Below, in pieces: positions 1 to 64,000 of a DNA stretch of 64,000 nucleotides. The stretch is taken from contig CAWHUF010000014.1 in NCBI GenBank assembly GCA_963832495.1, forward strand, positions 279,308 through 343,307, in the 5' to 3' direction. Position 1 is the stretch's first letter; the number at the start of each line of letters is the position of its first letter. The position numbers and the translations under genes were made by a program. The notes beneath the pieces are model-generated. The model made no database searches. It was not told the DNA's origin and was given only the letters and a program-made list of their open reading frames with translations. This stretch comes from an uncultured Acidobacteriota bacterium (lineage in GTDB: Bacteria > Acidobacteriota > Thermoanaerobaculia > Multivoradales > UBA5704).

Positions 1-249
1 CACCTGGTGGAGTGCGAGCTGATGGGGCTGGTGGGCGGCTCACTGGGCGTGCTCCTGTCCCTGGGCGGGCTCGCCATCCTGAACCGCGTCTACGGCGACG
101 GTCCGGACGGCGTGCCGTTCTTCCAGCTCGACGTCCCGATGATCGGGGCCGCCGTGGTCCTGTCGCTCGTGGCCGGCGCCATCGCCGGTCTCTATCCCGC
201 GTGGCGGATCTGCGCGATCCCGCCCGCCCGCCATCTCAAGAATCAATAG
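1..249 (+). CDS. ABC transporter permease, FtsX/MacB family, C-terminal fragment (5' end outside window)
   Basis: ORF 7..249 ends ...VVLSLVAGAIAGLYPAWRICAIPPARHLKNQ, the typical last TM helix and C-terminus of FtsX-like permeases. A second permease gene follows directly. Confidence 0.6.
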   Translation, partial: HLVECELMGLVGGSLGVLLSLGGLAILNRVYGDGPDGVPFFQLDVPMIGAAVVLSLVAGAIAGLYPAWRICAIPPARHLKNQ

Positions 250-269
250 GGCGCCCGGAGGAAACCATC

Positions 270-1481
270 ATGGAATTCGGACCGATCTTTCGTTCTCTGC
301 TGCGCAACCGGGCGCGGGTGGTGCTCATCGTCGCCGAGGTGGCGCTGACGCTCGCCATCGTCGCCAACTGCATGAGCCTGATCCTGGACACCCGGGCCGG
401 TCTCGCCCGCGAGTCGGGCTTCGACGACGAGCACCTCGTCCTCATTCAGAGCAATCCTTTCGCCGAGAGCCTGAACGACCAGGAGGTGCTCGACCAGCTC
501 GTCGAGCGCGACCTCCAGGCGTTGCGGGCCCTGCCCGGCGTGCGGGCCGCCAGCAACACCGTTCTGGCTCCCTGGGCGGGCGGCGGCTCGATCACGGCCG
601 TGCGCCTCCCCGGCACCCGCGACGAGCCCATGCAGACCCAGTTCTACTCCGCTGATCCCGCGACCTTCGACGCCCTGGGCATCCCAGTCGCGCAGGGGCG
701 GGGTTTCACGCGGGAGGAGTACGAGCACGGCACCGACGCGGCTCCGCCGGAGACCCTGCCCGTGGTCATCAGCAAGACCCTGGCGGACGCGGCGTTCCCG
801 GACGGCAAGGCCGTGGGCCGCGAGCTCGCTTTCCCCGACGAATCGCAACGCCTCCTCGTCGTGGGAATCGTCGACCGGTTCTACAAGCCCCTCGGCGACG
901 CGTCGGACCGGGTGATGCTGACGCCCGGCCGGACGACGGGCTTCGACTACGGCACGCCCTTCCTGGTGCGTACCCAGGGGGACCCCGGCGCGATGATCCC
1001 CGAGATGGAAAAAGCCCTGCTGGGAGTGGAGAAGGGGCGTTTCCTGCGGCTGCGCACCGTGACCGATATGCGCGCCGAGTCCCAGCAGCGGGACCGGCTG
1101 CTGGTGGCCACTCTGAACGGCGTCATGGCCCTGCTGGTGCTGGTGACGGCTCTGGGGATCGTGGGGCTGACCTCCTTCTCGGTCGCCGAGCGGCGGCGGC
1201 AGATCGGCACCCGGCGCGCTCTCGGGGCGAGCAAGGCCGCCATCGTGCGCCAGTTCCTCCTGGAGAACTGGATGGTGACGAGCCTCGGCGTCGTTTTCGG
1301 AGCGGCCCTGGCCTACGGGCTCAACTTCGGTCTCGTCACCTGGGTGGCGGGGGCGCGGCTGAACGTGCTGGTGGTGGCCGCGGGGGCGCTGGGACTCTGG
1401 CTGATCGGCGTGGCCTCGGCCCTGGGCCCGGCCTTGCGGGGAGCCCAAGTGCCGCCGGCCATCGCGACGCGGAACGTGTAG
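270..1481 (+). CDS. ABC transporter permease, FtsX/MacB family
   Basis: In-frame ATG at 270 is preceded by GGAGGA (258-263). The N-terminal TM (RARVVLIVAEVALTLAIVANCMSLI) is followed by a large periplasmic loop and a C-terminal 4-TM FtsX-like region ending AIATRNV. The upstream part of ORF 12..1481 is out of context. Confidence 0.8.
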   Translation: MEFGPIFRSLLRNRARVVLIVAEVALTLAIVANCMSLILDTRAGLARESGFDDEHLVLIQSNPFAESLNDQEVLDQLVERDLQALRALPGVRAASNTVLAPWAGGGSITAVRLPGTRDEPMQTQFYSADPATFDALGIPVAQGRGFTREEYEHGTDAAPPETLPVVISKTLADAAFPDGKAVGRELAFPDESQRLLVVGIVDRFYKPLGDASDRVMLTPGRTTGFDYGTPFLVRTQGDPGAMIPEMEKALLGVEKGRFLRLRTVTDMRAESQQRDRLLVATLNGVMALLVLVTALGIVGLTSFSVAERRRQIGTRRALGASKAAIVRQFLLENWMVTSLGVVFGAALAYGLNFGLVTWVAGARLNVLVVAAGALGLWLIGVASALGPALRGAQVPPAIATRNV

Positions 1482-1695
1482 TTGAACGGCCTCGCGGGGT
1501 GGCAGGGCCGCTGAGCACAGGATTGTGAATCGTTCCAACAGCGAGTCGAAGCCTTCTTCCCCTCCTTGGGAGGCGGGCAGTAAGATTCGTACAGGCAACG
1601 GGCGTGCCGGATGCGCTGACGCGCGGGCTGGCCCAGGCGTTGAGGCCGGCGGGACCCCTGTTACCCTCGCTGGAAGCACTTTTAAGCCCGGCGGA

Positions 1696-1920
1696 AGCTC
1701 CGAAAGGGCCTCGGGAAAGCCCGCCGCCCCTTTTGGAAAGCTCGCCGCCCCAAATGGAAAGCCCGCCACCCCAAATGGAAAGCCTGCCGCCCCTTCGGGA
1801 AAGCAGGCCACCCCGCATGGAAAGTCCGCCGCCCCTTTTGGAAAGCCTGCCGCCCCAAATGGAAAGCTCGCCGCCCCTTCGGGAAAGCCTGCCGCCCCTA
1901 AAGGAAAGACCCTCTTTCCA
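1696..1920. repeat. 21-bp tandem repeat, about 10 copies (GGAAAGCCYGCCGCCCCWWNN)
   Basis: Direct reading shows ggaaagcccgccgcccctttt / ggaaagctcgccgccccaaat / ggaaagcccgccaccccaaat and so on. It translates as GKPAAPx heptads on the plus strand and FPxGAAG on the minus strand, but no frame gives a properly bounded gene. Confidence 0.8.
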
Positions 1921-1947
1921 AAAAGCCGTTCCGCCGGGGCCGCCGCG

Positions 1948-2055
1948 CTAGTCGCCGCCGCCACCCGCCTCCGCGCGTGGAGCGGAGAGAGCGCCCGCGA
2001 GGACCGCGGTGACCGCGATGACGAGCGCCAGGGACAGGAAGAGGATTTTGCGCAT
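1948..2055 (-). CDS. short signal-peptide ORF (35 aa), possible 5' remnant of a secreted repeat protein
   Basis: The minus strand encodes MRKILFLSLALVIAVTAVLAGALSAPRAEAGGGGD then a stop. GGAGG lies 8 nt upstream of the ATG. The ORF is in a different frame from the repeat-encoding minus frames, so a frameshift is possible. Confidence 0.3.
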   Translation of the reverse strand: MRKILFLSLALVIAVTAVLAGALSAPRAEAGGGGD

Positions 2056-2138
2056 TACCCGCCTCCATTCAGGTCTTTAGGACCCATTAAACAGGGTGCT
2101 CGCCGAGAATCCAGGGGGACAAGCGTTATATATAGACA

Positions 2139-3561
2139 ATGGCCATGCTCAAAGTCCTCATCGTGGAAGATCAGCCCGCGGTCGCGACCGCCCTCCAGGT
2201 CCTGTTCGAGATCCGGGGGATCCCGTGTGTCACCGCCCGCGCGCCCTGGGAAGCCATCCGCGCCCTCGACCAGCAGGCTCAGGAGATCGGCGTCGTGGTC
2301 CAGGACATGAACTTCAGCCCCGAGGCCACCTCCGGTGCCGAGGGGGTGACTCTGTTCCGGGAGATCCGGCGGTGGCACCCGAGCCTGCCCGTGCTGCTGA
2401 TCACGGCCTGGACCTCGCTCGAAACGGCCGTCAAGCTGGTCAAGGAAGGGGCCTCCGACTACCTGGCCAAGCCCTGGGACGACGAGAAGCTCCTGGCCTC
2501 GGTCCGCAACCTCCTGAGGCTGCGGGAGCTGCAGCTCGAAAACGCCCATCTCCGGGGCCGGGCGCGGCGGAGCTGGGAAGACCTCGCCGTCCGGAACGAC
2601 CTTGCAGGCGCCGTGTGGGCGAGCGAGAAGATGCACGCCGTAGTCACTCTTGCTCTGCAGGTGGCCCGGGGGGACATCCCCGTGCTCATCACCGGCCCCA
2701 GCGGCGCGGGCAAGGAGAAGCTGGCGGAGATCGTCCAGGCCAACTCGCGGCGCAAGGACAAGCCCTTCGTCAAGGTCAACGCCGGGGCCTTGCCGGACGA
2801 GCTCCTGGAGAGCGAGCTCTTCGGCGCCGAGGCCGGGGCCTACACCGGGGCCACCCGCCGGCGGGTGGGCCGCTTCGAGGCCGCGGACGGCGGCACGCTG
2901 TTTCTGGACGAGATCGGCAACCTCTCGGCCTCGGGCCAGGCCAAGCTCCTGCGCGTGCTCCAGAGCGGCCAGTTCGAGCGGCTGGGGAGCAGCGAGACCC
3001 GGCGGGTGGACGTGCGCCTGATCTGCGCCACCAATGCCGATCTGAAGCGGGAGATCGCCCTCGGCCGTTTCCGGGAAGATCTCTACTATCGCCTGAACGT
3101 CATCGAGCTTCACCTTCCACCCCTCGCCGAGCGTCCCGAGGACGTGGTCCCCCTCGCCGAAAGGATCCTGCGCGACCTCTCGCCCTCGCCCACGGGAGCC
3201 GTCTGGCGGCTGGACCCGGAGGCCCGAGAGCGGCTGGTCCGCCACCTCTGGCCGGGCAACGTCCGGGAAGCTCGAGAACACCCTGCGCCGGGCCGTCCTG
3301 ATCGCCTCGGGCGACACGATCCGGATCGAGGATCTGGGGCTTGGCGCGGCGACAGTGGCCAAGGCGCCCGCCATCTCCAAAGAGAAGGAGGAGGATGGCA
3401 ACGATCTGCTGCTCGCGGAGCGTGTCCGCATCGAGAGGGCTTTGGAGGACGCCGGGGGTGTCGTGGCCAAGGCGGCCGAAGCCATGGGCCTCTCCCGCCA
3501 GGCCTTCTACCGCAAGCTGGAAAAGCATGGGCTGACCGTCGAGCGCCGGCTGCGGGGGTGA
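2139..3561 (+). CDS. sigma-54-dependent Fis-family response regulator (NtrC-type: REC + AAA+ sigma-54 activator + Fis HTH), interrupted by a 1-nt frameshift near 3265
   Basis: A REC domain (KVLIVEDQPAV ... VVVQDMNF) is followed by the AAA+ sigma-54 activator domain (GPSGAGKE, GAYTGA = GAFTGA motif, WPGNVRE). After cgggaaGctcgag the frame shifts. The +1 frame continues LENTLRRAVLIASGDTIRIEDLGL ... and the C-terminal Fis-type HTH (ORF 3355..3561: MGLSRQAFYRKLEKHGL). The track ORF 2139..4208 runs on out of frame. Confidence 0.85.
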
Positions 3562-3714
3562 CCTTCCCGCCCTGTCCATATCTCACTGTCTCAATAAGAT
3601 TGAACGAACGCTTAAACGGGCGTAACGTCATGGAAGTCCTTAGCGCTTCCAATCGATCTGCCCAAAGGCTTCCCGGGCCAGCCGCGTTGGCGGAGTTGAG
3701 GCGAAGGGAGAGCC

Positions 3715-6700
3715 ATGAGCTTCCAGACGGACGATCTGGCGCTGCTCGCCCTCGGCATCCTGGGCGACAAGCCGCCGGACCCGGACCAGCCTCCACTGCC
3801 GGATGGCGTGCACTGCCGCTGGACCTTTGCCGAGGAGAGGGGCTTCCCCTGGCATGGCTTCTACCTCTTCCGCCGCGAGAGCCGGCCCCGGCGGCCGAAG
3901 TGCCTGAGCCAGGAGACTGGAAGCCTCCGGCCGGGATTGTCGAGGGGCTCCTCCCTCAACACCCGTCTCGGTCGCCTTACCGGCACCCAGCCCCTGCGCT
4001 TCACCGACGACTTCCCCGCCACCGGGGCCGTCGAGATCGACCTCGGAGCCGGGCTCCGTTTCGATCTCTACTCTGGCATCCAGGCCGGGAGGGTCGACGT
4101 CCGGATCGGGTTCCGGGATGCGGGGCCTGCCGTCCAAAGAAAGTGCGTCGACTTCCGCCGGTTCCCTCTCGGCCCTGGTCCCAACCCCCGGACGGAACAG
4201 GACGTTGACTTCGAGACCGAATCCCCGCAGGTGAGCCCACCCCTCTCGATCACATTGATCGAGAGCTGGAACGGCTCCGCCCCGGGTCTCAACACCTCGC
4301 GGAGGCTTCAGGCCACCCTGCCCCGCGAGGCCTCGCGGGTCGACCTGCTCCTCACCAACCGGCACGGGATGGTCATCGAGGCCCTGACTCGGGGAGGAGG
4401 CCGAGTTGCCGTCCGCGAGCTGCGCCCGGGCGAGCTCCAGGCCGGGGTGGTCACGCTGACCGGGACAGGCATTGCCCAGGTGATCCTGCTCGGCTCGTCT
4501 GTGGACGCGGCCCTGCTCCACGAGTTCTGCTTCGAAAGCTCCGGGGAGGTCCCCCGCGAGTCCGCCGTCGAGGTCCGCGCCCTGGCCGGGAAAGAGGTCG
4601 CGGCGCAGACCGTCATCCGGGGGACGGCTGGACAGGTGGTCTCCGCCACGCTCGAACACGAAGGGATCACGGCCGTCGAGATCAACCCCGGCCCGGCGGT
4701 GCTCGTCGACCTCTGCTACTGGCCGAGCGAGCAGGGGGTGACCTTCGGTTGGAGCGAGGTGCCGGGCTTCACCTATCCTCTCTGTCTGCCGGTGGCGGAT
4801 CCGGACTATCCCTGTCCCGGCAAGCCCGTGGACTTCAAGGCGGCCAAGGACCTGGCCCTGTCGCGGGTGACCTACCCCGGCCCGGAGGGATGGGAAGACG
4901 GCTTCGCCGACCTGCACGGCCAGCTCGAAATCCTGGTGAAGGGGGGACCTGGGGGTGGTCCGATGGCGGGGCGCGTCAATCCGGAGCTGCCAGGGGTACC
5001 AATTTCCCCAGCCACCCAGCCCGAGCTGCCCAAGATGCCGGGCCTGCGCCCCCTCGACCTCATCCTCCTGGCGAGCCTCCATCCCACCGTCGCCCAGATG
5101 CTGGGCCTCTACTTCGTGGACCGGTCGGTGGATACGGGTGTGGGCTACGACTACCTCCTCCTTGCCGATCCCACCGGCGTCCTCGGCGGAACCGCTGCCA
5201 GCGCCCTGGATTGGCTGGCCTTCTCAGCCGACGCCTCCCAAGTGGACGCCTACTTGGTCCTCGACCGCAAGGCCGAGCCCCGGCCGCCGATCGCCCCGCC
5301 GGGCGAGGGGCGCGCCTACGCCCTTCCCGGCCCCGCGGCCCGGGCCATCGACGGCTCTCTCCCGGAGGCGGCGGGCCATGTAGGCCTCTGGTGGCCGCTC
5401 CCACCGGACTCGGTCCAGGAACAACCGGACCGGATCGTCTTCTACTACCCGAAGCGGGCTTCCCTCGGCCCGGCCGAGCCGAAGGATCCGCCTGCGGACT
5501 CGGCCTATCAGCCCCTGCCGGACCCTTCGCCGGTCCTCGTCTCCGAGCCCGACCCGCAGGATCCACCGGTTCCCCCCAACCCGCGCAGCTCGGACTGGCC
5601 TCCTCCCTCGATCCCGCTCCACAAGGTGGACAGCAACCTCGCCGAAGGCTGGTACAGCTACCGCTTCGTAGGCCAGGACCTCTTCGGCCGCAGGAGCGCC
5701 CTGGGTCCGCCGTCCCGATGGTTCGAGTGGGATCCGCTGCCGGAGCACCAGCGCCACGCCTTCGCCGTAGCTCTGCACGACAACACTTCTCCCTCCATCC
5801 CTCTGGGAGTCCAAGCCTGGGCCCTCGATCCACTCGATCGCTGGCTGCTCGCGGACAAGCCCTATGAGGATTGGCGGGCTACCGTCTCCAAAGATCTCGT
5901 TGGCCTGCGCGTGCGCTGGCTCTGGACCTACCTCCAGCAGCTCCAGGCGCCGGACACCCACGAGTTCCGTATGTACTACCAGCCCGGCCGCTGGAACGCT
6001 CTCCTAGGAAAGATCGAGAAGGTCGCCGCCGTCTCGGTCTCGGCCGTTCAGAGCGACGTAGACCTCGACTTCGCCAATTTCCACCCCGCCGACGCCTTTG
6101 TTGGTACCCGCCTGCGGGTGGGCAACGACGACTTCGCGGTCCTGGGCAGCCAGCCGGGCACGAACCTCCGCCTGCGGGTGAAAAACATCGGGGTTCACGA
6201 TGAGATCCCTCCCACCGAAGGGAAGCCCTGCACCGTGGCGATTCCGGAGAATCATCCGCTCTGGATCGACACCAGCCTGGCATCGAGTTGGGCGCAACGC
6301 TTGGCCGTCGTTCCCTACGACCCACCGGTGGGGACGGTCTTCGATCCGTCGAAAGACCCCAACGGCCAAGCCCTCACGAGCCACAACGACGCCTTCAAGA
6401 CCGTGCAGGTGATGGTGACCGGGCAGGACGTCCTCTTCGGGGCCGGCCCCGACCTCTCCGGCCTCCAGCCCTGGATCGACCACCTCTGGCTGCGGGCCGG
6501 CACCGCGGAGGAAGCGCACCGCATCGTGCGCTACGACGCCACCGCCCACACCGTGACCCTGGAGGCCGCCCCGGCACTCACCGGTCCGCCCGACGCCTGG
6601 GTCCTCGGCCGGCCAACCCGCGAGTACGAGGTCTTCCTGCCTGCCCTGGACGTGGGGGCCGGGCACCCCTTCGAGCCGAGCCTCGCCGAACCCGCCGTCT

Positions 6701-8232
6701 ACGCCCAGATCGCGGTGAGCGCGGCGGACGACAAGAAGCACGTGGCGGACGATCCGAAGTGGAATGACCCCACCCGCTTCGGCAACGAGAGCCGGCTTTC
6801 CCCATCCGCGACGATCTTCCGTGTCCTCCAGACGCCGCCACAGGCGCCCGACCTGCCGAACTTAGGCGAGCGGCTTGTCGCCACGCCAGCCGACTATAAG
6901 GACAACTCCTACTCAACCTTCCGCTTCAACGACCTCGGACAGCCCTTGAGGGTCCACATCCTGCGCGCCGTGGACGACAGTCTCTTCAAGCGGGATTGGC
7001 TGATCCGGGAGACGCGGAAGGGGCTCGATCCGGCGAACGCGAAGCATGGGGATTTCTTCCCGGACGACCTAGATCTCAGCAAGTGGCCGGCCGGCGCTGC
7101 CGACCTGAACGCCATCACGGCAGACACTGCGTACGTCGGCCTCTCCGACGATGCGTGGTCGGTGCTGGCGCTGCTGCCGGGCAACGAGGGGCAGCCGGAC
7201 CAGCCGAGCCTTGCCGAGCGCGACTGGGCCGTCCGCCACACGCGCGCGAGCCTCTCCGCGGCTGACGCCGATCTCTTCCCCAAGAGTTGGAACCCGACCC
7301 AGATCGCGGACGCGGCCAATGCTCTGAACAATCTTGCTGGTCCTACCGGCTATGCCACGCTGCCTGACAACGCCCTGCGCATCCTCGCCGGCCTCCCCGG
7401 CAACGAGGCCGCCTTCACCCAGGTCACCCTGGCTCCCCTGGAGATGGCGGATCCCAAGATCAAAGACGAGCGTCGGCCGGACGACGATGCGGCGTACGTG
7501 TCCCAATCGATCAACATCCGCGCCTACACCGACACCCTCCCGGGTCGCGCCACCAACCGCTACTTCTATCGCGCGCGTTTCGTGGATGGGGCGCAGAACC
7601 AGAGCTCGCTGAGCCTTGCCGGACCGCCGGTTTATCTCAGGAAGGTGGAGCCGCCGCGGGCACCGGTGATTACGAAGGTGGTTGGTGGGGATCGGCAGAT
7701 TACGATTAGATGGGCTGCGAATCGTGAGCTGGACTTCGCGGAGTACCGCGTGTACCGGACCAGCACCAGAGAGAATGCCGTTGACCCGCGGCTGATGACG
7801 TTGGCCGCGACACGCAGTTCGACAGAACAGGCTTGGGTTGATACAGATTCGCCGCCGGCAGTCACAATGTACTACCGGCTGGCCGCCATAGATGCAACTG
7901 GCAACGTGTCTGCGCCGTCGAGGCCCGCATCAGGGCGTGCTTTCGATGATTCTCACCCTCCTATCCCAGTATGGAAAGCACCGGTCGTCGATGTTGACAG
8001 TAATACAGTTGTCCTGTCCTGGGTGTTCGAATCCTCCAACCTCCAAGCTCTTGTGTCGCGGCGATCATCATCTGAAACCACTTGGGAGAACCTGACGGGA
8101 TGGCTTCCAGCCGGAACAGACACGTTCATGGACCGTGGAGTCGGTATCGGTCTATGGATGTATCGGCTAGTGGTCATGGATCCTAACGGCCGCATCTCGA
8201 AGGCAGAGCAAGACTTGACGGTTGACCTATGA
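3715..8232 (+). CDS. large hypothetical protein (1505 aa) with C-terminal fibronectin type III-like domains; no signal peptide
   Basis: A single long ORF. The C-terminal ~220 aa show two FN3-like modules (PPRAPVITKVVGGDRQITIRWAANRELDFAEYRVYRT ... YYRLAAIDATGNVS ; VVLSWVFES ... YRLVVMDPNGRIS). The rest has no recognisable motifs. It is first in a co-directional, tightly spaced gene set. Confidence 0.65.
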   Translation: MSFQTDDLALLALGILGDKPPDPDQPPLPDGVHCRWTFAEERGFPWHGFYLFRRESRPRRPKCLSQETGSLRPGLSRGSSLNTRLGRLTGTQPLRFTDDFPATGAVEIDLGAGLRFDLYSGIQAGRVDVRIGFRDAGPAVQRKCVDFRRFPLGPGPNPRTEQDVDFETESPQVSPPLSITLIESWNGSAPGLNTSRRLQATLPREASRVDLLLTNRHGMVIEALTRGGGRVAVRELRPGELQAGVVTLTGTGIAQVILLGSSVDAALLHEFCFESSGEVPRESAVEVRALAGKEVAAQTVIRGTAGQVVSATLEHEGITAVEINPGPAVLVDLCYWPSEQGVTFGWSEVPGFTYPLCLPVADPDYPCPGKPVDFKAAKDLALSRVTYPGPEGWEDGFADLHGQLEILVKGGPGGGPMAGRVNPELPGVPISPATQPELPKMPGLRPLDLILLASLHPTVAQMLGLYFVDRSVDTGVGYDYLLLADPTGVLGGTAASALDWLAFSADASQVDAYLVLDRKAEPRPPIAPPGEGRAYALPGPAARAIDGSLPEAAGHVGLWWPLPPDSVQEQPDRIVFYYPKRASLGPAEPKDPPADSAYQPLPDPSPVLVSEPDPQDPPVPPNPRSSDWPPPSIPLHKVDSNLAEGWYSYRFVGQDLFGRRSALGPPSRWFEWDPLPEHQRHAFAVALHDNTSPSIPLGVQAWALDPLDRWLLADKPYEDWRATVSKDLVGLRVRWLWTYLQQLQAPDTHEFRMYYQPGRWNALLGKIEKVAAVSVSAVQSDVDLDFANFHPADAFVGTRLRVGNDDFAVLGSQPGTNLRLRVKNIGVHDEIPPTEGKPCTVAIPENHPLWIDTSLASSWAQRLAVVPYDPPVGTVFDPSKDPNGQALTSHNDAFKTVQVMVTGQDVLFGAGPDLSGLQPWIDHLWLRAGTAEEAHRIVRYDATAHTVTLEAAPALTGPPDAWVLGRPTREYEVFLPALDVGAGHPFEPSLAEPAVYAQIAVSAADDKKHVADDPKWNDPTRFGNESRLSPSATIFRVLQTPPQAPDLPNLGERLVATPADYKDNSYSTFRFNDLGQPLRVHILRAVDDSLFKRDWLIRETRKGLDPANAKHGDFFPDDLDLSKWPAGAADLNAITADTAYVGLSDDAWSVLALLPGNEGQPDQPSLAERDWAVRHTRASLSAADADLFPKSWNPTQIADAANALNNLAGPTGYATLPDNALRILAGLPGNEAAFTQVTLAPLEMADPKIKDERRPDDDAAYVSQSINIRAYTDTLPGRATNRYFYRARFVDGAQNQSSLSLAGPPVYLRKVEPPRAPVITKVVGGDRQITIRWAANRELDFAEYRVYRTSTRENAVDPRLMTLAATRSSTEQAWVDTDSPPAVTMYYRLAAIDATGNVSAPSRPASGRAFDDSHPPIPVWKAPVVDVDSNTVVLSWVFESSNLQALVSRRSSSETTWENLTGWLPAGTDTFMDRGVGIGLWMYRLVVMDPNGRISKAEQDLTVDL

Positions 8233-9169
8233 ACGAGAACACGAACTCATGATTCCAGTTTTCTGTGCCGCGAACGGGCAACTCGACCTGAGCCGCCTAC
8301 GGCTTCAATTCGAAGATAGTTCGGGCAGTAGTTTCCTTTCCGCGATAACGAATGGCATCAATGACTGGGTAGATCCCAATAAGGCTAACCTCGGTATTTC
8401 AATTGTGAACCTCAACCTTTCTAGAGATCCAGTTGCCGGAGAGTATGTTATTTATGTCGGGAATGGGTCGGCCGCAGGAACACGAGCACGTGAGCCGGAG
8501 CGAACATTGAGCATTTCCTACGTAACACCGGAAGGTGGCTATCTGTTCACCACTGAGCCGAATCTGAGGCGAATAGCTTCGCATGAATTCGGTCATTTAC
8601 TCGGCCTAGCTGATCGCTACTATGAGGGCTATCTCCATAAACGGACTGAAGTCGGCACGCGAACCACCGTACCGATGGATAATATCCTCTTTGCAGCAGA
8701 GAGTGGCTATGTTCCTGCTACGAACCTCATGTCCGGTGGTAGCAACGATTGGACCCTGTCAAGCGTTCAGCGTCAGTTGGTCCTATCCTGCAAAGAAGAA
8801 GATCAGAAATCTCGGCGCGTGGTTGGACTTTTCGATGAAACACAGGGTTCGGGTAGTTGGCATTTGCCACTAACGATGTATCTGAGCGGCGGCGCGCTCT
8901 TTACACCTGATCCGCCTCCCCCGGATCTCGCGATCGCAGGTTACACATTGCTCGGTGGTCTCGTCTTTGACTCCAAGGCTCGTGCAACGGCGTTGGGGAA
9001 CATTGAGGTTCGGAAGTTGTGGAATTTGCGTCCACCCCCCTCCGGAACCTTGACTAAGATAACTTGGTTCCATAAAGGAAAAAGGCACAGGCGCAGGCAT
9101 GTGGTCTCTACTGCACCACGAATTCACCGGCAGAGGATGAGACTCATTGCGGCGCTCGCGGGCTCGTAG
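8222..9169 (+). CDS. putative zinc metalloprotease, snapalysin-like (M7-like HExxHxxGxxD)
   Basis: It carries the motif HEFGHLLGLADRYYEGY, with Asp as third ligand, and a downstream NLMSGGSN segment reminiscent of snapalysin (HETGHVLGLPDHY ... LMSGGG). It overlaps the stop of the upstream gene by 11 nt. It lies in a locally AT-shifted segment. Confidence 0.55.
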   Translation: MTYEREHELMIPVFCAANGQLDLSRLRLQFEDSSGSSFLSAITNGINDWVDPNKANLGISIVNLNLSRDPVAGEYVIYVGNGSAAGTRAREPERTLSISYVTPEGGYLFTTEPNLRRIASHEFGHLLGLADRYYEGYLHKRTEVGTRTTVPMDNILFAAESGYVPATNLMSGGSNDWTLSSVQRQLVLSCKEEDQKSRRVVGLFDETQGSGSWHLPLTMYLSGGALFTPDPPPPDLAIAGYTLLGGLVFDSKARATALGNIEVRKLWNLRPPPSGTLTKITWFHKGKRHRRRHVVSTAPRIHRQRMRLIAALAGS

Positions 9170-9184
9170 AGATCGCGATGTTCG

Positions 9185-12100
9185 ATGGAAAAACGCATGG
9201 AAGAAACCAAGCCGATTCAAGATCTATGGTTGTCACTGGCGGACGTTCTACCCGAGGGCTGGCGGAGCGGTGGCGCCGCTGTCATACTTGAAGATTTGTC
9301 CTTTGTTGACGCTCTATTATCTTCGGAGGGAGATGATAGATTTACCCTTGCAATAACAATTGGATCGGATACCCCGCTCGATCTGGAGATCCCCGGACTA
9401 CCAGATCTCGGGATAACGGTCGGCGAATTCGACAACTTCGGTTATACGCTAGAGTTGGAGTACGCGGCGGGCGTTTTGTCTGCCAGTGTCGTTGACGTAC
9501 CTATCACCATCTATTTGCCTGACTCATTTCTTCGGCCGGTGGATGATGAAGACGGACTCGGCTTGATCGGTCAGGGAGTTTTTCGGATTTCCTCTCGCGG
9601 GGAGATTCAGATTCAACTCGTCGATGGCCTCAATTTGCCGTCTTGTTATCTGGGTGATTCAGGTATTATAATTTCGGCTTCGAACCTCGACGTAGATTTG
9701 TCCGTCGTCAGTAGTCCTCCGGAGGTGCTGGCGGCGGGCTTTGACGAATCCTTCATCGGCTTGTACTTCCAAGAAGTACGCATTACGCTACCGGCAGGTT
9801 TTCCGAGTCTTGCCCCGGAAGACCTCGTTCTGAAGAAATGTGTCATTGGATCGGGTGGTGTGAGCGGAGAACTCGATCTCACGTATACCCCGAAGTATGA
9901 TGCAGCGTCTAAAACGTTCAGCGGGCCAGGTGCCGGAGATCTGTTCGGGATTTCGTTTGGCCTCGAGCATGTACAGGTCATGCTTCGAAAGAATGCGCTG
10001 ACGAAGTCGAGCTTTATAGGGAAACTGTTGCTTCCGTTCTTTGAAGAGCCCGTAGAAGTTGATGTCGGCTTCGATCTCGATGGCAATGTGACCGTAGAAA
10101 TTACTGGCAGCGGCGCGGGAGGGTTGAAGACCATTACGAAGCCAAACGTAATGAGTATAGAGCTAGACTCCATCGGTGCGGAGTTGGATGATGGCCTCTT
10201 TGCGGTCAAAATCGCCGGTAAGCTCACCCCTCTTTTCGGCGGCCTAGATTGGCCTACCTTCGACGTCAAGGAGCTGTCGATCGACTCCAAGGGCCACGTC
10301 CACCTGGACGGCGGCTGGTTAAATGTCCCCGAGCAGAAGACTCTCGACTTTTACGGCTTCAAGATCGAAATCTCCCAGCTCGGCTTCGGCAAGAACGACG
10401 ATGGCAGCAAGTGGATCGGATTCTCGGGCGGCTTGAAACTCGTCGAGGGCCTCCAAGCCGGGGCGTCGGTCGAGGGGCTACAGATCACTTGGCGCGAGGA
10501 TGGGAGCCTTCCCAGGATCACCCTGAACGGTGCTGGCGTCGAGCTTTCGATTCCTGGAGTCCTCCACCTCAAGGGAGAGGTCTCCTACAAGGAGCTCGAG
10601 ATCGACGGGGAGACGATCCGCCGCTTCGACGGCGGCATCCATCTCTCCTTGGAGACCCCGGAGCTCGAGATTGACGGCACCTTGGTCATCGGCTCGGTCA
10701 AGGGGCCGCAGGGCCGGTACAACTTCTTCGCCATCTACGTCGACGTCGATCTGCCCACCGGCATCCCGCTCGCCAGCACAGGGCTCGGGATCTACGCCTT
10801 CGCCGGTCTCTTCGCGCTTCAGATGGAGCCCAACAAGCGCCCGGACGAGATGTGGTTCAGCATCGATCACTCGAAGAGCTTCTACCACCGCGACACTCCG
10901 GGCATCACCGATCTCAAGAAAAAGTGGGATCCGAGAAAAGGGAGCTTCGCTGTCGGCGCGGGGATCACTCTCGCCACGCTCTCGGACAATGGCACCACCT
11001 TCAATGGCCAATTCCTGCTCGCCCTCGTCACCCCGGGGCCGATCGCGCTCATTCAGGGGGCCGCCTCGTTCCTGAAGAAGCGGGCGGACGGGAAGGACGA
11101 GGGGCAGTTCCGCGCTCTCACCGTGATCGATGGCCGGGCGGGCAGCATTTTGATCGGCATCGACGCCGAGTACAAGACCGGCAGGGGCGGAGAGATGATC
11201 GAGATCGGCGGCAGCATGGAGGCGTTCTATGCCTTCCATGATCCCACCGCCTGGCGCCTCTACCTGGGGAAGAACGAGCCGCGCGAGTTGCGCATCCGGG
11301 CCCTCCTCGGCCGCTTCGTCGAGGCCAACGCCTACTTCATGCTGGACGCCCACCAACTCGCCCTGGGCGCCTGGTTCGGCTACAACAACGGCTGGAGCTT
11401 CGGTCCCTTGAGCATCCGGCTGGAGGCCTGGGCGGACGGCAACGCGCTCCTCAGCTTCAAGCCCAGCCATTTCCATGGCGATCTCTGGCTCCATGCCCTG
11501 GTGGAGCTCAAGGTCTTCGGGCTCGGGTTGGGCCTCTCCTTGGACGCCAAGATCGCGGCCGACCTGTTCAGGCCCTATCACCTGCGCGGCGAGTTCAGCG
11601 TCGGGATCAAGCTCCCCTGGCCGTTCAAGAAGAAGATCGGGGCCACGGTGGTGCTGGAGTGGGGGCCGCGGCCGGACGCTCCGCCGTTGCCCCTGCCGGT
11701 GGCGGACGTCGCGGTCGAGCACCGCAAGAGTACGGTGGTTTGGCCGCTGAACCGGGGCAGGTACCTGCTGCCGAGCTACGACGACGGCGGTGGCTTCCTT
11801 GCCCAGAGTGGACCCCATCTCCAGCCCGATCTGTCGAAGCTGCCGCGGGTGCCGGTGGACGGCCGGATCTCGGTCACCTTCGGCCGCTCGGTCCACGACG
11901 TGTCGATGGTGGGGAGCAACGTGCAGCCGGTCGATCCTACGAAGGAGCGGATCGGCAACCCTGGCGGCCCGGCGGTGGTGGAGGTCAAGTACTCCCTGAC
12001 GCGCACCGCCCTGGAGAGTTGGGACGGTCAGGGGTGGCAGACCGTAGCGGCCAGCCCGAAGACGGGGATCACGCCATCCCTATATGGAATGTGGGTGCCG

Positions 12101-15100
12101 GCACCTCAGCTCCCGGCAGGGAACGCCAATCCCCCGAAGCCGGCCCAGACCAAGCTGCTGCTGTGGTCCAAGAATCCGTTCGACTTCATACGTCGTACAG
12201 GCTCATCGTGGGAGGAGTGGGTGACGGACGGGATGCCGGACTACCCTTGCATTCCGCCGCTTCCGGCCCAGGAGATCTGTTTCGATTTCGCGGACCTGGC
12301 TCCGGGCACGGTCATCCAGTCCCCCTGGATCCATCCCGGACCTCCCGTGTTCACCCTGTCCTGGGGGTTCGGCCCGGCGACGGTGCAGGAGCGCCTCGTG
12401 CCGGTCCCCGGGGCTGTGCGGAAGGTGAAAACCCTCTGCTTCCCCGTGGCCGCGGCCCGGAATGGAGTGCAGATCCATTCGGACCAGCCAGGCCGGTCGT
12501 TCCGTATCGTCCTGGCCCAGGGGGAAGTTGCGCAGCCGGTCCCTACTGCTTCCGGGGTCGCGGTGGCACCTATTTTCACGACTATCGACGATATTCCTGT
12601 GTGTATTGACTTCCGGAGGTGGACGGTCGGCACGCAGGTAAACCCGTGGGTGGAGGAGGGCGTTCGCTTCGAGGTCCGCGGAGCAGATGGCGGGCTCCTG
12701 CCCGTGGCCCGGGTCGAGCGGTGGGGCTCGGGTCTTCCGGGCCTGGGCGCCGGCTTCCGGCTCGACGTTGCCCTGCCTTGCCCCTCCCCATGGGTGGAGT
12801 TGGTAGTCACCCATCGTCCCCCCTTCCGGATCGTGGCCTTTGACGCCAAGGGCGTGGCAGTGGCCACCCATGCACCAGGAGGAACGAGCGGTGAGGTGAC
12901 TGAAACAATCCGCTTGGAGGGGCCGGCCATCACCCGGGTTGAGGTGCACGCGGCGGGCAACGAGAAGCTGGTCCACCGGGTCTGTTACACCTGTCCACGG
13001 CCGAAGGTGCCCTGGGCCACCGGCTTGGGTGCAGATGGTGAGGTCTTCGGACCGTTCTTCCCGGTCGGTGGCGATATTGAGATCCCGGGGGAGGACATGC
13101 CCGAGGTGGTGGTGACGAACGACGGGCCTCTTTGTCTGGAGCGGATCTGCGTCACACCGGACCCGGAGACCGGCCAGGAGGTGCGGCGGAAGGAGGCGAT
13201 CGAGCACATCCGTGAGGAGTTGGCCCGCTGGCGGCAGGAAGGGGCGGTGCTGGCCCCCCACACGGCTTACAGGCTGGTGATCGAGACCTCCGTCGCGCCC
13301 CAGGCCTTGGTGAGCCTGAACAACTTCCCTCCATCGAGCCTTGACCTCACGCCGGTCGAGTACGCCTACTTCCGGACCTCCGGCCCGCCCGGGCTGGGGG
13401 TTCTCGATCCACCGGAAGGCCTGTCGCCATCCACGGTCTTCTCGACCGGGCTCGACGACCTCACCCGGTATGTGCGGGAGACGACGCCGCCCACGGTGCC
13501 GCCGCCGGGAGAAAAACCGATTCTCTTCAAGCCGTTCTATCGTGCCTATGACATCGGGGTGGAATTCAACGAGGACTACGTCGAGCAGATGTACCGCATG
13601 GACCGGCGGGACCTCGGGCTCTATCTCTACGACAACAACAACCAGCCGGTTCGAGATGCGGAGGGGCGGCTCCTGGTCCTCGGCAACCGGTGGGGGAGGG
13701 CGGAGACGCTCAGCCTCTCCGAACGGGACACCCGCTGGGTCACGCTGATCGACGCCGCCACCTGCCTGCCGAAGAAGCTCGATCCCAAGACCTTCCCGCG
13801 CGACAGCACGCTGGTGTCTTCGGAGCCGGGCCGGGTTCTCGCCGCGGACACTCTCTACGAGCCGCGCCTGGTCCCCATGCTTCTTCACGAGGCCTTCTCA
13901 GGTTCTTCCCTGGGCGCTGTTCCTCCCGGCTGGTATCGAGAGGACTCGGGGCCGGGCGGGCCGTCGGACTGGAAGGTGGGGGAGGCGGGGGAGCCTCCGA
14001 GCCGGTTCGTGGAGCAGCTCTCGACGATCGGCGGCGCCGGGCCGGATCGGCCGGGCACGCTGCTGCTCCTGGCCGAGTCCTCGGCTTGGACGGACTACCG
14101 GGTGAGCGTCTACGTCGGCTCGGCGGCGGGCGGGGCCGTGGGCGTGGTGGTGCGCCACCAGGGGCCGGGCACGGGCTACCGGTTCTCCCTCGATGGCCGG
14201 GTCCGGCGGCTGGTCAAGGGGGATGCCACTCTCCTGGGTGAGGATCATTTCGCGTACCGGAGGAACCGGGACTATCTCGTGACGTTCGAAGCCCTGGGCT
14301 CCTCGCTCAAGGTCTATCTGGACGGCGAGCCCGTGTTCGAGGTGACGGACGAGGACTTCAAGACCGGCCGGATCGGCCTCTACGTGTGCCAGAGCCCGGG
14401 CGCGCGGTTCAGCGACGTGCGGGTGGACGACTTCCGCGCCGAGGCGCCGGTGGTCTACCGGTTCCAGCTCACCACGTCCCTGTTCGCCAACTTCTTCCAT
14501 CACCTCCACAGCTTCCAGGACGAGACCTGGCGGGCCGAGCTCGAGGAAGATCCCGGGGGCCTGCTGAAGGAAGCGGTGGAGCTTTCGCTCTCGCCTCCCG
14601 ACGAGAAGGAGGCTCGGGCTTACGAGGCGCTGGCGAAGAGCGCACTGCAATCCGCTGCGCTCCAGAACCCGCGGCAGGTGGAGGTCACCCGCCTGGAGTG
14701 GGAGAGCCAGCCCGTGGCCTTCCTGCTGCGTAGCCCCGAGCCCCTGGCCTGGGACCGCGTCTCCATGGCCTTCTTTATCGGGCCTGTCCGCGACCTGCCC
14801 GCGGAGCCGCCCGGCGCGGTGAAGCTCGTGGAGGCGTCCTTCGGGACCCTGCCGGGCGACGAGTCCGTCACGCTGCTTCTGCGCGAGGCGGTGGACCTCT
14901 CCCGGTGGCGGATCGAGCTGCGCCTCCCTTCCGGTCCCCTGCCGGAGCCGGAGGGGGATCCCGTGATGCTCCTCGAGAGGTTCCAAGGCGATCCCCAGGC
15001 TGTGCTGGACCGCTTCACCGTGGCCGATATGGGAACGGAGAACGGTCCCTCCGACTGGCGAGTCGAGGGCGGAGCGCTGATCCAGGTCTCGGAGATCCAC

Positions 15101-16555
15101 GGCGGCGCCGAGCCGGAGCTGCCGGGTACGGTGGCGGTGACGGGCGATGCGGACTGGACGGACTACCGGCTCGCCGTGGACCTGCGGTCGGACTCGGGCA
15201 GCGGCCTGGGGATCGTGTTCCGCTGGGTAGACGGCGACAATCACTACCGTCTCTCCCTCGACGCCGGGCTCAAGTACCGGCGGCTGGTCAAGCGCGAGAA
15301 GGGGGTGGTCTCCATCCTCTGGGAGGAGGAGAAGGGGTACGCGGCGGGCGAGCCGCTCCGGCTGACGGTCGAGGCCGTGGGCTCCCGGCTGACGGGCTTT
15401 CTGGGAAGCGACCGGCTGTTCGAGGTCACAGACGCCGCCCACGCCGCCGGCCGGGTAGGGCTGTACGCCTCCGGCAATCCGGACGCCCGCTTCGAGAAGA
15501 TCGAGGTGCGCCAGCCGTCCCTCGACGTCTATGCCCTGGTCCGCGACCGGTTCGCCGCGGGGGACCTTACCGGCTGGCTGCGGACCGACGAGGCCGCGGC
15601 GCCGCAGCCTTCGACCCTGGAGGCCGTTGGCGGAGCGTTGATCCTGCGCAGCTTCGTCCAGGAAGAGGACGGCGGGACCTTCCCCGGCAGCTACGCCTTC
15701 ATCGGTCCGCCGTTCAAGGACGCCGTCTGCAGCGCCAGACTGCTGTGCCATTTCGGCGGGGCGATCGGGATGGTCGTCCGCGGCCAGGATTTGAACAACT
15801 ACTACCGCTTCTCCATGGACGCCCAGAGGGGCTACCGGCGGCTGGTCAAGAAGGTGAAGGGCCAGACCACCGTGCTCTGGGAGGACGGCGTCGCCTACAC
15901 GCCGGGCCAGGTCTACGAGCTGACCGTGGCGGCCGTGGGCACCTCGCTCCGGGGCTATCTCGACGGCATTCCCTTGTTTTCCGTGGAGGATGGGGACGTC
16001 TCCGCCGGCGTCATCGCCCTCTATGCCTGGAACAATCCTGAGGCCTTATTCTCCCAGGTGCGGGTCTTCCCTGCGGACCGCGCCGTCGAATCCTCTCCGG
16101 AGCCGCGGTGGACGACCTGGTACGCCTTCGGTGGCGAGGAACGGCTGCCGGCGGGCACCCGGCTCCGGATCTCCGCCGGACCCGAGGCGGGAGCGCCCCC
16201 TGCGGAGCCAGGGACCGAGCGCCGCTTCGCCGCTCCCCTGGGAGAGACGGGCCGCGCGCGTTTCCCCGCCACGGAAGCGGAGTTGCGGGTGGTGGGGCCG
16301 GAAGGGCCCGGGCATACCCGGACCCTCCTGCCCTATTCGGACTATGTGATCCTGCCTCCGCCCCGGGTGTTGCGCCGGGCAGATGGCACCGGGCTCGTGG
16401 TGGTCCCCTCTGGCGGCTCGCCTCTGGGGGAGGCGTGGTACCAGTTGAGCTTCACCTACGACCGGAAGAGGGGGGAGGAGGTCCATCCCTTCAGCCAGGC
16501 AGGAGACCAGAACCCGGAGAGGGTCACAATCGACATCCCCTGGAAGGCGCGCTAG
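9185..16555 (+). CDS. giant hypothetical protein (2456 aa) with three tandem LamG/DUF1080-like (concanavalin-like jelly-roll) modules near the C-terminus
   Basis: A single 7.4-kb ORF. It has three ~190-aa repeats sharing WTDYR / GxG(V/I)V(V/F)R ... YR(F/L)S(L/M)D ... RRLVK ... LxGED ... Y ... VxxxGxxLxxYLDG ... F ... D ... GR(I/V)GLY ... RF..V(R/E)V. An unrecognised N-terminal ~1500 aa precedes them. There is no signal peptide. It ends 12 nt before the histidine kinase gene. Confidence 0.65.
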   Translation: MEKRMEETKPIQDLWLSLADVLPEGWRSGGAAVILEDLSFVDALLSSEGDDRFTLAITIGSDTPLDLEIPGLPDLGITVGEFDNFGYTLELEYAAGVLSASVVDVPITIYLPDSFLRPVDDEDGLGLIGQGVFRISSRGEIQIQLVDGLNLPSCYLGDSGIIISASNLDVDLSVVSSPPEVLAAGFDESFIGLYFQEVRITLPAGFPSLAPEDLVLKKCVIGSGGVSGELDLTYTPKYDAASKTFSGPGAGDLFGISFGLEHVQVMLRKNALTKSSFIGKLLLPFFEEPVEVDVGFDLDGNVTVEITGSGAGGLKTITKPNVMSIELDSIGAELDDGLFAVKIAGKLTPLFGGLDWPTFDVKELSIDSKGHVHLDGGWLNVPEQKTLDFYGFKIEISQLGFGKNDDGSKWIGFSGGLKLVEGLQAGASVEGLQITWREDGSLPRITLNGAGVELSIPGVLHLKGEVSYKELEIDGETIRRFDGGIHLSLETPELEIDGTLVIGSVKGPQGRYNFFAIYVDVDLPTGIPLASTGLGIYAFAGLFALQMEPNKRPDEMWFSIDHSKSFYHRDTPGITDLKKKWDPRKGSFAVGAGITLATLSDNGTTFNGQFLLALVTPGPIALIQGAASFLKKRADGKDEGQFRALTVIDGRAGSILIGIDAEYKTGRGGEMIEIGGSMEAFYAFHDPTAWRLYLGKNEPRELRIRALLGRFVEANAYFMLDAHQLALGAWFGYNNGWSFGPLSIRLEAWADGNALLSFKPSHFHGDLWLHALVELKVFGLGLGLSLDAKIAADLFRPYHLRGEFSVGIKLPWPFKKKIGATVVLEWGPRPDAPPLPLPVADVAVEHRKSTVVWPLNRGRYLLPSYDDGGGFLAQSGPHLQPDLSKLPRVPVDGRISVTFGRSVHDVSMVGSNVQPVDPTKERIGNPGGPAVVEVKYSLTRTALESWDGQGWQTVAASPKTGITPSLYGMWVPAPQLPAGNANPPKPAQTKLLLWSKNPFDFIRRTGSSWEEWVTDGMPDYPCIPPLPAQEICFDFADLAPGTVIQSPWIHPGPPVFTLSWGFGPATVQERLVPVPGAVRKVKTLCFPVAAARNGVQIHSDQPGRSFRIVLAQGEVAQPVPTASGVAVAPIFTTIDDIPVCIDFRRWTVGTQVNPWVEEGVRFEVRGADGGLLPVARVERWGSGLPGLGAGFRLDVALPCPSPWVELVVTHRPPFRIVAFDAKGVAVATHAPGGTSGEVTETIRLEGPAITRVEVHAAGNEKLVHRVCYTCPRPKVPWATGLGADGEVFGPFFPVGGDIEIPGEDMPEVVVTNDGPLCLERICVTPDPETGQEVRRKEAIEHIREELARWRQEGAVLAPHTAYRLVIETSVAPQALVSLNNFPPSSLDLTPVEYAYFRTSGPPGLGVLDPPEGLSPSTVFSTGLDDLTRYVRETTPPTVPPPGEKPILFKPFYRAYDIGVEFNEDYVEQMYRMDRRDLGLYLYDNNNQPVRDAEGRLLVLGNRWGRAETLSLSERDTRWVTLIDAATCLPKKLDPKTFPRDSTLVSSEPGRVLAADTLYEPRLVPMLLHEAFSGSSLGAVPPGWYREDSGPGGPSDWKVGEAGEPPSRFVEQLSTIGGAGPDRPGTLLLLAESSAWTDYRVSVYVGSAAGGAVGVVVRHQGPGTGYRFSLDGRVRRLVKGDATLLGEDHFAYRRNRDYLVTFEALGSSLKVYLDGEPVFEVTDEDFKTGRIGLYVCQSPGARFSDVRVDDFRAEAPVVYRFQLTTSLFANFFHHLHSFQDETWRAELEEDPGGLLKEAVELSLSPPDEKEARAYEALAKSALQSAALQNPRQVEVTRLEWESQPVAFLLRSPEPLAWDRVSMAFFIGPVRDLPAEPPGAVKLVEASFGTLPGDESVTLLLREAVDLSRWRIELRLPSGPLPEPEGDPVMLLERFQGDPQAVLDRFTVADMGTENGPSDWRVEGGALIQVSEIHGGAEPELPGTVAVTGDADWTDYRLAVDLRSDSGSGLGIVFRWVDGDNHYRLSLDAGLKYRRLVKREKGVVSILWEEEKGYAAGEPLRLTVEAVGSRLTGFLGSDRLFEVTDAAHAAGRVGLYASGNPDARFEKIEVRQPSLDVYALVRDRFAAGDLTGWLRTDEAAAPQPSTLEAVGGALILRSFVQEEDGGTFPGSYAFIGPPFKDAVCSARLLCHFGGAIGMVVRGQDLNNYYRFSMDAQRGYRRLVKKVKGQTTVLWEDGVAYTPGQVYELTVAAVGTSLRGYLDGIPLFSVEDGDVSAGVIALYAWNNPEALFSQVRVFPADRAVESSPEPRWTTWYAFGGEERLPAGTRLRISAGPEAGAPPAEPGTERRFAAPLGETGRARFPATEAELRVVGPEGPGHTRTLLPYSDYVILPPPRVLRRADGTGLVVVPSGGSPLGEAWYQLSFTYDRKRGEEVHPFSQAGDQNPERVTIDIPWKAR

Positions 16556-16567
16556 CCTTCCCGGCGG

Positions 16568-17881
16568 ATGAAACCCCTCCGTCTCGCCACCCGCGTCCGC
16601 CTGGCCTTCGTCGCGGCCCTGGTGCCCGTGATCGGCTTCGCCATGGCGGCGGCGTACTGGTTCCCATCCCCCTGGACCGTCTTCGCCGCCGCCGTCTGTT
16701 TCGGCCTGCCGGCGGGATGGTGGATCCTCGACCGGGTCCTCCTCCCCGCGACCCGGGTCCTCCAGGCCCTGCGCGACGGCGTCCAGGGCTACCGCGACCA
16801 CGATTTCAGCCTGAACCTGGCGGTCGACCGCAAGGACGAGCTGGGAGATCTTGTGGACCTCTACAACAACGTAGGCGACGTGCTGCGGGAGGAGAGGAAC
16901 GCCATCCTCCAGCGCGAGATGCTGCTCGAGACGGTCTTCGAAGCGACCCCCATGGCGATCGTCCTCACCAACGAGCGTGACCGCGTGATCTTCGCCAACC
17001 GCACGGCGCGCGAGGTCTTCTTCACCCGGGGGCGGCTCGAAGGGCGGGTGTTCGGCCAGCTCCTGGAGGAATGCCCCGACGGGCTGCGCGAGGCGCTCTC
17101 CGGCGGGCGCGACGCGCTGTTCTCCCTGGAGAGCGGGGGCGAGGAGGAGGTCTACCACGTGTCCCGCCGGACCTTCGAGCTCAACAGCCGGCGGCACGAC
17201 CTGACGCTCATCAAGCGGCTCACCCCGGAGCTGCGGCGCCAGGAGGTGGACGTCTGGAAGCGGGCCATCCGCACCCTCTCGCACGAGATCAACAACTCGC
17301 TCGCCCCCATCGCCTCGCTCGCCCGCTCCGTGCGCGTCATGGCCGAGAACCCCGAGCACCGCGGCCGTATCGGCTCGGCCCTCGACGTCATCGAGGAGCG
17401 CTCCACTCATTTGAAAGATTTTTTGGAAGGCTATGCCCGTTTCGCCCGCCTCCCTCAGCCCAACAAGCGAGAGGTGGAATGGAAAGGTTTTCTCACGGAG
17501 CTCCAACAGGTCGTCCCCTTCGAGTTGGAAGGAGAGCCGCCCTCCGCTCCAGGATGTTTCGACCCGGCCCAGATGCAGCAGGCCCTGATCAATCTCCTGA
17601 AGAACGCCCATGAGTCCGGGAGCCCGCCCGGGGAGGTGAAACTGGCCGTGGACGCCCTGGGCGACGGTGGCGTCCGCTTCCGTATTCTGGACCGTGGAGC
17701 CGGCATGACCGAGGAGGTGATGAGGAAAGCGCTCCTGCCGTTCTACACCTCGAAGCCGGGCGGCTCCGGGCTGGGCCTGCCGCTCTGCCGGGAGATCGTC
17801 GAGGCCCACGGCGGCCGGCTGCGCATCGAGCGCCGGGAGGGCGGAGGGACGGCAGTGGTGTGCTGGGTGCCGGGGAGGTGA
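16568..17881 (+). CDS. sensor histidine kinase, NtrB-like (2 TM, PAS-like, HisKA, HATPase_c)
   Basis: TM helices (LAFVAALVPVIGFAMAAAYWF ; VFAAAVCFGLPAGWWIL) are followed by the H-box LSHEINNSLAPI and an ATPase region (INLLKNAHES ... DRGAGMT ... GGSGLGL). It is the likely partner of the sigma-54 regulator at 2139. Confidence 0.8.
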   Translation: MKPLRLATRVRLAFVAALVPVIGFAMAAAYWFPSPWTVFAAAVCFGLPAGWWILDRVLLPATRVLQALRDGVQGYRDHDFSLNLAVDRKDELGDLVDLYNNVGDVLREERNAILQREMLLETVFEATPMAIVLTNERDRVIFANRTAREVFFTRGRLEGRVFGQLLEECPDGLREALSGGRDALFSLESGGEEEVYHVSRRTFELNSRRHDLTLIKRLTPELRRQEVDVWKRAIRTLSHEINNSLAPIASLARSVRVMAENPEHRGRIGSALDVIEERSTHLKDFLEGYARFARLPQPNKREVEWKGFLTELQQVVPFELEGEPPSAPGCFDPAQMQQALINLLKNAHESGSPPGEVKLAVDALGDGGVRFRILDRGAGMTEEVMRKALLPFYTSKPGGSGLGLPLCREIVEAHGGRLRIERREGGGTAVVCWVPGR

Positions 17882-17893
17882 CGAGGTGCGAAA

Positions 17894-17922
17894 GACCCGC
17901 CCCGCCGAAGCGGAGCGGGCTG
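17894..17922. terminator. GC-rich hairpin between convergent HK gene and paralogue 1
   Basis: The sequence gacCCGCCCCGCcgaaGCGGAGCGGGctg forms an imperfect 10-bp stem. Confidence 0.4.
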
Positions 17923-17943
17923 TCTCGCGTCAGATCTTGGGGA

Positions 17944-18273
17944 TCAAGGAATCGGCGGGCCGCAGTCAACTCGGCAGCCGTAGGTGGCCGAGCCGTCCAC
18001 CACCCACATGCTGCCCGACGCGTAGCAGGGGGGGAGGGTGAAGGCGCAGACCAGCGTAGCGCCGCCACAGTCAGCCTGAGCTTCGGGCAGTCTGGCCGCC
18101 CGGAACTGTGCCTGGGCGTCCGCGCACGTGGCCGCCATCTTCCAGTCAGGCGAGGTGCTGTAGCCACCGTCGTCGCAGCACAGGATGGCGTGGGCCGGTT
18201 CCGGCGTCGAGAACGCCGCGGTACAGGCGAGCACGGCGACCAACAGCACTCCCAACAGAGTCAACCTCTTCAT
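17944..18273 (-). CDS. small secreted cysteine-rich protein, paralogue 1 of 6 (Sec signal peptide + 8-Cys mature domain)
   Basis: It encodes MKRLTLLGVLLVAVLACTAAFSTPEPAHA|ILCCDDGGY ... C ... C ... C ... C ... C ... C. AAAGGAG lies 9 nt upstream. It shares a conserved 5' leader with the other paralogues. Confidence 0.8.
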   Translation of the reverse strand: MKRLTLLGVLLVAVLACTAAFSTPEPAHAILCCDDGGYSTSPDWKMAATCADAQAQFRAARLPEAQADCGGATLVCAFTLPPCYASGSMWVVDGSATYGCRVDCGPPIP

Positions 18274-18435
18274 AATCTCGTTCTCCTTTCGGAAAGGGAC
18301 TTCATACGCTACTCAATGTGCGTACCAGGGGTAAATGCGAGCCCTGCGGGCGTGATATCCTGGTCATCTTCGTTGGAGTGACGCATGAACCGGGAGGCCC
18401 ATCCCGGTAAGCGGTGGGCCTTCCGGGCCAGAGTG

Positions 18436-18786
18436 CTACGGGTAGATCGGTTCGCGCGGGCAGGACTCCTTGCAGCTGAACGTCATGGCCCCGCTCACGA
18501 TCCAAGGGTTGGCCGGGTCCTGCGCGTACCAATCGTAGCAAGGGGGGATGGTGATGGCGCAGACCAGAGTGGAGCCGCCGCAGAAGGCGTTGGCCTCCGG
18601 CCGTGCCAATGCACGGAACGAATTTTGGGCATCTAAGCAGGTGGGCCCGTGGGTCCAGTAAAGGCTGGTCGTATATCCACCGTTGTCGCAGCACATGACC
18701 GCGTGGAGGGGGGTGGGCTTCGAGAGGGCGGCGGTACAGGCGACGACGGCGACCAGCAGGGTCCCTAAAAGTGCAGCTCTCTTCAT
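18436..18786 (-). CDS. small secreted cysteine-rich protein, paralogue 2
   Basis: It encodes MKRAALLGTLLVAVVACTAALSKPTPLHA|VMCCDNGGYTTSLYW ... CGGSTLVCAITIPPCY ... SCKESCP. An AAAAAGGAG RBS is present. Confidence 0.8.
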   Translation of the reverse strand: MKRAALLGTLLVAVVACTAALSKPTPLHAVMCCDNGGYTTSLYWTHGPTCLDAQNSFRALARPEANAFCGGSTLVCAITIPPCYDWYAQDPANPWIVSGAMTFSCKESCPREPIYP

Positions 18787-18846
18787 TGCATTTCTCCTTT
18801 TTGAGACGTACTTCGTCCTACGACGGATCTCCCCGAGGCGTCAGAG

Positions 18847-19188
18847 TCATGGATAGATCGGGCACTGTTCCTTGCATCCGAACGTCATGACCCCGCTGGC
18901 CACCCAAGGGTTGGCTGGGTCTTCCCAACCCCAGTAGTAGCAAGCGGGGATGGTGATGGCGCAGACCAGAGTGGAACCGCCACAGAAGTCATTGGCCTCT
19001 GGCCGTGCCATGGTCCGGAATATTGTCTGGGCCTGCGCGCATGTGGGCGCCTTGACCCAGTACTGGCTGGTCTGATAGCCACCGTTGTCGCAGCACATGA
19101 TTGCGTGGGCCGGTTTCGGTGTCGAAACCGCGTAGCTACAGACGAGAACGGCCACCAGTAGAGCGCTCAGCAATGCAACTCTTTTCAT
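18847..19188 (-). CDS. small secreted cysteine-rich protein, paralogue 3
   Basis: I chose the internal start MKRVALLSALLVAVLVCSYAVSTPKPAHA|IMCCDNGGYQTSQYW ... , with an AAAAGGAGAG RBS. The longer track ORF (to 19392) is an N-terminal extension without support. Confidence 0.75.
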   Translation of the reverse strand: MKRVALLSALLVAVLVCSYAVSTPKPAHAIMCCDNGGYQTSQYWVKAPTCAQAQTIFRTMARPEANDFCGGSTLVCAITIPACYYWGWEDPANPWVASGVMTFGCKEQCPIYP

Positions 19189-19451
19189 CTTGGCTCTCCT
19201 TTTCGGGATATGCGTTTTACACCCTTCAGAGTGCATAAGAGAGGCTGAAGCGAGCCGCCACGGATTCCCTGTCCGAGCATCCCTGGAAGAGGTGCGGCGG
19301 CCGGCGGTGGAGCCTTTAGGAGACAGTGGTGTCCGTTTCTGTGTACAGGACCAGACAGGATCGTCAAAGCCCAATGGCGATCGGCTACGCATCGAGGATG
19401 GAGGGACGACGGTGGTGTGCTGGGGGCCGGGAGGCTGAAAAGGTTACTGAA

Positions 19452-19486
19452 AGCCCCGCCCCCGGCACAGCGCGGGGGCGGGCTCA
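19452..19486. terminator. rho-independent terminator-like hairpin downstream of paralogue 4
   Basis: The hairpin GCCCCGCCCCCGgcacagcgCGGGGGCGGGC is followed on the minus strand by TTTCAGT. Confidence 0.5.
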
Positions 19487-19508
19487 TTGAGTTCAGCTCG
19501 GGCGCGGT

Positions 19509-19838
19509 TTACGGAAGGATCGGGCCGCAGTCTTCCTTGCAGCCGTACGTCGCGATACCGTCCACCACCCACATGCTGCCGGACTGATAGCAGGGCGGAA
19601 TGACCAGGGCGCAGACAGCCGTGGAGCTGCCGCAGGTCAGAGCGGCCTCCGCTCGCGCCTCGTTCCGGTACGCCGTCTGGGCCTCCGAGCACGTGGCCGC
19701 CATGTGCCAGTACTGCTGAGTGGTGTACCCGGCGTTGTCACAGCACATGATGGCGTGGGCCGGTTCCGGCGTCGAGAGCGCCGCGGTACAAGCGAATACG
19801 GCAATGACCACAGCGCCCAGCAGAGCAAATCTCTTCAT
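19509..19838 (-). CDS. small secreted cysteine-rich protein, paralogue 4
   Basis: It encodes MKRFALLGAVVIAVFACTAALSTPEPAHA|IMCCDNAGYTTQQYW ... CGSSTAVCALVIPPCYQSGSMWVVDG ... GCKEDCGPILP. The RBS is AAAGGAG. Confidence 0.8.
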   Translation of the reverse strand: MKRFALLGAVVIAVFACTAALSTPEPAHAIMCCDNAGYTTQQYWHMAATCSEAQTAYRNEARAEAALTCGSSTAVCALVIPPCYQSGSMWVVDGIATYGCKEDCGPILP

Positions 19839-19959
19839 TCCTTGTCTCCTTTCAGAAGGGACTTCGTACGGTATACATTGTACGTGCCAGGGGGTAAAAG
19901 GTTTGAGATCAGGAGCAGAAAATTCTGATCCAATATGTTGGATGGGCTGGTTGTTCTGA

Positions 19960-20026
19960 GTTATTTTTTAAAATATTACTATCGGAATGGGGAGAGGCAG
20001 TCCGCAAGCGAGACGGACTGCCTCCG
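19960..20026. terminator. A/T-rich segment plus hairpin downstream of paralogue 5
   Basis: An A/T-rich stretch gttattttttaaaatattac precedes the hairpin GAGGCAGTCCGcaagcgagaCGGACTGCCTC. On the minus strand the hairpin is followed by a T-rich run. Confidence 0.5.
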
Positions 20027-20048
20027 AAGCTGGCTGGCGTATCCGGGA

Positions 20049-20375
20049 TCAGGGGATGGGAGGGCCGCAATCCACCATGCACCCGTGGTACATGTGCCCG
20101 TCCACCACCCACATGCCACCGGACTGGTAGCAGCCGGGGATCGAGATGCTGCACGGATCCCCGCCGCCGCAGTTGGCGTAAGCTTCGTCAATCGCCGCAG
20201 CCCGGAACGCCGACTGGGCTGCCGCGCACGTTGGCTCCATCAACCAGTACTGGCTGGTGCCGTAGCCGCCGGGACTGTCGCAGCACGGGAAGGCGGCCAG
20301 TTTCGGCGTCGAGAGAGCGGCGGTACAGACGAGGACAGCCACCAGCAGGACACCCAGCAAGGCAGTTCTCTTCAT
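20049..20375 (-). CDS. small secreted cysteine-rich protein, paralogue 5
   Basis: I chose the internal start MKRTALLGVLLVAVLVCTAALSTPKLAA|FPCCDSPGGYGTSQYW ... , with an AAAGGAG RBS. Confidence 0.75.
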   Translation of the reverse strand: MKRTALLGVLLVAVLVCTAALSTPKLAAFPCCDSPGGYGTSQYWLMEPTCAAAQSAFRAAAIDEAYANCGGGDPCSISIPGCYQSGGMWVVDGHMYHGCMVDCGPPIP

Positions 20376-20449
20376 GTCTCTTCTCCTTTCAGAAAAGACG
20401 ATCCACACTTATGGGTGCGTGGGAGGGATTGAAGCGAGCCGGGAGCCGC

Positions 20450-20487
20450 AAAAGAAAGCCCGTCCAAGGAAACGGGCTTCTTCTTGG
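20450..20487. terminator. bidirectional rho-independent terminator between paralogues 5 and 6
   Basis: The hairpin AGCCCGTccaaggaaACGGGCT has T-runs on both strands (TTCTTCTT / TTTCTTTTG). Confidence 0.6.
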
Positions 20488-20513
20488 CCTACTTTGCTAC
20501 CAAGAAGAGTTTT

Positions 20514-20843
20514 TCATGGCAGAGGCGGGTCGATCGGGCACTGCTCGCGGCAGCCATGCGACGCGATCCCGTCCACCACCCACATGTTGCCGGACTGGTA
20601 GCAGCCGGGAATCACAAGGCCACAGGCCCCCGAACCGCCGCAGTTGGCGTTGGCGTCCACCAGCGCCGCGGCCCGGTAGGCCGACTGGGCCTCTGAGCAC
20701 GTGGCTGCCATGTGCCAGTGCTGGTTCGTTTCGTAATAGCCCTCGCAGCACAGGATAGCGTGAGCCGCTTTCGGCGTTGAGAGGGCGGCGGTACAGGCAA
20801 GTACCGCCACGAGCAATGCTCCTAACAATGTAGCTCTCTTCAT
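20514..20843 (-). CDS. small secreted cysteine-rich protein, paralogue 6
   Basis: It encodes MKRATLLGALLVAVLACTAALSTPKAAHA|ILCCEGYYETNQHW ... CGGSGACGLVIPGCYQSGNMWVVDG ... GCREQCPIDPPLP. Confidence 0.8.
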   Translation of the reverse strand: MKRATLLGALLVAVLACTAALSTPKAAHAILCCEGYYETNQHWHMAATCSEAQSAYRAAALVDANANCGGSGACGLVIPGCYQSGNMWVVDGIASHGCREQCPIDPPLP

Positions 20844-20950
20844 CTTTGCCCCTTTCAGAAGGTGCTTCGTCTACTAGTCAAGGTGCTGGAGGCAGGCTGA
20901 AACGAGCCACTGCGAGACATGATATTCTGGCGACAGTTGAGGATTATTGC

Positions 20951-21556
20951 ATGAAATATAAAACAACGTTCCCAAGATCCCTGGCGCTGGCCGCCGTAGT
21001 GGGTGTCCTCTCCGGTGCCTGCGCTTCCACAGTACCGACTCCGCGTTCCCAGGCTGAGACCGAGGCCGTGCGCGAGCAGGACGTCTCGGATGCCCGGCTC
21101 GAGACCGAGGTCCGTCTGGCTCTGCTCGAGAAACTCGGCGAGGACGGGCTCGGCGTGACGGTCGAGGCGCTTGGGGGCCGGGTCAGTCTGATCGGCGCTG
21201 TGGACAAGCGCACCACCCAGGAACTGGCCGAGGAGGTCGCGAAATCGGTCCCAGGGGTGCAGAGCGTGGAGAATCGTCTCTTTGCCCGCCAGGAATCGCC
21301 CGAGAAGACCGCGGCCGGCCGCGCGGCCGGCTCCGCCGAGCGCGAGGTGAACGACGCCGTGCTCGAAATGCGGGTGGGCAAGAATCTGTTGGGAGAGATC
21401 GGCCGCTATGCAATGGACCTCGAGGTCGAGGCGACCGATGGTGTGGTCAGCCTGCGCGGTACGCTGCCCGACAGGGAGCGCAAGTCGCTGGCCTTGAAAA
21501 CGGCCCAGGGCACCTCGGGAGTCAAAAAGGTCGTCGATCTGTTGCAGGTACAATAG
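20951..21556 (+). CDS. BON-domain lipoprotein (OsmY-like, two BON domains)
   Basis: I chose the internal start MKYKTTFPRSLALAAVVGVLSGAC, which carries a lipobox, with GAGGA 9 nt upstream. Two BON-like repeats follow (VRLALLEKLG ... VTVEALGGRVSLIGAV ; VLEMRVGKNLLGEIG ... VEATDGVVSLRGTLP). Confidence 0.75.
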   Translation: MKYKTTFPRSLALAAVVGVLSGACASTVPTPRSQAETEAVREQDVSDARLETEVRLALLEKLGEDGLGVTVEALGGRVSLIGAVDKRTTQELAEEVAKSVPGVQSVENRLFARQESPEKTAAGRAAGSAEREVNDAVLEMRVGKNLLGEIGRYAMDLEVEATDGVVSLRGTLPDRERKSLALKTAQGTSGVKKVVDLLQVQ

Positions 21557-21600
21557 CTGGACGGTTCCGTTCGATCTGGCATCATCAACTTTTTTACCCA

Positions 21601-21885
21601 TTGGAGAGAGGCGTGTCTCTGGCAAGCTGGTTCCGTAATCTGTTGACCCCCCGGCCGCAGCCCGCCCAGGCCGAGCTCGGCCGCAACGACCTCTGCTGGT
21701 GTGGCAGCGGGAAGAAGTACAAGAAGTGCCACCTCAAGAGCGACGAGCTGAAGCGGATCGAGGACGGCTACGCCGCCCGGGCGGCTGCCGCCCAGAAACG
21801 GGCGAGCGGTGGCATTGTGCCTGGCAGCGGCGGTAAGAAGGCCCAGAAACCGGAGAAGGCTGCCGAGCCCCCGGTCAAGCGTTGA
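21601..21885 (+). CDS. SEC-C motif domain protein
   Basis: It contains the CWCGSGKKYKKCH metal-binding SEC-C motif. Confidence 0.6.
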   Translation: MERGVSLASWFRNLLTPRPQPAQAELGRNDLCWCGSGKKYKKCHLKSDELKRIEDGYAARAAAAQKRASGGIVPGSGGKKAQKPEKAAEPPVKR

Positions 21886-21909
21886 CCCGCATCCCTCTCC
21901 CGTCCTCCA

Positions 21910-21945
21910 ACGAAGCCGCCCCGAGAGGGGCGGCTTCGCTTTTGG
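21910..21945. terminator. bidirectional rho-independent terminator between convergent genes
   Basis: The hairpin GAAGCCGCCCCgagagGGGGCGGCTTC is followed by GCTTTTGG. Confidence 0.6.
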
Positions 21946-21952
21946 GCAGACG

Positions 21953-24900
21953 TCAGGAAGTGCGGCGGCGGCGCATCTGGACGAGTGCGGCGCCGGCGAG
22001 CAGGAGGATGAGGACGGCGAAGCCGATCTCGGAGAGCGTGGGGATGTCCGCCATCAGTGGGGCTCCCGCGATCACCACGGTCGGATCTCCGGGCGCCGCG
22101 GTGTTCGGATCGTCCGTCACGGCATTGGTTTCGTTGGTGCCGTTGCCGTCGGCGTCAAAGGAGACCTGACCCTGGTTGGAGATCGCCTGGCCGCCGGTGG
22201 TGACGAGGGCGTTGATGGTGATCGTCACCGAGCCGCCCAGGGGAGCGATGGAGCCGTTCCAGGTCACCGTGTTGGTGGGGATCGTGGCCACCGCTGTGCC
22301 CGAGGTGGCGCTGGCGCTCACCAGGGTGAGAGCCGCGGGCAGCACGTCGGTGAATTCGTTGCCGGGGTTGTCCGGCTGGCTGGAGGTGCCGTTGTTGGTG
22401 AGCGTCACGGTATAGGTGACCGCGCCGCCCTCCGTGAAGTTGCCGGAGACCGTCTTGGTGGCGCTCACCAGGGGCAGGGGAGAGAAGGGCGTGCAGGCGA
22501 AGGCCGTGGGCGTCACGATCAGCGACCAGGCGTTGAGCGTGCCCGTTTCGGGGCCGAAGATGTCGGACACCAGGACCTTCCAGTCGCCCTGGGTGGACAG
22601 GCCGTCCACCCGGGAGAGCTGGCCGACGGGGTCGGGGAAGATGTTCGGATTGCCGAACAGCAGCCAGATCTGCGAGTTGAAGGCCGGCGCCCAGGAGCCG
22701 GTGAAGGGCGCGTCGGTGTCGGCCGACTGGTTGAGGTCGTTCGTGGATTCGTCGTCGATCACCGTGTTGAGGAAGTCGTCGCCGTCACCGCCGCCCAGCA
22801 AGGCGGCCTCGCGCTGCCAGATCAGGTCGGCGCCGTAACCATTGGGGGCTTTCAGGAGCACCGTCAGGTCGCCGGTGAAGGTGTGCTGGAGGTCGTCCAC
22901 CCGGAAATCGAGATCGGCGATCTCCAGGTCGTCGGCGACCGTCAGGGTGTCGACGATGCCCCGCCGGTCGCCGTCCGGGATGGCCAGGCCGGGAGCCAGG
23001 GTCTTGGTGAAGGTCACGGGCGCGCCGGTGCCCGAGGCGGCGCCCACGCGGACCGTGAAGCCGGCTGTCGAGGTGCCGAGGGCGCTCACGGTGGTCAAGG
23101 TGAAGCGGAGCGACTGGCCGCAAAGGGCGCTGGGCGAAACCGTGAACAGGAAGGTGTCGCCGTTGGCGGTACCCTGGGCCGCGATGGCGCCGTAGGTGGA
23201 CGCGCCATCGAAGATCGTCACTCCCGCCGTCGAGGAGGTCAGGGTGGCTGTGGCGCCGGCGGCGTTGAACGCCGAGCTCCGCCAGGGATTGGTCAGGCTC
23301 ACTGTGAGCCGGACGGGCTCGCCGGGATCGATCGCGCCGTTGTTGTTCCCCAGGCTGTCGTCGACGGTCGTGGCCGCCACGTCCAGGTGGGGCAGGGAGA
23401 ATGACTCGCCCACGCCCAAGTGGGCGACGCCGGAGAAGCCTGCGTGCCCCAGGGGTGAGACGGCGCCGTAGCCCAGGCCGCGGTCGGCGAAGCCTTCCCA
23501 GATCCACCGCTCGTTGGCGCAGGCGTTGGTGGCGCAGTCGGCCAGGATCAGGGCATCGCGGGCGTCGGTGAAGCTGGGGTTCGACGGCGTCATCTTGAGC
23601 CCGTCGGTGACGAGCTGGAGCATGGTCTGGTTACCGGTGGGCACGTCGCCGTTGGCGCCCGCGGGGTCGGCGATGATGCGGGCCCGGACTTCCCACAGCG
23701 ACACGGCCCAGATCTCTCCGGCGTTGAAGATGTCCATGGCGCCGTTGATCGAGCCTCCCAGGGGACTGGGGGGGATGCCGCCGGAGACATTGGCGGTCGT
23801 GTCGTCCACGTCCGCCCAGGTCAGGGGGTTGACCGAGTTGTCGGTCGAATACGGGAAGCGGCGCGAGCCGTAGAGGTAGTTCTCGACCAGGTGGTTGTTC
23901 TGGTACTTGGAATAGGAGTGGTAGGCGTAGTTGGCGTCGGGATCGTCGGCGTTGGTGTTGTTGAGCAGGGCGAGGGCGTAGAAATCGCTCCAGCCCTCTC
24001 CCAGGGCGCGGCCGACGCTCCAGAGGAGGCCGCCGGCGTTGCCGACCAGGCGGTTGGAGGTGCCGTGGGTCAACTCGTGGAGGATGATCTCGGAGTCGAG
24101 GTCGCTGTCGCGGTTCGGGATGGGCTCGATGAACCGGTGCATGGTCAGGCGGCCGGACGCGCCGTCCGGCGGGGTCGAGAAGCTGGGGACGTTCTGCCCC
24201 TGTCCATCCTGGGCGTCGGCACGGATCCGGTCGTTGCCCACCCCCATGCCGCTGAAGTTGACCTGCTGGAAGTTGCCGGCGGCCTCGTCGAAGCCCAGGT
24301 TGAACAGCCGGTCGTGGTACCAGTTGGCGACGTAGAAGAGATGGGTGACGGCGCCGCGCCGGTAGTTGATCTGGGTGACGCCGTTGCCGGTCGGCTCGTC
24401 GCCCGCGTCCGGGTTGCCTCCCAGCGGCGCCGGCGTGTAGCTGTAGTCGCGCGGCGCGGCACCCAGGAAGTCGCGGTTGTTGCTGTTGCCGTCCGGGTTG
24501 CCCACCGGCCGGCCGTTGTTGTCGATCGTGCCGATGTCACAGACGTTCCGTTCCGTGGCGATGGGGGTGACGATGCGGTCGACGCAGGCGTCCACGTTGT
24601 TGCCGGTCGTGGTCGTGCCGCCGTCCGGGATCCAGCCGTCGGGGCTGGCCGTGATGTCCTGAGCGGTCAGCATGCTTACCGTGGTGCGGGAGATCTCCGG
24701 AAACTGGGTGCCCGCGCCCGGCGCGACGGTGGTGGGCGAGTGGGGCGCCGGGCTGTCGGCCGGGGTGACGCCGTCGGCCTGGACGTAGACGTTGAAGCGG
24801 GCCTGCTGGGTGGAGACGTGCTCCCGGATGTCCTTGCGCCAGAGCAGGGTGCCGGTGGTCGCGTCCACCAGGGTGAACCAGTCGGAGTCGCCGCTGGTGA

Positions 24901-25670
24901 AGGTGACCTGGCGCCAGGCGGGCACCAGCCGTCCGGGCGCCGCCGCGAAGTAGACGAGGCCGCTCGACGCGTTGCCGTCCGTCTCCTCCACGCCGGCCGC
25001 CTTCAGGGCCTCCTTGGAGGAGATCTTCGCCAGCGAGATCGGGGTGGCCGCGGCGCCCGCGGGCACCAGCAGGCCCAGTGAGCGCCAGACCCGTCCCTCG
25101 CGGTCGAGGATGAACCGCGTCTCACTCTGGAAAATGGGGTGACCGTCGATCCGCTGCTCGACCCGCACCATGCGCAGGCCGCTCTTCGGGCTCACGCTCT
25201 CGCCGATGAAGTGGAGGCCGTCGATCTCCTCCGAGGTCAGGCCGTATAGGGCTCTGTTGGTGCGCAGGAAGTCGCGCACGATGTCGATGCCGGGCCGGCC
25301 GGGCGCCGGTGCGGACAGCGCTCTTCTCTCTCCGGACACGATCTCGGGTGCGGCGGTGATCTCCGAGAACCGGGCGTTGGCGCCGGGTGCCTGGACCCGC
25401 AGGCGTTCGAGCGCCTGCTTCATGGTCCGGACCTGCTGAGTGAGCTCCGCCCGGGTGGGCGCGCTCTTGAGCGGCACCCCGGCGCTCCCGGAGAGGACCG
25501 TGGCCAGGGTGCGCGGCGCCATGACCCGGGCGTCGTAGTTGCCGGTGGGGAGCTTCGGTTTCTGCGCCGGTGCCGCGATCGCCCCCTGGGGAAGGAAGAG
25601 CAACATCAACAAGGCAGCTTCACCAAGGAGGAGCACGGGGGGCCTCTGGCCCGGGAACTTCCAGCGCATG
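21953..25670 (-). CDS. secreted M36 (fungalysin-like) metallopeptidase with proprotein-convertase P-domain, DUF11 repeat and IPTL-CTERM sorting signal
   Basis: The signal peptide starts at internal Met MRWKFPGQRPPVLLLGEAALLMLLFLPQGAIAAP, with a GGAGAT RBS. It contains ILHELTHGTSNRLVG (the M36 HExxH motif). A P-domain-like segment is present (FTGDLTVLLKAPNGYGADLI). A DUF11-like segment follows (VTYTVTLTNNGTSSQPDNPG ...). The C-terminus is IPTLSEIGFAVLILLLAGAALVQMRRRRTS (IPTL-CTERM). Confidence 0.8.
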
Positions 25671-26139
25671 GGGGATCTCCTAAAGTCTTGACGTCTATTT
25701 GAAGATGTGCGGCCAGGGAGGAGAAGCGAGACCGCATCCTTCAAAGTCAGCAAGATTCTTCAAAAATCGGAACACACCCGGGGACGGGAGTGGAGAGGCG
25801 GCAAGCAGGACAGGAACCATCATGCGTTAGATCCTCCGCGAGGGCTGAATCGGACAGGGCCAGCGTACCCGTGTGACTCCGTTTGCCGGTTGCTTGAGCA
25901 AGAGCGGTGCCGCCCCTGGTTCCCAGGGTGAGGAAGGCTCAGGCGTCCCTGCGGGATGACAGGAGCGTCCTCGGCGGCCCTTGACACTCGAAGAGCGCCG
26001 CCCTACCATCTTGAAAACCGAACGCTCGTTCCGTGAACGCTTGTTCTGGATCTCATGGCGAAAGAACCCAAACGGCGAACCCAGGCGGACAAGTCCGACG
26101 CCTCGACCCGCAAGGTCCTGAAGGCGGCGCTGTCGCGGC

Positions 26140-27274
26140 GCCGCGTTCCTCTATGCCGACGACCGCTCGCGGATCGACACGTACCAGGAAGGGCTCTTCA
26201 TCTACGTGACCGACACCCGCGCCCTGCCGCTCGCCTACGCCTACGGCGAAGGGCTCCGCGGACATCTCGCGCGACACCAAGCGCTACGCCGCCTTCGTCC
26301 AGGACGAGTGGCGCCCGCGGCCGAACCTGTCGTTCAACGCCGGTGTGCGGTACGACGTCGACGACGGCGGCAACAATCCCGGCTTCACCCATCCGCTGAT
26401 CCCGGAGCCGCGCAAGAAGGATACGAATGACATCCAGCCGCGCCTCTCGTTCTCGTGGGATCCGTCTTCGAACGGCAGCAACGTCATCCGTGCCGGCGTG
26501 GGCATGTTCAACGGCCGCTACCTGCTCGTGCCGGCCTTCACCGAGCTGCAGCAGAACGGCGTCACCGGCCGCCTCCTCCGCACCCGGCTCAACGGCGCTC
26601 TCCTGGGGCTGAACGTCCCGCCCTTCGTCCTCGATCCGAACAACCCCCGCAACACCGGCATCCTGCTCGCCCCGGACATCACCCTGCTGGCCCCGGACCT
26701 GGAGACGCCCGAGTCGGTCCAGGGCAGCCTGGGCTGGACCCACCGCTTCGGCGCCAGCCGCTTCTTCTTCGACACCGAGGGCGTCTGGGCCGAGGGGGAC
26801 AATGAGATCGTCATCCGCGACATCAACTTCAACGGCAACTCGAACCCCATGCGGCCGATCCGGACCTACAACCAGGTCAACATGTACACCAACGACGGCC
26901 GGTCCGAGTACAAGGCGCTCATCCTGCGCCTGAACGGCACACTCCGCCAGTCGGACCTGATCACTGCTTCGGTGACCTTCGCGGACAAGAAAAACATTGC
27001 TGATGACTTCAGCCCGGTGTTCCGCCAGCTCAGTCTGCGCCTCGCCAAGAGCTTCCGGTTCTTCAGCGACCAGCGGCTGGACGTGATCGCCGAGGCCTTC
27101 AACCTGACCGATGCCACGAACTACGACGTCAACTCGATCGATACGGCCCAGTTCCTCTCGGGTCCCACGCTGGCCAACCCAACGCTGCCCTTCGTGCCCA
27201 ATCCGAACTTCGGCCAGGCCCGGGCGACGCTGCCGGGCCGGGAGATCCAGCTCGGCCTGCGGTGGGCGTTCTGA
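26140..27274 (+). pseudogene. TonB-dependent receptor, C-terminal barrel fragment only (no plug domain or signal peptide; internal frameshift near 26270)
   Basis: ORF 26345..27274 ends ... REIQLGLRWAF, the characteristic C-terminal Phe of TonB-dependent receptors. The upstream segment reads ... FLYADDRSRIDTYQEGLFIYVTDTRALPLAYAYGEGLRG then shifts frame to ... RDTKRYAAFVQDEWRPRPNLSFNAGVRYD. No N-terminal half precedes it. Confidence 0.65.
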
Positions 27275-27276
27275 AG

Positions 27277-28020
27277 ATGGCACTGATTTCGGAAAGGGTT
27301 GTCATCGTCACCGGTGGCGCGGCGGGCATCGGCCGCGCCACGGCCCGCCGCTTCGCCCAGGACGGCGCCAGGGTGGCCGTCTGGGACGTCAAGGAAGCTG
27401 AGACCTCCGAAGGGGTCTTTCAGAAAGTGGATGTGACCAACGCCGCGGCGGTCGAGGCCGCCGTGGCCGAGGTCGTGGAGCGGTGGGGGAGGATCGACGT
27501 GCTGGTCAACAACGCCGGCATCCTCCGCGACCACCAGCTCATCAAGTGGAAGGACGGCCAGAAGCTCGCGGAGATGCCGGAGAAGGACTTCGATGCCGTG
27601 GTCTCGGTCAACCTCAAGGGGGTCTTCCTCTGCACCCGGGCCGTGGCGCCCCGCATGATTGAAGGCGGCGGCGGGGTCATCCTCAACGCCTCTTCGATCG
27701 TGGGGCTCTACGGCAACTTCGGCCAGACCAACTACGCCGCCACCAAGGCCGGCGTGATCAACATGACCAAAACCTGGGCGCGCGAGCTGGGGCGGTACAA
27801 CATCCGCGTCAACGCCGTGGCCCCGGGCTTCATCGCCACGGAGATGGTCACGGCCATGCCCGAGAAGGTGCTCCAGGGCATGGTCGCCCACACCCCCCTG
27901 GGCCGCATGGGCAAGCCCGAGGACATCGCGGAAGCCTACTTCTGGCTGGCCTCGGACGCCGCCGGCTTCGTCCACGGCACGGTGCTCTCGGTGGACGGTG
28001 GACTGGTCGGCGGGACCTGA
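27277..28020 (+). CDS. SDR-family oxidoreductase (3-oxoacyl-ACP reductase FabG-like)
   Basis: It has VIVTGGAAGIGRA (TGxxxGxG), NNAG, and an S ... YxxxK catalytic set (NASS ... YAATKAG). Start is the in-frame ATG at 27277. Confidence 0.85.
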   Translation: MALISERVVIVTGGAAGIGRATARRFAQDGARVAVWDVKEAETSEGVFQKVDVTNAAAVEAAVAEVVERWGRIDVLVNNAGILRDHQLIKWKDGQKLAEMPEKDFDAVVSVNLKGVFLCTRAVAPRMIEGGGGVILNASSIVGLYGNFGQTNYAATKAGVINMTKTWARELGRYNIRVNAVAPGFIATEMVTAMPEKVLQGMVAHTPLGRMGKPEDIAEAYFWLASDAAGFVHGTVLSVDGGLVGGT

Positions 28021-28980
28021 TGCTCCACGGCGACCTCCTGGGGATTGCCAAGGGTGAGCGTTTCGCCCTGCTGGCGGACAACCGCGTCGAGTACATGGAC
28101 GCCCTCTTCGCCGCGCCCAAGGCTGGGGTGGTCCTCGTCCCCTGGGCACGCGCCTGACACCCCGGGAGATCGCGGGGATCCTGGACGACGCAAAGCCCGC
28201 CGGTCTCCTCTACGGAGCCGAGCACGCCGAGACGGTGCGCGCGCTTCAAAACCTGATCGATCTGGATGATTGGATCGCTCTCGACGAACCGATCGCACCG
28301 GGGCACCGCGCCTTGCGGGACCTCGCTGTCCCTGAGACCCCTTGGACGCGCGAGCGCTGCGATCCCGAAGATCTCTGGTGCCTGCTCTACACATCGGGTA
28401 CCACGGGCAAGCCCAAGGGTGTCATGCTGCCGCACCGCATGATCGTCTGGAACGGCTACAACACCGTCGTGGGCTGGCAGCTCCGGGCGGATGACGTGAG
28501 CCCCATCTTCACGCCGCTCTATCACGCGGGCGGCCTGGGAGCTTTCCTGGTGCCCATCGTCACGATTGGCGGCACCCTTGTTTTACATCGCGGCTTCGAC
28601 GCCGGAGAGGTCTGGCGCACGATCGAGCGCGAGGGCTGCACGGTTGTCCTCGGCGTGCCCACCATCTACAAACTGTTGATGGAGGACCCGGGTTTCGAAA
28701 ACGCCGACCTCTCCCGCCTCCGCTGGCTGATCAGCGGCGGCGCGCCTCTCCCGGCGTACCTGATCGAGGCGTATCAACGCCGCGGTGTCGTTTTCAAGCA
28801 GGGCTACGGCCTGACCGAGGTGGGGGTGAACTGTTTTTCCATGACGGTCGAGGAATCGGTCGCCAAGCCGGGCTCCATTGGTAAACCTTTGATGTTCACA
28901 GAAACCCTTTTGATCGATGAGGACGGGAAAGAGGTGCCGGTGGGGGAGGTGGAGAGGCTCCCCCGCGCCCCGGGGATTCC
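28020..28980 (+). pseudogene. AMP-dependent synthetase/ligase (acyl-CoA synthetase) fragment, 5'- and 3'-truncated with an internal frameshift
   Basis: The first segment reads ... LADNRVEYMDALFAAPKAGVVLVPW. After a frame change it continues LYTSGTTGKPKGVMLPHRM (the AMP-binding signature) and ... GYGLTEVG. The reading frame then runs into the antisense of a hydrolase fragment with no proper C-terminus. Confidence 0.65.
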
Positions 28981-29151
28981 GGAGGCCAGGGCCTGGGAGT
29001 GCTCGAGAGGGAACATGCGGTCCTCCTCGCCGGCCACGATCAGGGCCGGACACTGGACGCGCGGCAGGTCGGGTGTGAGGTCCAGCCCTTCGAGGGAGGA
29101 GAGGATCCCCGCGATCCATGGGCTGCGGCGACACCTCGAAATTCGATTCAT
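28960..29151 (-). pseudogene. alpha/beta-hydrolase C-terminal fragment
   Basis: The minus frame encodes ... LPRVQCPALIVAGEEDRMFPLEHSQALASGIPGARG, a typical alpha/beta-hydrolase C-terminal segment. It lacks an N-terminal catalytic core and abuts the ligase fragment tail to tail. Confidence 0.5.
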
Positions 29152-29375
29152 ACACCAATGTGAAATCGCAACTGAACGTCGGCCGGGGCTCGACGGCCGC
29201 TCAGTACGATTACGACTTCAGCGACTGGAGCCTCTACAACACCGGGGGAGGCGACTCCGACGGCGTGGGCCACTTCCGGGCCAAGAACAACACGGGCGTC
29301 ATCCAGCGCAACATGGTCACGACCGCCTGCACGGGTACGGGCTGCTGCTCGGGCTACGGGTATTCCTGCCAGTAA
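29118..29375 (+). CDS. small hypothetical protein with Cys-rich C-terminus (CTGTGCCSGYGYSC)
   Basis: It has high-GC3 codon usage consistent with coding, and GAGGAT ~11 nt upstream. It overlaps the hydrolase remnant. No signal peptide is present. Confidence 0.3.
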   Translation: MGCGDTSKFDSYTNVKSQLNVGRGSTAAQYDYDFSDWSLYNTGGGDSDGVGHFRAKNNTGVIQRNMVTTACTGTGCCSGYGYSCQ

Positions 29376-29589
29376 GCGTTTTCATAGGGGCTCTCCCGGG
29401 CCCCGGACCTCCGCCTTACAGATCCGATTCGTCACTGACGTGTCAGAAACCCCCTGAAAAGGGTTTCTGTACGCGAAAACCGCGAAATTTCCTGGCATCA
29501 CCCTTGCTCTACCCCCTGATCAGGATCCGGAAGCGAAGAAAAAACAGCACGATCTGAGGACCCGAAGAGGTCCAGAAGGGGGGAATTTT

Positions 29590-31038
29590 ATGCGATCGAT
29601 CACTGGAGCCCTGATGGTTACCCTGTTCATCGCGGTTTACGAAATGTTTTCGCCCGCCGGAGCGGCGGCCAGTGCCGGAGTCAACATCTCGCCTGTCTCC
29701 GGCCTCTCCACCACGGAAGAAGGGCGCGCGGCCAGCTTCACGGTCTCTCTGGCGGCGCAGCCCGCAGCGAACGTGGTGATCGAGCTGGCCTCGACGGACA
29801 CGGGCGAAGGCACCGTCTCGCCGGCTTCGTTGACGTTCACGCCGGCGAGCTGGAGCTCTCCGCAGACCGCTTCCGTTACGGGCCAGCCCGACAGCTTCGA
29901 GGACGGCGACATCAGCTATTCCATTCAGACGTCGGTCCAGAGTGCCGATTCGCAATATGCGGCCCTCAATCCTCCGGACGTCGCCCTGATCAATTTCGAC
30001 GAGGACGGCGACCGGGATGACGACGGTCTGGCCGATGCGGAAGACTCGGATGACGACGGGGACGGCGTGGACGACCTGACGGAGATGGATGCTCCCCAGG
30101 ACGGCGACGGCAACGCCGACGGCACGCCCGACAGCCTCCAGGCCCGGGTGGCGTCGCTCCGCTCGGGCACGGACAAGTCGTTCATGACCCTGGAAGCCAG
30201 CACCTGCTCCGGGGGCTTCTTCAACGTCCGGGCGGTGACGGAGGGCGTCGTGGGAGAGGCGGACGAGGATTACGACTATCCCTTCGGCCTGGTGCTGTTC
30301 CGTCTGTCCTGTGAAGAGGCGGACGTGACCCTGTGGTTCCATGGCGAAGGCGCCTCGGCCTACGAGGACGAGGACTACCGGGGGCACGCGGTCGAAGAGG
30401 AGACCGGCGGCTGGAGTCAGGCCGGTACTGCCATCCTGGATTCGGGCAACGGCCTGCTCCGCGTGACGCTGGAGCTCGCGGAGGAAAGCGAGGGGCATGA
30501 GAGGCTGGGCGGCCTGGCCGTGCCGTCGGAGTCCTTGATCTCCTCGGAGCGCATCGACGAGCTTTTCCTGCCGGAGCCTGCCGCTTCGGGAGTCTCAAGC
30601 CAGCCTCTGATCCTCGGCACTCACGAAGTGTCGAACGTCACGGAGGAGCCGAACGACGAAGTCTCTATGACGTATACGGTGACCCTGGAGAACGTGGGGA
30701 CGGCCTCCCAGCCCGACAACTCCGGACCCGAAGTCGTCACGTTCCTGCCTCCGAACAGCACGGTGGACCTGAACACCCTGTCGGCGAGCAGCGGAACGCT
30801 CAGCGTCATCTCCCAGGGCGGCTATGACGTTGCTCTGGTCTGGAGCTTCGAGCTTGGGACTCAGAGTACGGCCACCAGCTCGGTGAAGATCGTGCTGCCC
30901 AACGATCCGATCGATGGGTTCACCCTGCAGTCCACAATTCTGATGGATGCCGACGGGTTTGACGGCAATGAGACGCTCTCCCTCACGGATGATCCGAACC
31001 AGTCCAGGAGCGTGGACCCGACCCCTGTTCCGCAGTAA
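29590..31038 (+). CDS. secreted hypothetical protein with acidic linker and C-terminal DUF11-like repeat
   Basis: A signal peptide (MRSITGALMVTLFIAVYEMFSPAGAAASA) is followed by a D-rich region (DEDGDRDDDGLADAEDSDDDGDGVDD). A DUF11-like segment (MTYTVTLENVGTASQPDNSGPE) is similar to the one in the M36 peptidase. Confidence 0.65.
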   Translation: MRSITGALMVTLFIAVYEMFSPAGAAASAGVNISPVSGLSTTEEGRAASFTVSLAAQPAANVVIELASTDTGEGTVSPASLTFTPASWSSPQTASVTGQPDSFEDGDISYSIQTSVQSADSQYAALNPPDVALINFDEDGDRDDDGLADAEDSDDDGDGVDDLTEMDAPQDGDGNADGTPDSLQARVASLRSGTDKSFMTLEASTCSGGFFNVRAVTEGVVGEADEDYDYPFGLVLFRLSCEEADVTLWFHGEGASAYEDEDYRGHAVEEETGGWSQAGTAILDSGNGLLRVTLELAEESEGHERLGGLAVPSESLISSERIDELFLPEPAASGVSSQPLILGTHEVSNVTEEPNDEVSMTYTVTLENVGTASQPDNSGPEVVTFLPPNSTVDLNTLSASSGTLSVISQGGYDVALVWSFELGTQSTATSSVKIVLPNDPIDGFTLQSTILMDADGFDGNETLSLTDDPNQSRSVDPTPVPQ

Positions 31039-31061
31039 AGCCAGAGCTGCCAAGGTTTTGT

Positions 31062-31097
31062 GAGCCCGGCGGTTCGCCGCCGGGCTCCCTCTTTTGG
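31062..31097 (+). terminator. rho-independent terminator
   Basis: The hairpin AGCCCGGCGGttcGCCGCCGGGCT is followed by CCCTCTTTTGG. Confidence 0.6.
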
Positions 31098-31157
31098 CGA
31101 TCCCCCCGGGGCTCTGCTAAGCTGAGCCCCTCAAGGACTGTTTAGAAGAGCCGTTCA

Positions 31158-33696
31158 ATGGCCTCTGCCCACGCCCCGATCCGAAGTCGATGGACCGCGG
31201 GAGGTCTCGGCCTCTTTCTGGTCCTGCTCTGCCTTTCCCCCGCCCTGGCCTGGGAGGAACAGGAGGCGCAGGAAGCGGTACGCTCCTTCCGTTTGGGGCA
31301 GGAGCTCCTCAACCAAGGCGATCTGGATGCCGCTCTGGCCGCCGCGCGCCGGGCTCTCGCCATCCAGCAACGGATCTACGGGCCCGAGAACCTGGAAACC
31401 GCCCAGGGCCACGCTCTCGTCGGCCAGGTCCTCTATGCCCGCGACGATCTCGAAGGCGCGTTCGAGGCCATGCGCCGCGCGCTCGACATCAGCGATAGAA
31501 CGCTGGGCTCCGGTCATCCGGATTCCGCGACGTTCCTGGCGTTTCTGGCAATCATTCTGAACAAGCGCGGGGATCTGGACGGCGCTCTGCACTATCAACG
31601 AAGCGCCCTCCGCATCCTCGAGGCGAACCCGGGGAGCGATTACGACAATGCCATCCAGGCGCTTGCCAATCTGGGCACGACGCTCTATCAAAGAGGCGAG
31701 CTGGAGGAAGCCCTGGAGGTGACCCAGGAGGCTCTGCAGAGGGATGAAAAGCTCTTCGGTCCTGATCACGCCAGGGTGGCCCAGCGGTACCGCAACCTCG
31801 GAAGGATCCACCTGAAGCTCGGGGACCTGGACGCCGCTCTCCAGAATACCCGGCAGGCCCACCAGATCTTCCAGCGGACTCTCAAGGCCGGCGATCCAGA
31901 GATCGCGATGACTGTCAGTGCTCTCGGCATGACCTTTCAGGAGAAGGGCGACCTCGACGCCGCGCTCCGTTTCCATCAGAGCGCACTACAGATCGACGAG
32001 CGCAACTACGGCCCCGATCATTCCAGAGTCGCCACCCGCCTCAACAACCTGGCTGGCGTGCTGCTGCAGAAAGGAGACCTTCAGGGCGCCCTGAAAGCCG
32101 CCCAGAGGGCCTTGCGGATCGACGAGAAGCCTTCCAGCCTCGATGGCCCCGATGTCGCCCGCGACAGCGACACCCTGGCCCGGATCCTCCTCGCAAAGGG
32201 CGATCTGGACGGCGCCCTGAAGGCCTCCAAGCGGGCCTTGAGCATCGACGAATCGACCTTCGGGAAGGATCACCCCGAGGTCGCCCGGGACAGCGATACG
32301 CTGGCCGCGATCCTCCTCGAGCGAGGAGAGACCGATGCTGCCTTGAGGTCCGCCCGTCGCGCCCTGGACATCGGGCAAAAGGCCTTCGGTCCCGATCTGC
32401 CCGTCGTCGCCCAGTACTCCCGGAGGGCCGGGCTGGTTCTCCAGGAGAAAGGCGACCTCGCGGGCGCGCGGAGCCACTTCGAGCGGGCCCTCCGGATCTA
32501 CCAGAAGAAATACGGCCCGGACCATCCCAGGACCCGGCAATCGGCGGCGGACCTCAGGCTCCTCGACGAGCGCAGGGAGGCGGCCTCCCGGAAGATCCTT
32601 GCCATCGTGGCCCTGGTCCTCCTGGGAGCGGCGGCGGTCGCCGGCCTGTTCTTCTACCGGCGCCGGCGCCGGGTCCCGGCAACACAGGGACCGTCGTCCA
32701 GCGGCTCCGTGTCGGCGGGGCCGTCAGCCAGCGGCGTCCTCGGCACTCTCGCCTTGAACGAGGCCTCGGACGACACCCCTGTGGAAGGGTTGACGCGGAT
32801 CGGCCCCTACCGCCTCGAAGAGCGCCTGGGCGCGGGCGGCATGGGCGTGGTCTACCGGGCCTACGACGAACGCCTGGACCGCCGTGTGGCCGTCAAGATC
32901 ATCCCGCCGGGCAAGAGCCGGGACCCCCAGCGGCGCGAGCGGCTCCGGCGGGAGGCCCAGGCCAGCGCGCGGTTGAGCCATCCGTCCATCGTCCAGATCC
33001 ATGACTTCGTCCAGACGGACGAGATCGATGGCATCGTCATGGAGCTGGTGGACGGGATCCCCCTGTCCCGCCTGCTGTGGCAAGGGCCGCTGGATCTCTA
33101 CCGCGCTCTCCAGGTCGCCCGCGACATCACCGACGCCTTGGCCGAAGCTCATTCCAAAGGGATCATCCACCGCGACCTCAAATCCGAGAACGTGATCATC
33201 ACCCCCTCGGGACGCGCCAAAATCCTCGACTTCGGGATCGCCAAACGGGTCGACCGGGAAGATCCCGCGCTGACCACGGAGGGCGCCGTGATCGGCACCT
33301 ACCGGGCCATGGCCCCCGAGCAGGCCCAGGGGCATGAGATGGATCACCGGGCCGACCTCTTCGCCCTGGGCACGCTCTTTTACGAGATGTTCACGGGGCA
33401 GTCGCCGTTCCTGGGATCGACCGCCGCCGACACGCTGTGGCGGATCTGCTGCCACCAGCAGGCTCCGGCGCGGACCGCCAACCCCCGCGTGCCGGAAGAA
33501 CTCTCGGAAGCTCATCGACCAGTTGCTCCAGAAGGAGCCCCAGCAACGCCCCCAGAACGCGAGCGAGGTGGCGGCCATCCTGACCGTCCTGGCAGGGACC
33601 TCCGGCTTGGATTCGAGCTCCCCGACCGCGCTCCTGCCGGAGCACGAGGCCTCCACGTTCTTCGAGCCCTTCACGCCCCGGAAGCGCAGTACCTGA
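31158..33696 (+). CDS. TPR-repeat Ser/Thr protein kinase (N-terminal TPR array, TM helix, C-terminal STK domain); apparent 2-nt deletion/frameshift near 33510
   Basis: It has about 9 TPR-like repeats (GDLDAAL ... A ... AL ... FGP(D/E)HP ... A). A TM helix follows (ILAIVALVLLGAAAVAGLFFY). The kinase motifs are GAGGMGVVY ... VAVK, HRDLKSEN, DFGIA and APE. The C-terminal tail (KLIDQLLQKEPQQRP) continues in ORF 33334..33696 after the frame break. Confidence 0.75.
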
Positions 33697-33705
33697 CAGA
33701 AATAG

Positions 33706-34452
33706 TTACGCCCTCTGAGCCTGCTTCGCCACCGTCTCGGCCGCCTTGCGTGCCGCCTCGGGGTCGCCCAGGTAGTAGTGATTGAGCGGCTTGAGCTCGT
33801 CGTCCAGCTCATACACGAGCGGGATGCCGGTAGGGATGTTGAGCCCCACGATCTCCTTTTCAGAGACGCCGTCCAGGTGCTTGACCAGCGCCCGCAGGCT
33901 GTTGCCGTGGGCCGCGATGATCACCCGCTTGCCGGCCTGGAGCTGGGGGACGATCGTGCCGTGCCAGTAGGGGAGGAAGCGCGCGACCGTGTCCTCGAGC
34001 GACTCGGCCACGGGCAGCTCTTCGGGGGAGAGATCGGCATAGCGCCGGTCGTGGCCGGGATAGCGAGGATCGTCCCGTTCGAGAGGCGGCGGCGGATCGC
34101 CGTAGCTGCGGCGCCAGATGAGCACCTGCTGATCCCCGTACCTGGCCGCGGTCTCCGCCTTGTTGAGCCCTTGGAGCGCGCCGTAGTGCCGCTCATTCAG
34201 GCGCCAGTTGCGGTGGACCGGCAGCCACATCAGGTCCATGTCGTCCATCACGATCCAAAGCGTGCGGATGGCCCGCTTGAGCAGCGACATATAGGCCAAG
34301 TCGAAGGTGTAGCCGCCCTCCTGGAGCAGGCGGGCCGCCTCGTGGGCCTCCGCGATCCCCTTGGGCGTGAGGTCCACGTCCGTCCATCCCGTGAAGCGGT
34401 TTTCCAGGTTCCAGAGACTCTCTCCGTGGCGGAGAAGGACCAGCTTGATCAT
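33706..34452 (-). CDS. gpmA: 2,3-bisphosphoglycerate-dependent phosphoglycerate mutase
   Basis: It carries the [23 protein letters not shown] and RHYGALQG signatures, and is full length. Confidence 0.9.
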
Positions 34453-34524
34453 CGCACCTCCCTCCTTGCGGGGGAGAGGATATCAGCGGGGGGGCGGCCA
34501 CGGGGCCGCCACCCCGCGGGGGAT

Positions 34525-34677
34525 TTAGCAGAGGCTGCTGCCACAGTCCAGGATGCAGGTGGGGTTGCCGCACCGGCTGCCGCTGATCCCGCCGAGGACG
34601 GCCTTGATGTCGTTCTCGTCCAGCTTCCGGAGGGTTTCCTTGGACAGCGTGAGCTTCTGGATCTGCTTCTTCATGAC
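34525..34677 (-). CDS. RiPP-like precursor peptide (double-glycine-type leader + Cys/Ser/Thr-rich core)
   Basis: It encodes MKKQIQKLTLSKETLRKLDENDIKAVLGG|ISGSRCGNPTCILDCGSSLC. AGGAG lies 8 nt upstream of the ATG. No maturation enzymes are adjacent. Confidence 0.5.
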   Translation of the reverse strand, partial: VMKKQIQKLTLSKETLRKLDENDIKAVLGGISGSRCGNPTCILDCGSSLC

Positions 34678-34741
34678 GGGTACTCCTGATTTTTTGTTCG
34701 CCAGGCGACCTTCATTGACCGCCACAGGCTTTCTAACGTTG

Positions 34742-35950
34742 CTAAGACGAGAAAGCCCTCACGGCCAGGAGCACCGCGTCGCCTTTCCAGGGAGCCGAGA
34801 GGCGCCGCCTCCTCCCGCCCTCGATCGTCCCGCCGTCCACCGTCCTGCCGGTCCCGGGCTCCAGCCATTCGGCGGCGAGTGTCCCCTCGATCCGCGACAA
34901 GTCCACTTTTCCGCGCCCCCCCGGCAGCCAGGTGAGGATCTCCTTCCTGTTCATCAGGGCGTAGGCTGATTCGTCCGGGATGCAAGCCGCGAGGTCGATC
35001 CGTTTTGAGTAGAGCAGGGTCTCTCCCATGGCCCGGCGCGCGGCCTCGCGGACGGGGTCGCCGTCGAGCGGGTCCATGTAGATGGGATGGTGGCCGCGGA
35101 GGAACGTCTTCCAGACCCAGTCCGGGCCGCCGCCGATCCCCCAGAGATGGTCCGTGTCCACCAGGACCATCTTGGAGCCGTCCGCCGGGGGCGGATCGCG
35201 GCGCCAGCCCCCCTTGTTGCCAGGGGAGACCCAGTCCGCGGGGCTCTGGAACAGCTCCGCGTTCCGGTTACCGGGGAAGCAGGCCGTCATGCCGATGAGG
35301 TGCCGGCCCCGGTCCACGCTCCGCAGGTGGCGGATCAGGTGGTACTGCCAGTCGCGCGACTCGCGGGGGCTCTCGTTCGAAATCTCCCAGAGGACGTGGT
35401 CCTGATCGCCCACCGTCTCCACGACCTTCTCCAGATAGGCCTCCTGCAGCCGGGTGATCGCCGGGACGCGCAGGGTGTGCACGTCCGAGCCCTCTCCCCG
35501 GGCGTCCGGATCGCCGTCGATGCCGTTGACGTTGTTGCGCCGGTTGAAGGGGTGGCGGTCCCACGGATTCCCCTCGCCCTTGTCGTGGATCGACCAGCCG
35601 TTGAACAGCATCACCGACACGTAGAAGTCCCGCTCGCCGGCCCGGGCCACCCGCTGGCGGAGACGCTCGAAATACTCGGGATTGAACCGCGTCAGATCGA
35701 ACCGGGGGCCTGTCCGCAGCCACGGCCGTGGATGAAGCTCATGCGTCCAGGCCTCATGAGCCCAGAACCGGATGAAGTTGTGCCCCCAGGACTGCAGGCG
35801 GTCCAGGTAGCCCTCGAAATCGAAGCCGCCGGGCCGCTCGCCGTTGTCCACCAGGACGTCCCAGTGATGGGACCCGGTGAGGTAGATGGCGCGGCCTTGG
35901 GCATCCTGAAAGTAGCGAGGGTTGCCGGGGTGGACGCGCAGCGGGGGCAT
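34742..35950 (-). CDS. putative glycoside hydrolase (GH5/GH140-like, DUF4038-type)
   Basis: A long ORF with W/H-rich catalytic-barrel-like motifs (YLTGSHHWDVL ... NFIRFW ... VLWEISNE). I chose the start at internal Met MPPLRV to avoid a 5' overlap with the divergent gene. The start is uncertain. Confidence 0.5.
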   Translation of the reverse strand: MPPLRVHPGNPRYFQDAQGRAIYLTGSHHWDVLVDNGERPGGFDFEGYLDRLQSWGHNFIRFWAHEAWTHELHPRPWLRTGPRFDLTRFNPEYFERLRQRVARAGERDFYVSVMLFNGWSIHDKGEGNPWDRHPFNRRNNVNGIDGDPDARGEGSDVHTLRVPAITRLQEAYLEKVVETVGDQDHVLWEISNESPRESRDWQYHLIRHLRSVDRGRHLIGMTACFPGNRNAELFQSPADWVSPGNKGGWRRDPPPADGSKMVLVDTDHLWGIGGGPDWVWKTFLRGHHPIYMDPLDGDPVREAARRAMGETLLYSKRIDLAACIPDESAYALMNRKEILTWLPGGRGKVDLSRIEGTLAAEWLEPGTGRTVDGGTIEGGRRRRLSAPWKGDAVLLAVRAFSS

Positions 35951-36021
35951 GCGGGGGCCGAGGGTAGCATGGGACGCGCTATGCTTCCCTCCACATGACC
36001 CCACCCTACGGCTGTCAATCC

Positions 36022-36864
36022 ATGGTCGCCCCTCTCCGCAGAGTCCTCGTCCGCCGTCCCGGCGAGGCCTTCGGCGCCGCCGATCCGGTGCGCTGGCACT
36101 ACACCTCCCGTCCCGATCTCAACGAAGCCCGTCGCGAGCACGACGCTCTCGTGGAGGTGCTGCGCGAATTCGGGGCCGAGGTCATCGAGCACTCCGAGCC
36201 CCTGCCGGACCGGGCGGATTCCATCTATGTCTTCGACCCTGTCCTCATCACCGAGCGCGGCACGGTCCTCCTGCGGATGGGCAAGGCCCTGCGCCGGGGC
36301 GAGGAGGAGGCCCTGGGCCGCCGCCTCCAGGAGATCGGCATCCCGATCTTCGGAGCCCTCCAGGGCGAGGCCACGGCGGAAGGAGGAGATCTCCTCTGGA
36401 TCGACCGCCACACCCTGGCCGCGGGGCAGGGTTTCCGCACCAACGCCGAAGGGCTCCGACAGCTGCGCGACATCCTTTCTCCTCTAGGAGTCGAGGTGAT
36501 CCCCGTCGAGCTGCCCTACTTCGGAGGTCCCGAGGCCTGCCTCCATCTCCTCTCCCTGATCAGCATGCTGGACCACGACCTCGCGGTGGTCTATCCGCAG
36601 CTTCTGGCAGTCCCCTTCTGGAACCTGCTGCGAGACCGGGGCATCCGCCTCATCGAGGTGCCGGAGGAGGAGTGGCCCACCCAGGGCCCCAACGTCCTGG
36701 CCCTCGCCCCGCGCAAGCTCCTGATGCTGGAAGGCAATCCCGTGACCCGCCGCCGCCTGGAGGCGGCGGGCTGCGAGGTGAAGACCTACAAGGGGAACGA
36801 GATCTCCCTCAAAGCCGAGGGTGGGCCGACGTGCCTGACGCGGCCGGTATGGCGGGACGGTTAG
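36022..36864 (+). CDS. dimethylarginine dimethylaminohydrolase / amidinotransferase-family protein
   Basis: It reads MVAPLRRVLVRRPGEAF ... SIYVFDPVLIT ... EGGDLLWI ... and ends in a C-terminal Cys (EGGPTCLTRPV). This pattern is typical of the DDAH / arginine deiminase fold. Confidence 0.65.
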   Translation: MVAPLRRVLVRRPGEAFGAADPVRWHYTSRPDLNEARREHDALVEVLREFGAEVIEHSEPLPDRADSIYVFDPVLITERGTVLLRMGKALRRGEEEALGRRLQEIGIPIFGALQGEATAEGGDLLWIDRHTLAAGQGFRTNAEGLRQLRDILSPLGVEVIPVELPYFGGPEACLHLLSLISMLDHDLAVVYPQLLAVPFWNLLRDRGIRLIEVPEEEWPTQGPNVLALAPRKLLMLEGNPVTRRRLEAAGCEVKTYKGNEISLKAEGGPTCLTRPVWRDG

Positions 36865-36976
36865 ATCCACCCCTTCCGGGCGGTGCCCCGCTGCAGATCC
36901 CTTGCTACATTGGAGCGGCTCCAGCCGCGCCATTCCTGCGCGCCCTTCCCCTGGAAGCTCCTGGAGGGACACTCCC

Positions 36977-37300
36977 ATGGCCACGACGATGGATACCACG
37001 CTCGGCGAGAAGGCACCTGGCAGGCCCCGGCATCGGGAATTATCAGGACGTCGAGAAGATCCTCCCAGCGGCCTACGCCTCGCTCCTCACTCTCAAGGAG
37101 ACGCAGATCGCCCTCACCGCCCTCAAGCGCTACATCAAGGATAACCTCTGCAAGGAGCTGAACCTGATCCGTGGCGTGGTGCCGCTGATCGTGGACGTCG
37201 AAAGCGGCGTCAACGACTACTTGGACCGCGACGGCTCGCGCACCCCGTCGGGTTCCATATCTCCAACGATCACGGTCAGAACCCTATCGACGCCCAGGGC
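36977..37300 (+). pseudogene. asnA: aspartate--ammonia ligase, N-terminal fragment (frameshifted)
   Basis: After MATTMDTTLGEKAPG the frame shifts. The next frame gives YQDVEKILPAAYASLLTLKETQIALTALKRYIKDNLCKELNLIRGVVPLIVDVESGVNDYLDRDGSRTP, which resembles the AsnA N-terminus (... [31 protein letters not shown] ...). Confidence 0.6.
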
Positions 37301-37345
37301 CTCGGCCAACTTGCCCAACCCAGTGTACCCTCTGGTGGTGGTAGA

Positions 37346-40264
37346 TCAATCGGATTCGAGCACTTCCCTCTCGTCACTTGTGCTCGGTTGTTCAGCCTCC
37401 TTGCCCTTGTAGGCTTCGATATAGGGTCGTAACTCGGTAAAGGTATGTCTCAGGACATGCCGTCGCTGCTTCCAATCGTAAGGGATAGTCGGCCGGCCTA
37501 CGTGCTTCTGCCAAAGCAGGTCGATTGGGGTTGAAGCAAGACTATTTATTGAGGGTTTCGGATAGATCTCCGCCAGCACAACCGGCAACTCCTCCGCGAA
37601 GGTCTCGGAGTTCTCGCCGATTCTTACGAACTCGAGAGTCGAGTCCGGGCAAGCCCCGGAAGCCCAGAGTTCCCAAGCCGAGAAGTCCTTTTCCTTGCGG
37701 ATCCTGGACATCGCCCAGCGAGGAAGCCGCATGCGGTCCTTCCCGGTGCGGAGACGATCGGCCCAATCCTTTCGGATGAGAAGACGGACACCTCTTGGAC
37801 TCAGTATTCGCCACAGGAAGTTCTCTGGTTCGGCACCTAGAATCTTGCGAATCCAATGATCAATGGCAAGTTTCCTGTTATCCAAGTCAAACCAAACTAT
37901 GGGAGAAGGCAGTGAAGTATCCACGCTATTCAACAACTTCCGGATGAGATAATACGGTACAGCCACAACGGACCGTCCTGCTCTCGCAACTTGGAGGTTA
38001 TGTCCAGTTAGAATGCCGGTGCCTTCGGGTGAATGAAACCAAGCGATTTGTGCCGGGGGAAGTCCAGCATATCCCGATGTCATCTTCTCCCACCTACTTC
38101 TGGGCGCTGTGAGTGCTGCGTGAGCGATAAAATCGCGGGTCACATCTTCGAGTAATTCGCTTTGAAAAGGTAATTCTTTTTGGGTTAGTGCCGTCCGGCT
38201 CAGATTGAGCGGAAGCTTCCCGTCAGGATCAAAGATGGATAGATTTGGAGTACGAAGCGACCAACCATCGGATACGCTTTCAAGTCGCATAAGAGGTGTA
38301 GAAAGCCCATGCGTTATTTTAATTCCATTGCACACCAGTGCCGGGACCTTTGCATAGGTCCATTGGACATCTTCGTAGTCAGGTACAAGGATTCGGTGCC
38401 AGCCCTGGGGTAGTGCAACTCTCGAGCTGGGTAGAGTATGCACCTGCGCAAGATTTCTCGGCTTCTTTGCGTGAACATCCCATACTCTTCTAACCATCTT
38501 GGGCTCGGAGAGGCAAAACCAATCCCAGGCCTCCGCTTTTGCTAAAGCCTTCAAGGAGTTGACGCTGAGCCTCACCTTAATCGTTGTACCTATCGACCTA
38601 TGGCACCTCCGAAGTTCGATGTTGTCGGTATCTAGTTTGGCTCTGAAGCAAAATCCATCGGTGCTGTCGATGTGCCTCGTAGATACCTCTAGCTCTTCTC
38701 CCAGCAGGAAGGCAGCTAAGGCTCCGATTCCAAATCGGCCCGATCGTAGTATCAAGGATTTTCCTGCTTGGTCCTCAAAAGTCTTGCGCCATAGATCACT
38801 TCGGCGAAAAGAGGCTCCAACCTTGAGGAAATAGGAACAAATTGTATCAATTGTCATTCCTATCCCTTGATCCTCTACGATTAACCAGGAACCCTCGTTT
38901 GAATCTCTCCTGACCTCAACATTAATATCTGGATCCTGTGTTCCTGCCAGATTAATCTGGAGAGCCTCTCGATATAGCCACAGTTCACGCACAGCATCCA
39001 GTGAGTTTTGGATCAATTCTCGGACACCGATCTCGGGCTTATCGCCATAGAGTGGCTCGACTAGCAGGGGAATCAGATCACCGCTTGCAGCTTCGAATGC
39101 CGCCCGCCTCGGAACGTACTCCACTAGCAGTCCGAAAGCTTCCTCATCATCGAGTGTTGATCGCACCCGTCGGGGGGTCAGCCCAAGTCCTTTTAGCTCC
39201 TCCCAACGGCCATAGACTTCCCCTAAGACCGCCCAAGAGACATCGAGTTCTTCTTGTAGGCCTGATAGAAGCTCTTTTAATGCCAAGTAACGGTCGACGT
39301 CCTGTGGCAAAGTGTCAACAAAGATCGCTTCTGGATCTTCATGCGTAGTCCGAATGTCCCTTACGGCTTGGTGCTCCTTCCATTTGCCAAGCGAGAGAGG
39401 GCTCCATAATCGTTTGACTTGGAGAAGCTGTTTAGGTGCCCGATCCGCCTCTACTTGGAGGTAGTCGGAGATGCGAAGGAGAACCATTAGGAACACCGCG
39501 TGAACACCTCGGTACTGTCGCAAATCATAGGCAGTCCGCAAGGGATCGAAGAGCTCTCGGAGCGGCATGCCATGGCTTCTTGCCACCAGACCCGCCAAAT
39601 CGGCAAGATCCTTCTCGAGACTCAGGCGGAGAGGTTCTCCGCCTGAACGGCCTGGCACACCCCAGCGCGCAATCTCATGAGCCAGGCGATGATGGTGGCG
39701 GCGCAAGAAGTCCCCAATCAAGAGGCGATCTCGCAGAGTCCAATCTCTTGGATCCGAAGCAGGTTGACGCACGGGCTCCAAGTCGCCGTAGAGGTTCCTA
39801 AGTTCCCGTCCGTTGAAGCGGCGTGCCAGCGAAAGGTACTCTTCCCAAAGAATGGGCCAAGGCCGGTCACTCGGAAGTAGGACTTCCGCCCTCACTAGTC
39901 GAGGGTTGATTAACTGGAGGAATCCATCGTCGGTCAAGTGCATTGCGGCGTCGTGTAGAAGACCTGCCACAACCAGGACTGCAGCATCAGCGGCTGTGAG
40001 AATCGGCCACGCCTCGTCCCTTAAGATCGCAGCGGCGGTCTGTAGCACGCTCTCAACGTGATCGGGATCGTGCCGTGTGTACTCTGGGAAGAACGGAGTG
40101 CCGCTTAGCTCCATCCAAGGTCTGAATTCTTCCAAAGCTTGGAGAGTCGCCGAATAGAGAGCTCGATCTCGTTCTAGAAGCTGCAGCAGCCGTATAGGTA
40201 TCTTCAAGACAGTTTCCCTCTCGCGAGAAATAGTAACTTTAGCGCAAATAGCCTTCAAGCTCAA
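37346..40264 (-). CDS. HD-domain + GHKL/HATPase_c_3 ATPase protein (972 aa), AT-shifted foreign insertion; candidate defence or selfish gene
   Basis: The N-terminus has an HD motif (RHDPDHVESV ... LLHDAAMH ... HHHRLAH). The middle has a Bergerat-fold ATPase N-box (GVRELIQNSLDAV), G1 box (LIVEDQGIGMT) and G2 box (GRFGIGALAAF). The gene is visibly AT-richer than its flanks, for example ttaatatctggatcctgtgttcctgccagattaatctgg. It occupies the gap between the two asnA fragments. Confidence 0.7.
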   Translation of the reverse strand: MSLKAICAKVTISRERETVLKIPIRLLQLLERDRALYSATLQALEEFRPWMELSGTPFFPEYTRHDPDHVESVLQTAAAILRDEAWPILTAADAAVLVVAGLLHDAAMHLTDDGFLQLINPRLVRAEVLLPSDRPWPILWEEYLSLARRFNGRELRNLYGDLEPVRQPASDPRDWTLRDRLLIGDFLRRHHHRLAHEIARWGVPGRSGGEPLRLSLEKDLADLAGLVARSHGMPLRELFDPLRTAYDLRQYRGVHAVFLMVLLRISDYLQVEADRAPKQLLQVKRLWSPLSLGKWKEHQAVRDIRTTHEDPEAIFVDTLPQDVDRYLALKELLSGLQEELDVSWAVLGEVYGRWEELKGLGLTPRRVRSTLDDEEAFGLLVEYVPRRAAFEAASGDLIPLLVEPLYGDKPEIGVRELIQNSLDAVRELWLYREALQINLAGTQDPDINVEVRRDSNEGSWLIVEDQGIGMTIDTICSYFLKVGASFRRSDLWRKTFEDQAGKSLILRSGRFGIGALAAFLLGEELEVSTRHIDSTDGFCFRAKLDTDNIELRRCHRSIGTTIKVRLSVNSLKALAKAEAWDWFCLSEPKMVRRVWDVHAKKPRNLAQVHTLPSSRVALPQGWHRILVPDYEDVQWTYAKVPALVCNGIKITHGLSTPLMRLESVSDGWSLRTPNLSIFDPDGKLPLNLSRTALTQKELPFQSELLEDVTRDFIAHAALTAPRSRWEKMTSGYAGLPPAQIAWFHSPEGTGILTGHNLQVARAGRSVVAVPYYLIRKLLNSVDTSLPSPIVWFDLDNRKLAIDHWIRKILGAEPENFLWRILSPRGVRLLIRKDWADRLRTGKDRMRLPRWAMSRIRKEKDFSAWELWASGACPDSTLEFVRIGENSETFAEELPVVLAEIYPKPSINSLASTPIDLLWQKHVGRPTIPYDWKQRRHVLRHTFTELRPYIEAYKGKEAEQPSTSDEREVLESD

Positions 40265-40288
40265 GGAACTTTACGAGGGGCAAGTCAT

Positions 40289-40828
40289 TTGGCATGTACC
40301 AAAGCCCACGTCTTGAGTGGGTCTGCCGAGGAGATTCTGGACATGTACCCACACCTCCCGAAGAAGACCCGCGAGACTGCCATCCTCCAGAAATGCCTGG
40401 CCGTCTTCATCATCGGCATCGGCTGGACTCTGGCGGACGGCTACCTTCACGAGATGCGGGCCGCGGACTACGACGACTGGGTCACCGAGACCGTCTCGCC
40501 GGACGGTCGCCTGATGCACGGCCTGAACGGCGACATCCTGGTCTGGAACCCGGTGACGAAGAGGCGGCACGCACTGTCCTCTATGGGCATCCGGGTGACC
40601 AAGGAGACCCTGGTCCAGCAACTCGAGCTGACGGACCAGATGGACTTCCTGAAGCTGCCCCACCACCAGGCGGTGCTGAACGACGAGATCCCGCTCTCGA
40701 TCCATCGGCCAGTCGAGGACCACCATGCTGCTCCTCAAGAAGGCCCACCTCGGCGAGTTGAGCGTGACCGTCTGGCCCAAGGTGCTCAAGGAGATGTGCC
40801 AGCGGAAGAACATCTTCGTGCTGGAGTA
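40289..40828 (+). pseudogene. asnA: aspartate--ammonia ligase, C-terminal fragment (frameshift plus small deletion near 40710)
   Basis: It reads ... VRAADYDDWVTETVSPDGRLMHGLNGDILVWNPVTKRRHALSSMGIRV ... , matching the AsnA C-terminal half. Near LSIH the expected GGGIGQSR segment is broken. The alternative frame continues IGQSRTTMLLLKKAHLGELSVTVWP ... to a stop at 40826-40828. Confidence 0.7.
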
Positions 40829-40853
40829 GAGAGGCTCTAGGAAACCCCCCGGA

Positions 40854-40909
40854 TTTGTCCTGCCAAAAAGGACAATTTCCGCCGATCTGTCCTTCCAGGA
40901 AGGACAGAT
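40854..40909. promoter_or_regulatory. two palindromes upstream of vapB (candidate operator; first one may also act as the asnA terminator)
   Basis: The palindromes are TTGTCCTgccaaaaAGGACAA and CTGTCCTTCCaGGAAGGACAG. They share TGTCCT/AGGACA half-sites and lie ~100-150 nt upstream of vapB. Confidence 0.4.
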
Positions 40910-41004
40910 CGCGTGTCTTCCCTGGGGAGCGCGGGCATCCCTGCCGGCCTTCCTGATCTCCCAGGGTACTTGAAAACTTTCGAGTCTGGAGCCAGAATTC
41001 AGGC

Positions 41005-41265
41005 ATGACCCTTACGCTGGATCTCCCGCCGAAGCTCGTCGATGAGCTTGCCGCTGAGGCCGCCCGGCTGGGCCTGTCCGTCTCTGAATATGCCGCGCGT
41101 GTCCTCTCCCAGGACAGGAGCTTGAGGGCGGCGCCCAGGACCGGTGCGGACCTGGTCGCCTACTGGCAGGAGGAAGGTCTGGTAGGAACCCGGCCCGAGA
41201 TCACGGACAGTACGTCCTACGCGCGTGATCTGCGGCGCGAGGCCGAACGGCGGAAGCTCTCGTAG
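41005..41265 (+). CDS. vapB: type II antitoxin (VapB-like)
   Basis: An 86-aa protein sits immediately upstream of a PIN toxin and overlaps it by a few nucleotides. It has an N-terminal DNA-binding-like segment and a C-terminus rich in charged residues. Confidence 0.65.
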   Translation: MTLTLDLPPKLVDELAAEAARLGLSVSEYAARVLSQDRSLRAAPRTGADLVAYWQEEGLVGTRPEITDSTSYARDLRREAERRKLS

Positions 41266-41268
41266 AGG

Positions 41269-41652
41269 ATGCTCCTCCTCGATACAGACGTTCTCATCGA
41301 CATTCAGAAGGGACGCCCTCAGGCTCTTGCCTGGTTCGGTAGCCTGACGGAGTTGCCATCCGTTCCGGGCGTGGTCGTCATGGAGTTGATCCAGGGCGCA
41401 CAGAACACGCAGCAAGTCCGCCAAGCTCTGAAGCTGGTAGCTCCCATGCCCGTCGTCTGGCCGACAGAGAACGACTGCGCCCGCGCTCTCTCCGATTTTT
41501 CCATCCTCCATCTGACCCACGGTCTGGGGCTTCTGGACTCGCTGATCGCCGCTTGCGCTCTGGGGTGCTCGGCGACTCTGTGCACTTTCAACTCCAAGCA
41601 CTACAGAGCTGTTCCCGGTCTGTCGATCCTGGAGCCTTACGTTAAATCGTAG
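41269..41652 (+). CDS. vapC: PIN-domain ribonuclease toxin VapC
   Basis: It begins MLLLDTDVLIDIQKG, the canonical PIN N-terminus with acidic residues. It has ~127 aa with conserved D/E positions. Confidence 0.85.
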   Translation: MLLLDTDVLIDIQKGRPQALAWFGSLTELPSVPGVVVMELIQGAQNTQQVRQALKLVAPMPVVWPTENDCARALSDFSILHLTHGLGLLDSLIAACALGCSATLCTFNSKHYRAVPGLSILEPYVKS

Positions 41653-41959
41653 CCGGCTCAGATCAGACCGCACCCTCTCCTCTGAACAAACCTCCACCCA
41701 TCACCCGCTCTTGGGGAGTTTTAAAGGAGGGCCGGCGGGCCGGGCCGGCACTCCGTCCCGCCGGTACATCAAATGTCAAAGAGCTGCGTTTCTCTCAATC
41801 CGCAAATGCTTTTTCGTAGATGTCGGAGAAACTCCTCCTCTATTCCAATAGGGAGGATTTACTGCTAGGGTGACGGCATTCTCGGGACAGATCTACCGCT
41901 TGTCAATAGGGGCTCGCCATTTTGCGAGCGAAACGCGCAATTTGGCTCCTGCGGCTCTT

Positions 41960-42245
41960 GTTGCGAGCTTGGAATCCACTGGATTCTGGTTTGGAGGAAG
42001 TCTCTTCAAGGTCAGAATCCAGTGAATTCGGAAGTGAAATCCAGTGGATTCTGGCCAGAAGCATTCATTTCGAGATCGGAATCCAGTGGATTCGAGTCTC
42101 GAAGCATTCATCTTGGTCGTAGAATCCAGTGGATTTCGTTCTGGAATCCAGTGGATTCTGGTCTCGATCTCAATGCTTCTGCCGCTGAACGAGTGGATCT
42201 GAATCTTGAAATGAATGCTTCTGCGATGGAATCCAGTGGATTCGA
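41960..42245. repeat. cluster of about 7 copies of a 15-bp perfect palindrome GAATCCA(G/C)TGGATTC interleaved with GAAGCATTCA/TGAATGCTTC motifs, in a ~0.7-kb AT-shifted non-coding region
   Basis: Copies are read directly at about 41967 (GAATCCACTGGATTC), 42086, 42144 and 42228 (GAATCCAGTGGATTC). One-mismatch copies lie at about 42010, 42038 and 42122. Spacing is irregular, so this is not CRISPR-like. Confidence 0.75.
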
Positions 42246-42922
42246 GAATGGAATCTCGTGTCCCGGGAATGGTGGTGACGGTTTTGAGAACGGAATCGCT
42301 GGGTTATGGCTCTAGACAGAAACGCTGGAGGTCCGTTACTCTGGATTCGCCAGGTCCGATGAATTCTCCGAGTAAAACTGAGGGGACCTGCCATCCCGGT
42401 GAAGGTTGGCCAGGGTGGGCTCATTGACAAACGATGTGAGTTTTACCCGGGAGGTGGCTTGGGGCGGCCACCTTCCGGTCCCTCCTGTTTGAAGGGATCA
42501 GCAGGCGTGAAGTCGAGGTGGGCAGGCTCGAAGTCGTTGACGCCTCCACCGTATCGTTGCTTCAAGGCCTCAACTCTTTGCAGGAACTCTGCACCACCGG
42601 TCTTCTGGGTTCTCTTCTTCATGGCCATCGAGTCTACTGGATGGTCCTTCCCAGCCGAAACGACCGGTTTCTGTAGGGGCGGTCCGCAGGATGCCGTAGG
42701 CACCCTGCGTGGCCGCCCTGGGCTGCGCCAGACCTATCCCCGTTGTCCGTCCGTGCTCGTCCGTGTTTGTCCGTGCTGATGGCGGTCCGCCCGGGTTTCT
42801 CGCGGCCCTTCAGGCCGCAGGACTGTCGGGACCTGTTGACCCAGGGCATCGGCCTACCGGCCGAAGCCCTGGGCTGGAGTCTCGCGATCCTTCGGGCCGC
42901 AAAAACGAAGCTTACGCTGCCC

Positions 42923-45403
42923 TCACTGGACGTTGACGCGGGTCGAGATGCCGAAGGTGCGGGGCTGGTTGACCAGGTAGCCGACGCGCGCGCGCGTGCC
43001 GCGCTCCTGGTCGAGGGCGAGGAGGGCGCGCTCGTCGAACAGGTTGTTGACGAACACCGCGAATTCCCACCTGCCGGTGAGGAATCCGAGGCGGAGGTTC
43101 GCGATGTCGTAGGCCGGCAGCTCGGGATCGAAGGTGAAGGTGCTCTGGGTGAGCGGGCCGCCGATCGTGTTGGCGCCGAACGAGTTCAGGTTCACGATGC
43201 CGAAGCCCGCGGCCTGGTCGCCGATCTGGGTGAAACGCGAGCCGACGTACTGGTAGGTGCCGGTCAGATAGCCCAGCCAGTTCTGGCTCATCGGCCACTG
43301 ATAGGTGCCCGTGGCCGAGCCCTGGAACTCGGGGACGGTCGGCAGCCGGTTGCCGGACTCGATGCCGGCGACGACCGTCACGTTGCCGGCCGCGTCGGTC
43401 GAGGTCAGGGTCGACCGCAGCTCGGATTGCCCATAGTTGGCCGGCGATGGTGAAATCGAAGCTGTCGGTCGGCGCGGCCGCCCACTCGAGCTCGATGCCG
43501 GTGCTCCGCGCCTTGGGGACGTTGAAGATCACGCGCGAGGAGCACGTGCCGGCGGTCACCGTCGCCTGGAGGTTCTCGATGTCCATGTAGTAGGCCGAGA
43601 CGTTGAACGTTCCGCGGCCGCCGCTCAGGGTGGACTTGGTGCCGACCTCGTAGTTCCAGATCTCTTCGTCTTCCCACTCGTCGCGCCCGCCGAAGGTCAC
43701 CAGGTCCTGGGGGGTGCAGAGAGGCACGTTGAGCGGATCGTTGATGCCGCCGAGCCGGAAGCCCTTCGAAACCTGGGCGTTCAGCTTCGTGCCCTCCCGG
43801 ACGGCGAAGCTCGCGATGAGGCGCGGGGCGAAGCCGTTCGCCGAGGTCGAGCCCTCGCTCGTTCCGGGATCGGCGAAGATGCCGTCGAAGGTCTGGATGC
43901 GGTCTTCCTGGAAGTCGTAGTAGCGCAGGCCGCCGGTCAGGTCGAGGCGGTCGTTGACCGCCCAGGTGGCTTCGCCGAAGAGCGCGAACTGATCCATCTC
44001 GTAGCTCAGGTCCGAGAAGAAGAGCACGTCGCGCGCGGCGCCGAAGCTCCCCGCGGTGGGGATGCCGGTCAGGGTCTCGAAGCCGGAGACGAGGAGGCTC
44101 TGGCCGTAGTCGCGGTCCATGGTGCTGTAGAAGACGCCCGGTCAGCCAGTTCAGCCGGTCCCGCTCGCCGGCGAGGCGGAGCTCCTGCGTCAGCACCTTG
44201 GCGGTCGTCGCGTCGTCGAGCGGCGCGTCGAGGGTGTAGACGTTCTCCGGCAGGCCGATGCTGCCGCCGGTGATGCTCGCGGTCAGCGCCGTGGCGTCGC
44301 GGACGACCAGGATGTCGCGGTCCGTGTAGGAGGTGATCGAGGTCAGGGCCAGGTTGCCGAAGTCGTAGTTGATGTTGAGGTCGGCGAGCAGGAACTCGTC
44401 GGTGAACGGCTCCTCGAACTGGGTGAACTGCTCGCGCTCGTCCAGGTCCACCGCCGGCCGGGTGGTGGTGTAGGGATTGGCGAGGATGTTGAAGGCGTCC
44501 TCGCGGTTCCAGCCGTCCGTTTCCACCTTCTGGTAGAGGATCCGCGGGGTGATCGTCAGCCGGTCGTTCGGCTGCATCCGGAGCGCGAGGCGGCCGCCGG
44601 CGCGGTCGCCGCTGTTGACGTCTTCCTTGATGCTCAGGCCGGGCTGCACGGCGTCGATGAACCCGCCGAAGCTGTTGTAGAAGGCGGTGAAGCGCAGGGC
44701 GGTCTTGTCGCCGAGCGGCGCGTTGACCGCCACCTTGGCGCTGCCGCCGGCCTCGCCGTCGGTCAGGGTGTTGGCGGTCAGCTCGGCCACGGTCTCGTGC
44801 TCGCCGAGCTGGGGCTGGTTGGTGATGTAGCGCATCGTGCCCGAGGCCGAGCCGGCGCCGAACAGGGTGCCCTGCGGTCCGCGCAGCACCTCGACGCGCG
44901 ACATGTCGAAGAGGTCGATGTCCGGCGTGAAGAGCGAGAGCGAGATGCCGGAGTCGTCGAGATAGACGCCGACCTGCTCCTTGACGCCCGGCTGGTCGCG
45001 GACGATCTGGCCCGAGGAGACGCCGCGGATGGCGACCTGGCTCTGGCCGGGGCCGAGGTTCTGGACGGTGAAGCCCGGGGTGGTCTGCGCGATCCCTTCG
45101 ATGGAATCGACGCCCTGCTTGCGCAGCTCCTCTTCGCGTGGGCGCCGCCACGGAGAAGGGCACGTCCTGGACCTTCTCCTCGCGCAACGTCGCCGTGACG
45201 GTGATCTCTTCCGTCACCTTCTCTGCCGGCTCTTCGGGCTGGTCTTGCGGGTCGGCTGGTTGACCGGCCTGTTGGTCCGCGGGCGGTGCGGGTTCCTGGG
45301 CCGTCGCGGGCCGGGCCAGGAAGGTCAGGGTCAGGATGGCAAGCCCGAAACAGCTGACGGCCTTGCAGGCAAAGCGCCAAAAGCTCGAATCGCTGATCAT
45401 CAT
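42923..45403 (-). CDS. TonB-dependent outer-membrane receptor, reading frame broken at about 3 positions (near 45130, 44110, 43410)
   Basis: The N-terminus has a signal peptide (MMISDSSFWRFACKAVSCFGLAILTLTFLARPATAQE) with a GGAGGA RBS, and a plug-like segment. The middle and C-terminal barrel segments lie in ORFs 43405..44904, 42912..44120 and 42923..43381 (MSRVEVLRGPQGTLFGAGSASG ... ). Together they cover one receptor. Confidence 0.7.
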
Positions 45404-45508
45404 GAGATGTCCTCCAACGAGAACGCCGCCGCACGGAATCGCCCGGCGGCCATTGCTTGCGGAATCCAGCCCTACGTTCTGAGTTGGCTAATTTAGCACA
45501 GGGGACGT

Positions 45509-46912
45509 TCAGACCGTCCTGGAGTAGCGGGCCGAAGCTCCCGCCCGCAGATAGGCGTCGAAGGCCATGGCCACGTTGCGCACCAGGAGCCGGCCCCGGG
45601 GGGTGACCTCGATCGTGTCCCTTCCCAGCGCGACGAGGCCGTCGTCGGCCATGGGCACGAGGCTGTCGAGCTCCGCGGCGAACTGGTCGTCGAAGCCGAT
45701 GCCGTGCTTCGCCTCGAGCTCCCGCTTGTCGAGGCGGAAGTGGCACATCACCTTCATGATCACGTCGTGCCGCAGGCGGTCCTCGGCGGACATCACCAGG
45801 CCCCGGGAGGTGGCGAAGCGGCCTTCCTGCATGGCCTCGCCATACTCGCGGAGGGTCTTGGCGTTCTGGGCGTAGCCGCCCGCGACCTCGCTGATGGAGG
45901 AGACGCCGAAGGCCACGAGGTCGCTCTCGGCGCAGGTGGTGTAGCCCTGGAAGTTGCGGTTGAGCGTGCGGTCGCGCAGGGCCTGGGCCAGGGGATCGCC
46001 GGGCTTGGCGAAGTGGTCCATGCCGATGAAGACGTACCCGGCCTCGGTGAGGGCGGCGATGGACTGTTCCAGCATGGTGAGCTTGTCCGCCGGCGCGGGC
46101 AGGGCCGCCGGATCGATCACCCGCTGGTGGGCGAACATCGAGGGCAGGTAGGCGAAGTTGAACAGGGCCAGCCGGTCGGGCGACATGCGGAGGACCTCGC
46201 GCACGGTGGCGGCGAAGGTCTCCGGCGTCTGGAAGGGGCAGGCCGTAGATCAGGTCCACGTTGAGGCTGGTCATGCCCCGGGCGCGGGCGGCGTCCATGA
46301 CCGCCCAGGTCTCCTCCACGGACTGGACGCGGTTGACGGCCTGCTGCACCTGGGGATCGAGGTCCTGAAGGCCCATGCTCAGGCGGTTGAACCCGCCGGC
46401 GGCCAGGGCGTCGAGCTGTTCGGGGGTGCACTCGCGGGGATCGATCTCGACGCCGATCTCGCAGTCCGGGGCGAAGCGGAAGTAGCGGCGCAGGAGGCTC
46501 ATGAGCTCGGTCAGGTCCTCGGCCGGCAGGAACGTCGGCGTGCCGCCGCCCCAGTGCACCTGGACGACCTCCCGGCGGCCGGCCTGCAGCCTCTCGGCGG
46601 CCATCTCCATCTCCCGCGCCAGCATGGGCAGGTAGCGCTTGCCCCAGGTGCGGTCGCGCGAGATGGTGACGTTGCAGCCGCAGAAGAAGCAGCGCACGTC
46701 GCAGAACGGCACGTGCACGTAGAGGGAGAGCGGCCGTTCCGGGTGATTTCCGGGGTCTCCGCTCCGGGAGAGGAGGCTGGCGAAGTCGGCCGGGCCGAAG
46801 TCCTCCTCGAACTGCGGTGCCGTGGGATAGGAGGTGTAGCGGGGACCGGGCTGGTCGTACTTCACGATCATCTCCCGGTCGAAGCGGATCGGCTGCCAGA
46901 GGTCGTCCATGG
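45509..46912 (-). CDS. hemN: oxygen-independent coproporphyrinogen III oxidase (radical SAM), single-C homopolymer frameshift near 46235
   Basis: It has the CDVRCFFCGC radical-SAM cysteine motif and GGGTPTFL. The C-terminal half (ORF 45509..46204) continues ... FQTPETFAATV ... after an extra C in gcccctt. Confidence 0.85.
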
Positions 46913-47019
46913 AAGGTAAGCGTAGGAGCCTCCGGACGATTGCGCACCACACCGGGGGAGGGTTCCGGAGCCGCCCGGTTTGGCCTACCCGGTGGCTACC
47001 CGGCGGGGTGGGGGCTTTT

Positions 47020-47541
47020 TCAGGTGGCGCAGGTCCGGTCGTGGATCTTCTGCGCCAGCGTCTCGATCCTCTCCGTGAGCTCGCGGGTGATGCGGGTCAG
47101 CTCGGTGTTCTGTTCCAGGAGTTGGAAGATCTGTTCCTGCTGGCGGGTGGCGATCTCCTGCCGTTCGAGGCTCGCGGTGGCCAGAGCCTCCCGGTGCTGG
47201 GCGTCGGCCTCCGTCAGGGCCTTGTCGCGGTCAGCCTGCCGCGTCTGGGCGAGGAGGATCAGCGGCGCCGCGTAGGCGGCTTGGGTGCTGAACGCCAGGT
47301 TGAGCAGGATGAAGGGGTAGGGATCGAAATGGGCGAGCCCCCAGATGTTGAAGCCGATCCAGAGGGCGACGAGCGCGCTCTGGGCGATCAGGAACAGGGG
47401 CGTGCCGAAGAAGCGGGCGAAGGCCTCCGCCTTCTGGCCGAACCAGTCGCTGCCGAAGGCCGGGGCCAGATGGCGGTGGGGAGCATGGAAGCGCAGGTGG
47501 TGCGGCGAGGCGGCGGCTGGCTTGGACGGGTCCGAGGACAT
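47020..47541 (-). CDS. DUF1003-family membrane protein
   Basis: I chose the internal start MSSDPSK with a GGGAGA RBS. It has two TM helices (FLIAQSALVALWIGFNIW ; FILLNLAFSTQAAYAAPLIL) and a coiled-coil tail. Confidence 0.6.
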   Translation of the reverse strand: MSSDPSKPAAASPHHLRFHAPHRHLAPAFGSDWFGQKAEAFARFFGTPLFLIAQSALVALWIGFNIWGLAHFDPYPFILLNLAFSTQAAYAAPLILLAQTRQADRDKALTEADAQHREALATASLERQEIATRQQEQIFQLLEQNTELTRITRELTERIETLAQKIHDRTCAT

Positions 47542-47615
47542 GGCTTTCTCCCTTGTCTTGGACGATGCTAGCACCCCTCTGTAGTAGCATCTCCCGTCCG
47601 CCGGAGATGCGATCG

Positions 47616-49061
47616 ATGCCGTTGAAGCTCCTGAAGTCCCTCTGGATCGTCCCTATCCTCCTCCTCGCCGTTGGCTGTCGCGGCAAGGAAGAAACAGGGG
47701 CTGCGGAGGCTGCGTCTCCCGGGCTCAAGGTTCCGCGCCGGGTCTTCTTCATCACGGTGGACACCCTGCGGGCAGACCACATGAGCCTGTACGGCTATCC
47801 GCGGGAGACCTCGCCGCGCCTCGAAAAGCTGGCGGCCACGGGGGTGACCTTCGACCACGCCATCTGCCAGTGGCCGAAGACGGGGAGCTCGTTCGCTTCG
47901 ATGTTCACGGGCCTCTATCCCCACACGACGGGCCTCACCCACAAGGCGGCCTTGCGCATCCCCGAGCCGTATCTGACGCTCCCTGAATTCTTCAAGGAGG
48001 AGGGGTACCAGACGTTCGGGGTGAATTCGAACGCCGTGCTGGCCGCGCAGTTCGGCTGGGGCACCGGGTTCGACGAGTACCAGGAGACCTGGGGCGGCGG
48101 TGACTTTCCGGACGATCCCAAGGCGTTCCGGCCGCTGGCGAGCGCCCTCCGGGTGAACGGCCTCGCCATCCCCCTGCTCCGCAAGTACGCCGGGGCCGGC
48201 AAGCTGTTCGCGTGGATCCACTACTCGGACCCGCACGCGCCGTACATCCTGCCCGAGGGGGCCACGAATCCCTTTCTGGAGGACGCCCTGTTCCAGAAGG
48301 GAACGGACCGTCCGTTGCCCGCCCGGCTGACCAGGGGCTACACCCTCGACGGACGCACGGACCTCAAGTACTACGTGGCCCAGTACGACGCGAACGTCCT
48401 GGTGGCGGACGAGCACATCCAGAAGCTGCTCGACGAGATCCGCTCCCTGGGGCTCCTGGAGGACAGCCTGATCATCTTCACGGCCGACCACGGCGAGAGC
48501 CTGGGAGAGCACAACTCCTGGTTCGAGCACGGGCCGCTGCCCTACAACACCACGGCCCACGTGCCGCTCTTCTTCGTGATGGACGGCCTGCCGGCGGGCC
48601 GGCGTGTGGACCGGCCGGTGGAGCTGGTGGACCTCTATCCCACGCTGCGCGAGCTGATTGCTCCGGACCGGGAGGTTCCCGGCCTGGAGGGGAAGAGCCT
48701 CTGGCCCCTGCTACGGGGTGAGGATAGCCCCGCGGCGGACGCGTTCCGGCAGGCCTTCTCCGGGGCCGGCCGCAGCCCCAACCTCTACCACAGCGTGCAG
48801 GAGCCGGCCTGGAAGCTGGTCTTCAACTCCGGCGGCAAGCGCTCGCGTTCCGCCAAGTCGCCCACGGGCGGCTTCGAGCTCTACAACCTGGTGGAGGATC
48901 CCCTGGAGACCCGGAACCTCGCCGCCACCCATCCGGAGGAGATACGCCGGCTGCGGCGCGACCTCGTGGCGTGGATGAAGAAGGCGCGGGCGATGGGGGA
49001 GGACGAGGGTGGGGACGCCGAGACCGAGCGGGCGCTCAAGGCCCTCGGGTACCTGAACTAG
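47616..49061 (+). CDS. sulfatase-family lipoprotein (alkaline-phosphatase superfamily)
   Basis: It has a lipobox (LLLAVGC). It carries ITVDTLRADH ... GSSFASMFTG (the sulfatase Cys/Ser-x-P/A-x-R region, here SSFAS), and TADHGE. Confidence 0.7.
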   Translation: MPLKLLKSLWIVPILLLAVGCRGKEETGAAEAASPGLKVPRRVFFITVDTLRADHMSLYGYPRETSPRLEKLAATGVTFDHAICQWPKTGSSFASMFTGLYPHTTGLTHKAALRIPEPYLTLPEFFKEEGYQTFGVNSNAVLAAQFGWGTGFDEYQETWGGGDFPDDPKAFRPLASALRVNGLAIPLLRKYAGAGKLFAWIHYSDPHAPYILPEGATNPFLEDALFQKGTDRPLPARLTRGYTLDGRTDLKYYVAQYDANVLVADEHIQKLLDEIRSLGLLEDSLIIFTADHGESLGEHNSWFEHGPLPYNTTAHVPLFFVMDGLPAGRRVDRPVELVDLYPTLRELIAPDREVPGLEGKSLWPLLRGEDSPAADAFRQAFSGAGRSPNLYHSVQEPAWKLVFNSGGKRSRSAKSPTGGFELYNLVEDPLETRNLAATHPEEIRRLRRDLVAWMKKARAMGEDEGGDAETERALKALGYLN

Positions 49062-50239
49062 CTGCCGCCGGTCGTGCCCGTGCTCGTCCGGCCGAAGTTC
49101 GCGGCCAGGACGGCCAGATCGAGGCCGTCCACCGAGCCGTCCGCGTTGAAGTCGGCGTTCGGGTTGTAGCGGTTTTCGCCCCGCTGGGAGCCGAAGCTGC
49201 GGCCGAACCGGACCAGGTCCATTCCGTCCACCCGGCCGTCCTGGTTGATGTCGCCCGGGAGCGTGCCGGCACCCTGGATGGCGAAGCTGGCGATCTCGCG
49301 GTTGATGGCGTTGGGCGGCGTGGCGAGGTCCCGCGAGCGCAGGCCGATCGTGACGATGCCGGAGAGCGGCGTGGCCGGCTGGTAGGTGATGTGAGCCCGG
49401 CGCGAGCTCCCCACGGGGACGGCCTGGACCTGCTGGCCGTTGATCAGCAGGAAGGTGCTCGCGAGGTCGATCCCCGCGCCGAAGTCCCAGATGTCCACGT
49501 CGATCGCCGTGTCCGGCCGCACGTTGCGGGCTCCCTTGACGGGGCTGACGATGCCGGGGACGGGGGAGACCGTGTCGACCCCCTGGAGCAAGTTGAAGAA
49601 GACCCGGGCCAGGATGTCGTAGCCCGCGGCATTGGGATGGCCCACGGGGTCCGGCCGCTCGGTGCTGTAGAAGCCGGCGAAGAGGTTGGCCGTGTTGCGG
49701 TAGCCCTCGTTGGGATCGGCCAGCCGCCGCTGGCGCAGCCCGGCCAGATTGCGGATGCGCCCGTTGAGCTGGTCGGTGAGAGCATTCTCCGGGTCGACCT
49801 TGGCTTCGGGATAGCGAGGGACGACCGTGGCGTGGATCGCGCTCATGCCGAGGGTCTCGGCCCGGGTCGCCATCTCGTCCAGGTTGAAGATGGTGGTCTC
49901 GAGGGAGATGCTCTGCGAGATGTCGTTCGTCCCCTCCATCAGGACCAGCACGTCGCCGGGCGATCCCTGGACGAGGACGCCGTTGATCCGGGAGAGGCCA
50001 TCGGGGGTCTTCTCGCCGCCCAGGCCGAAGTTGAGCACCGTGGCGCTCACGCCCGCGGTCTGGAGCAGGTTCTGCAGCCGGGGCGTGTAGCCCTTGGCCG
50101 TGCGGGCTGGATCGTCGCCCACGCCGAAGGTGATGCTGTCGCCGAACGCCAGGTACTTCCTCGGGGGCGTCTGCGCGGCGGCAAGCGACGAAAACATCCC
50201 CAGAACGAGGATGGCGGAGGCGAGGCGGCGCGGGCTCAT
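49058..50239 (-). CDS. secreted SGNH/GDSL hydrolase with C-terminal dockerin-like repeats
   Basis: The signal peptide is MSPRRLASAILVLGMFSSLAAA. It has GDSITFG (GDS block I) and ... GTND ... The C-terminus carries DINQDGRVDGMDL and DFNADGSVDGLDL, dockerin type I-like Ca-binding pairs. Confidence 0.7.
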   Translation of the reverse strand: MSPRRLASAILVLGMFSSLAAAQTPPRKYLAFGDSITFGVGDDPARTAKGYTPRLQNLLQTAGVSATVLNFGLGGEKTPDGLSRINGVLVQGSPGDVLVLMEGTNDISQSISLETTIFNLDEMATRAETLGMSAIHATVVPRYPEAKVDPENALTDQLNGRIRNLAGLRQRRLADPNEGYRNTANLFAGFYSTERPDPVGHPNAAGYDILARVFFNLLQGVDTVSPVPGIVSPVKGARNVRPDTAIDVDIWDFGAGIDLASTFLLINGQQVQAVPVGSSRRAHITYQPATPLSGIVTIGLRSRDLATPPNAINREIASFAIQGAGTLPGDINQDGRVDGMDLVRFGRSFGSQRGENRYNPNADFNADGSVDGLDLAVLAANFGRTSTGTTGGS

Positions 50240-51297
50240 GGGATCCTGTCCAGACGGGCCGCGGCCTGTTGTTTCTGGAGGGGCCAGCGCATCCGGACCT
50301 CGTTGCCCGAAAAGCCGAGCACGGGCCGGCCCAGGCTGGAGGGATTGGCGGGGATGGAGGCCTTGGCCTTGACCCGTCCCTGCGGGTCGAGGTCGAGGAC
50401 CGACCAGGCGCGGGGCTCGGCTTCCATGTAGAGGAGCCGGGAGCCCACGAAAGAGGGGTAGAGCGAGCCGGAGGGAGCGGCGGCGCGCTCGTCCTGCCAC
50501 TCGCCCCCCTCGAACCGGGCCACGCGCAGCTGGTAGCCCTGGCCGTCGTAGCGGCTCCAGGCGACCAGCGCCCCGCCGCCGGGGGTGGCCGTCACGGCGG
50601 GGGTGATGTCGGGCACGGCGTTGGGGGCGGAGAGGCGGCTCACGGGGAGCCAGGATTCGCCCACGCGGCGGCTCCAGACGATCTCGTCGGCCGTGCCGTC
50701 GAAAGCGCTCCAGGCAAGGAGCCAGGAGCCGTCGTCCAGCACGGCGCCCGCGAGCGCGAGCTGGCTGCCCGGGCCGGGATGGGAGACCTGCTGAATCGAT
50801 CCCCAGTTTTGTCCCCAGCTTCCACCCTTCCAGGCGGCGGCACGTACGGCGAGGGAGCTCGGGTCGTCCCCTTCGAGCCAGGCGAGCCCGGCGAGCCGGC
50901 CGCCGTCCACCAGGAGCACGGGGCTCTGCCGGATGGCGCCCTCCTGGCCCGGGGGCTCGGCCAGGGTCTGGGATCGCTTGGCATTCGCGAAATTGCCCCG
51001 GAAGAGGACCAGGTTCCGTCCACCCGTGGCGTTGGGCGCGCTCCCGCCCGTCATCCAGCCGGCGTCGAGCGAGGCGAGAGTGGAGAGGACCGTCCGGTCC
51101 GGCAGGTCCAGCTCCAGGGAGCGTCCGCCGGGCAGCTCCAGCCACGCCGAGTCCTCCGCCGGCACGAGCGCCAGCGTCTCGCCGTTGCGGAGCACCTGGA
51201 GGGGATCCTGGGCGGTCTCCTGGGCGAAAAGGGCGGCGGCTCCGTAAAGAAGGAGACAGACGAACCCCAAGAGCGGGCTAAGGAACGATCCACGCAC
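50236..51297 (-). CDS. secreted hypothetical protein
   Basis: It has a signal peptide (MRGSFLSPLLGFVCLLLYGAAALFAQE). Its stop overlaps the start of the downstream hydrolase by 4 nt (ATGA), giving translational coupling. Confidence 0.5.
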   Translation of the reverse strand: MRGSFLSPLLGFVCLLLYGAAALFAQETAQDPLQVLRNGETLALVPAEDSAWLELPGGRSLELDLPDRTVLSTLASLDAGWMTGGSAPNATGGRNLVLFRGNFANAKRSQTLAEPPGQEGAIRQSPVLLVDGGRLAGLAWLEGDDPSSLAVRAAAWKGGSWGQNWGSIQQVSHPGPGSQLALAGAVLDDGSWLLAWSAFDGTADEIVWSRRVGESWLPVSRLSAPNAVPDITPAVTATPGGGALVAWSRYDGQGYQLRVARFEGGEWQDERAAAPSGSLYPSFVGSRLLYMEAEPRAWSVLDLDPQGRVKAKASIPANPSSLGRPVLGFSGNEVRMRWPLQKQQAAARLDRIP

Positions 51298-51319
51298 GTG
51301 GGGTATCCTACCGCATCCG

Positions 51320-52843
51320 GTGCCATCGCCGGGCTGGAGAAGAACCGTATTGCATCGAGAAACCCGGAATCAGCTGTTCAGAATTTTTGCGTTTGCGCTC
51401 TGCGCAGGCGCTTTTTTCGCGGCCGGCTGCCGCCGCGAGCCTGACGTGCCGGTCCATCGCGGGCCGATCGTGCTCATCACGATCGACGCCCTGCGGGCGG
51501 ACGCCGTGGGCGCCCTGGGCGGTCCGCCGCGGGTGATGCCCGCCCTCTCCGGCCTTGCCAAGGAGGCCACCTGGGCGGGGCGCGCCGTTTCGCCGTCGAG
51601 CTGGACGGTTCCTTCCATGGCCGCGCTCTTTACCGGCTTCCAGCCCTGGCGGGCGGGGAGCTGGGGCAACGACCGGGCCGTGCTCGACGACCGGTTCGTC
51701 ACCCTGCCCGAGGCCCTGAAGAAGGCGGGCTACCGCACGGCCGGCTTCCGTTCCAACCACTGGCTGCAGGCCGAATACGGCTACGCCCAGGGGTTCGACG
51801 ACTTCCGCTACCTGCGCGAGGGGAAGCGGGCCGAGGGGTACCTGGCGGACCTGAAGGGCGGGCAGGAGCTGGTCTGGATCCACATCCTGCCGCCCCACGC
51901 GCCGTACATCCGCCGCGAGCCCCTCCTCGAGCGGCTCGACGAGGTGCCGCCCGGCCTGCCCCGGCAGGTACGCCCCATCGACCTGGAGCCGTACTACGAC
52001 CCGGCCGTCGACCTGCCACCCGAGACGGAGAAGGTCTTCCGGGCCCTGTACCACCTGAACGCCGCCTGGGCCGACCAGATGCTCGGCCGCATGCTGGAGG
52101 CGTTGAAGCGCAGCGGCCAGTGGGACCAGACGCTCCTCGTGGTCACCTCGGACCACGGCGAGGAGTTCGGCGAGAGCGGGCAGATCGCCCACGGCGGCAA
52201 CCTCGGCCGCCAGCTCGTGGAGGTGCCACTCGTCATCAAGCTGCCCAAGGGTTTCCAGCGCCAGCTCCAGATCCAGCTGGGCAGCCGTCCCGCGACCGTG
52301 CGGGTGGGGCCGACCCTGATCGAGGCCGCCGGGGGCACCCCCGAGCCGGGCACGGCTCCCAGCTTCTTCCAGGCTTATGACAAGGGAGCCCTCTCCGAGC
52401 TGTACTCGGGCGACGGCGTCAACCGTTTCTCCCTGGTGGATGGCGACTTCCAGCTCCTGTGGGAGAGCCGCTTCGCGCCCGGCGAGCCGGAGTACTACCG
52501 GGCCCGTTACGAGGGGCTCGGCGGCAATCCCGAGCCGCCGCTCAGGGAGCCGGCCAAGGCCATCTTCGCCCGCCTGGAGAACGCTTTTGCCCAGGCTCTT
52601 CCCCTGACCGGCCTGCGGGGCCAGACGCCCCAGCTCAGCCTCTGGCGCTGGGGGGCGCAAGGCAGCGAGCCCGTGGGTGACCGCGAGCGGCTCGGCCGCA
52701 TGGCCCGCCAGCTCAAGAACGCCTGGACCGCCGCCAACGGCTCCGAGCAGCCGCCCGGCAGCGCCGTGGGCAAGCAGCCCAAGCTCAGCCCGGAGCAGGA
52801 GGAGGAGCTGAAGAGTCTGGGTTATCTGGCCGGCGGCAGGTGA
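51320..52843 (+). CDS. sulfatase-family lipoprotein
   Basis: It has a lipobox (FFAAGC). It carries ITIDALRADA ... SSWTVPSMAALFTG, and TSDHGE. It shares the C-terminal LKSLGYL with the sulfatase at 47616. The start is uncertain. Confidence 0.65.
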   Translation: MPSPGWRRTVLHRETRNQLFRIFAFALCAGAFFAAGCRREPDVPVHRGPIVLITIDALRADAVGALGGPPRVMPALSGLAKEATWAGRAVSPSSWTVPSMAALFTGFQPWRAGSWGNDRAVLDDRFVTLPEALKKAGYRTAGFRSNHWLQAEYGYAQGFDDFRYLREGKRAEGYLADLKGGQELVWIHILPPHAPYIRREPLLERLDEVPPGLPRQVRPIDLEPYYDPAVDLPPETEKVFRALYHLNAAWADQMLGRMLEALKRSGQWDQTLLVVTSDHGEEFGESGQIAHGGNLGRQLVEVPLVIKLPKGFQRQLQIQLGSRPATVRVGPTLIEAAGGTPEPGTAPSFFQAYDKGALSELYSGDGVNRFSLVDGDFQLLWESRFAPGEPEYYRARYEGLGGNPEPPLREPAKAIFARLENAFAQALPLTGLRGQTPQLSLWRWGAQGSEPVGDRERLGRMARQLKNAWTAANGSEQPPGSAVGKQPKLSPEQEEELKSLGYLAGGR

Positions 52844-52895
52844 GGGCCGTCACCGCACGACCCTCACAGTCTCCAGGTGCCGCCGGCGGGTACGC

Positions 52896-53090
52896 CTAGA
52901 GGCAGATATCGACGCAGTCGAACCGCGGGTCCGAGATGCAGCAGTTCGTCGCCGGGTCGTACTTCGGGCGGCACAACCCCGGGAGCCCATCGCAGGGACT
53001 CGCCGCGGACACCGGGTCGACGCCGAGCAGGGGCACCAGGGACAGCATCAGGGCGAACAGCATCGCGAGCTTACAGAGCTTGATCTTCAT
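52896..53090 (-). CDS. small secreted cysteine-rich peptide (64-aa precursor, 6 Cys in ~36-aa mature part)
   Basis: It encodes MKIKLCKLAMLFALMLSLVPLLGVDPVSAASPCDGLPGLCRPKYDPATNCCISDPRFDCVDICL. AAGGAG lies 7 nt upstream of the ATG. Confidence 0.5.
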   Translation of the reverse strand: MKIKLCKLAMLFALMLSLVPLLGVDPVSAASPCDGLPGLCRPKYDPATNCCISDPRFDCVDICL

Positions 53091-53219
53091 TCCACACTCC
53101 TTCTCTCGGGAGCAGGGTTTTTCCATGCTCCAATAGATCAAGGTGCTTGTCGCCGGTCCCCAGCGCGCCGCGAAGGTGAGCCCGGAGCTTGCCGGCTCAG
53201 GCTGTCGGTCTGGAGTGGA

Positions 53220-53639
53220 TTATGGCAGGTCGCTACACTGCCCGACCGCGCGCTTGCGCAGGATGAGTACGTTCTGCGAGCCACGGCGGACGTATTCCGC
53301 CGCATCCACCAGGGAACGCACCAGGTGAACGCCGAGGCCGCCGATGGGGTGCTCCCCGGCCTGCGCCGAGAATTCGGGCGGCGGCGCGGCGAGCGGATCG
53401 AAGGGCCGGCCGTCGTCGGTGAACTCGAGGATCACTTCGCCTGCGGCGAGCGTGAGCCCCACGCGGGCCCAGTGCACCGCGCCGTCGTCGTGCCCGTACT
53501 TCGCGAGGTTGGTGAGGATCTCCTCGGCCACGAGCCGAAGCTCCAGGATCGCGGCCTCGGGCAGACGCTCGACTCGCAGGGCGGCCTCGAGGGCGTCGAG
53601 GCCCGCCCCCAGCTCTGATGTCGCGACGCGGAGCTCCAT
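53220..53639 (-). CDS. anti-sigma regulatory factor (RsbW-like Ser/Thr kinase, HATPase_c_2)
   Basis: It has LVAEEILTNLAKYGH and GGLGVHLVRSLVD, the GHKL N/G boxes typical of RsbW/SpoIIAB. Confidence 0.65.
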   Translation of the reverse strand: MELRVATSELGAGLDALEAALRVERLPEAAILELRLVAEEILTNLAKYGHDDGAVHWARVGLTLAAGEVILEFTDDGRPFDPLAAPPPEFSAQAGEHPIGGLGVHLVRSLVDAAEYVRRGSQNVLILRKRAVGQCSDLP

Positions 53640-53834
53640 CCGTTCGGTACGTTAGGTGCCGCCGCGTGACGCTGTCAAGGCGAGCCCGTGTACCGGCCGC
53701 CCCTATTGGACCTAGGTCCAACTCCATGGACAGGCTCCGCCAGCGCAGAATTGAAAATCAACTCGCTCGCGGCGAGAGGGTGGAGAAGGATCGCGATAGA
53801 TCGCCGCCGTCGAGCACGCGTTGGAGGTGGTGCG

Positions 53835-54209
53835 ATGACGCTTAGGGTCCGAGTCGAGGAACCCCGTGCCCAGACGAAGACGCTGGTCCTGGCGGGCCGC
53901 CTCGACCACGAGAGCGTCGAGGCGTTCGACGAACGGCTGGACGCCGTCCTCGCCTCGCCGGTCACGGTCGTGGTGTTCGACCTGACCGAGCTCGAGTACA
54001 TCACCAGCGCAGGGCTGCGCTCGATGTTTCGAGCCCGGAAGGTGATGAGCGCCAGGGGCGGCAAGTGCATTCTGGTGAACCCGCAGCCCCAGGTGCACAA
54101 GGTCCTGGAGATCGTCAAAGTCCCGGAGCTCGGCGCGGTGTTCCAGAGCGTCGAGGAGCTCGATGCCTACCTGGACGTGATCCAGAAAAAGGTCGCGGAA
54201 GGCGAGTAG
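53835..54209 (+). CDS. STAS-domain anti-sigma-factor antagonist (RsbV/SpoIIAA-like)
   Basis: It begins MTLRVRVEEPRAQTKTLVLAGRLD, and ... DLTELEYITSAGLRSM has a conserved phosphorylatable Ser in a TSAGL context. GGAGGTGG lies upstream. Confidence 0.75.
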   Translation: MTLRVRVEEPRAQTKTLVLAGRLDHESVEAFDERLDAVLASPVTVVVFDLTELEYITSAGLRSMFRARKVMSARGGKCILVNPQPQVHKVLEIVKVPELGAVFQSVEELDAYLDVIQKKVAEGE

Positions 54210-54245
54210 CTCCCGGCTCGCAGCACGCCGCGGGCAGGTCAAGCC

Positions 54246-57836
<3,591 letters not shown>

Positions 57837-57845
57837 TCGAACGCC

Positions 57846-59027
<1,182 letters not shown>

Positions 59028-59073
59028 GCCACGCAGAGCCCTCGATGCTGGTCGTCGACGACGAGCAGCCTTT

Positions 59074-60369
59074 CTAGCTTTTCTCCCTCCTCTCCCCGGT
59101 AGGGTGGAGGGAGGGCTGGGAGAGGAGGGCCGGGGAGGTGAGGGCCCCCGCCGCCACCAGAAACACCCCATTCATGGCCGCCACCGTCCACGCAAACTCC
59201 ACGAGCGAGCCATGGAAGAGGGCCAACGCCCCCGCTTCCAGGAGAATCAGCACGGGCAGCACCGCGTAGAAGCGGATCGATCCCGTGGACAGCCGGTAGA
59301 GCAGCAGGGCGTTGCTGAAGGACATCAGGGCCATGGCGATCCCCAGGGGGAGCACCAGCCCCGCCGCCCCCTGGTAGACCTCACCGCCCACCGCCCGTAC
59401 CAGCCATTCCGGAACGAGGGCGAACGCCGTGATCACCGGCGCCACGCAGACCGCCAGGATGGCCAGCGTGCCCGCGAGGACGCGCCCGCTCTGTCCCTGG
59501 GCGGAGATGGGGAACATGGCCTTGGTCACCGGCGCCGTGCCGAGGAGGATCGACTTGCCCAGGAACGAGGCCACGGCGTAGCCCCCGGCGGCCACGTCCG
59601 GGAAGAAGGCGCGGGCGAGCAGCACGTCCAGGCTATAGAAGCCCATCACCGTGGCCGTCACCACGAAGACGGGCACGCTGTAGCGGTAGATGTCCGGCAC
59701 GGCCGCGGGCTCCGCCGGGGCGCCGTAGACGTCCCGCAGCGGCAGGAAGGAGACGGCGAAGGCGAAGCAGAGCCCCAGGCTCACACCCGCCACCGCGCCA
59801 TACTCCCGGGCGCCGGCCCAGACGAGCCCGATGCCCACGCCGAGCTTCACCAGGACCTCCCAGATCATGTTCAGGCCCAGCCCGGCGAAACGTTTGCGCC
59901 CCTGGAGAGCGCCGCGGTGGATGGGCAGCAGGCCCACGCCCACGAGCGACAGCGCGAAGAGGGCCATCAAGGGATAGGGGATGCGCAGCCACCGGCCGAG
60001 GGGCACTGCCGCCGCGAGATAGAGGACCAGCATGGCCAGCGTGGCCCGGCCGCCCTTGCGCAGCGCCCGGCGGAGGAGGTCGTGCAGCCGCCCGGGCGCG
60101 GGCTCGGACGAGGCGTAGCGAGCGACCACCGTCTGCACCGACTCGGCGAACACGTTCAGCACGTAGAGGATGGCGAGCAGCGCCGCCAGCGCGCCGTAGC
60201 CGGCCGGCCCGAGCATCCGCGCCATGGCGATATGGAAAACGAAATGGAGCGCGTTGGCCAGATTGAGCGTGACCAGGAGCATTGCGCTCCCGCCGAGCAG
60301 GCCGGTGGCCCCGGGAGGATCGGACCGGACCTTCACGGCACTGCCGGGGGAGGAGGCGCCGGACGCCAC
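59074..60369 (-). CDS. polysaccharide biosynthesis/oligosaccharide flippase family membrane protein (Wzx/MATE-like)
   Basis: It has about 12 predicted TM helices throughout and no soluble domains. The N-terminal start is uncertain (MLLVTLN alternative). Confidence 0.55.
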   Translation of the reverse strand: MASGASSPGSAVKVRSDPPGATGLLGGSAMLLVTLNLANALHFVFHIAMARMLGPAGYGALAALLAILYVLNVFAESVQTVVARYASSEPAPGRLHDLLRRALRKGGRATLAMLVLYLAAAVPLGRWLRIPYPLMALFALSLVGVGLLPIHRGALQGRKRFAGLGLNMIWEVLVKLGVGIGLVWAGAREYGAVAGVSLGLCFAFAVSFLPLRDVYGAPAEPAAVPDIYRYSVPVFVVTATVMGFYSLDVLLARAFFPDVAAGGYAVASFLGKSILLGTAPVTKAMFPISAQGQSGRVLAGTLAILAVCVAPVITAFALVPEWLVRAVGGEVYQGAAGLVLPLGIAMALMSFSNALLLYRLSTGSIRFYAVLPVLILLEAGALALFHGSLVEFAWTVAAMNGVFLVAAGALTSPALLSQPSLHPTGERREKS

Positions 60370-62282
60370 CGGTGGAGCTCCAGCCCGAACCCCCGGGGAC
60401 GGTCCTCGGGACGCGTGGGGATGCGCACCCGCACTTCCTCCCCCGTGATCTGGAAACGCGGGCTCATGCGGAAGAACCGGCTCAGCCGCCGGCCCGTGTC
60501 GAACACCTGCACCGGCCGCCCTCCCGGATCGAGCCGCAGCTCGCGCAGCTTCAGGTCCGTGGACTCGCGGGGCACCCAGAGCACGAGAGAGACCATGTCC
60601 CCTGGCCGGATCCTCAGCTCCTCCGGCAGGCGGCCCACCAGATAGGGCGCCTGGTCCGGCCGCCGGACCCGCAGCTCCTGTGGAGCGCCGTCCGGCTCCC
60701 AGAGGTGCCGCACCACCATCACCGGCTCGCCGCGGCTCACGAAAGGCCGTTCGCCCAGGATCTGCACCTGCGACCAGGGGACCCGGTCGATACGGCTCCG
60801 GTAGAAGTCGGCGTCCGGCCCGTCGAGCCGGCTCTGGGGGAAGACCTCCACATCCGCACGGTTCAGGAAGACGGGGCCGACGGACTTCAGGCTGTCCGTC
60901 CGGGTGAGCAGCGGCCGGCGCGGCCTGCCACCCACCTGGAAGGCCCCCATCCCCCGCTCATAGACCACGTGGCGGAGCCCGAACGGCTCCAGGGTGTCGA
61001 GCAGGAGCCGGTTCGCCGCCTGGAACGTCGTGGGCACGATACGGTAGTAGACGATCTGCCACTGCTGGGCCAGGAGGGCCGCGATGATCGCAGGCATCGC
61101 GATCCAGATCACCGCCGCCACCGGCTCCCACGCCAGCGGGCTCACCCGGTCCGCCAGCCACCGCCAGAGCGCGACCATGGCCCACGCGGCGGCGAGCGAG
61201 GAGAACGGCACGACGGGCAGGTAGTTCTGCCCCCGGAACAGGGTCATCCCCAGCGAGTGGACGACCGAGTAACCCAGCAGCAGGCTCAACACCAGGATCG
61301 AGCCCAGGCGCTGCTCCGGGGAGTGTTCGAATCCCTCAGGAATTGGCCGCCAGATCCGCCACAGCAGACCCGCGATGCCGAGGGCCACGAACGCCGCCAC
61401 CACCGGGCCGTGGTGCTCCACCAGGAACTCCACCTGCCGCCCGAACACCACCCAGTGGTTGCTCTCCTCCTCGACCCCCTTGGCCGCGTAGCCGTTGACC
61501 AGCCTGGGGATGAACTTGAAGACCACGCCCAGGAACGGGTTGAGGATCACGAAGGTGGCGACCGAGGCCACACCCGCGGCGATCAGCCATCCCCACTGGC
61601 GTCTGTCCCGCCAGCCGTTCACCAGCGTGGCGGCCACGATGGGGATCGATCCCGCGATTCCCGTGTACTTGGTCGAGACGGCCAGCCCCACGCCAAATCC
61701 CACGAGGAGATAGCGGCCCAGGCTCGGCCGGAAGGCGGCGCCGAGCGTCCAATAGAAAGTCAGCGTCACCAGCAGGATGACCAGGATGTCCGGCTTGAAC
61801 TCGACCGAGCTCAGCACGTGCCGGGGGAATGCGGCCAAGACCGCCGCCGCCACCAGCCCCACCTCGGGCGACCAGATCCGCCGGCCGATCAGGAACAGGA
61901 GCAGCAGGCTCAAGGTCCCGTAGATCACGTTGACCATCCGGCACAGCAAGTAGGCCGTGGGCGAGTAGCCGTCCGTCGTGTCCTTGTAGATCGAGAAAGG
62001 CTGATACCGCGTCGCCCGGTAGAGCCCCTGGCTCGCGGCCAGCACCGCCGCCTGCGGCAGATAGGACAGGCTGAGATAGAAGGCGTGCCGGGGCCGGAAG
62101 TCCCCGTCCTGCAGGAGCACCGTGATGTTCTTGAACGTGAACCGCTCGTCGAAATAGCGGCTGGCGTTCAGGCCCTGGCTGGCGTCCCACGTCCGCAGCG
62201 CGAAGCTCACGGCGAGCAGCACGATCAGCAGCCACCCGATGGGGAGGCTGGACGGACCTGGACGGGAGTCGGCTGGAGGCAT
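60333..62282 (-). CDS. GT39/ArnT-like membrane glycosyltransferase (dolichyl-phosphate-mannose protein mannosyltransferase family)
   Basis: I chose the start at internal Met MPPADSRPG, followed by a TM helix. The N-terminal third is multi-TM with loop motifs (FDERFTFKN ... YLSLSY). A large C-terminal soluble part follows. The track ORF extends further 5' with low-complexity sequence. Confidence 0.55.
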   Translation of the reverse strand: MPPADSRPGPSSLPIGWLLIVLLAVSFALRTWDASQGLNASRYFDERFTFKNITVLLQDGDFRPRHAFYLSLSYLPQAAVLAASQGLYRATRYQPFSIYKDTTDGYSPTAYLLCRMVNVIYGTLSLLLLFLIGRRIWSPEVGLVAAAVLAAFPRHVLSSVEFKPDILVILLVTLTFYWTLGAAFRPSLGRYLLVGFGVGLAVSTKYTGIAGSIPIVAATLVNGWRDRRQWGWLIAAGVASVATFVILNPFLGVVFKFIPRLVNGYAAKGVEEESNHWVVFGRQVEFLVEHHGPVVAAFVALGIAGLLWRIWRPIPEGFEHSPEQRLGSILVLSLLLGYSVVHSLGMTLFRGQNYLPVVPFSSLAAAWAMVALWRWLADRVSPLAWEPVAAVIWIAMPAIIAALLAQQWQIVYYRIVPTTFQAANRLLLDTLEPFGLRHVVYERGMGAFQVGGRPRRPLLTRTDSLKSVGPVFLNRADVEVFPQSRLDGPDADFYRSRIDRVPWSQVQILGERPFVSRGEPVMVVRHLWEPDGAPQELRVRRPDQAPYLVGRLPEELRIRPGDMVSLVLWVPRESTDLKLRELRLDPGGRPVQVFDTGRRLSRFFRMSPRFQITGEEVRVRIPTRPEDRPRGFGLELHRWRPAPPPPAVP

Positions 62283-62320
62283 GGCGGCTCGGGCTTTCAA
62301 AACGCAGACGGGGGATGGTA

Positions 62321-63451
62321 CTAGAAAAACAACTGCCGCCCGAGGTAGAGAGCCGACGCCGCCGCGCTGACGCCGAGGAGGCCCGTCCGGAGCCGGCGGA
62401 ACCAGTCCCCGCCGTCGCACAGCAGGAGCAGGACATAGAGGCCCAGGAAGATCCGGGTGTAGTTGACGAAGTAATCCAGCACCGCAAAACGGGAGAAGGG
62501 GAGGAGGACGAGAAACGGTACCGCACACCACGCCGCCGTCCCCGCTCCCTTGATGACGGCCCAGATCAGCATCGTTGCCACGCTCAGGAGCAGGGCGAGG
62601 GACAGCCCTTCGTACAGGAGCTTCCCCGTGAGATCACCCCGCAGAAGCCGCAGGGCCGCTTCCAGGATCCCGCCGAGCGGCGGACCGAAGCTCTCCCCGA
62701 CCGGTATGTTCCCCTGAGGCACCCGCAGCAGCACCCAGGCGTTCCAGGCGACCGCGGGGAGCTGCCCGGCCGCGATCGCGAGAGCCTCCCTCCACCGGCG
62801 CTCCCGGAGCGACAGTGCCGCGAAGAGAGCCACGTGCAGCAGGTAGGTATCCCGGGCCAGTGACGCCAGGAGCAGGGAGATCGCGACGCCCCACGGCTGC
62901 CGGGACCGGTAGAAGCCGAGCGCCGCCACCAGGAACACCAGGGCGAACAGGTCGGCCGTCGACATCGCCAGGCACACCCAGAGCCCCTGGAAGGCCAGCA
63001 CGCCGAGCGCCCATCCAGGAGTCTCCCGCAACCCTCCAAAGGCCAGCAGCGCCACGAGGGCGACCGCCGATCCCACGTTCAGGAAGACCAGCGCCCACGG
63101 GACCGCCCGTGGAGAGCCCAGCGCGAGCCCGTGAGCGAGCGCCGGCCAGAGGATCCGGCGGGCCCGGTAGCGCGGGTTGTCGAGCGCCGCGAGCGTCCCC
63201 TCGTGACGGAGCAGGGGATCGTAGGCCAGGGCGAGGAAAAACTGGCCGTCGTAGCCGACCTCCCCAGGATGGACGAACGCCTCGCTCCTCGGCAGAAAAG
63301 GGGAAAGGGGAAGCGCGTCCCCGATCCGGAAGAAGCCGGTGACATTCCCGCCGAACCCCAGGAACAGCAGCGACGCGGTCACGGCAAGGATCACCAAGGC
63401 GGCCAGGATGACCACACTCCACTGTTTCAGCACGGGGGCGAAGAGTAGCAC
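62321..63451 (-). CDS. polytopic integral membrane protein of unknown function
   Basis: A 376-aa protein, almost entirely hydrophobic helices. It lies in the glycosylation gene neighbourhood. Confidence 0.5.
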   Translation of the reverse strand: MLLFAPVLKQWSVVILAALVILAVTASLLFLGFGGNVTGFFRIGDALPLSPFLPRSEAFVHPGEVGYDGQFFLALAYDPLLRHEGTLAALDNPRYRARRILWPALAHGLALGSPRAVPWALVFLNVGSAVALVALLAFGGLRETPGWALGVLAFQGLWVCLAMSTADLFALVFLVAALGFYRSRQPWGVAISLLLASLARDTYLLHVALFAALSLRERRWREALAIAAGQLPAVAWNAWVLLRVPQGNIPVGESFGPPLGGILEAALRLLRGDLTGKLLYEGLSLALLLSVATMLIWAVIKGAGTAAWCAVPFLVLLPFSRFAVLDYFVNYTRIFLGLYVLLLLCDGGDWFRRLRTGLLGVSAAASALYLGRQLFF

Positions 63452-63495
63452 CTTGTGCTAGCATGCGGGTCGTCCCCTGTGCGGTAGGCGTCATC

Positions 63496-64000
63496 ATGCA
63501 GAAAGATCAAGACGGCAAGCTGAAAATCCTGATCTGCCTGCTCTACTACCTGCCGCACCGTACCGGTCTGACCCTCTACGTCCAGCAGCTCGCCGAGCGC
63601 CTGGCAGCCCGTGGGCACCAGGTGACCGTCCTCTGCGCCCGGCACTCCCGGGACACGCCCCTGGGCGAATCCATCGAGAACGGCGTCCGGGTCGTCCGCC
63701 TCTGGCCCCTGCCCTTCGCCGTCAGCCGTGGCATGGTGCTGCCCGGCTATCCCCGGGCGCTCTTCCGCCTGATCCGCGAGCACGACGTGGTGAGCGTCCA
63801 CACGCCCATGTTCGAAACGGCCCTCATCAGTCTGGCCGCGCGCATGACGGGCCGGCGGGTCGTCGTCACCCACCACGGCGACCTGGTGCTGCCCGCGGGG
63901 GCGCGCAACCGGGTGATCACGGCCGTCCTGTTCGGCTTCTACCGCTTCATGGCGAGCGCGGCCCCGGCCTTCGTCTGCCATACCCTGGACTACGCCCGCC
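63496..64000 (+). CDS. glycosyltransferase family 4 (GT4), 3' end outside window
   Basis: It begins MQKDQDGKLKILICLLYYLPHRTGLTLYVQQLAERLAARGHQVTVLC, a typical GT4 N-terminal Rossmann domain. Confidence 0.65.
   Translation, partial: MQKDQDGKLKILICLLYYLPHRTGLTLYVQQLAERLAARGHQVTVLCARHSRDTPLGESIENGVRVVRLWPLPFAVSRGMVLPGYPRALFRLIREHDVVSVHTPMFETALISLAARMTGRRVVVTHHGDLVLPAGARNRVITAVLFGFYRFMASAAPAFVCHTLDYAR

Follow-up and report, generated by a model that had tools for sequence, protein, structure and literature searches.

What two giant proteins encoded on either side of a small enzyme gene do together, and whether the regulatory genes that flank them belong to the same system, are the questions raised by a locus of an uncultured Acidobacteriota bacterium (GCA_963832495.1 CAWHUF010000014.1:279308-343307). 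The whole stretch analysed, 64,000 nucleotides long, is referred to as the window; positions are counted from its first letter and all features lie on the + strand. A preliminary description had presented the region as an operon in which a sigma-54 activator and its kinase enclose the two giants and a snapalysin-like protease, and had suspected a toxin/effector locus of no nameable type. This suspicion was strengthened by the finding of a conserved, horizontally spread cassette in which the enzyme is swapped, and the regulatory framing was abandoned.

Organization and distribution of the cassette

The four tightly packed, co-directional genes were confirmed as open reading frames at 3715-8232 (gpA, 1505 aa), 8222-9169 (middle gene), 9185-16555 (gpB, 2456 aa) and 16568-17881 (kinase). 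For the middle gene, a TTG start at 8222 gives 315 aa and an 11-nt overlap with gpA, and an ATG start at 8249 gives 306 aa and a 16-nt gap; the homologues fit the ATG better. The next gaps are 15 nt (middle gene to gpB) and 12 nt (gpB to kinase gene). The core unit is made up of gpA, the middle enzyme (8249, or 8222, to 9169) and gpB.

The gpB search set comprised 50 genome loci, and related loci are designated here by L numbers. With tblastn used for gpA, the triad of gpA, middle gene and gpB was found in 39 of the 41 related loci with enough upstream sequence, and it is also present in L001-L005 and L056-L058; the co-occurrence across genomes that the preliminary description had proposed as a check was thus observed. 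gpA lies upstream of gpB, and one middle gene, occasionally two, stands between them. The carriers include Acidobacteriota, Chloroflexota, Alphaproteobacteria, Bacteroidota, Bacillota, Actinomycetota and others, and the partnership of gpA and gpB is conserved in about ten phyla. Most are soil and sediment bacteria; one cassette (L021) belongs to an obligate endosymbiont of amoebae. In the manner of an arsenal, one MAG (L020 and L026) carries two or more cassettes whose cargoes differ. The Gordonia and L057 copies are flanked by transposases, a sign of mobility, and in the L001 locus MNT/HEPN pairs, Ku and HTH genes are found nearby; most neighbourhoods consist of housekeeping genes and do not form defence islands. 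Across the loci, genes for secretion, lysis or immunity are not conserved beside the cassette; the space that separates gpB from the middle gene is too short for an immunity gene, and the flanking ORFs are not conserved.

The two giant proteins

The 101 homologues of gpA are unnamed or 'hypothetical' throughout, save one called FN3 domain-containing, and a Pfam scan of gpA reported no match. The AF2 model of aa 1-1200 (pLDDT 86, pTM 0.61) predicts a series of beta-sandwiches with a helical stretch at aa 1088-1200. The conserved N-terminus reads MxxQTxxLxxxxLGxxGDxPP...DGIHLRW and is not a signal peptide. One beta-sandwich domain is common to both giants: BLASTP aligned gpA aa 144-273 (4144-4533) with gpB aa 1140-1268 (12602-12988) at 32% identity over 133 aa (E 9e-11), and such cross-matches between gpA and gpB recur in many loci. 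It had been proposed that gpA ends in two FN3 modules. One of these, at aa 1309-1412 (7639-7950), matches the FN3-containing models PHROG 31 (central tail fiber J; E 5e-7) and NF045522 (E 2.5e-5); for the second, there is a weak match to CbhB (E 1e-3), with Pfam silent.

For gpB, 346 homologues of 1900-3600 aa were collected, every one annotated as 'hypothetical', and when its N-terminal 1060 aa were compared with representatives clustered at 50% identity, 1,323 relatives emerged, of which 699 reach E<=1e-30. Invariant columns are dense in a conserved region of aa ~370-1030 (10295-12274), predicted to be all-beta, which includes a partial match to Pfam DUF6603 (PF20248) at aa 737-842 (11393-11710; E 4.8e-8). 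This match exceeds the gathering cut-off (32.5 bits vs 27) and covers only positions 353-447 of the 502 in the model; no described function or literature was found for DUF6603. The AF2 model of the conserved region is of low confidence (pLDDT 64, pTM 0.36) and suggests a meander of long amphipathic hairpins; Foldseek with the gpB N-terminal model returned only matches of TM ~0.1 (LptD, usher barrels and the ApoB belt).

The three LamG/DUF1080-type modules reported for gpB were located at aa 1590-1747 (13952-14425), 1941-2112 (15005-15520) and 2140-2294 (15602-16066). The second is matched by Pfam 3keto-disac_hyd/DUF1080 (PF06439) with 38.4 bits against a cut-off of 26.8 (E 1.7e-9), and the first and third were found by internal phmmer (E 3.8e-27 and 1.9e-28, respectively). 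Since their profile matches the levanase CBM66 (4AZZ/4B1L, E 2e-10), DUF1080 in gpB is best regarded, on profile similarity, as a repeated binding-type module closest to CBM66. No glycoside-hydrolase catalytic domain was detected in gpA or gpB by Pfam, NCBIfam and PDB sequence and profile searches.

The giants had been described as lacking signal peptides, and a hydropathy check agreed with this, in that neither has an N-terminal hydrophobic segment or a TM-like window. In none of the three proteins was a signal peptide, TM segment or recognisable export signal found, whatever the phylum, diderm or monoderm; nor was a T9SS CTD or an anchor motif, the Bacteroidota and Bacillota copies included.

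The exchangeable enzyme

The middle gene of the window encodes a zinc metalloprotease with the motif HEFGHLLGLAD (aa 121-131; 8582-8614), of the HExxHxxGxxD type, in which the Asp is the presumed third zinc ligand and is followed by Y. These features are common to it and snapalysin (MEROPS M7), and the zinc motif of the earlier M7-like assignment stands. The family assignment does not: matches to M10, M43, M6 and snapalysin models are at motif level and all under cut-offs (NCBIfam snapalysin, 16.4 bits vs 300), and the best PDB matches, 1C7K (E 0.8 over 27 aa) and 4HX3, are non-significant. Unlike snapalysin, which is secreted and has ~130 aa, the present protein has ~306 aa and no signal peptide. 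Homologous middle genes were found only in L001/L011, L007, L017 and L048, and the protease is not a defining component of the operon, as had been supposed, but one among many interchangeable cargoes.

The proteins encoded between the conserved gpA and gpB sort into 13 clusters that are unrelated to each other. Eukaryote-type phospholipases D (PLDc/PLDc_2, closest to phospholipase D1/D2, E 1.6e-14) occupy the position in 13 loci; other occupants are Amidase_2 proteins closest to PGRP/T7 lysozyme (E 1e-13) and Beta_helix proteins. Cluster 2 has the invariant GDS, GGND and DxxH blocks of SGNH hydrolases, cluster 3 a weak match to SltB (E 0.06; lytic-transglycosylase-like) and cluster 5 papain-like C...H motifs, and the L008 protein carries a trypsin-like GDSGAV. 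An N-terminal adaptor domain of ~200 aa is common to 16-18 middle proteins with six C-terminal types; it is absent from the protease of the window and from the short PLD forms.

When the enzyme is replaced, the adjoining ends of its neighbours change en bloc with it: besides the enzyme gene, the exchanged block covers ~150 aa at the C-terminus of gpA and ~340-370 aa at the N-terminus of gpB. In relatives with the same enzyme, identity to the present proteins is 56-83% over gpB aa 1-340 and 49-60% over gpA aa 1351-1505; in relatives with another enzyme, these values fall to 29-37% and 28-39%, while the core regions are still 70-78% identical. Among pairs with core identity >0.65, the identity of the gpB N-terminus was 0.52 for the same type and 0.33 for different types. 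In the window, the module (7800-10300) has a GC content of 0.50-0.58 vs 0.65-0.69 on either side, a low-GC patch also given as 0.50-0.54 vs 0.68, and module GC is lower than that of the cores in 27 of 29 loci. The whole cargo module of the window looks like a recent import from a lower-GC donor. The en-bloc co-variation could merely reflect the positions of recombination breakpoints.

A possible delivery complex

On sequence grounds, we give a probability of about one half to the reading of the cassette as a new kind of self-contained complex for the delivery of toxins or hydrolases. The exchange of the middle enzyme among relatives, in the manner of a toxin cargo, suggests a toxin-delivery complex not described before. 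As in polymorphic toxins, a conserved part that may serve delivery or trafficking is combined with unrelated, exchangeable enzymatic domains; a cognate immunity gene beside the toxin, which such systems have, was not found. Also counting for delivery are the conservation of the triad and the size of the family, the common adaptor, the en-bloc swapping, the two cassettes in one MAG, the signs of mobility, the domains of extracellular type (LamG/CBM66, TSP_C, FN3 and Ig-like sandwiches) and an enzyme set equal to that of periplasm-acting T6SS effectors. Against it count the lack of export signals in all three proteins and of conserved secretion, lysis or immunity genes, the cargoes devoid of the adaptor, and breakpoint positions as another source of the co-variation. 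Pfam, PADLOC, PHROGs, PDB and the literature gave no informative match for the cassette, and known translocators gave no match in sequence or in fold (Foldseek TM ~0.1). The statement that the locus matches none of Tc, RHS, eCIS and T6SS was upheld by Pfam, NCBIfam, PADLOC and PHROGs. The genes co-occur elsewhere, and neither a glycoside-hydrolase or adhesin identity nor a known export route came to light.

In such a complex, gpA and gpB would form the carrier or translocation part, and their variable ends, together with the adaptor where present, would dock the cargo enzyme. The C-terminal LamG/CBM66-type lectin array of gpB may bind glycans on the surface of the target cell, and its beta-meander may act as a shell or pore, although calling it a 'barrel or shell' is speculative and model-based; the enzyme would then act on the target envelope, that is, on membrane lipids, peptidoglycan or envelope proteins. 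Because the three proteins have no signal peptide, release would be by lysis or by some other route, as with Tc toxins. Self-protection could come about by confining the envelope-active enzyme to the cytoplasm or to its bound state within the complex, and this would account for the lack of an immunity gene.

A more specific version is tentative and rather doubtful. According to it, gpA and gpB would constitute a new class of secretion-system-independent protein-translocation toxin, built on the logic of ABC toxins from unrelated parts, in which the beta-meander of gpB would be a giant single-chain barrel or shell, inserted under lectin guidance at the target envelope and passing the docked, exchangeable enzyme (protease, PLD, lipase or murein hydrolase) into the target. 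If true, this would be a major, so far invisible weapon of antagonism of soil Acidobacteriota, Chloroflexota, Actinomycetota and others.

Comparison with known systems

Release of Tc toxins is independent of classical secretion. The cassette resembles these toxins in its two very large putative carriers without signal peptides, its variable and presumably toxic enzyme, the probable receptor-binding domains of its largest protein, its horizontal spread and its lack of an immunity gene. The parts of Tc (ABC) toxins, TcA, TcB and TcC, have been described (10.1101/590430; PMC7861908; PMC6868009), and their cargo is the C-terminal region of TcC, whereas that of the cassette is encoded by a separate gene. 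Moreover, Tc enzymes are cytosolic modifiers and the cassette enzymes predicted envelope-degrading hydrolases, and Tc has an alpha-helical shell and channel, whereas the core of the cassette is predicted to be all-beta. Neither TcA features (VRP1, TcdA/TcdB pore, neuraminidase-like) nor RHS/YD or SpvB were detected in gpA or gpB with Pfam and NCBIfam; the PDB searches led to CBM66 only, and Foldseek of the gpB N-terminal model to no Tc/RHS shell.

In the anthrax system, the enzymatic components LF and EF dock through a homologous N-terminal adaptor onto PA, the common component, which forms a beta-barrel. Separate enzymes with a common N-terminal adaptor domain are likewise found in the cassette. 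PA-type B components are, however, Sec-secreted, oligomeric proteins of ~80 kDa; the cassette has two giant partners, some of its cargoes have no adaptor, and no homology was detected.

The cargo repertoire, namely eukaryote-like PLD, lipase/esterase, peptidoglycan amidase, glycosidase-like enzymes and proteases, matches that of periplasm-acting T6SS effectors (Tle5 PLD, Tae amidases and Tge muramidases; PMC11470151; 10.1101/2023.03.28.534661). T6SS antibacterial effectors invariably have an adjacent immunity gene (10.1101/2023.03.28.534661), whereas none adjoins the cassette enzyme, and the cassette is without T6SS genes, PAAR, VgrG or MIX-type markers. No sheath, tube, baseplate or spike genes of an eCIS, T6SS or tailocin were found around the cassette of the window or in the flanks of ~45 related loci.

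Streptomyces umbrella particles (UmbA/B/C) are secreted, multi-protein and antibacterial (PMC11062931; PMC13274773). In these particles the target is selected by diversified lectin domains and harmed by a polymorphic toxin domain, in a setting of soil-bacterial competition; the cassette would be alike in these respects. The proteins are, however, unrelated, and no ALF repeats or coiled-coil stalk were detected in the cassette. In the particles, the toxin forms the C-terminus of UmbC and acts inside the target cell; in the cassette, the lectin modules are fused in tandem within gpB.

Alternative explanations

The main rival of the delivery reading is anti-phage defence by abortive infection, with gpA and gpB as giant sensors or scaffolds in the cytoplasm and the product of the middle gene, be it phospholipase, protease or lipase, as an exchangeable suicide effector that infection would switch on. 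Interchangeable effectors, wide horizontal spread and the lack of immunity genes and signal peptides all fit known systems of this kind, the PLD cargo weakly matches DrmC and MkoB (PADLOC), and the surroundings of the L001, Gordonia and L057 copies point in the same direction. We nevertheless judge it unlikely. gpA and gpB have no match in PADLOC-DB 2.0, where the only similarity is the generic one of a single cargo, and Pfam and NCBIfam revealed no ATPase, nuclease or nucleotide-sensing domain. The cargo PLDs resemble true phospholipases and not nucleases; amidase- and transglycosylase-like cargo directed at peptidoglycan and devoid of export signals would hardly be sensible in the cytoplasm; lectin, FN3 and TSP_C domains typically belong to proteins outside the cell; and the mostly housekeeping neighbourhoods argue against it as well.

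Rather improbable is a non-toxic extracellular or surface complex for scavenging or adhesion, in which the lectin-bearing giants would hold the hydrolase on polymers (necromass, cell walls or membranes) for nutrition or wall remodelling. CBM66-like LamG arrays and strings of beta-sandwiches are typical of polysaccharide-binding enzymes, the carriers live mainly in soil and sediment, and an immunity gene would be unnecessary. Against this stand the lack of a detected glycoside-hydrolase catalytic domain in the giants and of a signal peptide, T9SS CTD or anchor motif even in Bacteroidota and Bacillota copies, as well as the cassette of the amoeba endosymbiont. Cargo that is replaced rapidly and en bloc, and genomes with more than one cassette, mark conflict systems and not metabolism.

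It was also considered whether the cassette is a domesticated phage tail-tip module acting as a minimal tailocin-like killer, with gpA as a gpJ-like tip or central fibre, the middle gene as a tail lysin and gpB as a giant fibre or receptor-binding protein. When the gpA model was compared with BFVD by Foldseek, siphophage 'tip attachment protein J' and minor tail proteins came out on top (E 2e-9 to 1e-6, probability up to 0.96), and the tail tips of lambda, T1 and E1004 are among its PDB matches; the FN3 module with its PHROG 31 match and the long string of beta-sandwiches add to the likeness with protein J. Virion-associated lysins include amidases, transglycosylases and lipases, which also counts in favour. 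The TM values are, however, ~0.1, and the matches may reflect just strings of Ig/FN3-like sandwiches. Outside FN3, no sequence homology to protein J was detected. No relative of the cassette was found in 2.9 million viral contigs, tube, tape-measure, baseplate and capsid genes are present in no flank, and gpB has no PHROG match, which makes a phage-derived tip very unlikely.

The two-component genes

Upstream of the cassette, an NtrC-type enhancer-binding protein is encoded at 2139-3561. Its receiver and sigma-54 AAA+ domains were confirmed by Pfam (Response_reg E 7e-20; Sigma54_activat E 9e-67; AAA lid), but it is not the single ORF that had been assumed: one extra A at ~3269 (GGGAAGCTC here, GGG-AGCTG in L017 and L023) shifts the frame after ...WPGNVRE, and the C-terminal HTH part lies in the +1 frame. 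Intact orthologues of 81-84% identity were found only in L017, L023 and L008. The downstream gene (16568-17881; 437 aa) encodes a membrane sensor histidine kinase with N-terminal hydrophobic segments, HAMP, PAS, a weak HisKA match and HATPase_c (Pfam), and its orthologues are limited to L017, L023, L007 and L008. The assignment as a histidine kinase is sound and the term 'NtrB-type' loose, given the hydrophobic segments, HAMP and AtoS as the best NCBIfam model (E 2.5e-27, under cut-off).

Linkage of these genes to the cassette is confined to four Acidobacteriota loci that are close relatives, and it occurs in two arrangements. The order of the window, in which they flank the cassette at gaps of 12-150 nt, is kept in L017, L023 and L007, whereas in L008 the activator and kinase genes lie side by side, upstream of the cassette. 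Both are absent from the other ~35 loci, including L001, whose gpB is 67% identical, and all other phyla. A sigma-54 promoter had been expected upstream of 3715, but the intergenic region (3562-3714) contains no -24/-12 site on the + strand (TGGCAC-N5-TTGC, <=2 mismatches), nor does its alignment with L017 and L023 reveal a conserved GG-N10-GC; across the window, the pattern occurs 48 times, below the shuffle mean of 54.7.

Although an enhancer-binding protein with a sigma-54 AAA+ domain does adjoin the cassette and the flanking order recurs in three relatives, the restricted occurrence of the pair, its different placement in L008, the missing promoter site and the frameshift leave a sigma-54-dependent operon, with activator, giants, protease and cognate kinase all integral, hardly credible. 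The activator and kinase are lineage-specific neighbours and not part of the conserved system, and they may regulate the cassette in the present clade. Within 3562-3714, a block conserved with L017 and L023 contains a TTGAC-like element.

Organization and distribution of the cassette

The two giant proteins of the window belong to a three-gene cassette, made up of gpA (3715-8232, + strand, 1505 aa), an exchangeable enzyme encoded by the middle gene (8222-9169, + strand) and gpB (9185-16555, + strand, 2456 aa), and not to a sigma-54 operon. The window has a GC content of ~0.68 and its nearest relatives are Thermoanaerobaculia and other Acidobacteriota MAGs. On translation of the ORFs, the four co-directional genes of the preliminary description were found at the coordinates given there, the fourth being a histidine kinase (16568-17881, + strand, 437 aa). 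The middle gene encodes 315 aa from a TTG start; an alternative ATG at 8249 gives 306 aa and agrees better with the starts of homologues. It overlaps gpA by 11 nt (with the ATG start there is a 16-nt gap), and the gaps that follow are 15 and 12 nt.

Co-occurrence of the three genes across genomes, a point raised in the same description, was borne out, as the triad recurs in many phyla. In total, 346 homologues of gpB (1,900-3,600 aa) and 101 of gpA were detectable; where the source gives a name, this is 'hypothetical', with one relative of gpA named as an FN3 domain-containing protein. When 1.84 billion cluster representatives were searched in full by HMMER with gpB aa 1-1060, 1,323 relatives came up, of which 699 had E<=1e-30; these ~1,300 relatives are clusters at 50% identity from about ten phyla. 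Scanning one genome per species gave 50 loci (cassette loci are cited below by L numbers), distributed over Acidobacteriota, Chloroflexota (including Nitrolancea hollandica), Alphaproteobacteria (Microvirga, Rhizobium, Roseovarius, Allosphingosinicella and the amoeba endosymbiont Ca. Paracaedibacter symbiosus), Bacteroidota, Paenibacillus mendelii, Actinomycetota (Gordonia rhizosphera, Solirubrobacterales, Acidimicrobiia), Gemmatimonadota, Nitrospirales and a deltaproteobacterium. Members of Paenibacillus, Gordonia, Nitrolancea and Microvirga are among the carriers in culture.

Of the 41 loci whose upstream sequence is long enough, 39 have a homologue of gpA immediately 5' of gpB, separated from it by one gene (rarely two); loci fetched independently have the same arrangement. 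When flanks of 4 kb on each side were compared all-against-all, no gene was conserved and only local synteny among close Thermoanaerobaculia was seen; the same comparison gave no immunity, lysis or secretion gene conserved beside the cassette. Transposases flank the cassettes of Gordonia and of L057, and in one Blastocatellaceae MAG there are two or more cassettes, which differ in their enzyme (L020 and L026).

As an aside, two of ~60 loci, distant from each other, have an encapsulin-like (Linocin_M18) gene next to the cassette. One lies just upstream of gpA (L057:7478-8578); in protein P0118, the encapsulin-like part (residues 2630-2982) is fused to, or read through from, a normal gpB C-terminus. 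The two sequences are homologous (25% identity, E 1e-18). As it is seen in these two loci only, a link to the cassette was set aside as unexplained.

The exchangeable enzyme

The 40 middle proteins fall into 13 mutually unrelated clusters. Phospholipase D (PLD) is the cargo of 13 loci (Pfam PLDc/PLDc_2); among solved structures it is nearest to human PLD1/2 and plant PLD-alpha (E 1.6e-14), and not to nucleases. Other cargos are an amidase of the PGRP/T7-lysozyme type (L047; Amidase_2 E 1.5e-14, PDB E 1e-13), a protein of right-handed beta-helix/PMP repeats assigned by Pfam (L021), a trypsin-like protein with the sequence GDSGAV and a weak Nal1_C match (L008), the Zn-protease type of the window (also in L001, L017, L048 and, partially, L007) and further HExxH proteins recognized from sequence (L037, L054, L055). 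Three assignments are motif-based, given the outcome of the profile searches: SGNH-hydrolase motifs, with invariant GDS, GGND and DxxH blocks, in five of the seven loci of cluster 2, for which Pfam, PDB and profile searches gave no match; a lytic-transglycosylase-like type in the five loci of cluster 3, with a weak SltB match around the catalytic Glu (E 0.06); and a papain/NlpC-like type in the three loci of cluster 5, identified by conserved Cys and His motifs, for which the profile search gave no match.

Iterated HMM searches showed that an N-terminal domain of ~200 aa, here called the adaptor, is common to 16-18 middle proteins with six C-terminal types and is absent from the window protease and the short PLD forms. 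Its motifs are RF[MI]xG...V.AG..[LI]G and HPL, and in L047 it is a separate small protein before the amidase. A word-index-filtered search of a large protein database with the adaptor alignment gave at least four matches.

Exchange of the central module

Within the window, the GC content falls from 0.65-0.69 to 0.50-0.58 at ~7800-10300, a stretch that encodes the C-terminal ~140 aa of gpA, the protease and the N-terminal ~370 aa of gpB. The close relatives compared share 70-78% identity with the window over the gpB core (aa 371-1030). Where the protease is of the same type (L001, L007, L017), identity is 56-83% over gpB aa 1-340 and 49-60% over gpA aa 1351-1505; where the enzyme is another (L008, L010, L013, L015, L023, L024, L050), the values are 29-37% and 28-39%. 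Across every pair of loci whose cores exceed 0.65 identity, the gpB N-terminus was on average 0.52 identical in pairs of the same type versus 0.33 in pairs of different types. The central module was lower in GC than both cores in 27 of 29 loci, with a mean difference of 0.066 and a maximum of 0.18.

These comparisons of sequence show the cargo and its flanks, ~150 aa of gpA and ~340 aa of gpB, to behave as one recombining, often imported module. The flanking segments may be cargo-specific docking regions, and the swap of the cargo en bloc with the adjoining gpA and gpB ends yields a precise hypothesis on the docking surfaces. The cargo of the window is, at the level of motifs, a small Zn-protease, on a low-GC module that appears to have been imported recently. 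It had been described as snapalysin-like; the HEFGHLLGLAD motif is indeed present, but family membership did not hold (16 bits against a cut-off of 300; PDB 1C7K, E 0.8), so that its likeness to snapalysin or other metzincins is one of motif only.

Domains and predicted structures of gpA and gpB

The three LamG/DUF1080-type modules reported for gpB were recovered at aa 1590-1747, 1941-2112 and 2140-2294 and, as a profile, match the carbohydrate-binding module CBM66 of levanase (E 2e-10). A partial Pfam match to DUF6603 lies at aa 737-842. For gpA, the FN3 modules proposed earlier are supported in part: Pfam gave no family, and aa 1309-1412 match FN3-containing models (PHROG 31, E 5e-7; NF045522, E 2.5e-5). 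Pfam, NCBIfam, PADLOC and PHROGs gave nothing for gpA and gpB beyond the LamG, partial DUF6603 and FN3-type matches, and PDB sequence and profile searches returned the levanase CBM66 only. The two proteins have one beta-sandwich domain in common (gpA aa 144-273, 4144-4533; gpB aa 1140-1268, 12602-12988; 32% identity, E 9e-11), bounded by cysteines; in each protein a PDYPC motif immediately precedes or follows it. In agreement with the preliminary description, hydropathy gave no sign of a signal peptide in either giant, and no N-terminal hydrophobic segment or TM-like stretch was found in gpA, gpB or the middle protein of the window.

The model of gpA aa 1-1200 is a confident one (pLDDT 86, pTM 0.61) and consists of many beta-sandwich domains and a helical stretch. 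Foldseek matched it in the PDB to Ig/FN3 strings, beta-galactosidase, Vip3, a CBM and the lambda and T1 tail tips; its best matches in BFVD were siphophage 'tip attachment protein J' and minor tail proteins (E 2e-9 to 1e-6). Since the TM is only ~0.1, the resemblance is at best one of domains. The weaker model of gpB aa 1-1060 (pLDDT 64, pTM 0.36) shows long amphipathic beta-hairpins that follow one another in an unbroken meander. Its Foldseek matches in the PDB were LptD, usher barrels, SlpA and the ApoB100 belt, with no Tc/RHS shell among them; homology to LptD, ushers or ApoB100 was rejected, because at TM ~0.1 the signal is that of a 'large antiparallel sheet' only.

Proposed function

The cassette fits the general polymorphic-toxin pattern, with a conserved delivery part, exchangeable enzymes and an adaptor common to some of them. 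Periplasm-acting antibacterial T6SS effectors comprise PLD, lipase/esterase, murein amidase, glycosidase-like enzymes and proteases. Because the cassette combines this pattern with an enzyme set of the same kind, a self-contained toxin or hydrolase delivery complex is the favoured reading, with a probability of about one half. The function is proposed entirely from comparative genomics, and every step of the mechanism is one that we infer from the gene-level facts. Together, gpA and gpB would form the carrier, in which their variable ends and the adaptor would keep the cargo in place. Selection of the target surface would fall to the CBM66-like lectin modules arrayed in tandem in gpB (three here; homologues reach ~3,600 aa), and the conserved beta-region of gpB might serve as a shell or pore.

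Comparison of N-termini gave no signal peptide in the cassette proteins of any phylum and, together with the lack of secretion genes, this implies release by lysis or by some other route, as is the case for Tc toxins. That no immunity gene is present would make sense if the envelope-active enzymes do no harm in the cytoplasm of the producer or within the complex. With neither signal peptides nor immunity genes, release and self-protection pose a mechanistic puzzle.

An anti-phage abortive-infection system with swapped effectors would account for the cytoplasmic location and for the missing immunity gene, but is unlikely: murein-hydrolase cargo and lectin, FN3 and TSP_C domains fit it poorly, the cassette has no NTPase or nuclease, gpA and gpB have no PADLOC matches, and the neighbourhoods consist mostly of housekeeping genes. 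Somewhat more doubtful is a non-toxic complex for scavenging or adhesion, with which the rapid swapping of modules and the presence of the cassette in an obligate endosymbiont are hard to reconcile. The low-TM fold matches of the gpA model would be in line with a domesticated phage tail-tip module, a quite improbable origin given that 2.9 million viral contigs contained no relative of the cassette.

Among known systems, Tc/ABC and binary AB toxins bear the nearest likeness to the proposed delivery complex in logic, and T6SS effector sets the nearest in cargo. The use of lectin modules is comparable to that of umbrella toxins, in which diversified lectins choose the target (PMC11062931, PMC13274773). 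Unlike Tc toxins, the cassette has no TcA, TcB or RHS and, unlike T6SS and other sheathed systems, no sheath, tube or baseplate genes, so the earlier statement that the locus is not Tc, RHS, eCIS or T6SS stands. Nor does it have an immunity gene or a family-level match to Tc/ABC, binary AB or T6SS systems. The thresholds of two families, DUF6603 (partial) and DUF1080/LamG, are passed by gpB, but no role in a system of this kind is described for either of them. The literature search found no paper on DUF6603/PF20248, and none on polymorphic toxins with DUF1080/LamG or on giant proteins of Thermoanaerobaculia.

If the proposal is correct, the cassette would represent an undescribed and very widespread protein machine that pairs two giant carriers with a plug-in enzyme. 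It would provide a new route of inter-cellular antagonism (or, under the abortive-infection reading, a new defence architecture) for lineages such as Thermoanaerobaculia, other Acidobacteriota and Chloroflexota, in which competition biology is almost unexplored, and a functional context for Pfam DUF6603 and thousands of 'hypothetical' proteins of 1,500-3,000 aa. It would also offer a naturally modular cargo-exchange scaffold for engineering.

The flanking two-component pair

The NtrC-type activator (2139-3561) had been described as one gene; its reading frame was found to change inside it. The REC and sigma-54 AAA+ part is in one frame as far as ...WPGNVRE (Pfam E 9e-67), and the remainder (LENTLRRAV...HTH...stop at 3561) is in the +1 frame. 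Alignment with the intact orthologues of L017 and L023 located one extra A at ~3269 (GGGAAGCTC versus GGG-AGCTG), which makes the gene either a pseudogene or the site of a homopolymer assembly error. The kinase is a membrane sensor with HAMP, PAS and HATPase_c domains and a weak HisKA match (Pfam); its best NCBIfam model, AtoS, is under the cut-off.

Both genes are placed around the cassette in L017, L023 and L007 as in the window. In L008 (DASVEF010000312.1, 930-3712) their orthologues are adjacent, the order being activator, kinase and then cassette, and the difference suggests that a two-component operon received the cassette by insertion or was rearranged. The pair was not found at L001, with a gpB 67% identical, nor in any other phylum; it is a clade-specific neighbour of the cassette.

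A scan for a sigma-54 promoter upstream of 3715 had been proposed, and it proved negative: the pattern search gave no TGGCAC-N5-TTGC-like site upstream of gpA, and the 48 matches to the sigma-54 site across the window are below the shuffle mean of 54.7. In the alignment of the activator-gpA intergenic region with L017 and L023, a block containing TTGAC is kept and no GG-N10-GC is present. That the cassette is part of an integral sigma-54 operon is highly improbable, contradicted as it is by the absent promoter site and by the linkage of the pair in L017, L023, L007 and L008 only. The intergenic region of L023 (L023:2318-2450) contains an extra insert of ~110 bp with a long inverted repeat (GGTGCGCTGTGCGCACC...GGTGCGCACAGCGCACC), which is REP/MITE-like.

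Other genes of the window

No secretion-system genes were present among the window ORFs scanned. Downstream of the kinase, six tandem paralogues of ~110 aa each, with 50-68% mutual identity, are encoded on the - strand (17944-20843). Their N-terminus resembles a signal peptide (MKRxxLLGxLLVAVLACTAALSTP..HA) and the mature part is Cys-rich (CCDNGGY...CGG..VC..IPPCY...GC..C). None matches a Pfam family, and no other cassette locus has them, on which ground a role as an immunity array was rejected; possible identities are secreted peptides, bacteriocin-like products or precursor genes.

Other + strand genes encode a MacB/FtsX-type permease (12-1478), a BON-domain protein (20846-21553), a TPR-Ser/Thr kinase (31158-33782) and a hybrid histidine kinase with 4HB_MCP, GAF, two REC and Hpt domains (54246-57833). 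The - strand gene at 21953-25750, unrelated to the cassette, encodes a large metalloprotease of the M36 (fungalysin) type that has a proprotein-convertase P-domain and DUF11 repeats. The second low-GC island of the window (0.53 versus ~0.68) contains a gene for a 971-aa protein (37346-40261, - strand) with HD-CE (E 6e-43) and HATPase_c_3 domains, a pattern that typifies conflict or defence genes gained by horizontal transfer.

Follow-up and report, generated by a model that had tools for sequence, protein, structure and literature searches.

Acidobacteriota are plentiful in soil and little understood, and much of their exported proteome lacks annotation. In a 64,000-nt stretch of DNA from an uncultured member of this group (hereafter the window, to which all coordinates refer), six minus-strand open reading frames at 17944-20843 form a tandem array whose products are 108-116 aa long. 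What kind of proteins are these, and on what might they act?

Four of the genes encode a short-loop subtype with the motif SGxMWVVDG: copy 1 (17944..18273, 109 aa, P0003, with SGSMWVVDG), copy 4 (19509..19838, 109 aa, P0001), copy 5 (20049..20375, 108 aa, P0012, starting at MKRTALL) and copy 6 (20514..20843, 109 aa, divergent from a BON-domain gene), all on the minus strand. Copies 2 (18436..18786, minus strand, 116 aa) and 3 (18847..19188, minus strand, 113 aa, starting at MKRVALL within a 181-aa ORF at 18847-19392) encode a long-loop subtype with DW..DPANPW, which reads DWYAQDPANPW in copy 2. Among the loci read, the nearest counterpart of copy 5 is the BON-side copy of related locus L004. 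The genes are spaced 402-650 bp apart, and identity to copy 1 is 57-64% across the other copies. The six-copy alignment contains 35 invariant columns, including signal-peptide C17 and eight cysteines of the mature domain, arranged as a CC pair followed by six single cysteines (CC-x16-C-x18-C-x6-C-x6-C-x16-C-x3-C). A degenerate codon pattern derived from the invariant residues matched the window six times, at the six genes, with zero matches expected from 100 shuffles. The reading frames, the alignment and this count agree with the original prediction of six small minus-strand genes with eight conserved cysteines. Tandem Repeats Finder misses the array and reported no period above 500 bp.

None of the six copies gave an above-threshold match in Pfam, NCBIfam or PADLOC (E up to 10 for Pfam and NCBIfam), and a PDB sequence profile search gave no match at E up to 10, in keeping with the earlier view that the family was unrecognized. 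We found 81 family members among 5.8 billion proteins, and 18 clusters when 1.84 billion representatives were searched exhaustively. Members with a named source come from Thermoanaerobaculia or other Acidobacteriota, and a degenerate DNA pattern matched only five GTDB species contigs, all from Acidobacteriota. The array proteins are a previously undescribed family, nearly confined to Acidobacteriota. Titles and abstracts on M36, fungalysin, inhibitors and Acidobacteria yielded no paper on such a family or on a bacterial M36 inhibitor. Pfam scans of the longer or fused homologues P0083, P0085, P0039 and P0060 revealed no informative partner domain. The case named against a diversified array, one conserved copy per related genome, did not occur; relatives hold 2-3 or more copies (2-6 per related locus). 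L011 has a five-copy array. We also considered and rejected L011 as an immunity array beside an amidase effector, as this amidase lacks a signal peptide and resembles cytoplasmic AmpD.

Each of the six products starts with MKR, continues with 18 hydrophobic, uncharged residues and has an A-x-A-type site, which reads AHA in copies 1, 3, 4 and 6, LHA in copy 2 and LAA in copy 5; Ala at -1 is kept in at least 90% of the 81 homologues. Judged from the sequence only, the n-region charge, the h-region and the small -3/-1 residues are those of Sec substrates of signal peptidase I, and predicted cleavage at the conserved [A/L/V]-x-A site would yield a mature protein of ~80 aa. C17, which at least 90% of close family members have, raises the question of a lipobox ([LVI][ASTVI][GAS]-C, with the Cys at +1). 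In copies 3 and 5 the -1 residue would be Val; V, F, S or L replaces C17 in three members of the genomic loci and in further family members, and distant members lack it entirely. Processing by signal peptidase II appears less probable than that by signal peptidase I; it would also leave the conserved A-x-A site unexplained. The signal peptide is under stronger constraint than the mature domain. Gene conversion was rejected as the cause of this conservation because the synonymous sites of the signal peptide are saturated (pS 0.31-0.69).

The mature domain is predicted with high confidence to be a compact alpha+beta unit (pLDDT 87 overall and 95-99 in the core) made up of a pair of short strands at the N-terminus, a single long helix and an antiparallel sheet of four strands. 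A structural search with this predicted fold found no significant neighbor. The cysteine count is always even among family members: C32 and C76 are lost jointly in two members, and the extra cysteines of single-domain members occur in pairs. The eight cysteines form a predicted four-disulfide scaffold and, with the Sec-type signal peptide, bear out the expectation of exported, disulfide-based proteins. Both chain ends are short and adjoin a Cys. The two residues before the CC pair in the mature chain are [I/L/V][L/M], and CxC replaces CC in distant members. The tail after the last Cys is proline-rich, 4-7 residues long in 77 of 88 members and usually ...P[I/P/L]xP-COOH, with Pro as the C-terminal residue in 65 of the 88.

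The array had also been described as diversifying, with hypervariable loops. We found paralogue dS values of 0.5-1.1, a mature-domain omega of 0.37-0.63, and loop subtypes common to several genomes, none of which fits diversification by positive selection. In a sliding pN/pS analysis of 17 genes no 7-codon window exceeded 0.81, so positive selection was not seen in the loops. The loops are not hypervariable; they differ mainly between the two old subtypes. The paralogues are old and under purifying selection.

Each gene has its own ribosome-binding site, as proposed: a strong AAAGGAG/GAAAGG sequence lies 6-9 nt 5′ of every ATG in the six copies. Direct RNA folding located GC-rich hairpins of 9-13 bp 3′ of copies 1, 2, 4, 5 and 6, all on the minus strand. 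Copy 1 is followed by a terminator-like 11-bp hairpin and then CUUUC (17895..17920; z -2.8), copy 2 by a hairpin at 18390..18426 (z -2.6), copy 4 by a 13-bp hairpin, likewise with CUUUC behind it (19452..19485; z -2.2), copy 5 by an 11-12-bp hairpin (19995..20024; z -2.5), and copy 6 by two adjoining hairpins (20457..20508; z -3.1), the second of which precedes UUUCUUUUG. The expression signals are mostly separate, which in part bears out the proposed independent transcription of every gene. Because copy 3 has no hairpin by direct folding and lies 60 nt from copy 2, the array would form about five transcription units rather than six, with copies 2 and 3 probably in one transcript.

A conserved 13-mer, GGCTCGCTTCAGC, that looks promoter- or operator-like lies on the minus strand at 19244..19256, ~60-70 nt 5′ of the copy 3 ATG. 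It recurs on that strand with two mismatches 5′ of copy 5 (20428..20440), with one mismatch 5′ of copy 6 in the intergenic region common with the BON gene (20896..20908), and 5′ of copy 1 as the variant GGCTCGCATTTAC (18331..18343), which is followed by TGGTACGCACATTGA and is near-identical in L001. A simple scan for sigma-70 and terminator consensus sequences was uninformative, and the only Rfam match in the array was a chance one below threshold.

An M36 (fungalysin-type) metalloprotease gene lies on the array's strand at 21953..25669 (minus), confirmed by domain matches as the nearby M36 protease of the original prediction; an M7-like protease, predicted with it, was absent from the ten neighboring ORFs scanned. 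The M36 protein combines a P-domain with DUF11 repeats, and its IPTL-CTERM signal (24.8 bits, cutoff 20.5) predicts that it is exported and sorted to the surface. Three further neighbors are conserved and lie on the plus strand: an apparent BON-domain (OsmY/DolP-like) lipoprotein with an LSGC motif (20951..21556), a small SEC-C-motif protein (21601..21885) and a HAMP-PAS histidine kinase (16568..17881). The kinase gene adjoins that of an NtrC-type sigma-54-dependent response regulator in other genomes; here the regulator gene (2139..3561, plus strand) appears frameshifted, and three giant genes are inserted in the regulator-to-kinase string, whose end is the kinase gene. The array had been called convergent with a sigma-54-controlled giant-protein operon, and it is indeed convergent, through copy 1, with the kinase gene that ends this string.

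In 15 of 15 related loci the family genes lie within a block of genes for the NtrC-type regulator, histidine kinase, BON lipoprotein, SEC-C protein and IPTL-CTERM M36 protease, and every flanking gene recovered belongs to the M36/SEC-C/BON/kinase block. In Thermoanaerobaculia, family genes were found only inside this block. Across the 15 loci they are always on the M36 strand and often directly 3′ of the M36 gene, the first copy starting ~10-100 nt after the M36 stop in L004, L005, L006, L013 and L024. There are two fixed insertion slots, one of them between the BON and kinase genes. In this window the BON and SEC-C genes, in opposite orientation, separate the array from the M36 gene, and gene order, upstream elements and hairpins indicate that the two are not co-transcribed.

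We tentatively favor the possibility that the array proteins, locked by disulfides, bind or inhibit the partner M36 protease outside the cytoplasm. Among the functions first considered, protease inhibition gains circumstantial support because the M36 linkage is invariant. Exported bacterial proteases are often encoded beside a small cognate inhibitor (AprA/AprI, serralysin/Inh, staphopain/staphostatin and KLIKK proteases/potempins). The proteins would be exported and then oxidatively folded, and would act as rigid, protease-resistant binders of M36, most likely as tight-binding inhibitors or modulators that restrain its activity in the periplasm or on the cell surface. A plausible mode would be insertion of a Cys-flanking terminus into the active-site cleft, and the subtypes could offer different binding surfaces, possibly against foreign proteases too. 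Distant homologues also tend to lie near peptidase genes, which we counted in favor. These are not M36 genes; they encode S9, S8 with M14-like, CHAT with M28, and tricorn S41 proteins, unrelated classes whose proximity may be coincidental. More speculatively still, the family may be a new structural class, a four-disulfide alpha+beta inhibitor or immunity factor that blocks M36, and perhaps other extracytoplasmic peptidases, through a Cys-flanking terminus, with subtype repertoires in soil Acidobacteriota.

Several observations count against inhibition. Pfam and structure searches revealed no sequence or fold likeness to any known inhibitor family; the metalloprotease inhibitor families (TIMP, Inh/AprI, SMPI and carboxypeptidase inhibitors) gave no profile match in Pfam, NCBIfam or PDB at E up to 10, and the predicted fold is not shared with any solved metalloprotease inhibitor. 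The presence of 2-6 paralogues per protease is unusual for cognate inhibitors, and the separation of array and M36 gene here, with most copies having their own upstream element and hairpin, also speaks against it. Distant homologues are not beside M36 genes, and the amidase next to the L011 array looks cytoplasmic. Nor does the model account for the unusually conserved signal peptide. Finally, linkage to the two-component system and BON gene is as invariant as linkage to M36.

That last point and the insertion slot between the BON and kinase genes speak for a different and rather unlikely answer, that the two-component and BON module uses these proteins in the periplasm as accessory or stress factors. 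They would be small, abundant envelope proteins, induced by the NtrC-type regulator and serving as chaperones, protectants or kinase feedback modulators in the manner of ZraP/ZraSR or the BhsA/YhcN (DUF1471) sets of enterobacteria. The BON protein is OsmY/DolP-like and the regulator ZraR/NtrC-like, and the strong ribosome-binding sites and individual terminators are what abundant proteins would have. However, we found no canonical sigma-54 promoter 5′ of the array genes. The conserved 13-mer has GG-N9-GC spacing across genomes, as opposed to GG-N10-GC in the sigma-54 consensus TGGCAC-N5-TTGC. Only copies 1 and 4 are preceded by sigma-54-like sites with two mismatches (TGGTACGCACATTGA and TGGCACGTACAATGT; pattern TGGYACG-N4-(T/A)TG), and each of these lacks the C of the -12 GC; across the window, sigma-54-like sites are not above chance (16 against 19.5 expected). 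Canonical sites in related loci are placed elsewhere, for example in L001 just 5′ of the adaptor gene heading the MacB-type ABC exporter genes. As a family-wide trait, sigma-54 promoters 5′ of the genes lack support. ZraP, Spy and CpxP, moreover, are all-helical and have no disulfide scaffold.

It is improbable that the proteins are secreted competition factors, either Sec-dependent bacteriocin-like toxins or anti-fungal proteins whose repertoire widens the target range. Tandem diverged arrays in several lineages (six copies here, five in L011) and the small disulfide-stabilized scaffold would suit such a role, and genes for a MacB-type ABC exporter and for a second family of small 8-Cys peptides occur in the wider neighborhood in sister genomes. 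The bacteriocin idea nevertheless gains no support because the mature domains are acidic (net charge ~ -4 in copies 1 and 2, and more acidic than basic residues in copies 3-6), the leader is Sec-type and not double-glycine, as dedicated-transporter bacteriocins would require, and no immunity-like membrane-protein gene lies within 17944-20843. Purifying selection on subtypes common to genomes, without rapid turnover, also argues against it, and no bacteriocin or toxin family in Pfam, NCBIfam or PADLOC matched.

We regard with similar doubt a role in extracellular structure or substrate binding, for instance in a matrix or coat or as lectin-like adaptors, in which the proteins would work with, or be processed by, the surface M36. 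Multiple paralogues with the look of high expression, exposed loops with many aromatic residues (YYWGWEDPANPW, DWYAQDPANPW) and a surface-anchored partner are consistent with it, but Pfam and structure searches revealed no likeness to carbohydrate-binding modules, hydrophobins or amyloid subunits, the Cys spacing is unlike that of hydrophobins, and the array proteins have neither repeats nor a sorting signal. Very unlikely is a pro-signal function after the logic of Bacillus Phr/Rap, in which M36 would cut the exported protein and the adjoining kinase sense the fragment: genes for a protease, a sensor kinase and small secreted proteins invariably occur together in the 15 loci, the proline-rich tail is conserved and there is a weak Phr_nterm signal, but that signal (TIGR04429; 11-18 bits against a cutoff of 25) covers only the signal peptide in residues 1-23, a tight four-disulfide domain would make a poor pro-peptide, and the tail is too variable for a single receptor.

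Whichever reading holds, the array defines a tractable new family that has a disulfide scaffold and a confidently predicted fold, and whose genes are consistently partnered with those of a surface-sorted M36 protease and a sigma-54-type two-component system. Fungalysin-type enzymes are virulence factors in fungi. Were the proteins inhibitors of M36, they would provide a new inhibitor scaffold for such enzymes and show how these bacteria restrain a surface protease; they would be the first proteinaceous M36 inhibitors from bacteria and would open the study of IPTL-CTERM-sorted protease control. If they are not, the conserved signal peptide and two fixed insertion slots still suggest a specific, undescribed envelope function.

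Among known systems, the fungal hydrophobins and other 8-Cys small secreted families share eight cysteines, secretion, multigene organization and a size of ~80-100 aa; their C-CC-C-C-CC-C spacing differs from the CC-C-C-C-C-C-C found here, the array family is bacterial, and no hydrophobin Pfam or fold match was found. The DUF1471/YhcN proteins (BhsA, YahO, YdgH and SrfN) and dodecin-like small beta-alpha-beta sandwiches are among the closest systems, although the array family gives neither a PF07338 match nor a clear structural match. AprI/Inh of serralysins (MEROPS I38), potempins of Tannerella KLIKK proteases and staphostatins have no sequence or fold likeness to the array family and occur as one per protease as opposed to 2-6 here, where four disulfides are predicted. 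They share with it small size, a gene on the same strand beside that of an exported protease, a signal peptide of their own, and a compact, rigid fold with short conserved ends, one of which could enter an active site. Metalloprotease inhibitors that insert an end or loop include TIMP (N-terminal CxC wedge), potato carboxypeptidase inhibitor (C-terminal ...CGPYVG), Streptomyces SMPI and insect IMPI. Their folds (OB-fold, knottin and beta-barrel) differ from the alpha+beta unit predicted here, for which the TIMP, Inh and CarbpepA_inh models of Pfam gave no match. Like these inhibitors, the array family has Cys-adjoining termini: CC (CxC in distant members) lies two residues from the predicted mature N-terminus, and a ...C-G-P-x-x-P tail ends the chain, a likeness confined to short motifs.

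The array comprises six consecutive minus-strand open reading frames of 108–116 codons each at 17944-20843 in the window's ORF listing, numbered here as copies 1 to 6 from the lowest coordinate upward. The starts of copy 3 (18847-19188, minus strand) and copy 5 (20049-20375, minus strand) were reset to the family-typical MKR(V/T)ALL, the listed reading frames having begun too early. Across the six-protein set, identity to copy 1 is 57–64% and 35 columns are invariant, including the eight cysteines of the mature part (a CC pair followed by six single Cys) and one signal-peptide cysteine. Searching the 64-kb window with a degenerate codon pattern derived from the invariant residues gave exactly six matches, all of them copies 1 to 6, compared with 0 expected from 100 shuffles. 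These results bear out the six-gene minus-strand array with eight conserved cysteines described in the original prediction.

The claim that the family is undescribed also held. None of the Pfam, NCBIfam, or PADLOC models matched the six copies above threshold; the sole recurrent weak match, Phr_nterm (≤18 bits against a cutoff of 25), covered the signal peptide alone. A profile search of all PDB sequences returned no match at E values up to 10, and Foldseek returned none against the PDB and BFVD at E ≤ 0.001. A word-indexed search of 5.8 billion proteins retrieved just 81 members, each unnamed or labelled "hypothetical", and an exhaustive HMMER search of 1.84 billion cluster representatives found 18 clusters at E ≤ 0.001; a second profile, built from distant members, added only about two dozen sequences. 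Where named, the sources are Thermoanaerobaculia, Thermoanaerobaculaceae, Holophagales, or "Acidobacteriota" MAGs, and the close family occurs in only five GTDB species-representative contigs.

The N-terminal signal peptide, as read from the sequence, consists of MKR, ~18 hydrophobic residues, and S-T-P-x-P-A-H-A. At the predicted cleavage site, homologues keep A at −1 and A/L/V at −3, and cleavage there would leave two residues, [I/L/V][L/M], ahead of the CC pair; where signal peptidase I cuts after AHA, the mature chain would begin at I30. The conserved C17, which lies within the signal peptide, was judged less likely to mark a lipoprotein because Val occupies the lipobox −1 position in two window copies, several orthologues carry V, F, S, or L instead of C17, and distant members lack it. 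The mature-domain cysteine count is even in every member (8, sometimes 6 or 10). In two members, C76 is missing along with one Cys of the CC pair; additional cysteines in single-domain members come pairwise, and a displaced last Cys is compensated by another a few residues further on. This pattern is that expected of disulfide-bonded extracytoplasmic proteins. An AlphaFold2 model from the 81-sequence alignment (mean pLDDT 87, with most of the mature core at 95–99) predicts two short N-terminal strands, a 20-residue helix (residues 50–69), and a four-stranded antiparallel sheet (75–103). The C-terminal tail beyond the last Cys has 4–7 residues in 77 of 88 members, with Pro last in 65 of 88, and its typical form, (G)P[I/P/L]xP, is kept even in some homologues of ~30% identity. 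Overall, these sequence data reveal a new, lineage-restricted, and tandemly expanded family that is predicted to be exported and whose eight conserved cysteines behave as four disulfide pairs.

Pairwise Nei-Gojobori estimates for the mature domain (dS of 0.54–1.11, close to saturation, and omega of 0.37–0.63) show that the duplications are, judged by sequence divergence, old. In a 17-gene codon alignment, pN/pS never exceeds 0.81 in 7-codon windows. The short "SGxMWVVDG" and long "DW..DPANPW" loop subtypes each occur in more than one genome, and among the loci read the closest counterpart of copy 5 lies in the related locus L004. The repertoire has therefore diverged and been retained and is not diversifying rapidly. 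The original prediction is thus supported in part: the feature is real and the family undescribed, but the diversification that it also proposed is not supported by the dN/dS check. At the protein level, the signal peptide (codons 1–29; omega of 0.06–0.37) is more constrained than the mature domain, the reverse of the usual pattern for signal peptides. Its saturated synonymous sites exclude gene conversion as the cause of this conservation.

Gene context is the most informative result of the analysis. We surveyed the window, the genome or long-contig loci L001, L003–L006, L013, and L014, plus eight short metagenome contigs. Throughout this set, each identifiable flanking gene belongs to one and the same block, made up of a sigma-54-dependent response regulator of the NtrC type, a histidine kinase with HAMP and PAS domains, a lipoprotein with a BON domain (OsmY/DolP-like), a small protein bearing a SEC-C motif, and a large M36 metalloprotease convergent to the other block genes. 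Family genes share the strand of the protease in every locus surveyed and occupy two slots. One is immediately 3′ of the M36 stop codon, with the first ATG ~10–100 nt away (L004, L005, L006, L013, and L024); the other is between the BON and kinase genes (the window, L001, and L014), and both are filled in L004, L006, and L015. Copy numbers run from 2 to 6, so that relatives do not show the single conserved copy that would have counted against the original prediction, and the window array is the largest seen. Linkage to the M36 surface protease and the envelope-type two-component/BON module is fixed. Distant homologues are not beside M36, yet again tend toward arrays (five in tandem in L011, two in L008). 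Several are near unrelated peptidase classes (S9, S8 with M14-like, CHAT with M28, and tricorn S41), a weak, post hoc trend. The amidase adjoining the L011 array was set aside; it has no signal peptide and resembles cytoplasmic AmpD.

The nearby M36 protease noted in the original prediction is confirmed by domain matches at 21953-25669 (minus strand). This fungalysin-type metalloprotease combines a P-domain and DUF11 repeats with an IPTL-CTERM sorting signal at its C-terminus, ending in IPTLSEIGFAVLILLLAGAALVQMRRRR (TIGR04174; 24.8 bits, cutoff 20.5), which identifies it as an exported, surface-sorted enzyme. Its catalytic domain covers about residues 340–770 of the ORF at 21953-25753. None of the NCBIfam models of myxosortase-, rhombosortase-, or T9SS-dependent M36 enzymes reached cutoff for the window protein, which looks like a further sorting variant among M36 enzymes.

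Elsewhere in the block, the NtrC-type response-regulator gene (2139-3561, plus strand) has an apparent frameshift near position 3290, with the receiver and AAA+ part in the frame of the ORF at 2139-4208 and the C-terminal part in another (ORF 3097-3561); either an assembly error or a pseudogene could account for it. Inserted between regulator and kinase are three large genes (1505, 315, and 2456 aa; 3715-16555, plus strand), with domain matches limited to DUF6603 and 3-keto-disaccharide-hydrolase/LamG-like. The regulator and kinase genes abut in L013 and are separated by ~0.3–1.4 kb without such large genes in L001 and L014; metagenome contig L023, too, has a homologue of the 2456-aa protein directly beside the kinase. 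The 21-bp tandem repeat GGAAAGCCCGCCGCCCCTTAT (1714-1908; 9.3 copies, 75% matches), whose period equals two helical turns, is intergenic between a MacB/FtsX-type ABC permease gene and the response-regulator gene. Two low G+C stretches, 8001-10000 and 38001-40000 (0.52–0.53 versus ~0.68 elsewhere), may be horizontally acquired; the latter overlaps the gene for a 972-aa HD-CE/HATPase_c_3 protein (37346-40264, minus strand).

Each gene has its own ribosome-binding site, as predicted, with an AAAGGAG-type sequence 6–9 nt 5′ of the ATG in 6/6 copies. Folding of the 3′ flanks gave GC-rich hairpins of 9–13 bp (z of −2.2 to −3.1) after copies 1, 2, 4, 5, and 6 and no such hairpin after copy 3, where copy 2 is only 60 nt away. 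The hairpin pattern suggests five transcription units, [6] [5] [4] [3-2] [1], which would leave the proposal of separately transcribed, terminated genes standing except at copy 3. The 13-mer GGCTCGCTTCAGC is found ~56–72 nt 5′ of family-gene ATGs. It precedes copies 3, 5, and 6 with 0–2 mismatches (19244-19256, 20428-20440, and 20896-20908, minus strand) and, as a variant, copy 1 (18331-18343, minus strand); just three further occurrences at ≤2 mismatches are present in the window. In L003 (424-436), L004 (1920-1932), L005, and L006 (3822-3834) it also precedes the first array gene, sometimes right after the M36 stop codon. The GG-N9-GC spacing of the 13-mer is at odds with a sigma-54 site, and no sigma-70 promoter was recognized within it by eye; promoter, operator, and processing site are candidate roles. 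Copies 1 and 4 are preceded by sigma-54-like TGGYACG-N4-(T/A)TG sites that lack the C of the −12 GC and are not conserved family-wide; across the window, such sites are no more numerous than expected by chance. In L001, a perfect GGCAC-N5-TTGC sigma-54-type site (18523-18536, minus strand) lies just 5′ of the membrane-fusion (HlyD-like) gene of a MacB-type ABC exporter operon, which suggests that the neighbouring NtrC-type regulator controls the exporter, not the cysteine-rich genes. Sister genomes also encode, between the response regulator and the MacB-type exporter, an unrelated second family of small secreted 8-cysteine peptides (71–75 aa; core CP(x)CTYYxDGSxCCVSCxCxNG...ACTxxYCPP), with three tandem copies in L013 (5245-5940, plus strand) and one in L001 (13577-13804, plus strand). 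In the window, no look-alike ORF of ≥40 aa was found at 1450-2200, and phmmer against ORFs of ≥50 aa gave no match.

We tentatively propose that family members are rigid extracytoplasmic binding proteins that, once exported, would bind the partner M36 protease outside the cytoplasm and most likely inhibit or modulate it. This reading draws on the protease-then-small-exported-protein gene pairing in several genomes, a scaffold of a kind used by proteinaceous inhibitors, and chain ends that are both short, conserved, and cysteine-flanking. The kinase and BON genes, however, are linked to the family just as tightly, and this counts against protease binders; the members could instead be envelope-stress accessory proteins of the two-component module, a role that we consider rather unlikely. 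The 2–6 copies per protease, their separate expression signals, and the lack of similarity to any known inhibitor also weigh against protease binding. Secreted competition factors are an improbable reading of this multicopy repertoire, and structural or substrate-binding partners of the protease are similarly doubtful. Pro-signals processed by the protease seem very improbable, and the remaining probability falls to functions beyond protease binding and these four alternatives. For the protease-binder reading, the gene arrangement resembles that of AprA/AprI, serralysin/Inh, staphopain/staphostatin, and the KLIKK proteases with potempins. The short cysteine-flanking chain ends also recall, as a lead only, the terminus-inserting TIMP, Inh, and carboxypeptidase inhibitors. 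Lineage-specific tandem families of small secreted cysteine-rich proteins are already familiar as a kind; here, such a family is tied to a protease.

Follow-up and report, generated by a model that had tools for sequence, protein, structure and literature searches.

Results

Organization of the locus

The window, a stretch of 64,000 nucleotides, holds a minus-strand gene for a protein with an HD-CE domain and Hsp90-like domains, situated between two remnants of asnA (Table 1). The longer frame of this ORF spans 37346..40264 (minus strand, 972 aa) and opens at an upstream in-frame TTG at 40264. The TTG at 40207 is favoured as the true start and is likely to be correct, because the database copy (P0001), 100% identical to the protein of the window, has 953 aa and the alignment of homologues, which begin at the equivalent of KIPIRLL, agrees with this length. 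Residue numbers follow the 972-aa frame unless stated otherwise. The element GAGAGGGA was read about 8 nt ahead of the TTG at 40207, and a weak TTGAGC-17-TAAAGT also occurs in the 5' flank. The assignment of a promoter there is weak, as the scan of the cassette strand returned nothing reaching the threshold of 9 of 12.

Table 1. Positions of the features at the asnA locus and its surroundings
Feature	Position	Strand	Details
Variable hotspot holding the cassette	36865..47028	.	Comparison with L087, L116 and L090, plus ORFs
asnA 5' remnant	36977..37300	+	Pfam AsnA profile; HMM-backed core ~37107-37226
HD-CE/Hsp90-like gene	37346..40207	-	953 aa + stop, from TTG at 40207
C-terminal domain, hypervariable	37349..38107	-	No known fold relative
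Hsp90 middle-domain-like segment with catalytic loop LPLNLSR	38108..38527	-	Loop at nt 38195-38215
Hsp90-type GHKL (Bergerat) ATPase N domain	38528..39112	-	Residues 385-579 (972-aa numbering)
HD-CE phosphohydrolase domain	39242..40090	-	Residues 59-341 (972-aa numbering)
Cassette 5' flank, short and AT-rich	40208..40290	-	Presumed promoter and ribosome-binding region, read from sequence
asnA 3' remnant	40322..40828	+	AsnA residues ~170-324; frameshift ~40702

The original prediction had described the ORF as richer in AT than its flanks, and the measured GC content bore this out: 0.530 for the ORF, compared to 0.662 for the window and 0.67 to 0.68 for the flanks. The ORF is the lowest-GC 3-kb stretch in the 64 kb, and the step in GC is abrupt. 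The GC3 of the ORF was 0.53, compared to 0.855 for the ADI-like gene, 0.73 for vapC, and 0.92 for the asnA C fragment, a value that marks this remnant as compositionally native; native genes range from 0.85 to 0.92. The 3.0-kb cassette carrying the HD-CE/Hsp90-like gene is foreign and was acquired horizontally. This was deduced from the gap in GC and GC3, from the closest relative (L128, 71% identical in DNA), which has the same 53% GC, and from the homologues, all of which (33 of 33 loci) are shifted towards AT from their flanks, by a mean of 8.9 points.

Both asnA fragments lie on the plus strand and are collinear. The N fragment matched positions 2 to 41 of the Pfam AsnA profile at 24.8 bits (E = 2.2e-5), just below the gathering score of 27, and its reading frame breaks near 37246; no similarity to anything was detectable for 37227-37345. 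The C fragment matched positions 161 to 227 of 228 (82 bits, from about nt 40322). In a tblastn search with E. coli AsnA as the query, residues 170 to 291 were located at 40325-40702 and, after the frameshift, residues 295 to 324 at 40704-40793. Since profile positions 42 to 160 (~120 codons, ~350 bp) are missing, a part of asnA has given way to the cassette. The view that an insertion had split asnA was thus correct in that the ORF fills the gap between two remnants, but the event was a replacement with a deletion of ~350 bp rather than a simple split. The cassette took the place of the central ~120 codons of the native gene, now a pseudogene with several frameshifts.

It had been noticed earlier that neither mobility genes nor obvious repeats accompany the cassette, and the inspection of the junctions agreed: no direct or inverted repeats stood out above the background of short imperfect matches. 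There was no tRNA in the 64-kb window, and no integrase, transposase, or recombinase among the ORFs inspected by eye from 36.5 to 47.6 kb (those of at least 50 aa up to 43.0 kb and at least 130 aa beyond). These three results speak against a transposon, IS, integron cassette, or integrative element.

The chromosomal region that holds the cassette is a variable hotspot of 10 kb that is decaying. Besides the cassette and the asnA remnants, the hotspot contains vapBC, which lies beside the HD-CE/Hsp90-like gene, a palindrome array, a frameshifted gene for a TonB-dependent receptor, and a frameshifted hemN. In the soil-metagenome relatives L087, L116, and L090, the genes bordering the hotspot (35995-36864 and 47029 onward) are only 1.4 to 3.7 kb apart, and the content found in the window is missing.

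Domain architecture

The protein consists of an HD-CE domain, an Hsp90-type ATPase, an Hsp90 middle segment with an arginine loop, and a hypervariable C-terminal domain. The Pfam HD-CE model (PF24391) matched over profile positions 1 to 262 of 263 with 147.9 bits (cut-off, 27; E = 5.7e-43). The HD motifs, read previously from the letters, are intact, with LLHD (102-105) and RRHHHRLAH lying on invariant columns. The metal-ligand set H..HD..H..H..D was assigned to H65, H69, H104-D105, H191, H231, and D267; these ligands are invariant in 30 close homologues and were 100% kept in 40 distant ones. In HD enzymes, this extended set is a sign of a binuclear centre. The nearest folds were the PPX/GppA C-terminal domain and cyclic-nucleotide phosphodiesterases, and Cas3 and SAMHD1 were absent from the top 60 fold matches. 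The label of HD nuclease given in the original prediction was not supported by these matches.

The key residues of the ATPase are E416, N420, D423, D465xGxG, and G509RFGIG. The Bergerat motifs containing them, also proposed earlier, are intact and occupy invariant columns (ELIQNSLDA with E416, N420, and D423; DQGIGM with D465, G467, and G469; GRFGIG at 509-514), and the catalytic residues were 100% conserved in the 40 homologues of the distant clade. This ATPase had been placed in a joint MORC/Hsp90 type. The Hsp90 half of that assignment was supported by sequence, by Foldseek, and by the catalytic loop, whereas the MORC half was not retained. The N domains of GRP94 and HtpG were the best matches in the PDB (E = 6e-12 by phmmer and 5e-20 with the family profile), and Foldseek aligned ~500 columns to full Hsp90s, with both the N and M domains covered. 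The Hsp90-specific N-terminal segment FxAE..L..LI..LY is also present. The NCBIfam HtpG model matched with an E value of 5e-20 at 71.5 bits, compared to an equivalog cut-off of 371, and the HSP90-family model reached 68 bits, compared to a cut-off of 455. Since these scores are far below the cut-offs, the protein was classed as an Hsp90-like paralogue and not as HtpG.

The catalytic loop LPLNLSR of the middle segment corresponds to residues 684 to 690, and its arginine, R690 (R671 in the 953-aa numbering), was retained in 36 of the 40 distant homologues. The alignment of the family profile with HtpG runs to residue 309, just short of this loop. No Hsp90 was found by sequence when the segment was searched alone, and its assignment therefore rests on profile, fold, and motif.

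What had been described as an uncharacterised C-terminal region proved to be the Hsp90 middle domain in its first part; the remaining 260 aa have a confident, hypervariable fold with no solved relative. These 260 aa gave no match to the distal middle or dimerisation domains of Hsp90. Pairwise identity was 25% in the C-terminal domain, compared to 56 to 58% in the enzymatic domains. From the sequences, we infer that this hypervariable domain is sensor-like.

Family distribution and genomic neighbourhoods

The gene is intact, and its 953-aa product belongs to a prokaryotic family that is rare, widely scattered, and always solo. The HD-CE/Hsp90 fusion is represented by about 1,600 clusters (50% identity) among 1.84 billion representatives; they are sporadic and scattered over many phyla, and the fusion is always a solo gene of ~1,000 aa. 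Overall identity to the distant clade is 22 to 27%. The element had been suggested to be possibly novel, but the protein is not unique: its HD type is already catalogued as PF24391, and clustering at 50% gives it more than 1,500 relatives. Complete genomes, e.g., Sorangium CP150319, also show the AT-shifted drop-in pattern.

No neighbour was shared among the 34 close-clade loci (one ORF cluster occurred in 3 loci, with its position not fixed), and none was found at a fixed position among the 40 distant-clade loci. The 148 neighbouring ORFs matched 152 Pfam families, nearly all once, and a few had PADLOC matches (among them type I methyltransferase, PDC-M11, PDC-S02, PDC-M24, and mad2). Some neighbourhoods are of the conflict type. 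ArdC, ParB, a helicase with MTES_1575, an RT-PNP protein, and a PHP-ATPase (read as Ppl-like) surround the homologue in L081; toxin-antitoxin genes, HNH, IS21, NACHT, and RHS surround that in L083; and L085 has an adjoining Uma2 gene plus a PIN toxin-antitoxin pair. Mrr_cat adjoins the homologue in L007, a Shedu gene lies 3 kb off in L084, and the copy in L008 belongs to a lambdoid prophage, with a DnaT-like gene on one side and DUF1367/antiterminator Q on the other. Many homologues stand alone among core housekeeping genes, such as those in L126, flanked by lpxD and a Mur ligase gene, and in L082, next to the arginine operon. Searches of PLSDB plasmids and INPHARED phages by tblastn gave no matches.

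The statement that the protein fits no named defence family was upheld. No system model of PADLOC-DB v2.0.0 matched significantly, and the only matches were weak, generic GHKL matches to type II restriction enzymes (REase_II, E = 5.4e-5 and 0.019, over the GHKL core at 446-538). A literature search found no paper on PF24391 or on the HD-CE/Hsp90 fusion.

Discussion

Proposed function

The HD-CE/Hsp90-like protein may be a conflict enzyme that works as a single protein and is gated by ATP, in analogy with the GHKL-nuclease Shedu protein VcSduA, a reading to which we assign about an even chance. Such an enzyme would stand alone and be directed at mobile elements, whether phages or others. Its Hsp90-like module would serve as a dimeric clamp or switch powered by ATP, this behaviour being extrapolated from Hsp90, and the fast-evolving C-terminal domain would recognise a cue from the invader, which could be a protein "client" or nucleic acid. 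Closure on ATP would bring the two N-terminal HD domains together or unmask them, and they would then cleave phosphodiester bonds in nucleic acid or nucleotides, with the invader destroyed or the infected cell arrested as the outcome. The conflict-enzyme reading is supported by the foreign origin, by the solo, mobile nature of the gene, and by the conflict-type neighbourhoods in a subset of loci, as well as by the constraint on both enzyme domains beside a variable C-terminal domain and by the VcSduA/Shedu precedent. It is weakened by the many homologues among housekeeping genes, the lack of a PADLOC v2 model, the empty PLSDB and INPHARED searches, and an HD fold nearer to PPX/GppA than to HD nucleases.

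Alternative explanations

The protein might instead serve physiology rather than conflict, as an accessory stress or nucleotide-metabolism protein in which an Hsp90-like chaperone paralogue is joined to an HD small-molecule hydrolase; (p)ppGpp, polyphosphate-derived nucleotides, or cyclic nucleotides would be candidate substrates. We consider this unlikely. The spread of only ~1,600 clusters is sporadic, the AT shift was seen at all 33 loci, neither a conserved neighbourhood nor an operon partner was found, hypervariability marks the C-terminal domain, and some copies are in a prophage or defence-island setting; such a profile is what accessory conflict genes typically show, and physiological regulators do not. 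Less probable still is a selfish element, with a protein that favours its own spread or retention (as an addictive toxin-like gene, or as a homing-type nuclease that makes the sites for its insertion), or a passenger of illegitimate recombination that is functionless in this host. The position within a gene that lost part of its sequence, with neither mobility genes nor repeats, would suit this explanation, as would the truncated ilvD fragment that adjoins the homologue in L084, the 10 kb full of pseudogenes around the cassette, and the occurrence of always a single gene in ever-different places. Against it, the ORF of 2.9 kb is intact next to frameshifted neighbours, and even very distant relatives keep the catalytic residues, a sign of selection for protein function. 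Moreover, the combination of HD and Hsp90 is unlike known transposases, recombinases, and homing endonucleases, and no cognate antitoxin or immunity gene was found.

A MORC/paraMORC-type GHKL protein linked to restriction-modification, which would clamp DNA as part of a restriction system, is very improbable, given that Hsp90s rank above MORCs by both sequence and structure, that the FxAE..L..LI..LY segment and the LPLNLSR loop are present, and that no methyltransferase or restriction partner is conserved beside the gene. The probability of a chimeric join of a low-GC fragment from another organism is smaller again and close to negligible. In its favour, the window is apparently metagenome-assembled, the cluster of the protein has one member, on a 408-kb contig, the GC step is abrupt, and several genes nearby are frameshifted. 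However, asnA continues beyond the cassette collinearly and without a change of strand, which a chimeric join would not give; other long ORFs of the window, one of them 2,456 aa in length, are intact; and the AT-shifted drop-in also occurs in complete genomes such as that of Sorangium.

Comparison with known systems

The conflict-enzyme reading can be set beside several characterized systems. Cas3, with its HD nuclease, and SAMHD1/bacterial dGTPase are HD immune effectors, by which invader DNA is destroyed or dNTPs are depleted. Like the HD-CE domain, they are HD metal-dependent phosphohydrolases, and they supply two concrete candidate activities for it. The likeness to Hsp90, HtpG, TRAP1, and GRP94 comprises the Bergerat N domain, the ATP motifs, and the middle segment, in which LPLNLSR compares to LPLN[LV]SRE of Hsp90. 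Unlike these proteins, the protein of the window has an N-terminal HD domain, and unlike the core-gene Hsp90 chaperones, its gene is sporadic, foreign, and solo.

Prokaryotic MORC and paraMORC proteins, including paraMORC-HEPN fusions, occur in restriction-modification contexts (PMC2292703, PMC3710099). They resemble the present protein as ATPases with GHKL and S5-like middle domains that have been recruited to conflict systems and are fused or linked to nucleases; the HD-CE/Hsp90-like protein differs in being Hsp90-type in every comparison made and in having no restriction-modification partner genes. In eukaryotes, sacsin combines Hsp90-like repeats with a HEPN domain (PMC3710099), and it differs in its effector (HEPN rather than HD), its size, and its kingdom. 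A further but unlikely proposal is that the family is a chaperone-derived innate immune receptor, in which the quickly diversifying C-terminal domain, with its new fold, would capture "clients", either phage proteins or other molecules of the invader. The Hsp90-type clamp would then dimerise at its N termini, driven by ATP, and so switch on the HD domain as a binuclear phosphodiesterase. If true, this would be a way of sensing that prokaryotic immunity has not yet been shown to use, and a prokaryotic parallel to the logic of sacsin, with its Hsp90-like and nuclease domains.

VcSduA combines a GHKL ATPase and a nuclease in one protein that acts against phages on its own, and phage protection requires both activities (PMC12137116). 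Some Shedu proteins have an N-terminal GHKL domain and an Hsp90-like middle domain, for which misfolded-protein sensing has been proposed (PMC10441436). Membership of Shedu was rejected for the protein of the window because DUF4263/SduA gave no match in Pfam or PADLOC. The Shedu effector is a C-terminal DUF4263 PD-(D/E)xK nuclease, whereas the effector here would be the N-terminal HD-CE domain, and the ATPase is nearer to true Hsp90 than is the GHKL domain of Shedu. What VcSduA and type I-D Shedu share with the HD-CE/Hsp90-like protein is a single polypeptide with a GHKL ATPase, an Hsp90/MORC-like middle domain, and a phosphodiester-cleaving effector, putative in the present case, and they offer the best functional analogy for it.

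Domain architecture and fold of the cassette protein

The cassette, or HD-Hsp90 gene, appeared in the ORF list as a minus-strand ORF of 972 aa with a TTG start. The true start is likely to be the TTG at 40207, because the public database copy of the protein (P0001, 100% identical) has 953 aa and the start of the homologues aligns with 'KIPIRLL' in the cassette protein. This TTG is preceded by GAGAGGGA, and residue numbers counted from it are lower by 19. The Pfam search placed an HD-CE domain (PF24391) at residues 59-341 (E 5.7e-43; 147.9 bits, cut-off 27) and HATPase_c_3 at residues 411-536, and the protein is assigned on this sequence match to the HD-CE family.

The ATPase and catalytic loop are Hsp90-type. 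The NCBIfam HtpG match had an E of 5e-20, far under the equivalog cut-off, and the N domains of GRP94 and HtpG in the PDB were matched at E 6e-12 over a region that takes in the Hsp90-specific segment 'AFEAASGDLIPLLVEPLYGDKPEIGVRELIQNSLDA'. A profile from 100 family members aligned continuously to E. coli HtpG residues 9-309, into the middle domain. The middle-domain relationship was seen by profile and fold searches; by sequence alone, the middle region had no match in the PDB. The AlphaFold2 model from 100 sequences was confident, having a pLDDT of 88.4 and a pTM of 0.83, and Foldseek aligned about 500 columns to full-length HtpG, TRAP1, GRP94, and Hsp82 (E 4e-13). LPLNLSR at residues 684-690, in which R690 is invariant, is equivalent to the Hsp90 middle-domain catalytic loop LPLN[LV]SRE, carrying R380 in yeast and R336 in E. 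coli.

Mean pairwise identity was 58% for the HD-CE domain, 56% for the ATPase N domain, 47% for the proximal middle segment, and 25% for residues 701-890. For the hypervariable C-terminal domain, which is novel in structure, no structural relative was found. Among 40 distant relatives (22-27% identity), the residues H46, H50, H85-D86, H172, H212, and D248 (953-aa numbering) were 100% retained, as were the ATPase residues E397, N401, and D404 and the DxGxG and GxxGxG motifs; the catalytic-loop arginine was retained in 36. The predicted HD and ATPase activities are both evidently under selection. This complete retention bears out the HD and Bergerat ATPase motifs of the original prediction, which had also called the ATPase MORC/Hsp90-type and the C-terminal region uncharacterised. 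The Hsp90 assignment holds by the GRP94/HtpG matches and the fold, but the MORC assignment does not, by ranking. Part of the C-terminal region proved to be the Hsp90 middle segment with LPLNLSR, whereas the remainder is indeed without a structural relative.

A foreign gene overwriting part of asnA

The cassette ORF is the 3-kb stretch with the lowest GC in the window, at 53.0%, whereas the window as a whole has 66.2% and the flanks have 67-68%. Third-position GC was 53%, compared to 85.5% for the upstream ADI-like gene and 92% for the asnA 3' remnant. The cassette gene is foreign and solo, while asnA was deduced to be compositionally native because of its high GC3. Scanning the minus strand for promoters and terminators gave nothing convincing.

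The two remnants of the aspartate-ammonia ligase gene asnA are collinear and both on the + strand. The 3' remnant matched positions 161-227 of the 228 in the Pfam AsnA profile (82 bits); with an E. coli AsnA query, it aligned with residues 170-291 and then, past a frameshift near 40702, with residues 295-324. The 5' remnant matched profile positions 2-41 with 24.8 bits, just below the cut-off of 27, and its reading frame is lost near 37246. Since the remnants are collinear but profile positions 42-160 are absent, it was deduced that approximately 350 bp of asnA was replaced by the cassette rather than the gene being cleanly split.

No direct or inverted repeats above chance-level short matches were found at the cassette junctions, no tRNA was found in the window, no Rfam match was found in 36.5-47.5 kb, and no recombinase was present among the inspected ORFs around the cassette. 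The upstream ADI-like protein was used to search metagenomes for an empty-site allele with intact asnA; of the 40 relatives found, none carried asnA downstream. The closest homologue contig (L128), which was compared to delimit the cassette, starts within the gene, diverges ahead of its 3' end, and has no flank in common with the window. The AT shift of the ORF relative to its flanks and the lack of an integrase, transposase, or obvious direct repeats had both been claimed beforehand and were confirmed, the former by the GC values and the latter by the junction check and ORF inspection. The claim that the ORF splits asnA was correct for the two real flanking remnants but not for a clean insertion. 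The locus documents a single foreign gene overwriting part of a chromosomal gene without recognisable mobility machinery.

At another homologue locus, L084, a 124-aa fragment (9415-9789) is found immediately upstream of the homologue and corresponds to no more than the C-terminal domain of dihydroxy-acid dehydratase (ILV_EDD_C). An intact ilvD gene is present 4 kb away. L084 may be a second case of an HD-Hsp90 gene adjoining a gene fragment.

A variable hotspot around the cassette

The ADI-like gene is common to soil-metagenome relatives at 80-90% protein identity, and the gene bordering the other side is also present in three of these (L087, L116, and L090). Since the distance between the bordering genes is 1.4-3.7 kb in the three relatives and 10.2 kb in the window, the segment between them was concluded to be a variable hotspot differing between close relatives. 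Neither asnA nor the cassette was found in any of those soil-metagenome relatives, and the 10.2-kb content was missing from L087, L116, and L090.

Features of the deduced hotspot, its borders, and a second low-GC stretch (window positions)
Feature	Position	Description
1,505-aa ORF	3715-8232	
Second low-GC stretch	7500-10000	GC 0.52-0.53
315-aa ORF	8222-9169	HEFGHLLG zinc-protease motif
2,456-aa ORF	9185-16555	
ADI-like gene	35995-36864	
Deduced variable hotspot	36865-47028	content includes asnA remnants and cassette
asnA 5' remnant	~37107-37226 (part matching the AsnA profile)	
Cassette ORF	37346-40264	
asnA 3' remnant		
Two direct repeats	40847-40874 and 40879-40906	28 nt, each with a TGTCCT...AGGACA palindrome
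Sigma-70-like site	40970-40998	
vapBC-type toxin-antitoxin pair	41005-41652	86-aa RHH antitoxin and 127-aa PIN toxin
Palindrome array	41972-42243	seven copies of 15-bp palindrome GAATCCAGTGGATTC, 0-1 mismatch, within 270 bp
TonB-dependent receptor gene	42912-45403	frameshifted
hemN-like gene	45509-46952	frameshifted
Second bordering gene	47029 (start)	

The direct repeats and the sigma-70-like site, both upstream of vapBC, are plausibly a predicted autoregulated operator and promoter. The palindrome gave 14 strand-hits compared to 0.1 expected, all confined to the array within the 64 kb. The stretch is non-coding and AT-shifted, lies between vapBC and the broken TonB-dependent receptor gene, and had no Rfam match. 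It looks like a putative iteron, operator, or centromere-like binding-site array and is perhaps the relic of a mobile element.

The TonB-dependent receptor gene is broken over at least three reading frames and the hemN-like gene (oxygen-independent coproporphyrinogen oxidase) is split by a frameshift, which, with asnA, brings the decayed genes to three within about 10 kb. The frameshifts probably reflect real decay and not a general sequencing error, since other parts of the window have intact long ORFs, one of them of 2,456 aa. The second low-GC stretch covers the end of the 1,505-aa ORF, the 315-aa ORF, and the start of the 2,456-aa ORF. This stretch could likewise be of foreign origin, or else a module of unusual composition within a locus for giant proteins.

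Distribution and genomic contexts of the family

The first search returned at least 430 homologues of the same architecture (950-1010 aa, 37-68% identical), and at least 506 relatives were confirmed when one genome of each GTDB species was scanned. These were from Acidobacteriota, Chloroflexota, Proteobacteria, Bacteroidota, Chlorobi, Nitrospirota, Actinomycetota, Firmicutes, and Planctomycetota and, further, from Methanosarcina and one Promethearchaeota genome. A full HMMER scan of 1.84 billion proteins with the HD-CE domain gave 1,591 cluster representatives, of which 825 had an E of 1e-30 or better; the best 150 of the 1,591 were mostly of about 1,000 aa with HD-CE at the N terminus, some 15 being shorter and fragment-like. 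From these representative counts and the many phyla, it was concluded that the family is rare but very widely scattered.

The 34 loci of the close clade had no neighbour in common, the sole ORF cluster (3 loci) being without a fixed position. In the 40 loci of the distant clade there was likewise no fixed-position neighbour, and one cluster, in 10 loci, varied in size and position. The 148 nearest ORFs from 23 loci matched 152 Pfam families, nearly all once, and an AT shift relative to the flanks was seen at all 33 of 33 loci (mean, 8.9 percentage points).

The contexts varied widely. Among them, clear conflict or mobile settings had ArdC, ParB, SSB, and a helicase with MTES_1575, together with an RT-PNP protein and a PHP-ATPase (L081); toxin-antitoxin pairs, HNH, RadC, IS21, NACHT, and RHS (L083, Sorangium); a Shedu gene 3 kb off and the adjoining truncated ilvD fragment (L084); Uma2 and a PIN toxin-antitoxin pair (L085); and an adjoining Mrr_cat (L007, Ralstonia). 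In Serratia montpellierensis (L008, 6839-15208) the homologue belongs to a lambdoid prophage and is flanked by a DnaT-like replication gene on one side and DUF1367/antiterminator Q on the other, an early-region position at which accessory or defence genes are frequent in prophages. PADLOC matches among neighbours were a type I methyltransferase, PDC-M11, PDC-S02, PDC-M24, and mad2. The surroundings were purely housekeeping in L082, beside an arginine operon and an IS200 transposase gene, and in L126, between lpxD and a Mur ligase gene. A tblastn search of PLSDB plasmids and INPHARED phages gave no match, and a PHROGs search gave a generic GHKL match only.

In L081, the homologue is adjoined, at positions 13356-19471, by genes for an 837-aa fusion of a reverse transcriptase with a PNP_UDP_1 nucleosidase-type domain and for an 895-aa ATPase of PHP plus AAA_23/AAA_21 type. 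This ArdC/ParB-bearing element looks like a defence island, possibly with uncharacterised members.

Proposed mechanism and alternative explanations

On the model of Hsp90 and other GHKL clamps, the cassette protein would dimerise and its N domains would close on ATP. The HD domains immediately precede the ATPase N domains and would be united or unmasked by this closure, and target recognition would be supplied by the variable C-terminal domain. The H..HD..H..H..D ligand set is the pattern of binuclear HD phosphodiesterases such as HD-GYP, PgpH, and Cas3, and because of this association the favoured output would be phosphodiester cleavage, of nucleic acid or nucleotides.

We infer that the cassette protein is a conflict enzyme, a reading given about an even chance. 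The homologue contexts, raised originally as possible defence islands, are conflict or mobile settings in L081, L083, L084, L085, L008, and L007 and purely housekeeping in L082 and L126. A physiological chaperone or nucleotide-hydrolase role is considered unlikely, and a selfish or passenger gene more unlikely still. A MORC-type restriction-modification factor is very improbable, as the protein is not MORC-like by ranking. That the cassette was joined to the locus by chimeric assembly is hardly credible, because the same gene, asnA, resumes on its far side.

If the conflict-enzyme reading holds, the gene would be a compact one-gene immune or conflict module in which an HD effector is controlled by a true Hsp90-type ATPase and not by a MORC, SMC, or STAND ATPase. 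This would be a new sensor-effector combination for the defence repertoire, with the hypervariable C-terminal domain as the candidate specificity module, and a tractable bacterial system for the rewiring of an Hsp90 clamp from protein folding to signalling.

Comparison with known systems

The cassette protein matched no system in PADLOC v2, in agreement with the earlier failure to place it in a named defence family. No paper describing the HD-Hsp90 fusion or PF24391 was found in the literature, and the family is not mentioned in Kaur et al. 2020 or in a 2025 language-model defence preprint. The suggestion of a possibly novel element fits this for the fusion, whereas the HD-CE domain is already catalogued as PF24391. 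Shedu and MORC identities were both rejected, the former since the protein lacks DUF4263 and the latter by the ranking. Compared to Hsp90/HtpG, the N domain and catalytic loop are alike, but the protein scores below the HtpG equivalog and lacks the Hsp90 C-terminal domain.

The closest working precedent for the proposed mechanism is VcSduA, a single protein that combines a GHKL ATPase and a nuclease with a clamp-like middle domain and is anti-phage only with both activities intact (PMC12137116). For Shedu with a GHKL N-terminal domain and an Hsp90-like middle domain, sensing of misfolded proteins has been suggested (PMC10441436). The cassette protein is rated as belonging, with an inferred function, among the GHKL-ATPase-controlled single-protein effectors.

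Follow-up and report, generated by a model that had tools for sequence, protein, structure and literature searches.

The closest described counterparts of the array discussed here are operator clusters such as the tandem ARG boxes of ArgR, which lie about 21 bp apart centre to centre, the OR and OL operators of phages, and the 7-1-7 boxes of the Fur family, which support polymerisation. Modular intergenic repeats form a second group, which includes the pneumococcal BOX element, organized as boxA-boxB(n)-boxC, the mycobacterial MIRU and the enterobacterial BIME/REP. Plasmid iterons and the sopC/parC centromeres provide a third comparison. The DNA analysed (the window, 64,000 nucleotides) comes from the Thermoanaerobaculia, abundant Acidobacteriota of soil and sediment with almost no cultured members or genetics. 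The array that it contains is one copy of a multi-copy, lineage-specific chromosomal cassette of these uncultured bacteria.

Like the multi-operator arrays of ArgR, OR/OL and Fur, this one has sites of some 15 bp that are two-fold symmetric in a 7-1-7 layout, an integral-turn spacing that would put bound dimers on one face of the DNA, adjoining promoters, and sites that are more conserved than their spacers. Unlike these arrays, which have 2-4 sites, the cassette carries 5-10 sites over 200-400 bp, and these lie upstream, at least 65 bp from the -35 hexamer, rather than over the promoter. It also differs in having a second motif, an 11-mer, at alternate lattice points and with mirror polarity, and in that the whole unit is a multi-copy cassette. 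To our knowledge, the motif fits no regulator consensus, and a full-text literature search with its 13-mer core returned only one unrelated tomato paper.

With BOX, MIRU and BIME the cassette shares its lineage-specific, multi-copy and intergenic occurrence and end modules that are conserved around internal units of about 43 bp, whose number varies in whole units. The differences are that the palindromes behave like double-stranded DNA sites without compensatory changes, not like RNA or DNA hairpins, that they keep a strict helical lattice, and that the unit brings one or more consensus promoters of its own, ends that are terminator-like and sometimes a protein gene; furthermore, no RAYT association was seen, unlike in BIME/REP. 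The periodicity of about 22 and 43 bp, the clustering and the AT shift are also found in plasmid iterons and sopC/parC centromeres. Unlike these, the array has no rep or par gene, its sites are palindromic and orientation-free, and it occupies many chromosomal loci per genome with chromosomal synteny kept; the plasmid and viral collections that were searched do not contain it.

Palindromes on a two-turn lattice

The palindrome GAATCCA-S-TGGATTC is present in seven copies at 41972-42243, starting at 41972, 42015, 42037, 42079, 42122, 42144 and 42229, and there are no others with up to two mismatches in the 64-kb window. By chance 0.10 copies would be expected in the window, and the count of seven was reached in none of 100 shuffles. 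The arms are perfect in four copies and have one mismatch in the other three, in agreement with the initial annotation, which had reported a cluster of at least seven exact or one-mismatch copies. The same annotation had called the unit a perfect 15-bp palindrome; the palindrome stands, but strict perfection does not, the site being a 7-1-7 structure with a central G or C.

The spacing, which had been described as irregular (25-80 bp), turned out to be regular. The start-to-start distances in the window are 43, 22, 42, 43, 22 and 85 bp, all multiples of a lattice of about 21.3 bp, equal to two helical turns. The same rule applies to all 105 neighbour distances in 20 loci, which are 21/22, 41-43, 64 or 85 bp, with a best period of 21.30 bp and an rms residual of 0.56 bp. 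With a lattice of this period, all palindromes face one side of the helix.

Over 112 sites, the central base is G in 54 and C in 53, so the sites are without orientation, and 84 of the 85 arm changes recorded in them are uncompensated. Together, the uncompensated changes and the equal frequency of the two central bases point to a two-fold-symmetric site in double-stranded DNA. The symmetry extends to the flanks of the sites, which have Y at -2 and R at +16.

The shorter motif that had been seen interleaved with the palindromes is indeed present: the 11-mer GAAGCATTCAT, hereafter the A motif, occurs at three places, 42058 (+), 42101 (+) and 42211 (-), with a variant at 42169 (-), and within the 64-kb window it is confined to the array. 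It occupies alternate lattice points and its polarity flips at the array centre. Taken as a whole, the array forms an imperfect inverted repeat. In all 10 arrays that have the A motif in both orientations, its copies converge.

Numbered by lattice position, the window array opens with palindromes at position 0 (41972..41986, GAATCCACTGGATTC), position 2 (42015..42029, GAATCCAGTGAATTC, one mismatch) and position 3 (42037..42051, AAATCCAGTGGATTC, one mismatch). The 22-bp unit that includes position 2 is missing in the orthologous locus L044, and a 43-bp block with this unit in it is missing in L020. The A motif follows on the plus strand at positions 4 (42058..42068) and 6 (42101..42111), with an exact palindrome at position 5 (42079..42093), and then come palindromes at position 7 (42122..42136, one mismatch) and position 8 (42144..42158, exact). 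The dyad centre, where the polarity of the A motif flips, is located at about 42140. The right half consists of the motif variant B (CTCAATGCTTC) at position 9 (42169..42179), on the minus strand and with inverted polarity, a degenerate palindrome with the half-site AGTGGATC at position 10 (42186..42200), which is kept in L007, L020 and L044, the A motif on the minus strand at position 11 (42211..42221, ATGAATGCTTC on the plus strand), and an exact palindrome at position 12 (42229..42243). The lattice then continues in a decayed form over 42251..42348, with half-sites at 42251 (GAATC...), 42292 (GGAATCGCTGG) and 42334 (...CTGGATTC).

The region is AT-shifted and non-coding, as had been claimed from the sequence. 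Its GC content is 0.46 at 41972-42243 and 0.52 at 41653-42442, versus 0.66 for the whole window; the longest ORF inside it has flat GC1/2/3 values (0.51/0.49/0.44), and its orthologues differ by 22- and 43-bp indels. The adjacency to a toxin-antitoxin pair is also correct, with vapB (RHH, 41005-41265) and vapC (PIN, 41269-41652) directly to the left.

Some other identities were considered for the palindromes. The earlier view that they are not a CRISPR was sustained: neighbouring palindromes are separated by 7 or 27-28 bp, and these gaps hold the recurrent 11-mer, not unique spacers, and no cas genes were seen. A cluster of DnaA boxes was rejected, as the palindrome on direct reading fits 6 of the 9 positions of TTATCCACA, has no orientation and occurs at many loci. 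A cluster of GANTC sites for methylation (CcrM/HinfI-type) was rejected as well, since the rest of the window shows no avoidance of GANTC and the variant found on Treponema contigs is without GANTC.

Promoters, ends and putative transcripts of the cassette

The array is the core of a cassette of about 0.78 kb, which extends from about 41715 to 42491 in the window. On its left, P1 is a strong sigma70-type promoter (TTGACA-17-GAGAAT, 41878..41906, minus strand) directed away from the array, with a match to the consensus of 10/12, where 0.4 such matches are expected by chance. Both hexamers are kept in L044, with only about 6 of the 17 spacer bases identical, and promoters of the P1 type (10-11/12) flank the arrays in 11 loci. 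The linker between P1 and the first palindrome (41907..41971) is 89% identical to L007 and 84% to L044.

Downstream of P1, the segment 41783..41871 (minus strand, 85% identical to L044) would be the body of a short non-coding transcript of about 160 nt. It sits where full-length copies have the orf132 5'UTR and gene; its first 30 nt or so at the 5' side are common to paralogous copies, and its RNA fold has a z-score of -2.15. The terminator-like end of the P1 transcript, the type II end (41715..41782, minus strand), is 87% identical to L044. Read on the minus strand, it is composed of the T motif TCTTTGACAT (41782-41773), a GC hairpin with arms at 41764-41753 and 41743-41732, and the tail CCCTCCTTTAAAACTCC. 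In the locus L018, the type II module, here with a TTTTT tail, comes after the orf132 stop codon and received a terminator call.

The right side has a similar organization. A weak P2-like promoter (TAGACA-17-TTACTC, 42313..42341, plus strand) may be directed away from the array; in the window its score does not reach the threshold of the scan, and it is proposed from its orthologues, the equivalents in L007 (CAGACA-16-CATAAT) and L014 reaching 9/12. The P2 side is 89% identical to L044, and the conserved non-coding segment from P2 to the type I end (42342..42420, plus strand) is a putative short transcript, for which RNA covariation gave no clear signal either way. This segment contains a 1-nt indel near 42372, which rules out a conserved ORF. 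The type I end (42421..42491, plus strand) is 85-90% identical in L007, L020 and L044 and consists of the T motif TCATTGACAA (42421-42430), a GC hairpin (42447-42458 / 42467-42478) and the tail TCCCTCCTGTTTG; in L006 and L014 it received terminator-like calls on the outward strand.

Both ends are terminator-like modules of the same make, TCTTTGACAA plus a GC hairpin. The comparison of the MFE of the two strands and the counts of G-U versus A-C do not discriminate the strand of the end hairpins, and for this reason the short transcripts are not claimed as functional sRNAs. Across the loci, the promoter-like matches within 330 bp of the arrays are outward in 19 cases and inward in one, and 7 of the 20 arrays have no detectable promoter nearby.

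In the full-length copies, orf132 lies downstream of P1 and encodes a lineage-specific helical protein of 132 aa. Its AlphaFold model (pLDDT 82) consists of a 60-residue helix followed by a basic, Pro-rich tail. Orf132, which is kept as a candidate for the protein that binds the array, belongs to no Pfam or PADLOC family, its fold has no PDB match with E below 3, and no DNA-binding fold is recognisable in it; the 64-kb window has no homologue of the gene. More distant orf132 loci retain a diverged array and a consensus promoter upstream, as would be expected of a cis-element in co-evolution with the protein that binds it.

Dispersion, synteny and constraint

Three Thermoanaerobaculia MAGs were found to have arrays of this kind, with at least 10, 5 and 2 contigs carrying them, respectively. 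The initial annotation had considered that the palindrome could be a genome-wide REP-like element with hundreds of copies. Dispersion was in fact observed, but it is the whole array cassette that is dispersed, at tens of loci, and not hundreds of isolated palindromes: throughout the window and some 150 kb of retrieved loci, the palindromes occur solely inside arrays. Paralogous copies are 80-94% identical over 0.5-0.9 kb, and up to 93-94% over 500-700 bp, a similarity that could be due to recent spread or gene conversion and would then inflate the apparent conservation.

The cassette occupies the same syntenic position in four species (the window, L044, L007 and L020), and a second syntenic pair across species is formed by L014 and L021. 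At the first position, palindromes are more conserved than spacers in each comparison with the window, namely 91% versus 80% identity in L007, 94% versus 71% in L044, and 93% versus 60% in L020 (Fisher p = 3e-7). Identity in the syntenic orthologues is about 0.8 at codon position 3 and 0.91-0.95 at positions 1+2. The indels that distinguish the orthologous arrays are exactly 22 or 43 bp long, so the phase of the lattice is kept.

P1 and the type II end are decayed in L007 and L020, where the array persists; it may therefore have a role independent of P1. In the same two loci, the vapBC/HD-CE island is replaced by a PDC-S01 gene. Among six TonB-receptor homologues that were fetched, the one in L044 is accompanied by the cassette and the other five have a different synteny, so that none of them offers a comparable empty site.

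Several matches from the searches proved to be unrelated. The metagenome matches L028, L030 and L031 belong to a 44-bp satellite that has GGAATCCAGTGGAT in common with the array, and L012, L024, L025, L027, L033 and L034 are other repeats or hairpins.

A probable regulatory array and competing explanations

The best reading of the array, to which we give a little more than an even chance, is that it serves as an operator or upstream array for the cooperative binding of a dimeric protein to the DNA. A dimeric regulator was among the options raised at the outset, and it is the one that survived, strengthened by the site symmetry, the helical phasing, the purifying selection and the outward flanking promoters. 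The array would then be an untranscribed control region between two outward-facing transcription units. P1 would drive orf132 in the full-length paralogues and the non-coding remnant in the window, the weak P2 would serve the second unit, and each unit would close with its terminator-like module. Dimers of the putative protein would occupy the palindromes, contact each other along one face of the DNA and assemble a two-fold-symmetric higher-order complex, which may control the flanking promoters, either repressing or activating them.

Some observations count against an operator, namely the position of the sites, upstream of the P1 -35 hexamer and not over the promoter, the arrays that are promoterless, and the decay of P1 in two loci that kept the array. 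Furthermore, no regulator gene is consistently adjacent to the arrays among the neighbours of the loci. The cassette represents a compact, sequence-defined handle on gene regulation in the Thermoanaerobaculia, as it combines a promoter, a motif on a two-turn lattice and a small conserved protein. If the cognate protein is found, it would provide a natural long cooperative array with two-fold symmetry and possibly parts of genetic tools for the phylum.

Less probably, the cassette belongs to the selfish or neutral repeats of which MITE, BOX and BIME are examples, and either spreads or is made uniform through recombination; its palindromes would then be transposase or recombinase sites, or products of slippage, with no regulatory role for the host. 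Its multi-copy nature, with at least 10 contigs in one MAG, the similarity of the paralogues and the change of unit number by whole units are in keeping with this idea. Moreover, the ends are inverted copies of one design (TCTTTGACAA, hairpin, CCCTCCT), the short copies resemble internal-deletion derivatives of those bearing orf132, and the orf132 homologues are mostly on very short contigs, like repeats. However, no copy encodes a transposase or recombinase in or beside it, and the ends do not appear to be true terminal inverted repeats, as the type I and type II hairpin sequences differ. Stable inheritance at two syntenic loci and the slower evolution of the palindromes than of the spacers also speak against such a repeat, and slippage alone would not predict the strict helical phasing. 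A REP/BIME identity does not agree with the arm changes, which lack the compensation that maintains hairpins. No Y1 transposase was found beside the arrays; the Y1_Tnp (RAYT-like) gene in the locus L042 of a relative has another REP-like sequence on its flanks.

Another tentative view, also rather unlikely in our judgement, is that the cassette represents an undescribed class of cis-element, in which a phased array with a built-in dyad would nucleate a symmetric nucleoprotein complex, possibly with Orf132, and the promoter-array-terminator unit would spread without an encoded transposase. Similar arrays phased at 21-22 bp, AATCC-N(3-5)-GGATT, are present on Anaerolineaceae and Treponema contigs. 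If such a class exists, these arrays would suggest a broadly distributed, unrecognised DNA-binding system.

It is improbable that the arrays serve to organise the chromosome, as places where a nucleoid-associated, ParB-like or SMC-related protein loads or nucleates, with incidental promoters. Dispersed arrays of AT-shifted composition, with palindromes phased on one DNA face, would suit such a function, as would their persistence at loci with decayed promoters (L007, L020) or with none (L001, L010, L013, L019, L021). On the other hand, the sequence is unrelated to the canonical parS, par and smc genes are not adjacent, and the association with outward promoters, 19 to 1, is strong and specific. 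In addition, the known sites of this type (parS, matS, NBS and SBS) are single palindromes, not arrays of 5-10.

Even less credible is a structured nucleic acid, either a long hairpin RNA, a cruciform or an array of single-stranded DNA hairpins. The inverted-repeat character of the whole array and its RNA fold (-145.5 kcal/mol, z = -10) would agree with it, but repeated palindromes give a strongly negative z-score trivially. The flanking promoters point outward, terminator-like modules bound the array, and the arm substitutions and the strand-symmetric central base point to a DNA site. Rfam, searched with the window and three loci at gathering and E-value thresholds, gave only sub-threshold miRNA and PtaRNA1 noise.

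The initial annotation had proposed an iteron-type origin or a partition centromere at the GAATCCASTGGATTC sites, within a remnant of about 5 kb of an integrated plasmid or ICE (37.3-42.4 kb), which is extremely unlikely in spite of the spacing that recalls iterons and sopC-type repeats, the AT shift, and the adjoining low-GC island, which carries a defence-like gene besides vapBC. Genes for Rep, ParA or ParB are lacking near the window array, and the examined flanks of the other loci are without ParA and ParB; blastn of the array against 72,556 plasmids and a pattern scan of viral contigs both gave 0 matches; and at least 10 arrays per genome lie on large chromosomal contigs. An origin would call for directional iterons, an adjacent rep gene and one origin per replicon, none of which agrees with the dispersed symmetric palindromes, and for a centromere the sequence also differs, on direct reading, from the canonical parS TGTTNCACGTGAAACA. 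For annotation, arrays like this one are not to be taken for plasmid origins. With the array syntenic across four species and the neighbouring island variable, it is the adjacent vapBC/HD-CE island, and not the array, that is the mobile part of the locus.

The palindrome array and its phasing

The array contains seven copies of the 15-bp palindrome GAATCCA[G/C]TGGATTC, which start at 41972, 42015, 42037, 42079, 42122, 42144 and 42229 and whose arms are perfect in four copies and carry one mismatch in three. Chance predicts 0.10 copies, none of 100 shuffles reached the observed count, and no further match with up to two mismatches occurs in the 64-kb window. The cluster seen in the initial annotation is therefore genuine, as are the shorter motifs interleaved with it: GAAGCATTCAT occurs twice on the plus strand (42058 and 42101) and once on the minus strand (42211), a variant of it sits at 42169 (−), and within the 64-kb window the motif is restricted to the array region. 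The reported AT shift is also present (GC of 0.46 in the array versus 0.66 in the window).

The spacing, on the other hand, is not irregular, as had been thought. Start-to-start distances of 43, 22, 42, 43, 22 and 85 bp fit a 21.3-bp lattice, whose positions 0−12 read P, x, P, P, A>, P, A>, P, P, <B, p, <A, P (P, palindrome; p, degenerate palindrome; A and B, the 11-mer secondary motif and its variant, with arrows for polarity), and decayed half-sites extend beyond position 12 as far as ~42348. Across 20 loci, all 105 neighbor distances are 21/22, 41−43, 64 or 85 bp, with a best period of 21.30 bp and an rms residual of 0.56 bp. This period equals two helical turns, and thus all sites lie on one face of the DNA. 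Indels among orthologous arrays amount to exactly one or two lattice units (22 and 43 bp), which, together with flat GC1/2/3 in the largest internal ORF, indicates that the array is non-coding, in agreement with the first reading.

Site statistics were compiled from 112 palindromes (the window plus 17 loci). The central base is strand-symmetric (G 54, C 53, A/T 5), the flanks are symmetric as well (Y at −2, R at +16), and 84 of the 85 substitutions in the arms lack a compensating change. A hairpin maintained by base pairing would not show this pattern; the palindrome bears the marks of a double-stranded DNA site with two-fold symmetry, of the kind that a dimer would read.

Architecture and dispersal of the cassette

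When each GTDB species, represented by one genome, was searched for palindrome pairs 8−31 nt apart, 21 loci were returned, 17 of them from three Thermoanaerobaculia MAGs, namely, SMAG_U6494 (DASZEM, 10 array-bearing contigs), CAXTNS (5) and SMAG_U3379 (DASWME, 2). Scanning metagenomes yielded two more contigs of this family, both from soil, a pattern scan of viral contigs found no palindrome arrays, and no similarity to the array was detected among 72,556 plasmids. Whatever its array may bind, there is no doubt that the cassette acts as a family of dispersed repeats; the dispersed generic repeat that had been named as a possible refutation applies to the cassette family, with its 17 loci in three MAGs, and not to the palindrome itself within the 64 kb, where it is confined to the array.

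Paralogous loci are alike far past the palindromes (80−94% over 0.5−0.9 kb), and their motif maps yield a common architecture. A type I end facing the array (from AGGAGGG through a GC hairpin and 8−16 nt to TTGTCAAAGA) is followed by ~170 bp with a weak outward promoter-like site (TAGACA/TGGACA, N16−18, TAATCT-like), the array in its canonical form P A> P B> P <A P <A P, a linker of ~65 bp, a strong outward promoter (TTGACA-17-GAnAAT), a predicted transcript body, and a type II end (TCTTTGACAA, N7−8, the hairpin CCGGCAGGGAC... and CCCTCCT). The window carries the type II end at 41715−41782 (−), a predicted short transcript at 41783−41871 (−), its strong promoter P1 at 41878−41906 (−), the array with its decayed part at 41972−42348, the weaker P2-like site at 42313−42341 (+) and the type I end at 42421−42491 (+). 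Promoter-like matches within 330 bp of the arrays point outward in 19 cases and inward in one, and P1 scores 10−11/12 in 11 loci. The A motifs converge (A> ... <A) in all 10 arrays having both orientations, so that each array is itself a large imperfect dyad. Both predicted transcription units meet convergent neighbors, vapC on the left and an 86-aa ORF on the right, and the cassette is thus self-contained.

In the full-length copies (L018, L004, L006 and L009), the predicted P1 unit consists of a leader of ~190 nt and orf132, an ORF of 132 aa; the type II module of L018 lies 3′ of the orf132 stop codon and is called an intrinsic terminator because of its TTTTT tail. orf132 is missing from the window, L003, L014, L015 and L044, in which P1 is followed by a predicted transcript body of 75−125 nt and the terminator module, while L002 has a tRNA-Pro gene downstream of P1. 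The 97 homologues of Orf132, most of them on very short contigs, all come from Thermoanaerobaculia or Acidobacteria MAGs/metagenomes, with at least four paralogues in SMAG_U6494. The protein matches no family in Pfam or PADLOC, and its AlphaFold model (pLDDT 82), with a helix at 8−24, a 60-residue helix at 30−89 and a basic Pro-rich tail, matches no PDB fold. Three more distant orf132 loci (L022, L035 and L037) are preceded by a consensus promoter and by an array that has diverged and decayed and still retains the core CASTG; L038 has none. The leader from P1 to the start codon (~180−190 nt; L018 1849−2026, L022 4810−5000, L035 2845−3000) is conserved among distant homologues, including ...GCCGCTTCTGGATAAACGCTGCT... 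directly 5′ of AAAGGAGAAAGAC, a strong ribosome-binding site. No Rfam family matches this stretch, which is a possible cis-regulatory leader.

Synteny, constraint and the neighboring island

The window cassette occupies a syntenic position in four species (the window, L007, L020 and L044). In the first three, a GH5-like and a DDAH-like gene come first and a variable segment next, after which follow the cassette, the 86-aa ORF (uncalled in L007) and the gene of a TonB-dependent receptor; in L044, the cassette immediately follows the receptor gene. Identity to the window for palindromes, A motifs and spacers is 91, 89 and 80% in L007, 93, 84 and 60% in L020 (palindromes vs spacers, Fisher p = 2.8e-7), and 94, 80 and 71% in L044. 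Because flanking genes show identities of 0.91−0.95 at codon positions 1+2 and 0.78−0.86 at position 3, the palindromes are constrained like non-synonymous positions. Between the window and L044, both hexamers of the predicted P1 are identical and only ~6/17 spacer bases match, which is a classic promoter signature. Against this, L007 and L020 retain the array after the decay of both P1 and the type II end.

The toxin−antitoxin pair described beside the array, vapB (RHH) and vapC (PIN), lies directly to its left. It belongs to a low-GC island (37346−41652, GC 0.50−0.60) that also holds a 972-aa HD-CE + HATPase_c_3 protein and an AsnA C-terminal remnant (40289−40840). In L007 and L020, the variable segment instead carries an AAA_14/DUF4143 gene matching the PADLOC candidate defense family PDC-S01 (E = 1.5e-107), and similarity between the window and L044 stops at ~41655, exactly at the vapC stop, which sets the right boundary of the island. 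The segment thus differs by species, indicating that the island is mobile and the array, syntenic in four species, resident; a plasmid-like remnant covering the whole span is not supported. The island looks like a variable defense/TA hotspot beside a resident cassette.

The 86-aa ORF (42443−42703, −) has no Pfam family, and its 3′ end passes through the type I hairpin; L020 has a 61-aa homologue at the same position (53% identity), and L044 has none. At 42912−46952, the receptor is spread over at least three frames (42923−43381, 43405−44904 and 44069−45403) and a HemN-like gene is split (46952−~46200 and 46204−45509). The L020 receptor is one 842-aa ORF, and the split genes are either adjacent pseudogenes or assembly indel errors. 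Further low-GC stretches (0.52−0.61 vs ~0.68) occur at 8000−11000, overlapping the start of a 2456-aa ORF (9185−16555), and at 18000−21000.

Readings of the array and comparable repeats

Given that the observed sites are repeated, phased, symmetric and constrained, and given the geometry of the promoters, we lean toward a cooperative protein-binding array, that is, an operator or upstream array within a divergent promoter region. The protein binding, cooperativity and regulatory output that we infer would arise from dimers that occupy the palindromes at two-turn intervals and touch along one DNA face, with the mirror-polar A motifs adding a second class of contact, so as to form a two-fold-symmetric higher-order complex controlling P1 and P2. 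Phased multi-operator arrays include ArgR boxes at ~21 bp, 7-1-7 Fur-family boxes and phage operators. The array resembles these in its apparent way of working and the modular dispersed repeats BOX and MIRU in its distribution. A modular repeat like MITE or BOX elements, whether selfish or neutral, is an unlikely competitor, and sites for chromosome organization are less probable still; not all of these readings are mutually exclusive. A structured RNA or cruciform is very improbable, as the folding score of the array (z = −10) is trivially expected from palindromes, the flanking promoters are directed away from it, and arm changes are uncompensated. Least credible is the oriV/parS remnant of the initial annotation; the array for a dimeric regulator that the annotation also listed agrees with symmetric, phased sites. 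The defining tests for an iteron origin and a par centromere came out negative. So did the test for REP/BIME hairpins maintained by compensatory change (84/85 arm changes uncompensated) and those for CRISPR, which had already been discounted. Neither array nor cassette has a match in Rfam, Pfam, PADLOC, the plasmid and viral collections or the searchable literature. The array is unusual for its strict lattice and built-in dyad, and in a phylum that has hardly been studied it is of genuine interest.

The same arms, again phased at ~22 bp, recur in arrays from other phyla (L005 5924−6046, with L023 identical; L011 3627−3707; L029 2799−2857). An Anaerolineaceae MAG (L005/L023) has six GAATCC-N3−4-GGATTC sites 21−22 bp apart, and AAATCCASTGGATTT is found in a Treponema MAG (L011), where it alternates with AAATCAAGTTGATTT at 22 bp, and in the metagenome contig L029. 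They lie among housekeeping genes (glgA/ftsH, GNAT, methyltransferase), none of which encodes Rep or Par, and could have arisen by convergence, by chance given the great size of the databases, or as part of a DNA-binding system of wider distribution. The contigs L028, L030 and L031 carry long arrays, of 21−53 units, of a 44-bp satellite, GATGCAGTGGATCCCGATGGAATCCAGTGGATNCCCTCGTGTGT (GC 0.53), which has the string GGAATCCAGTGGAT in common with the array but is a direct repeat of a different family. In another Thermoanaerobaculia MAG (L042 6480−8010), a 309-aa Y1_Tnp (IS200/RAYT-like) gene has a different REP-like repeat, GGTGCCAGSCAYYTCGG, on both sides, and the lineage thus appears to own a REP/RAYT system of the conventional type, to which the palindrome is unrelated.
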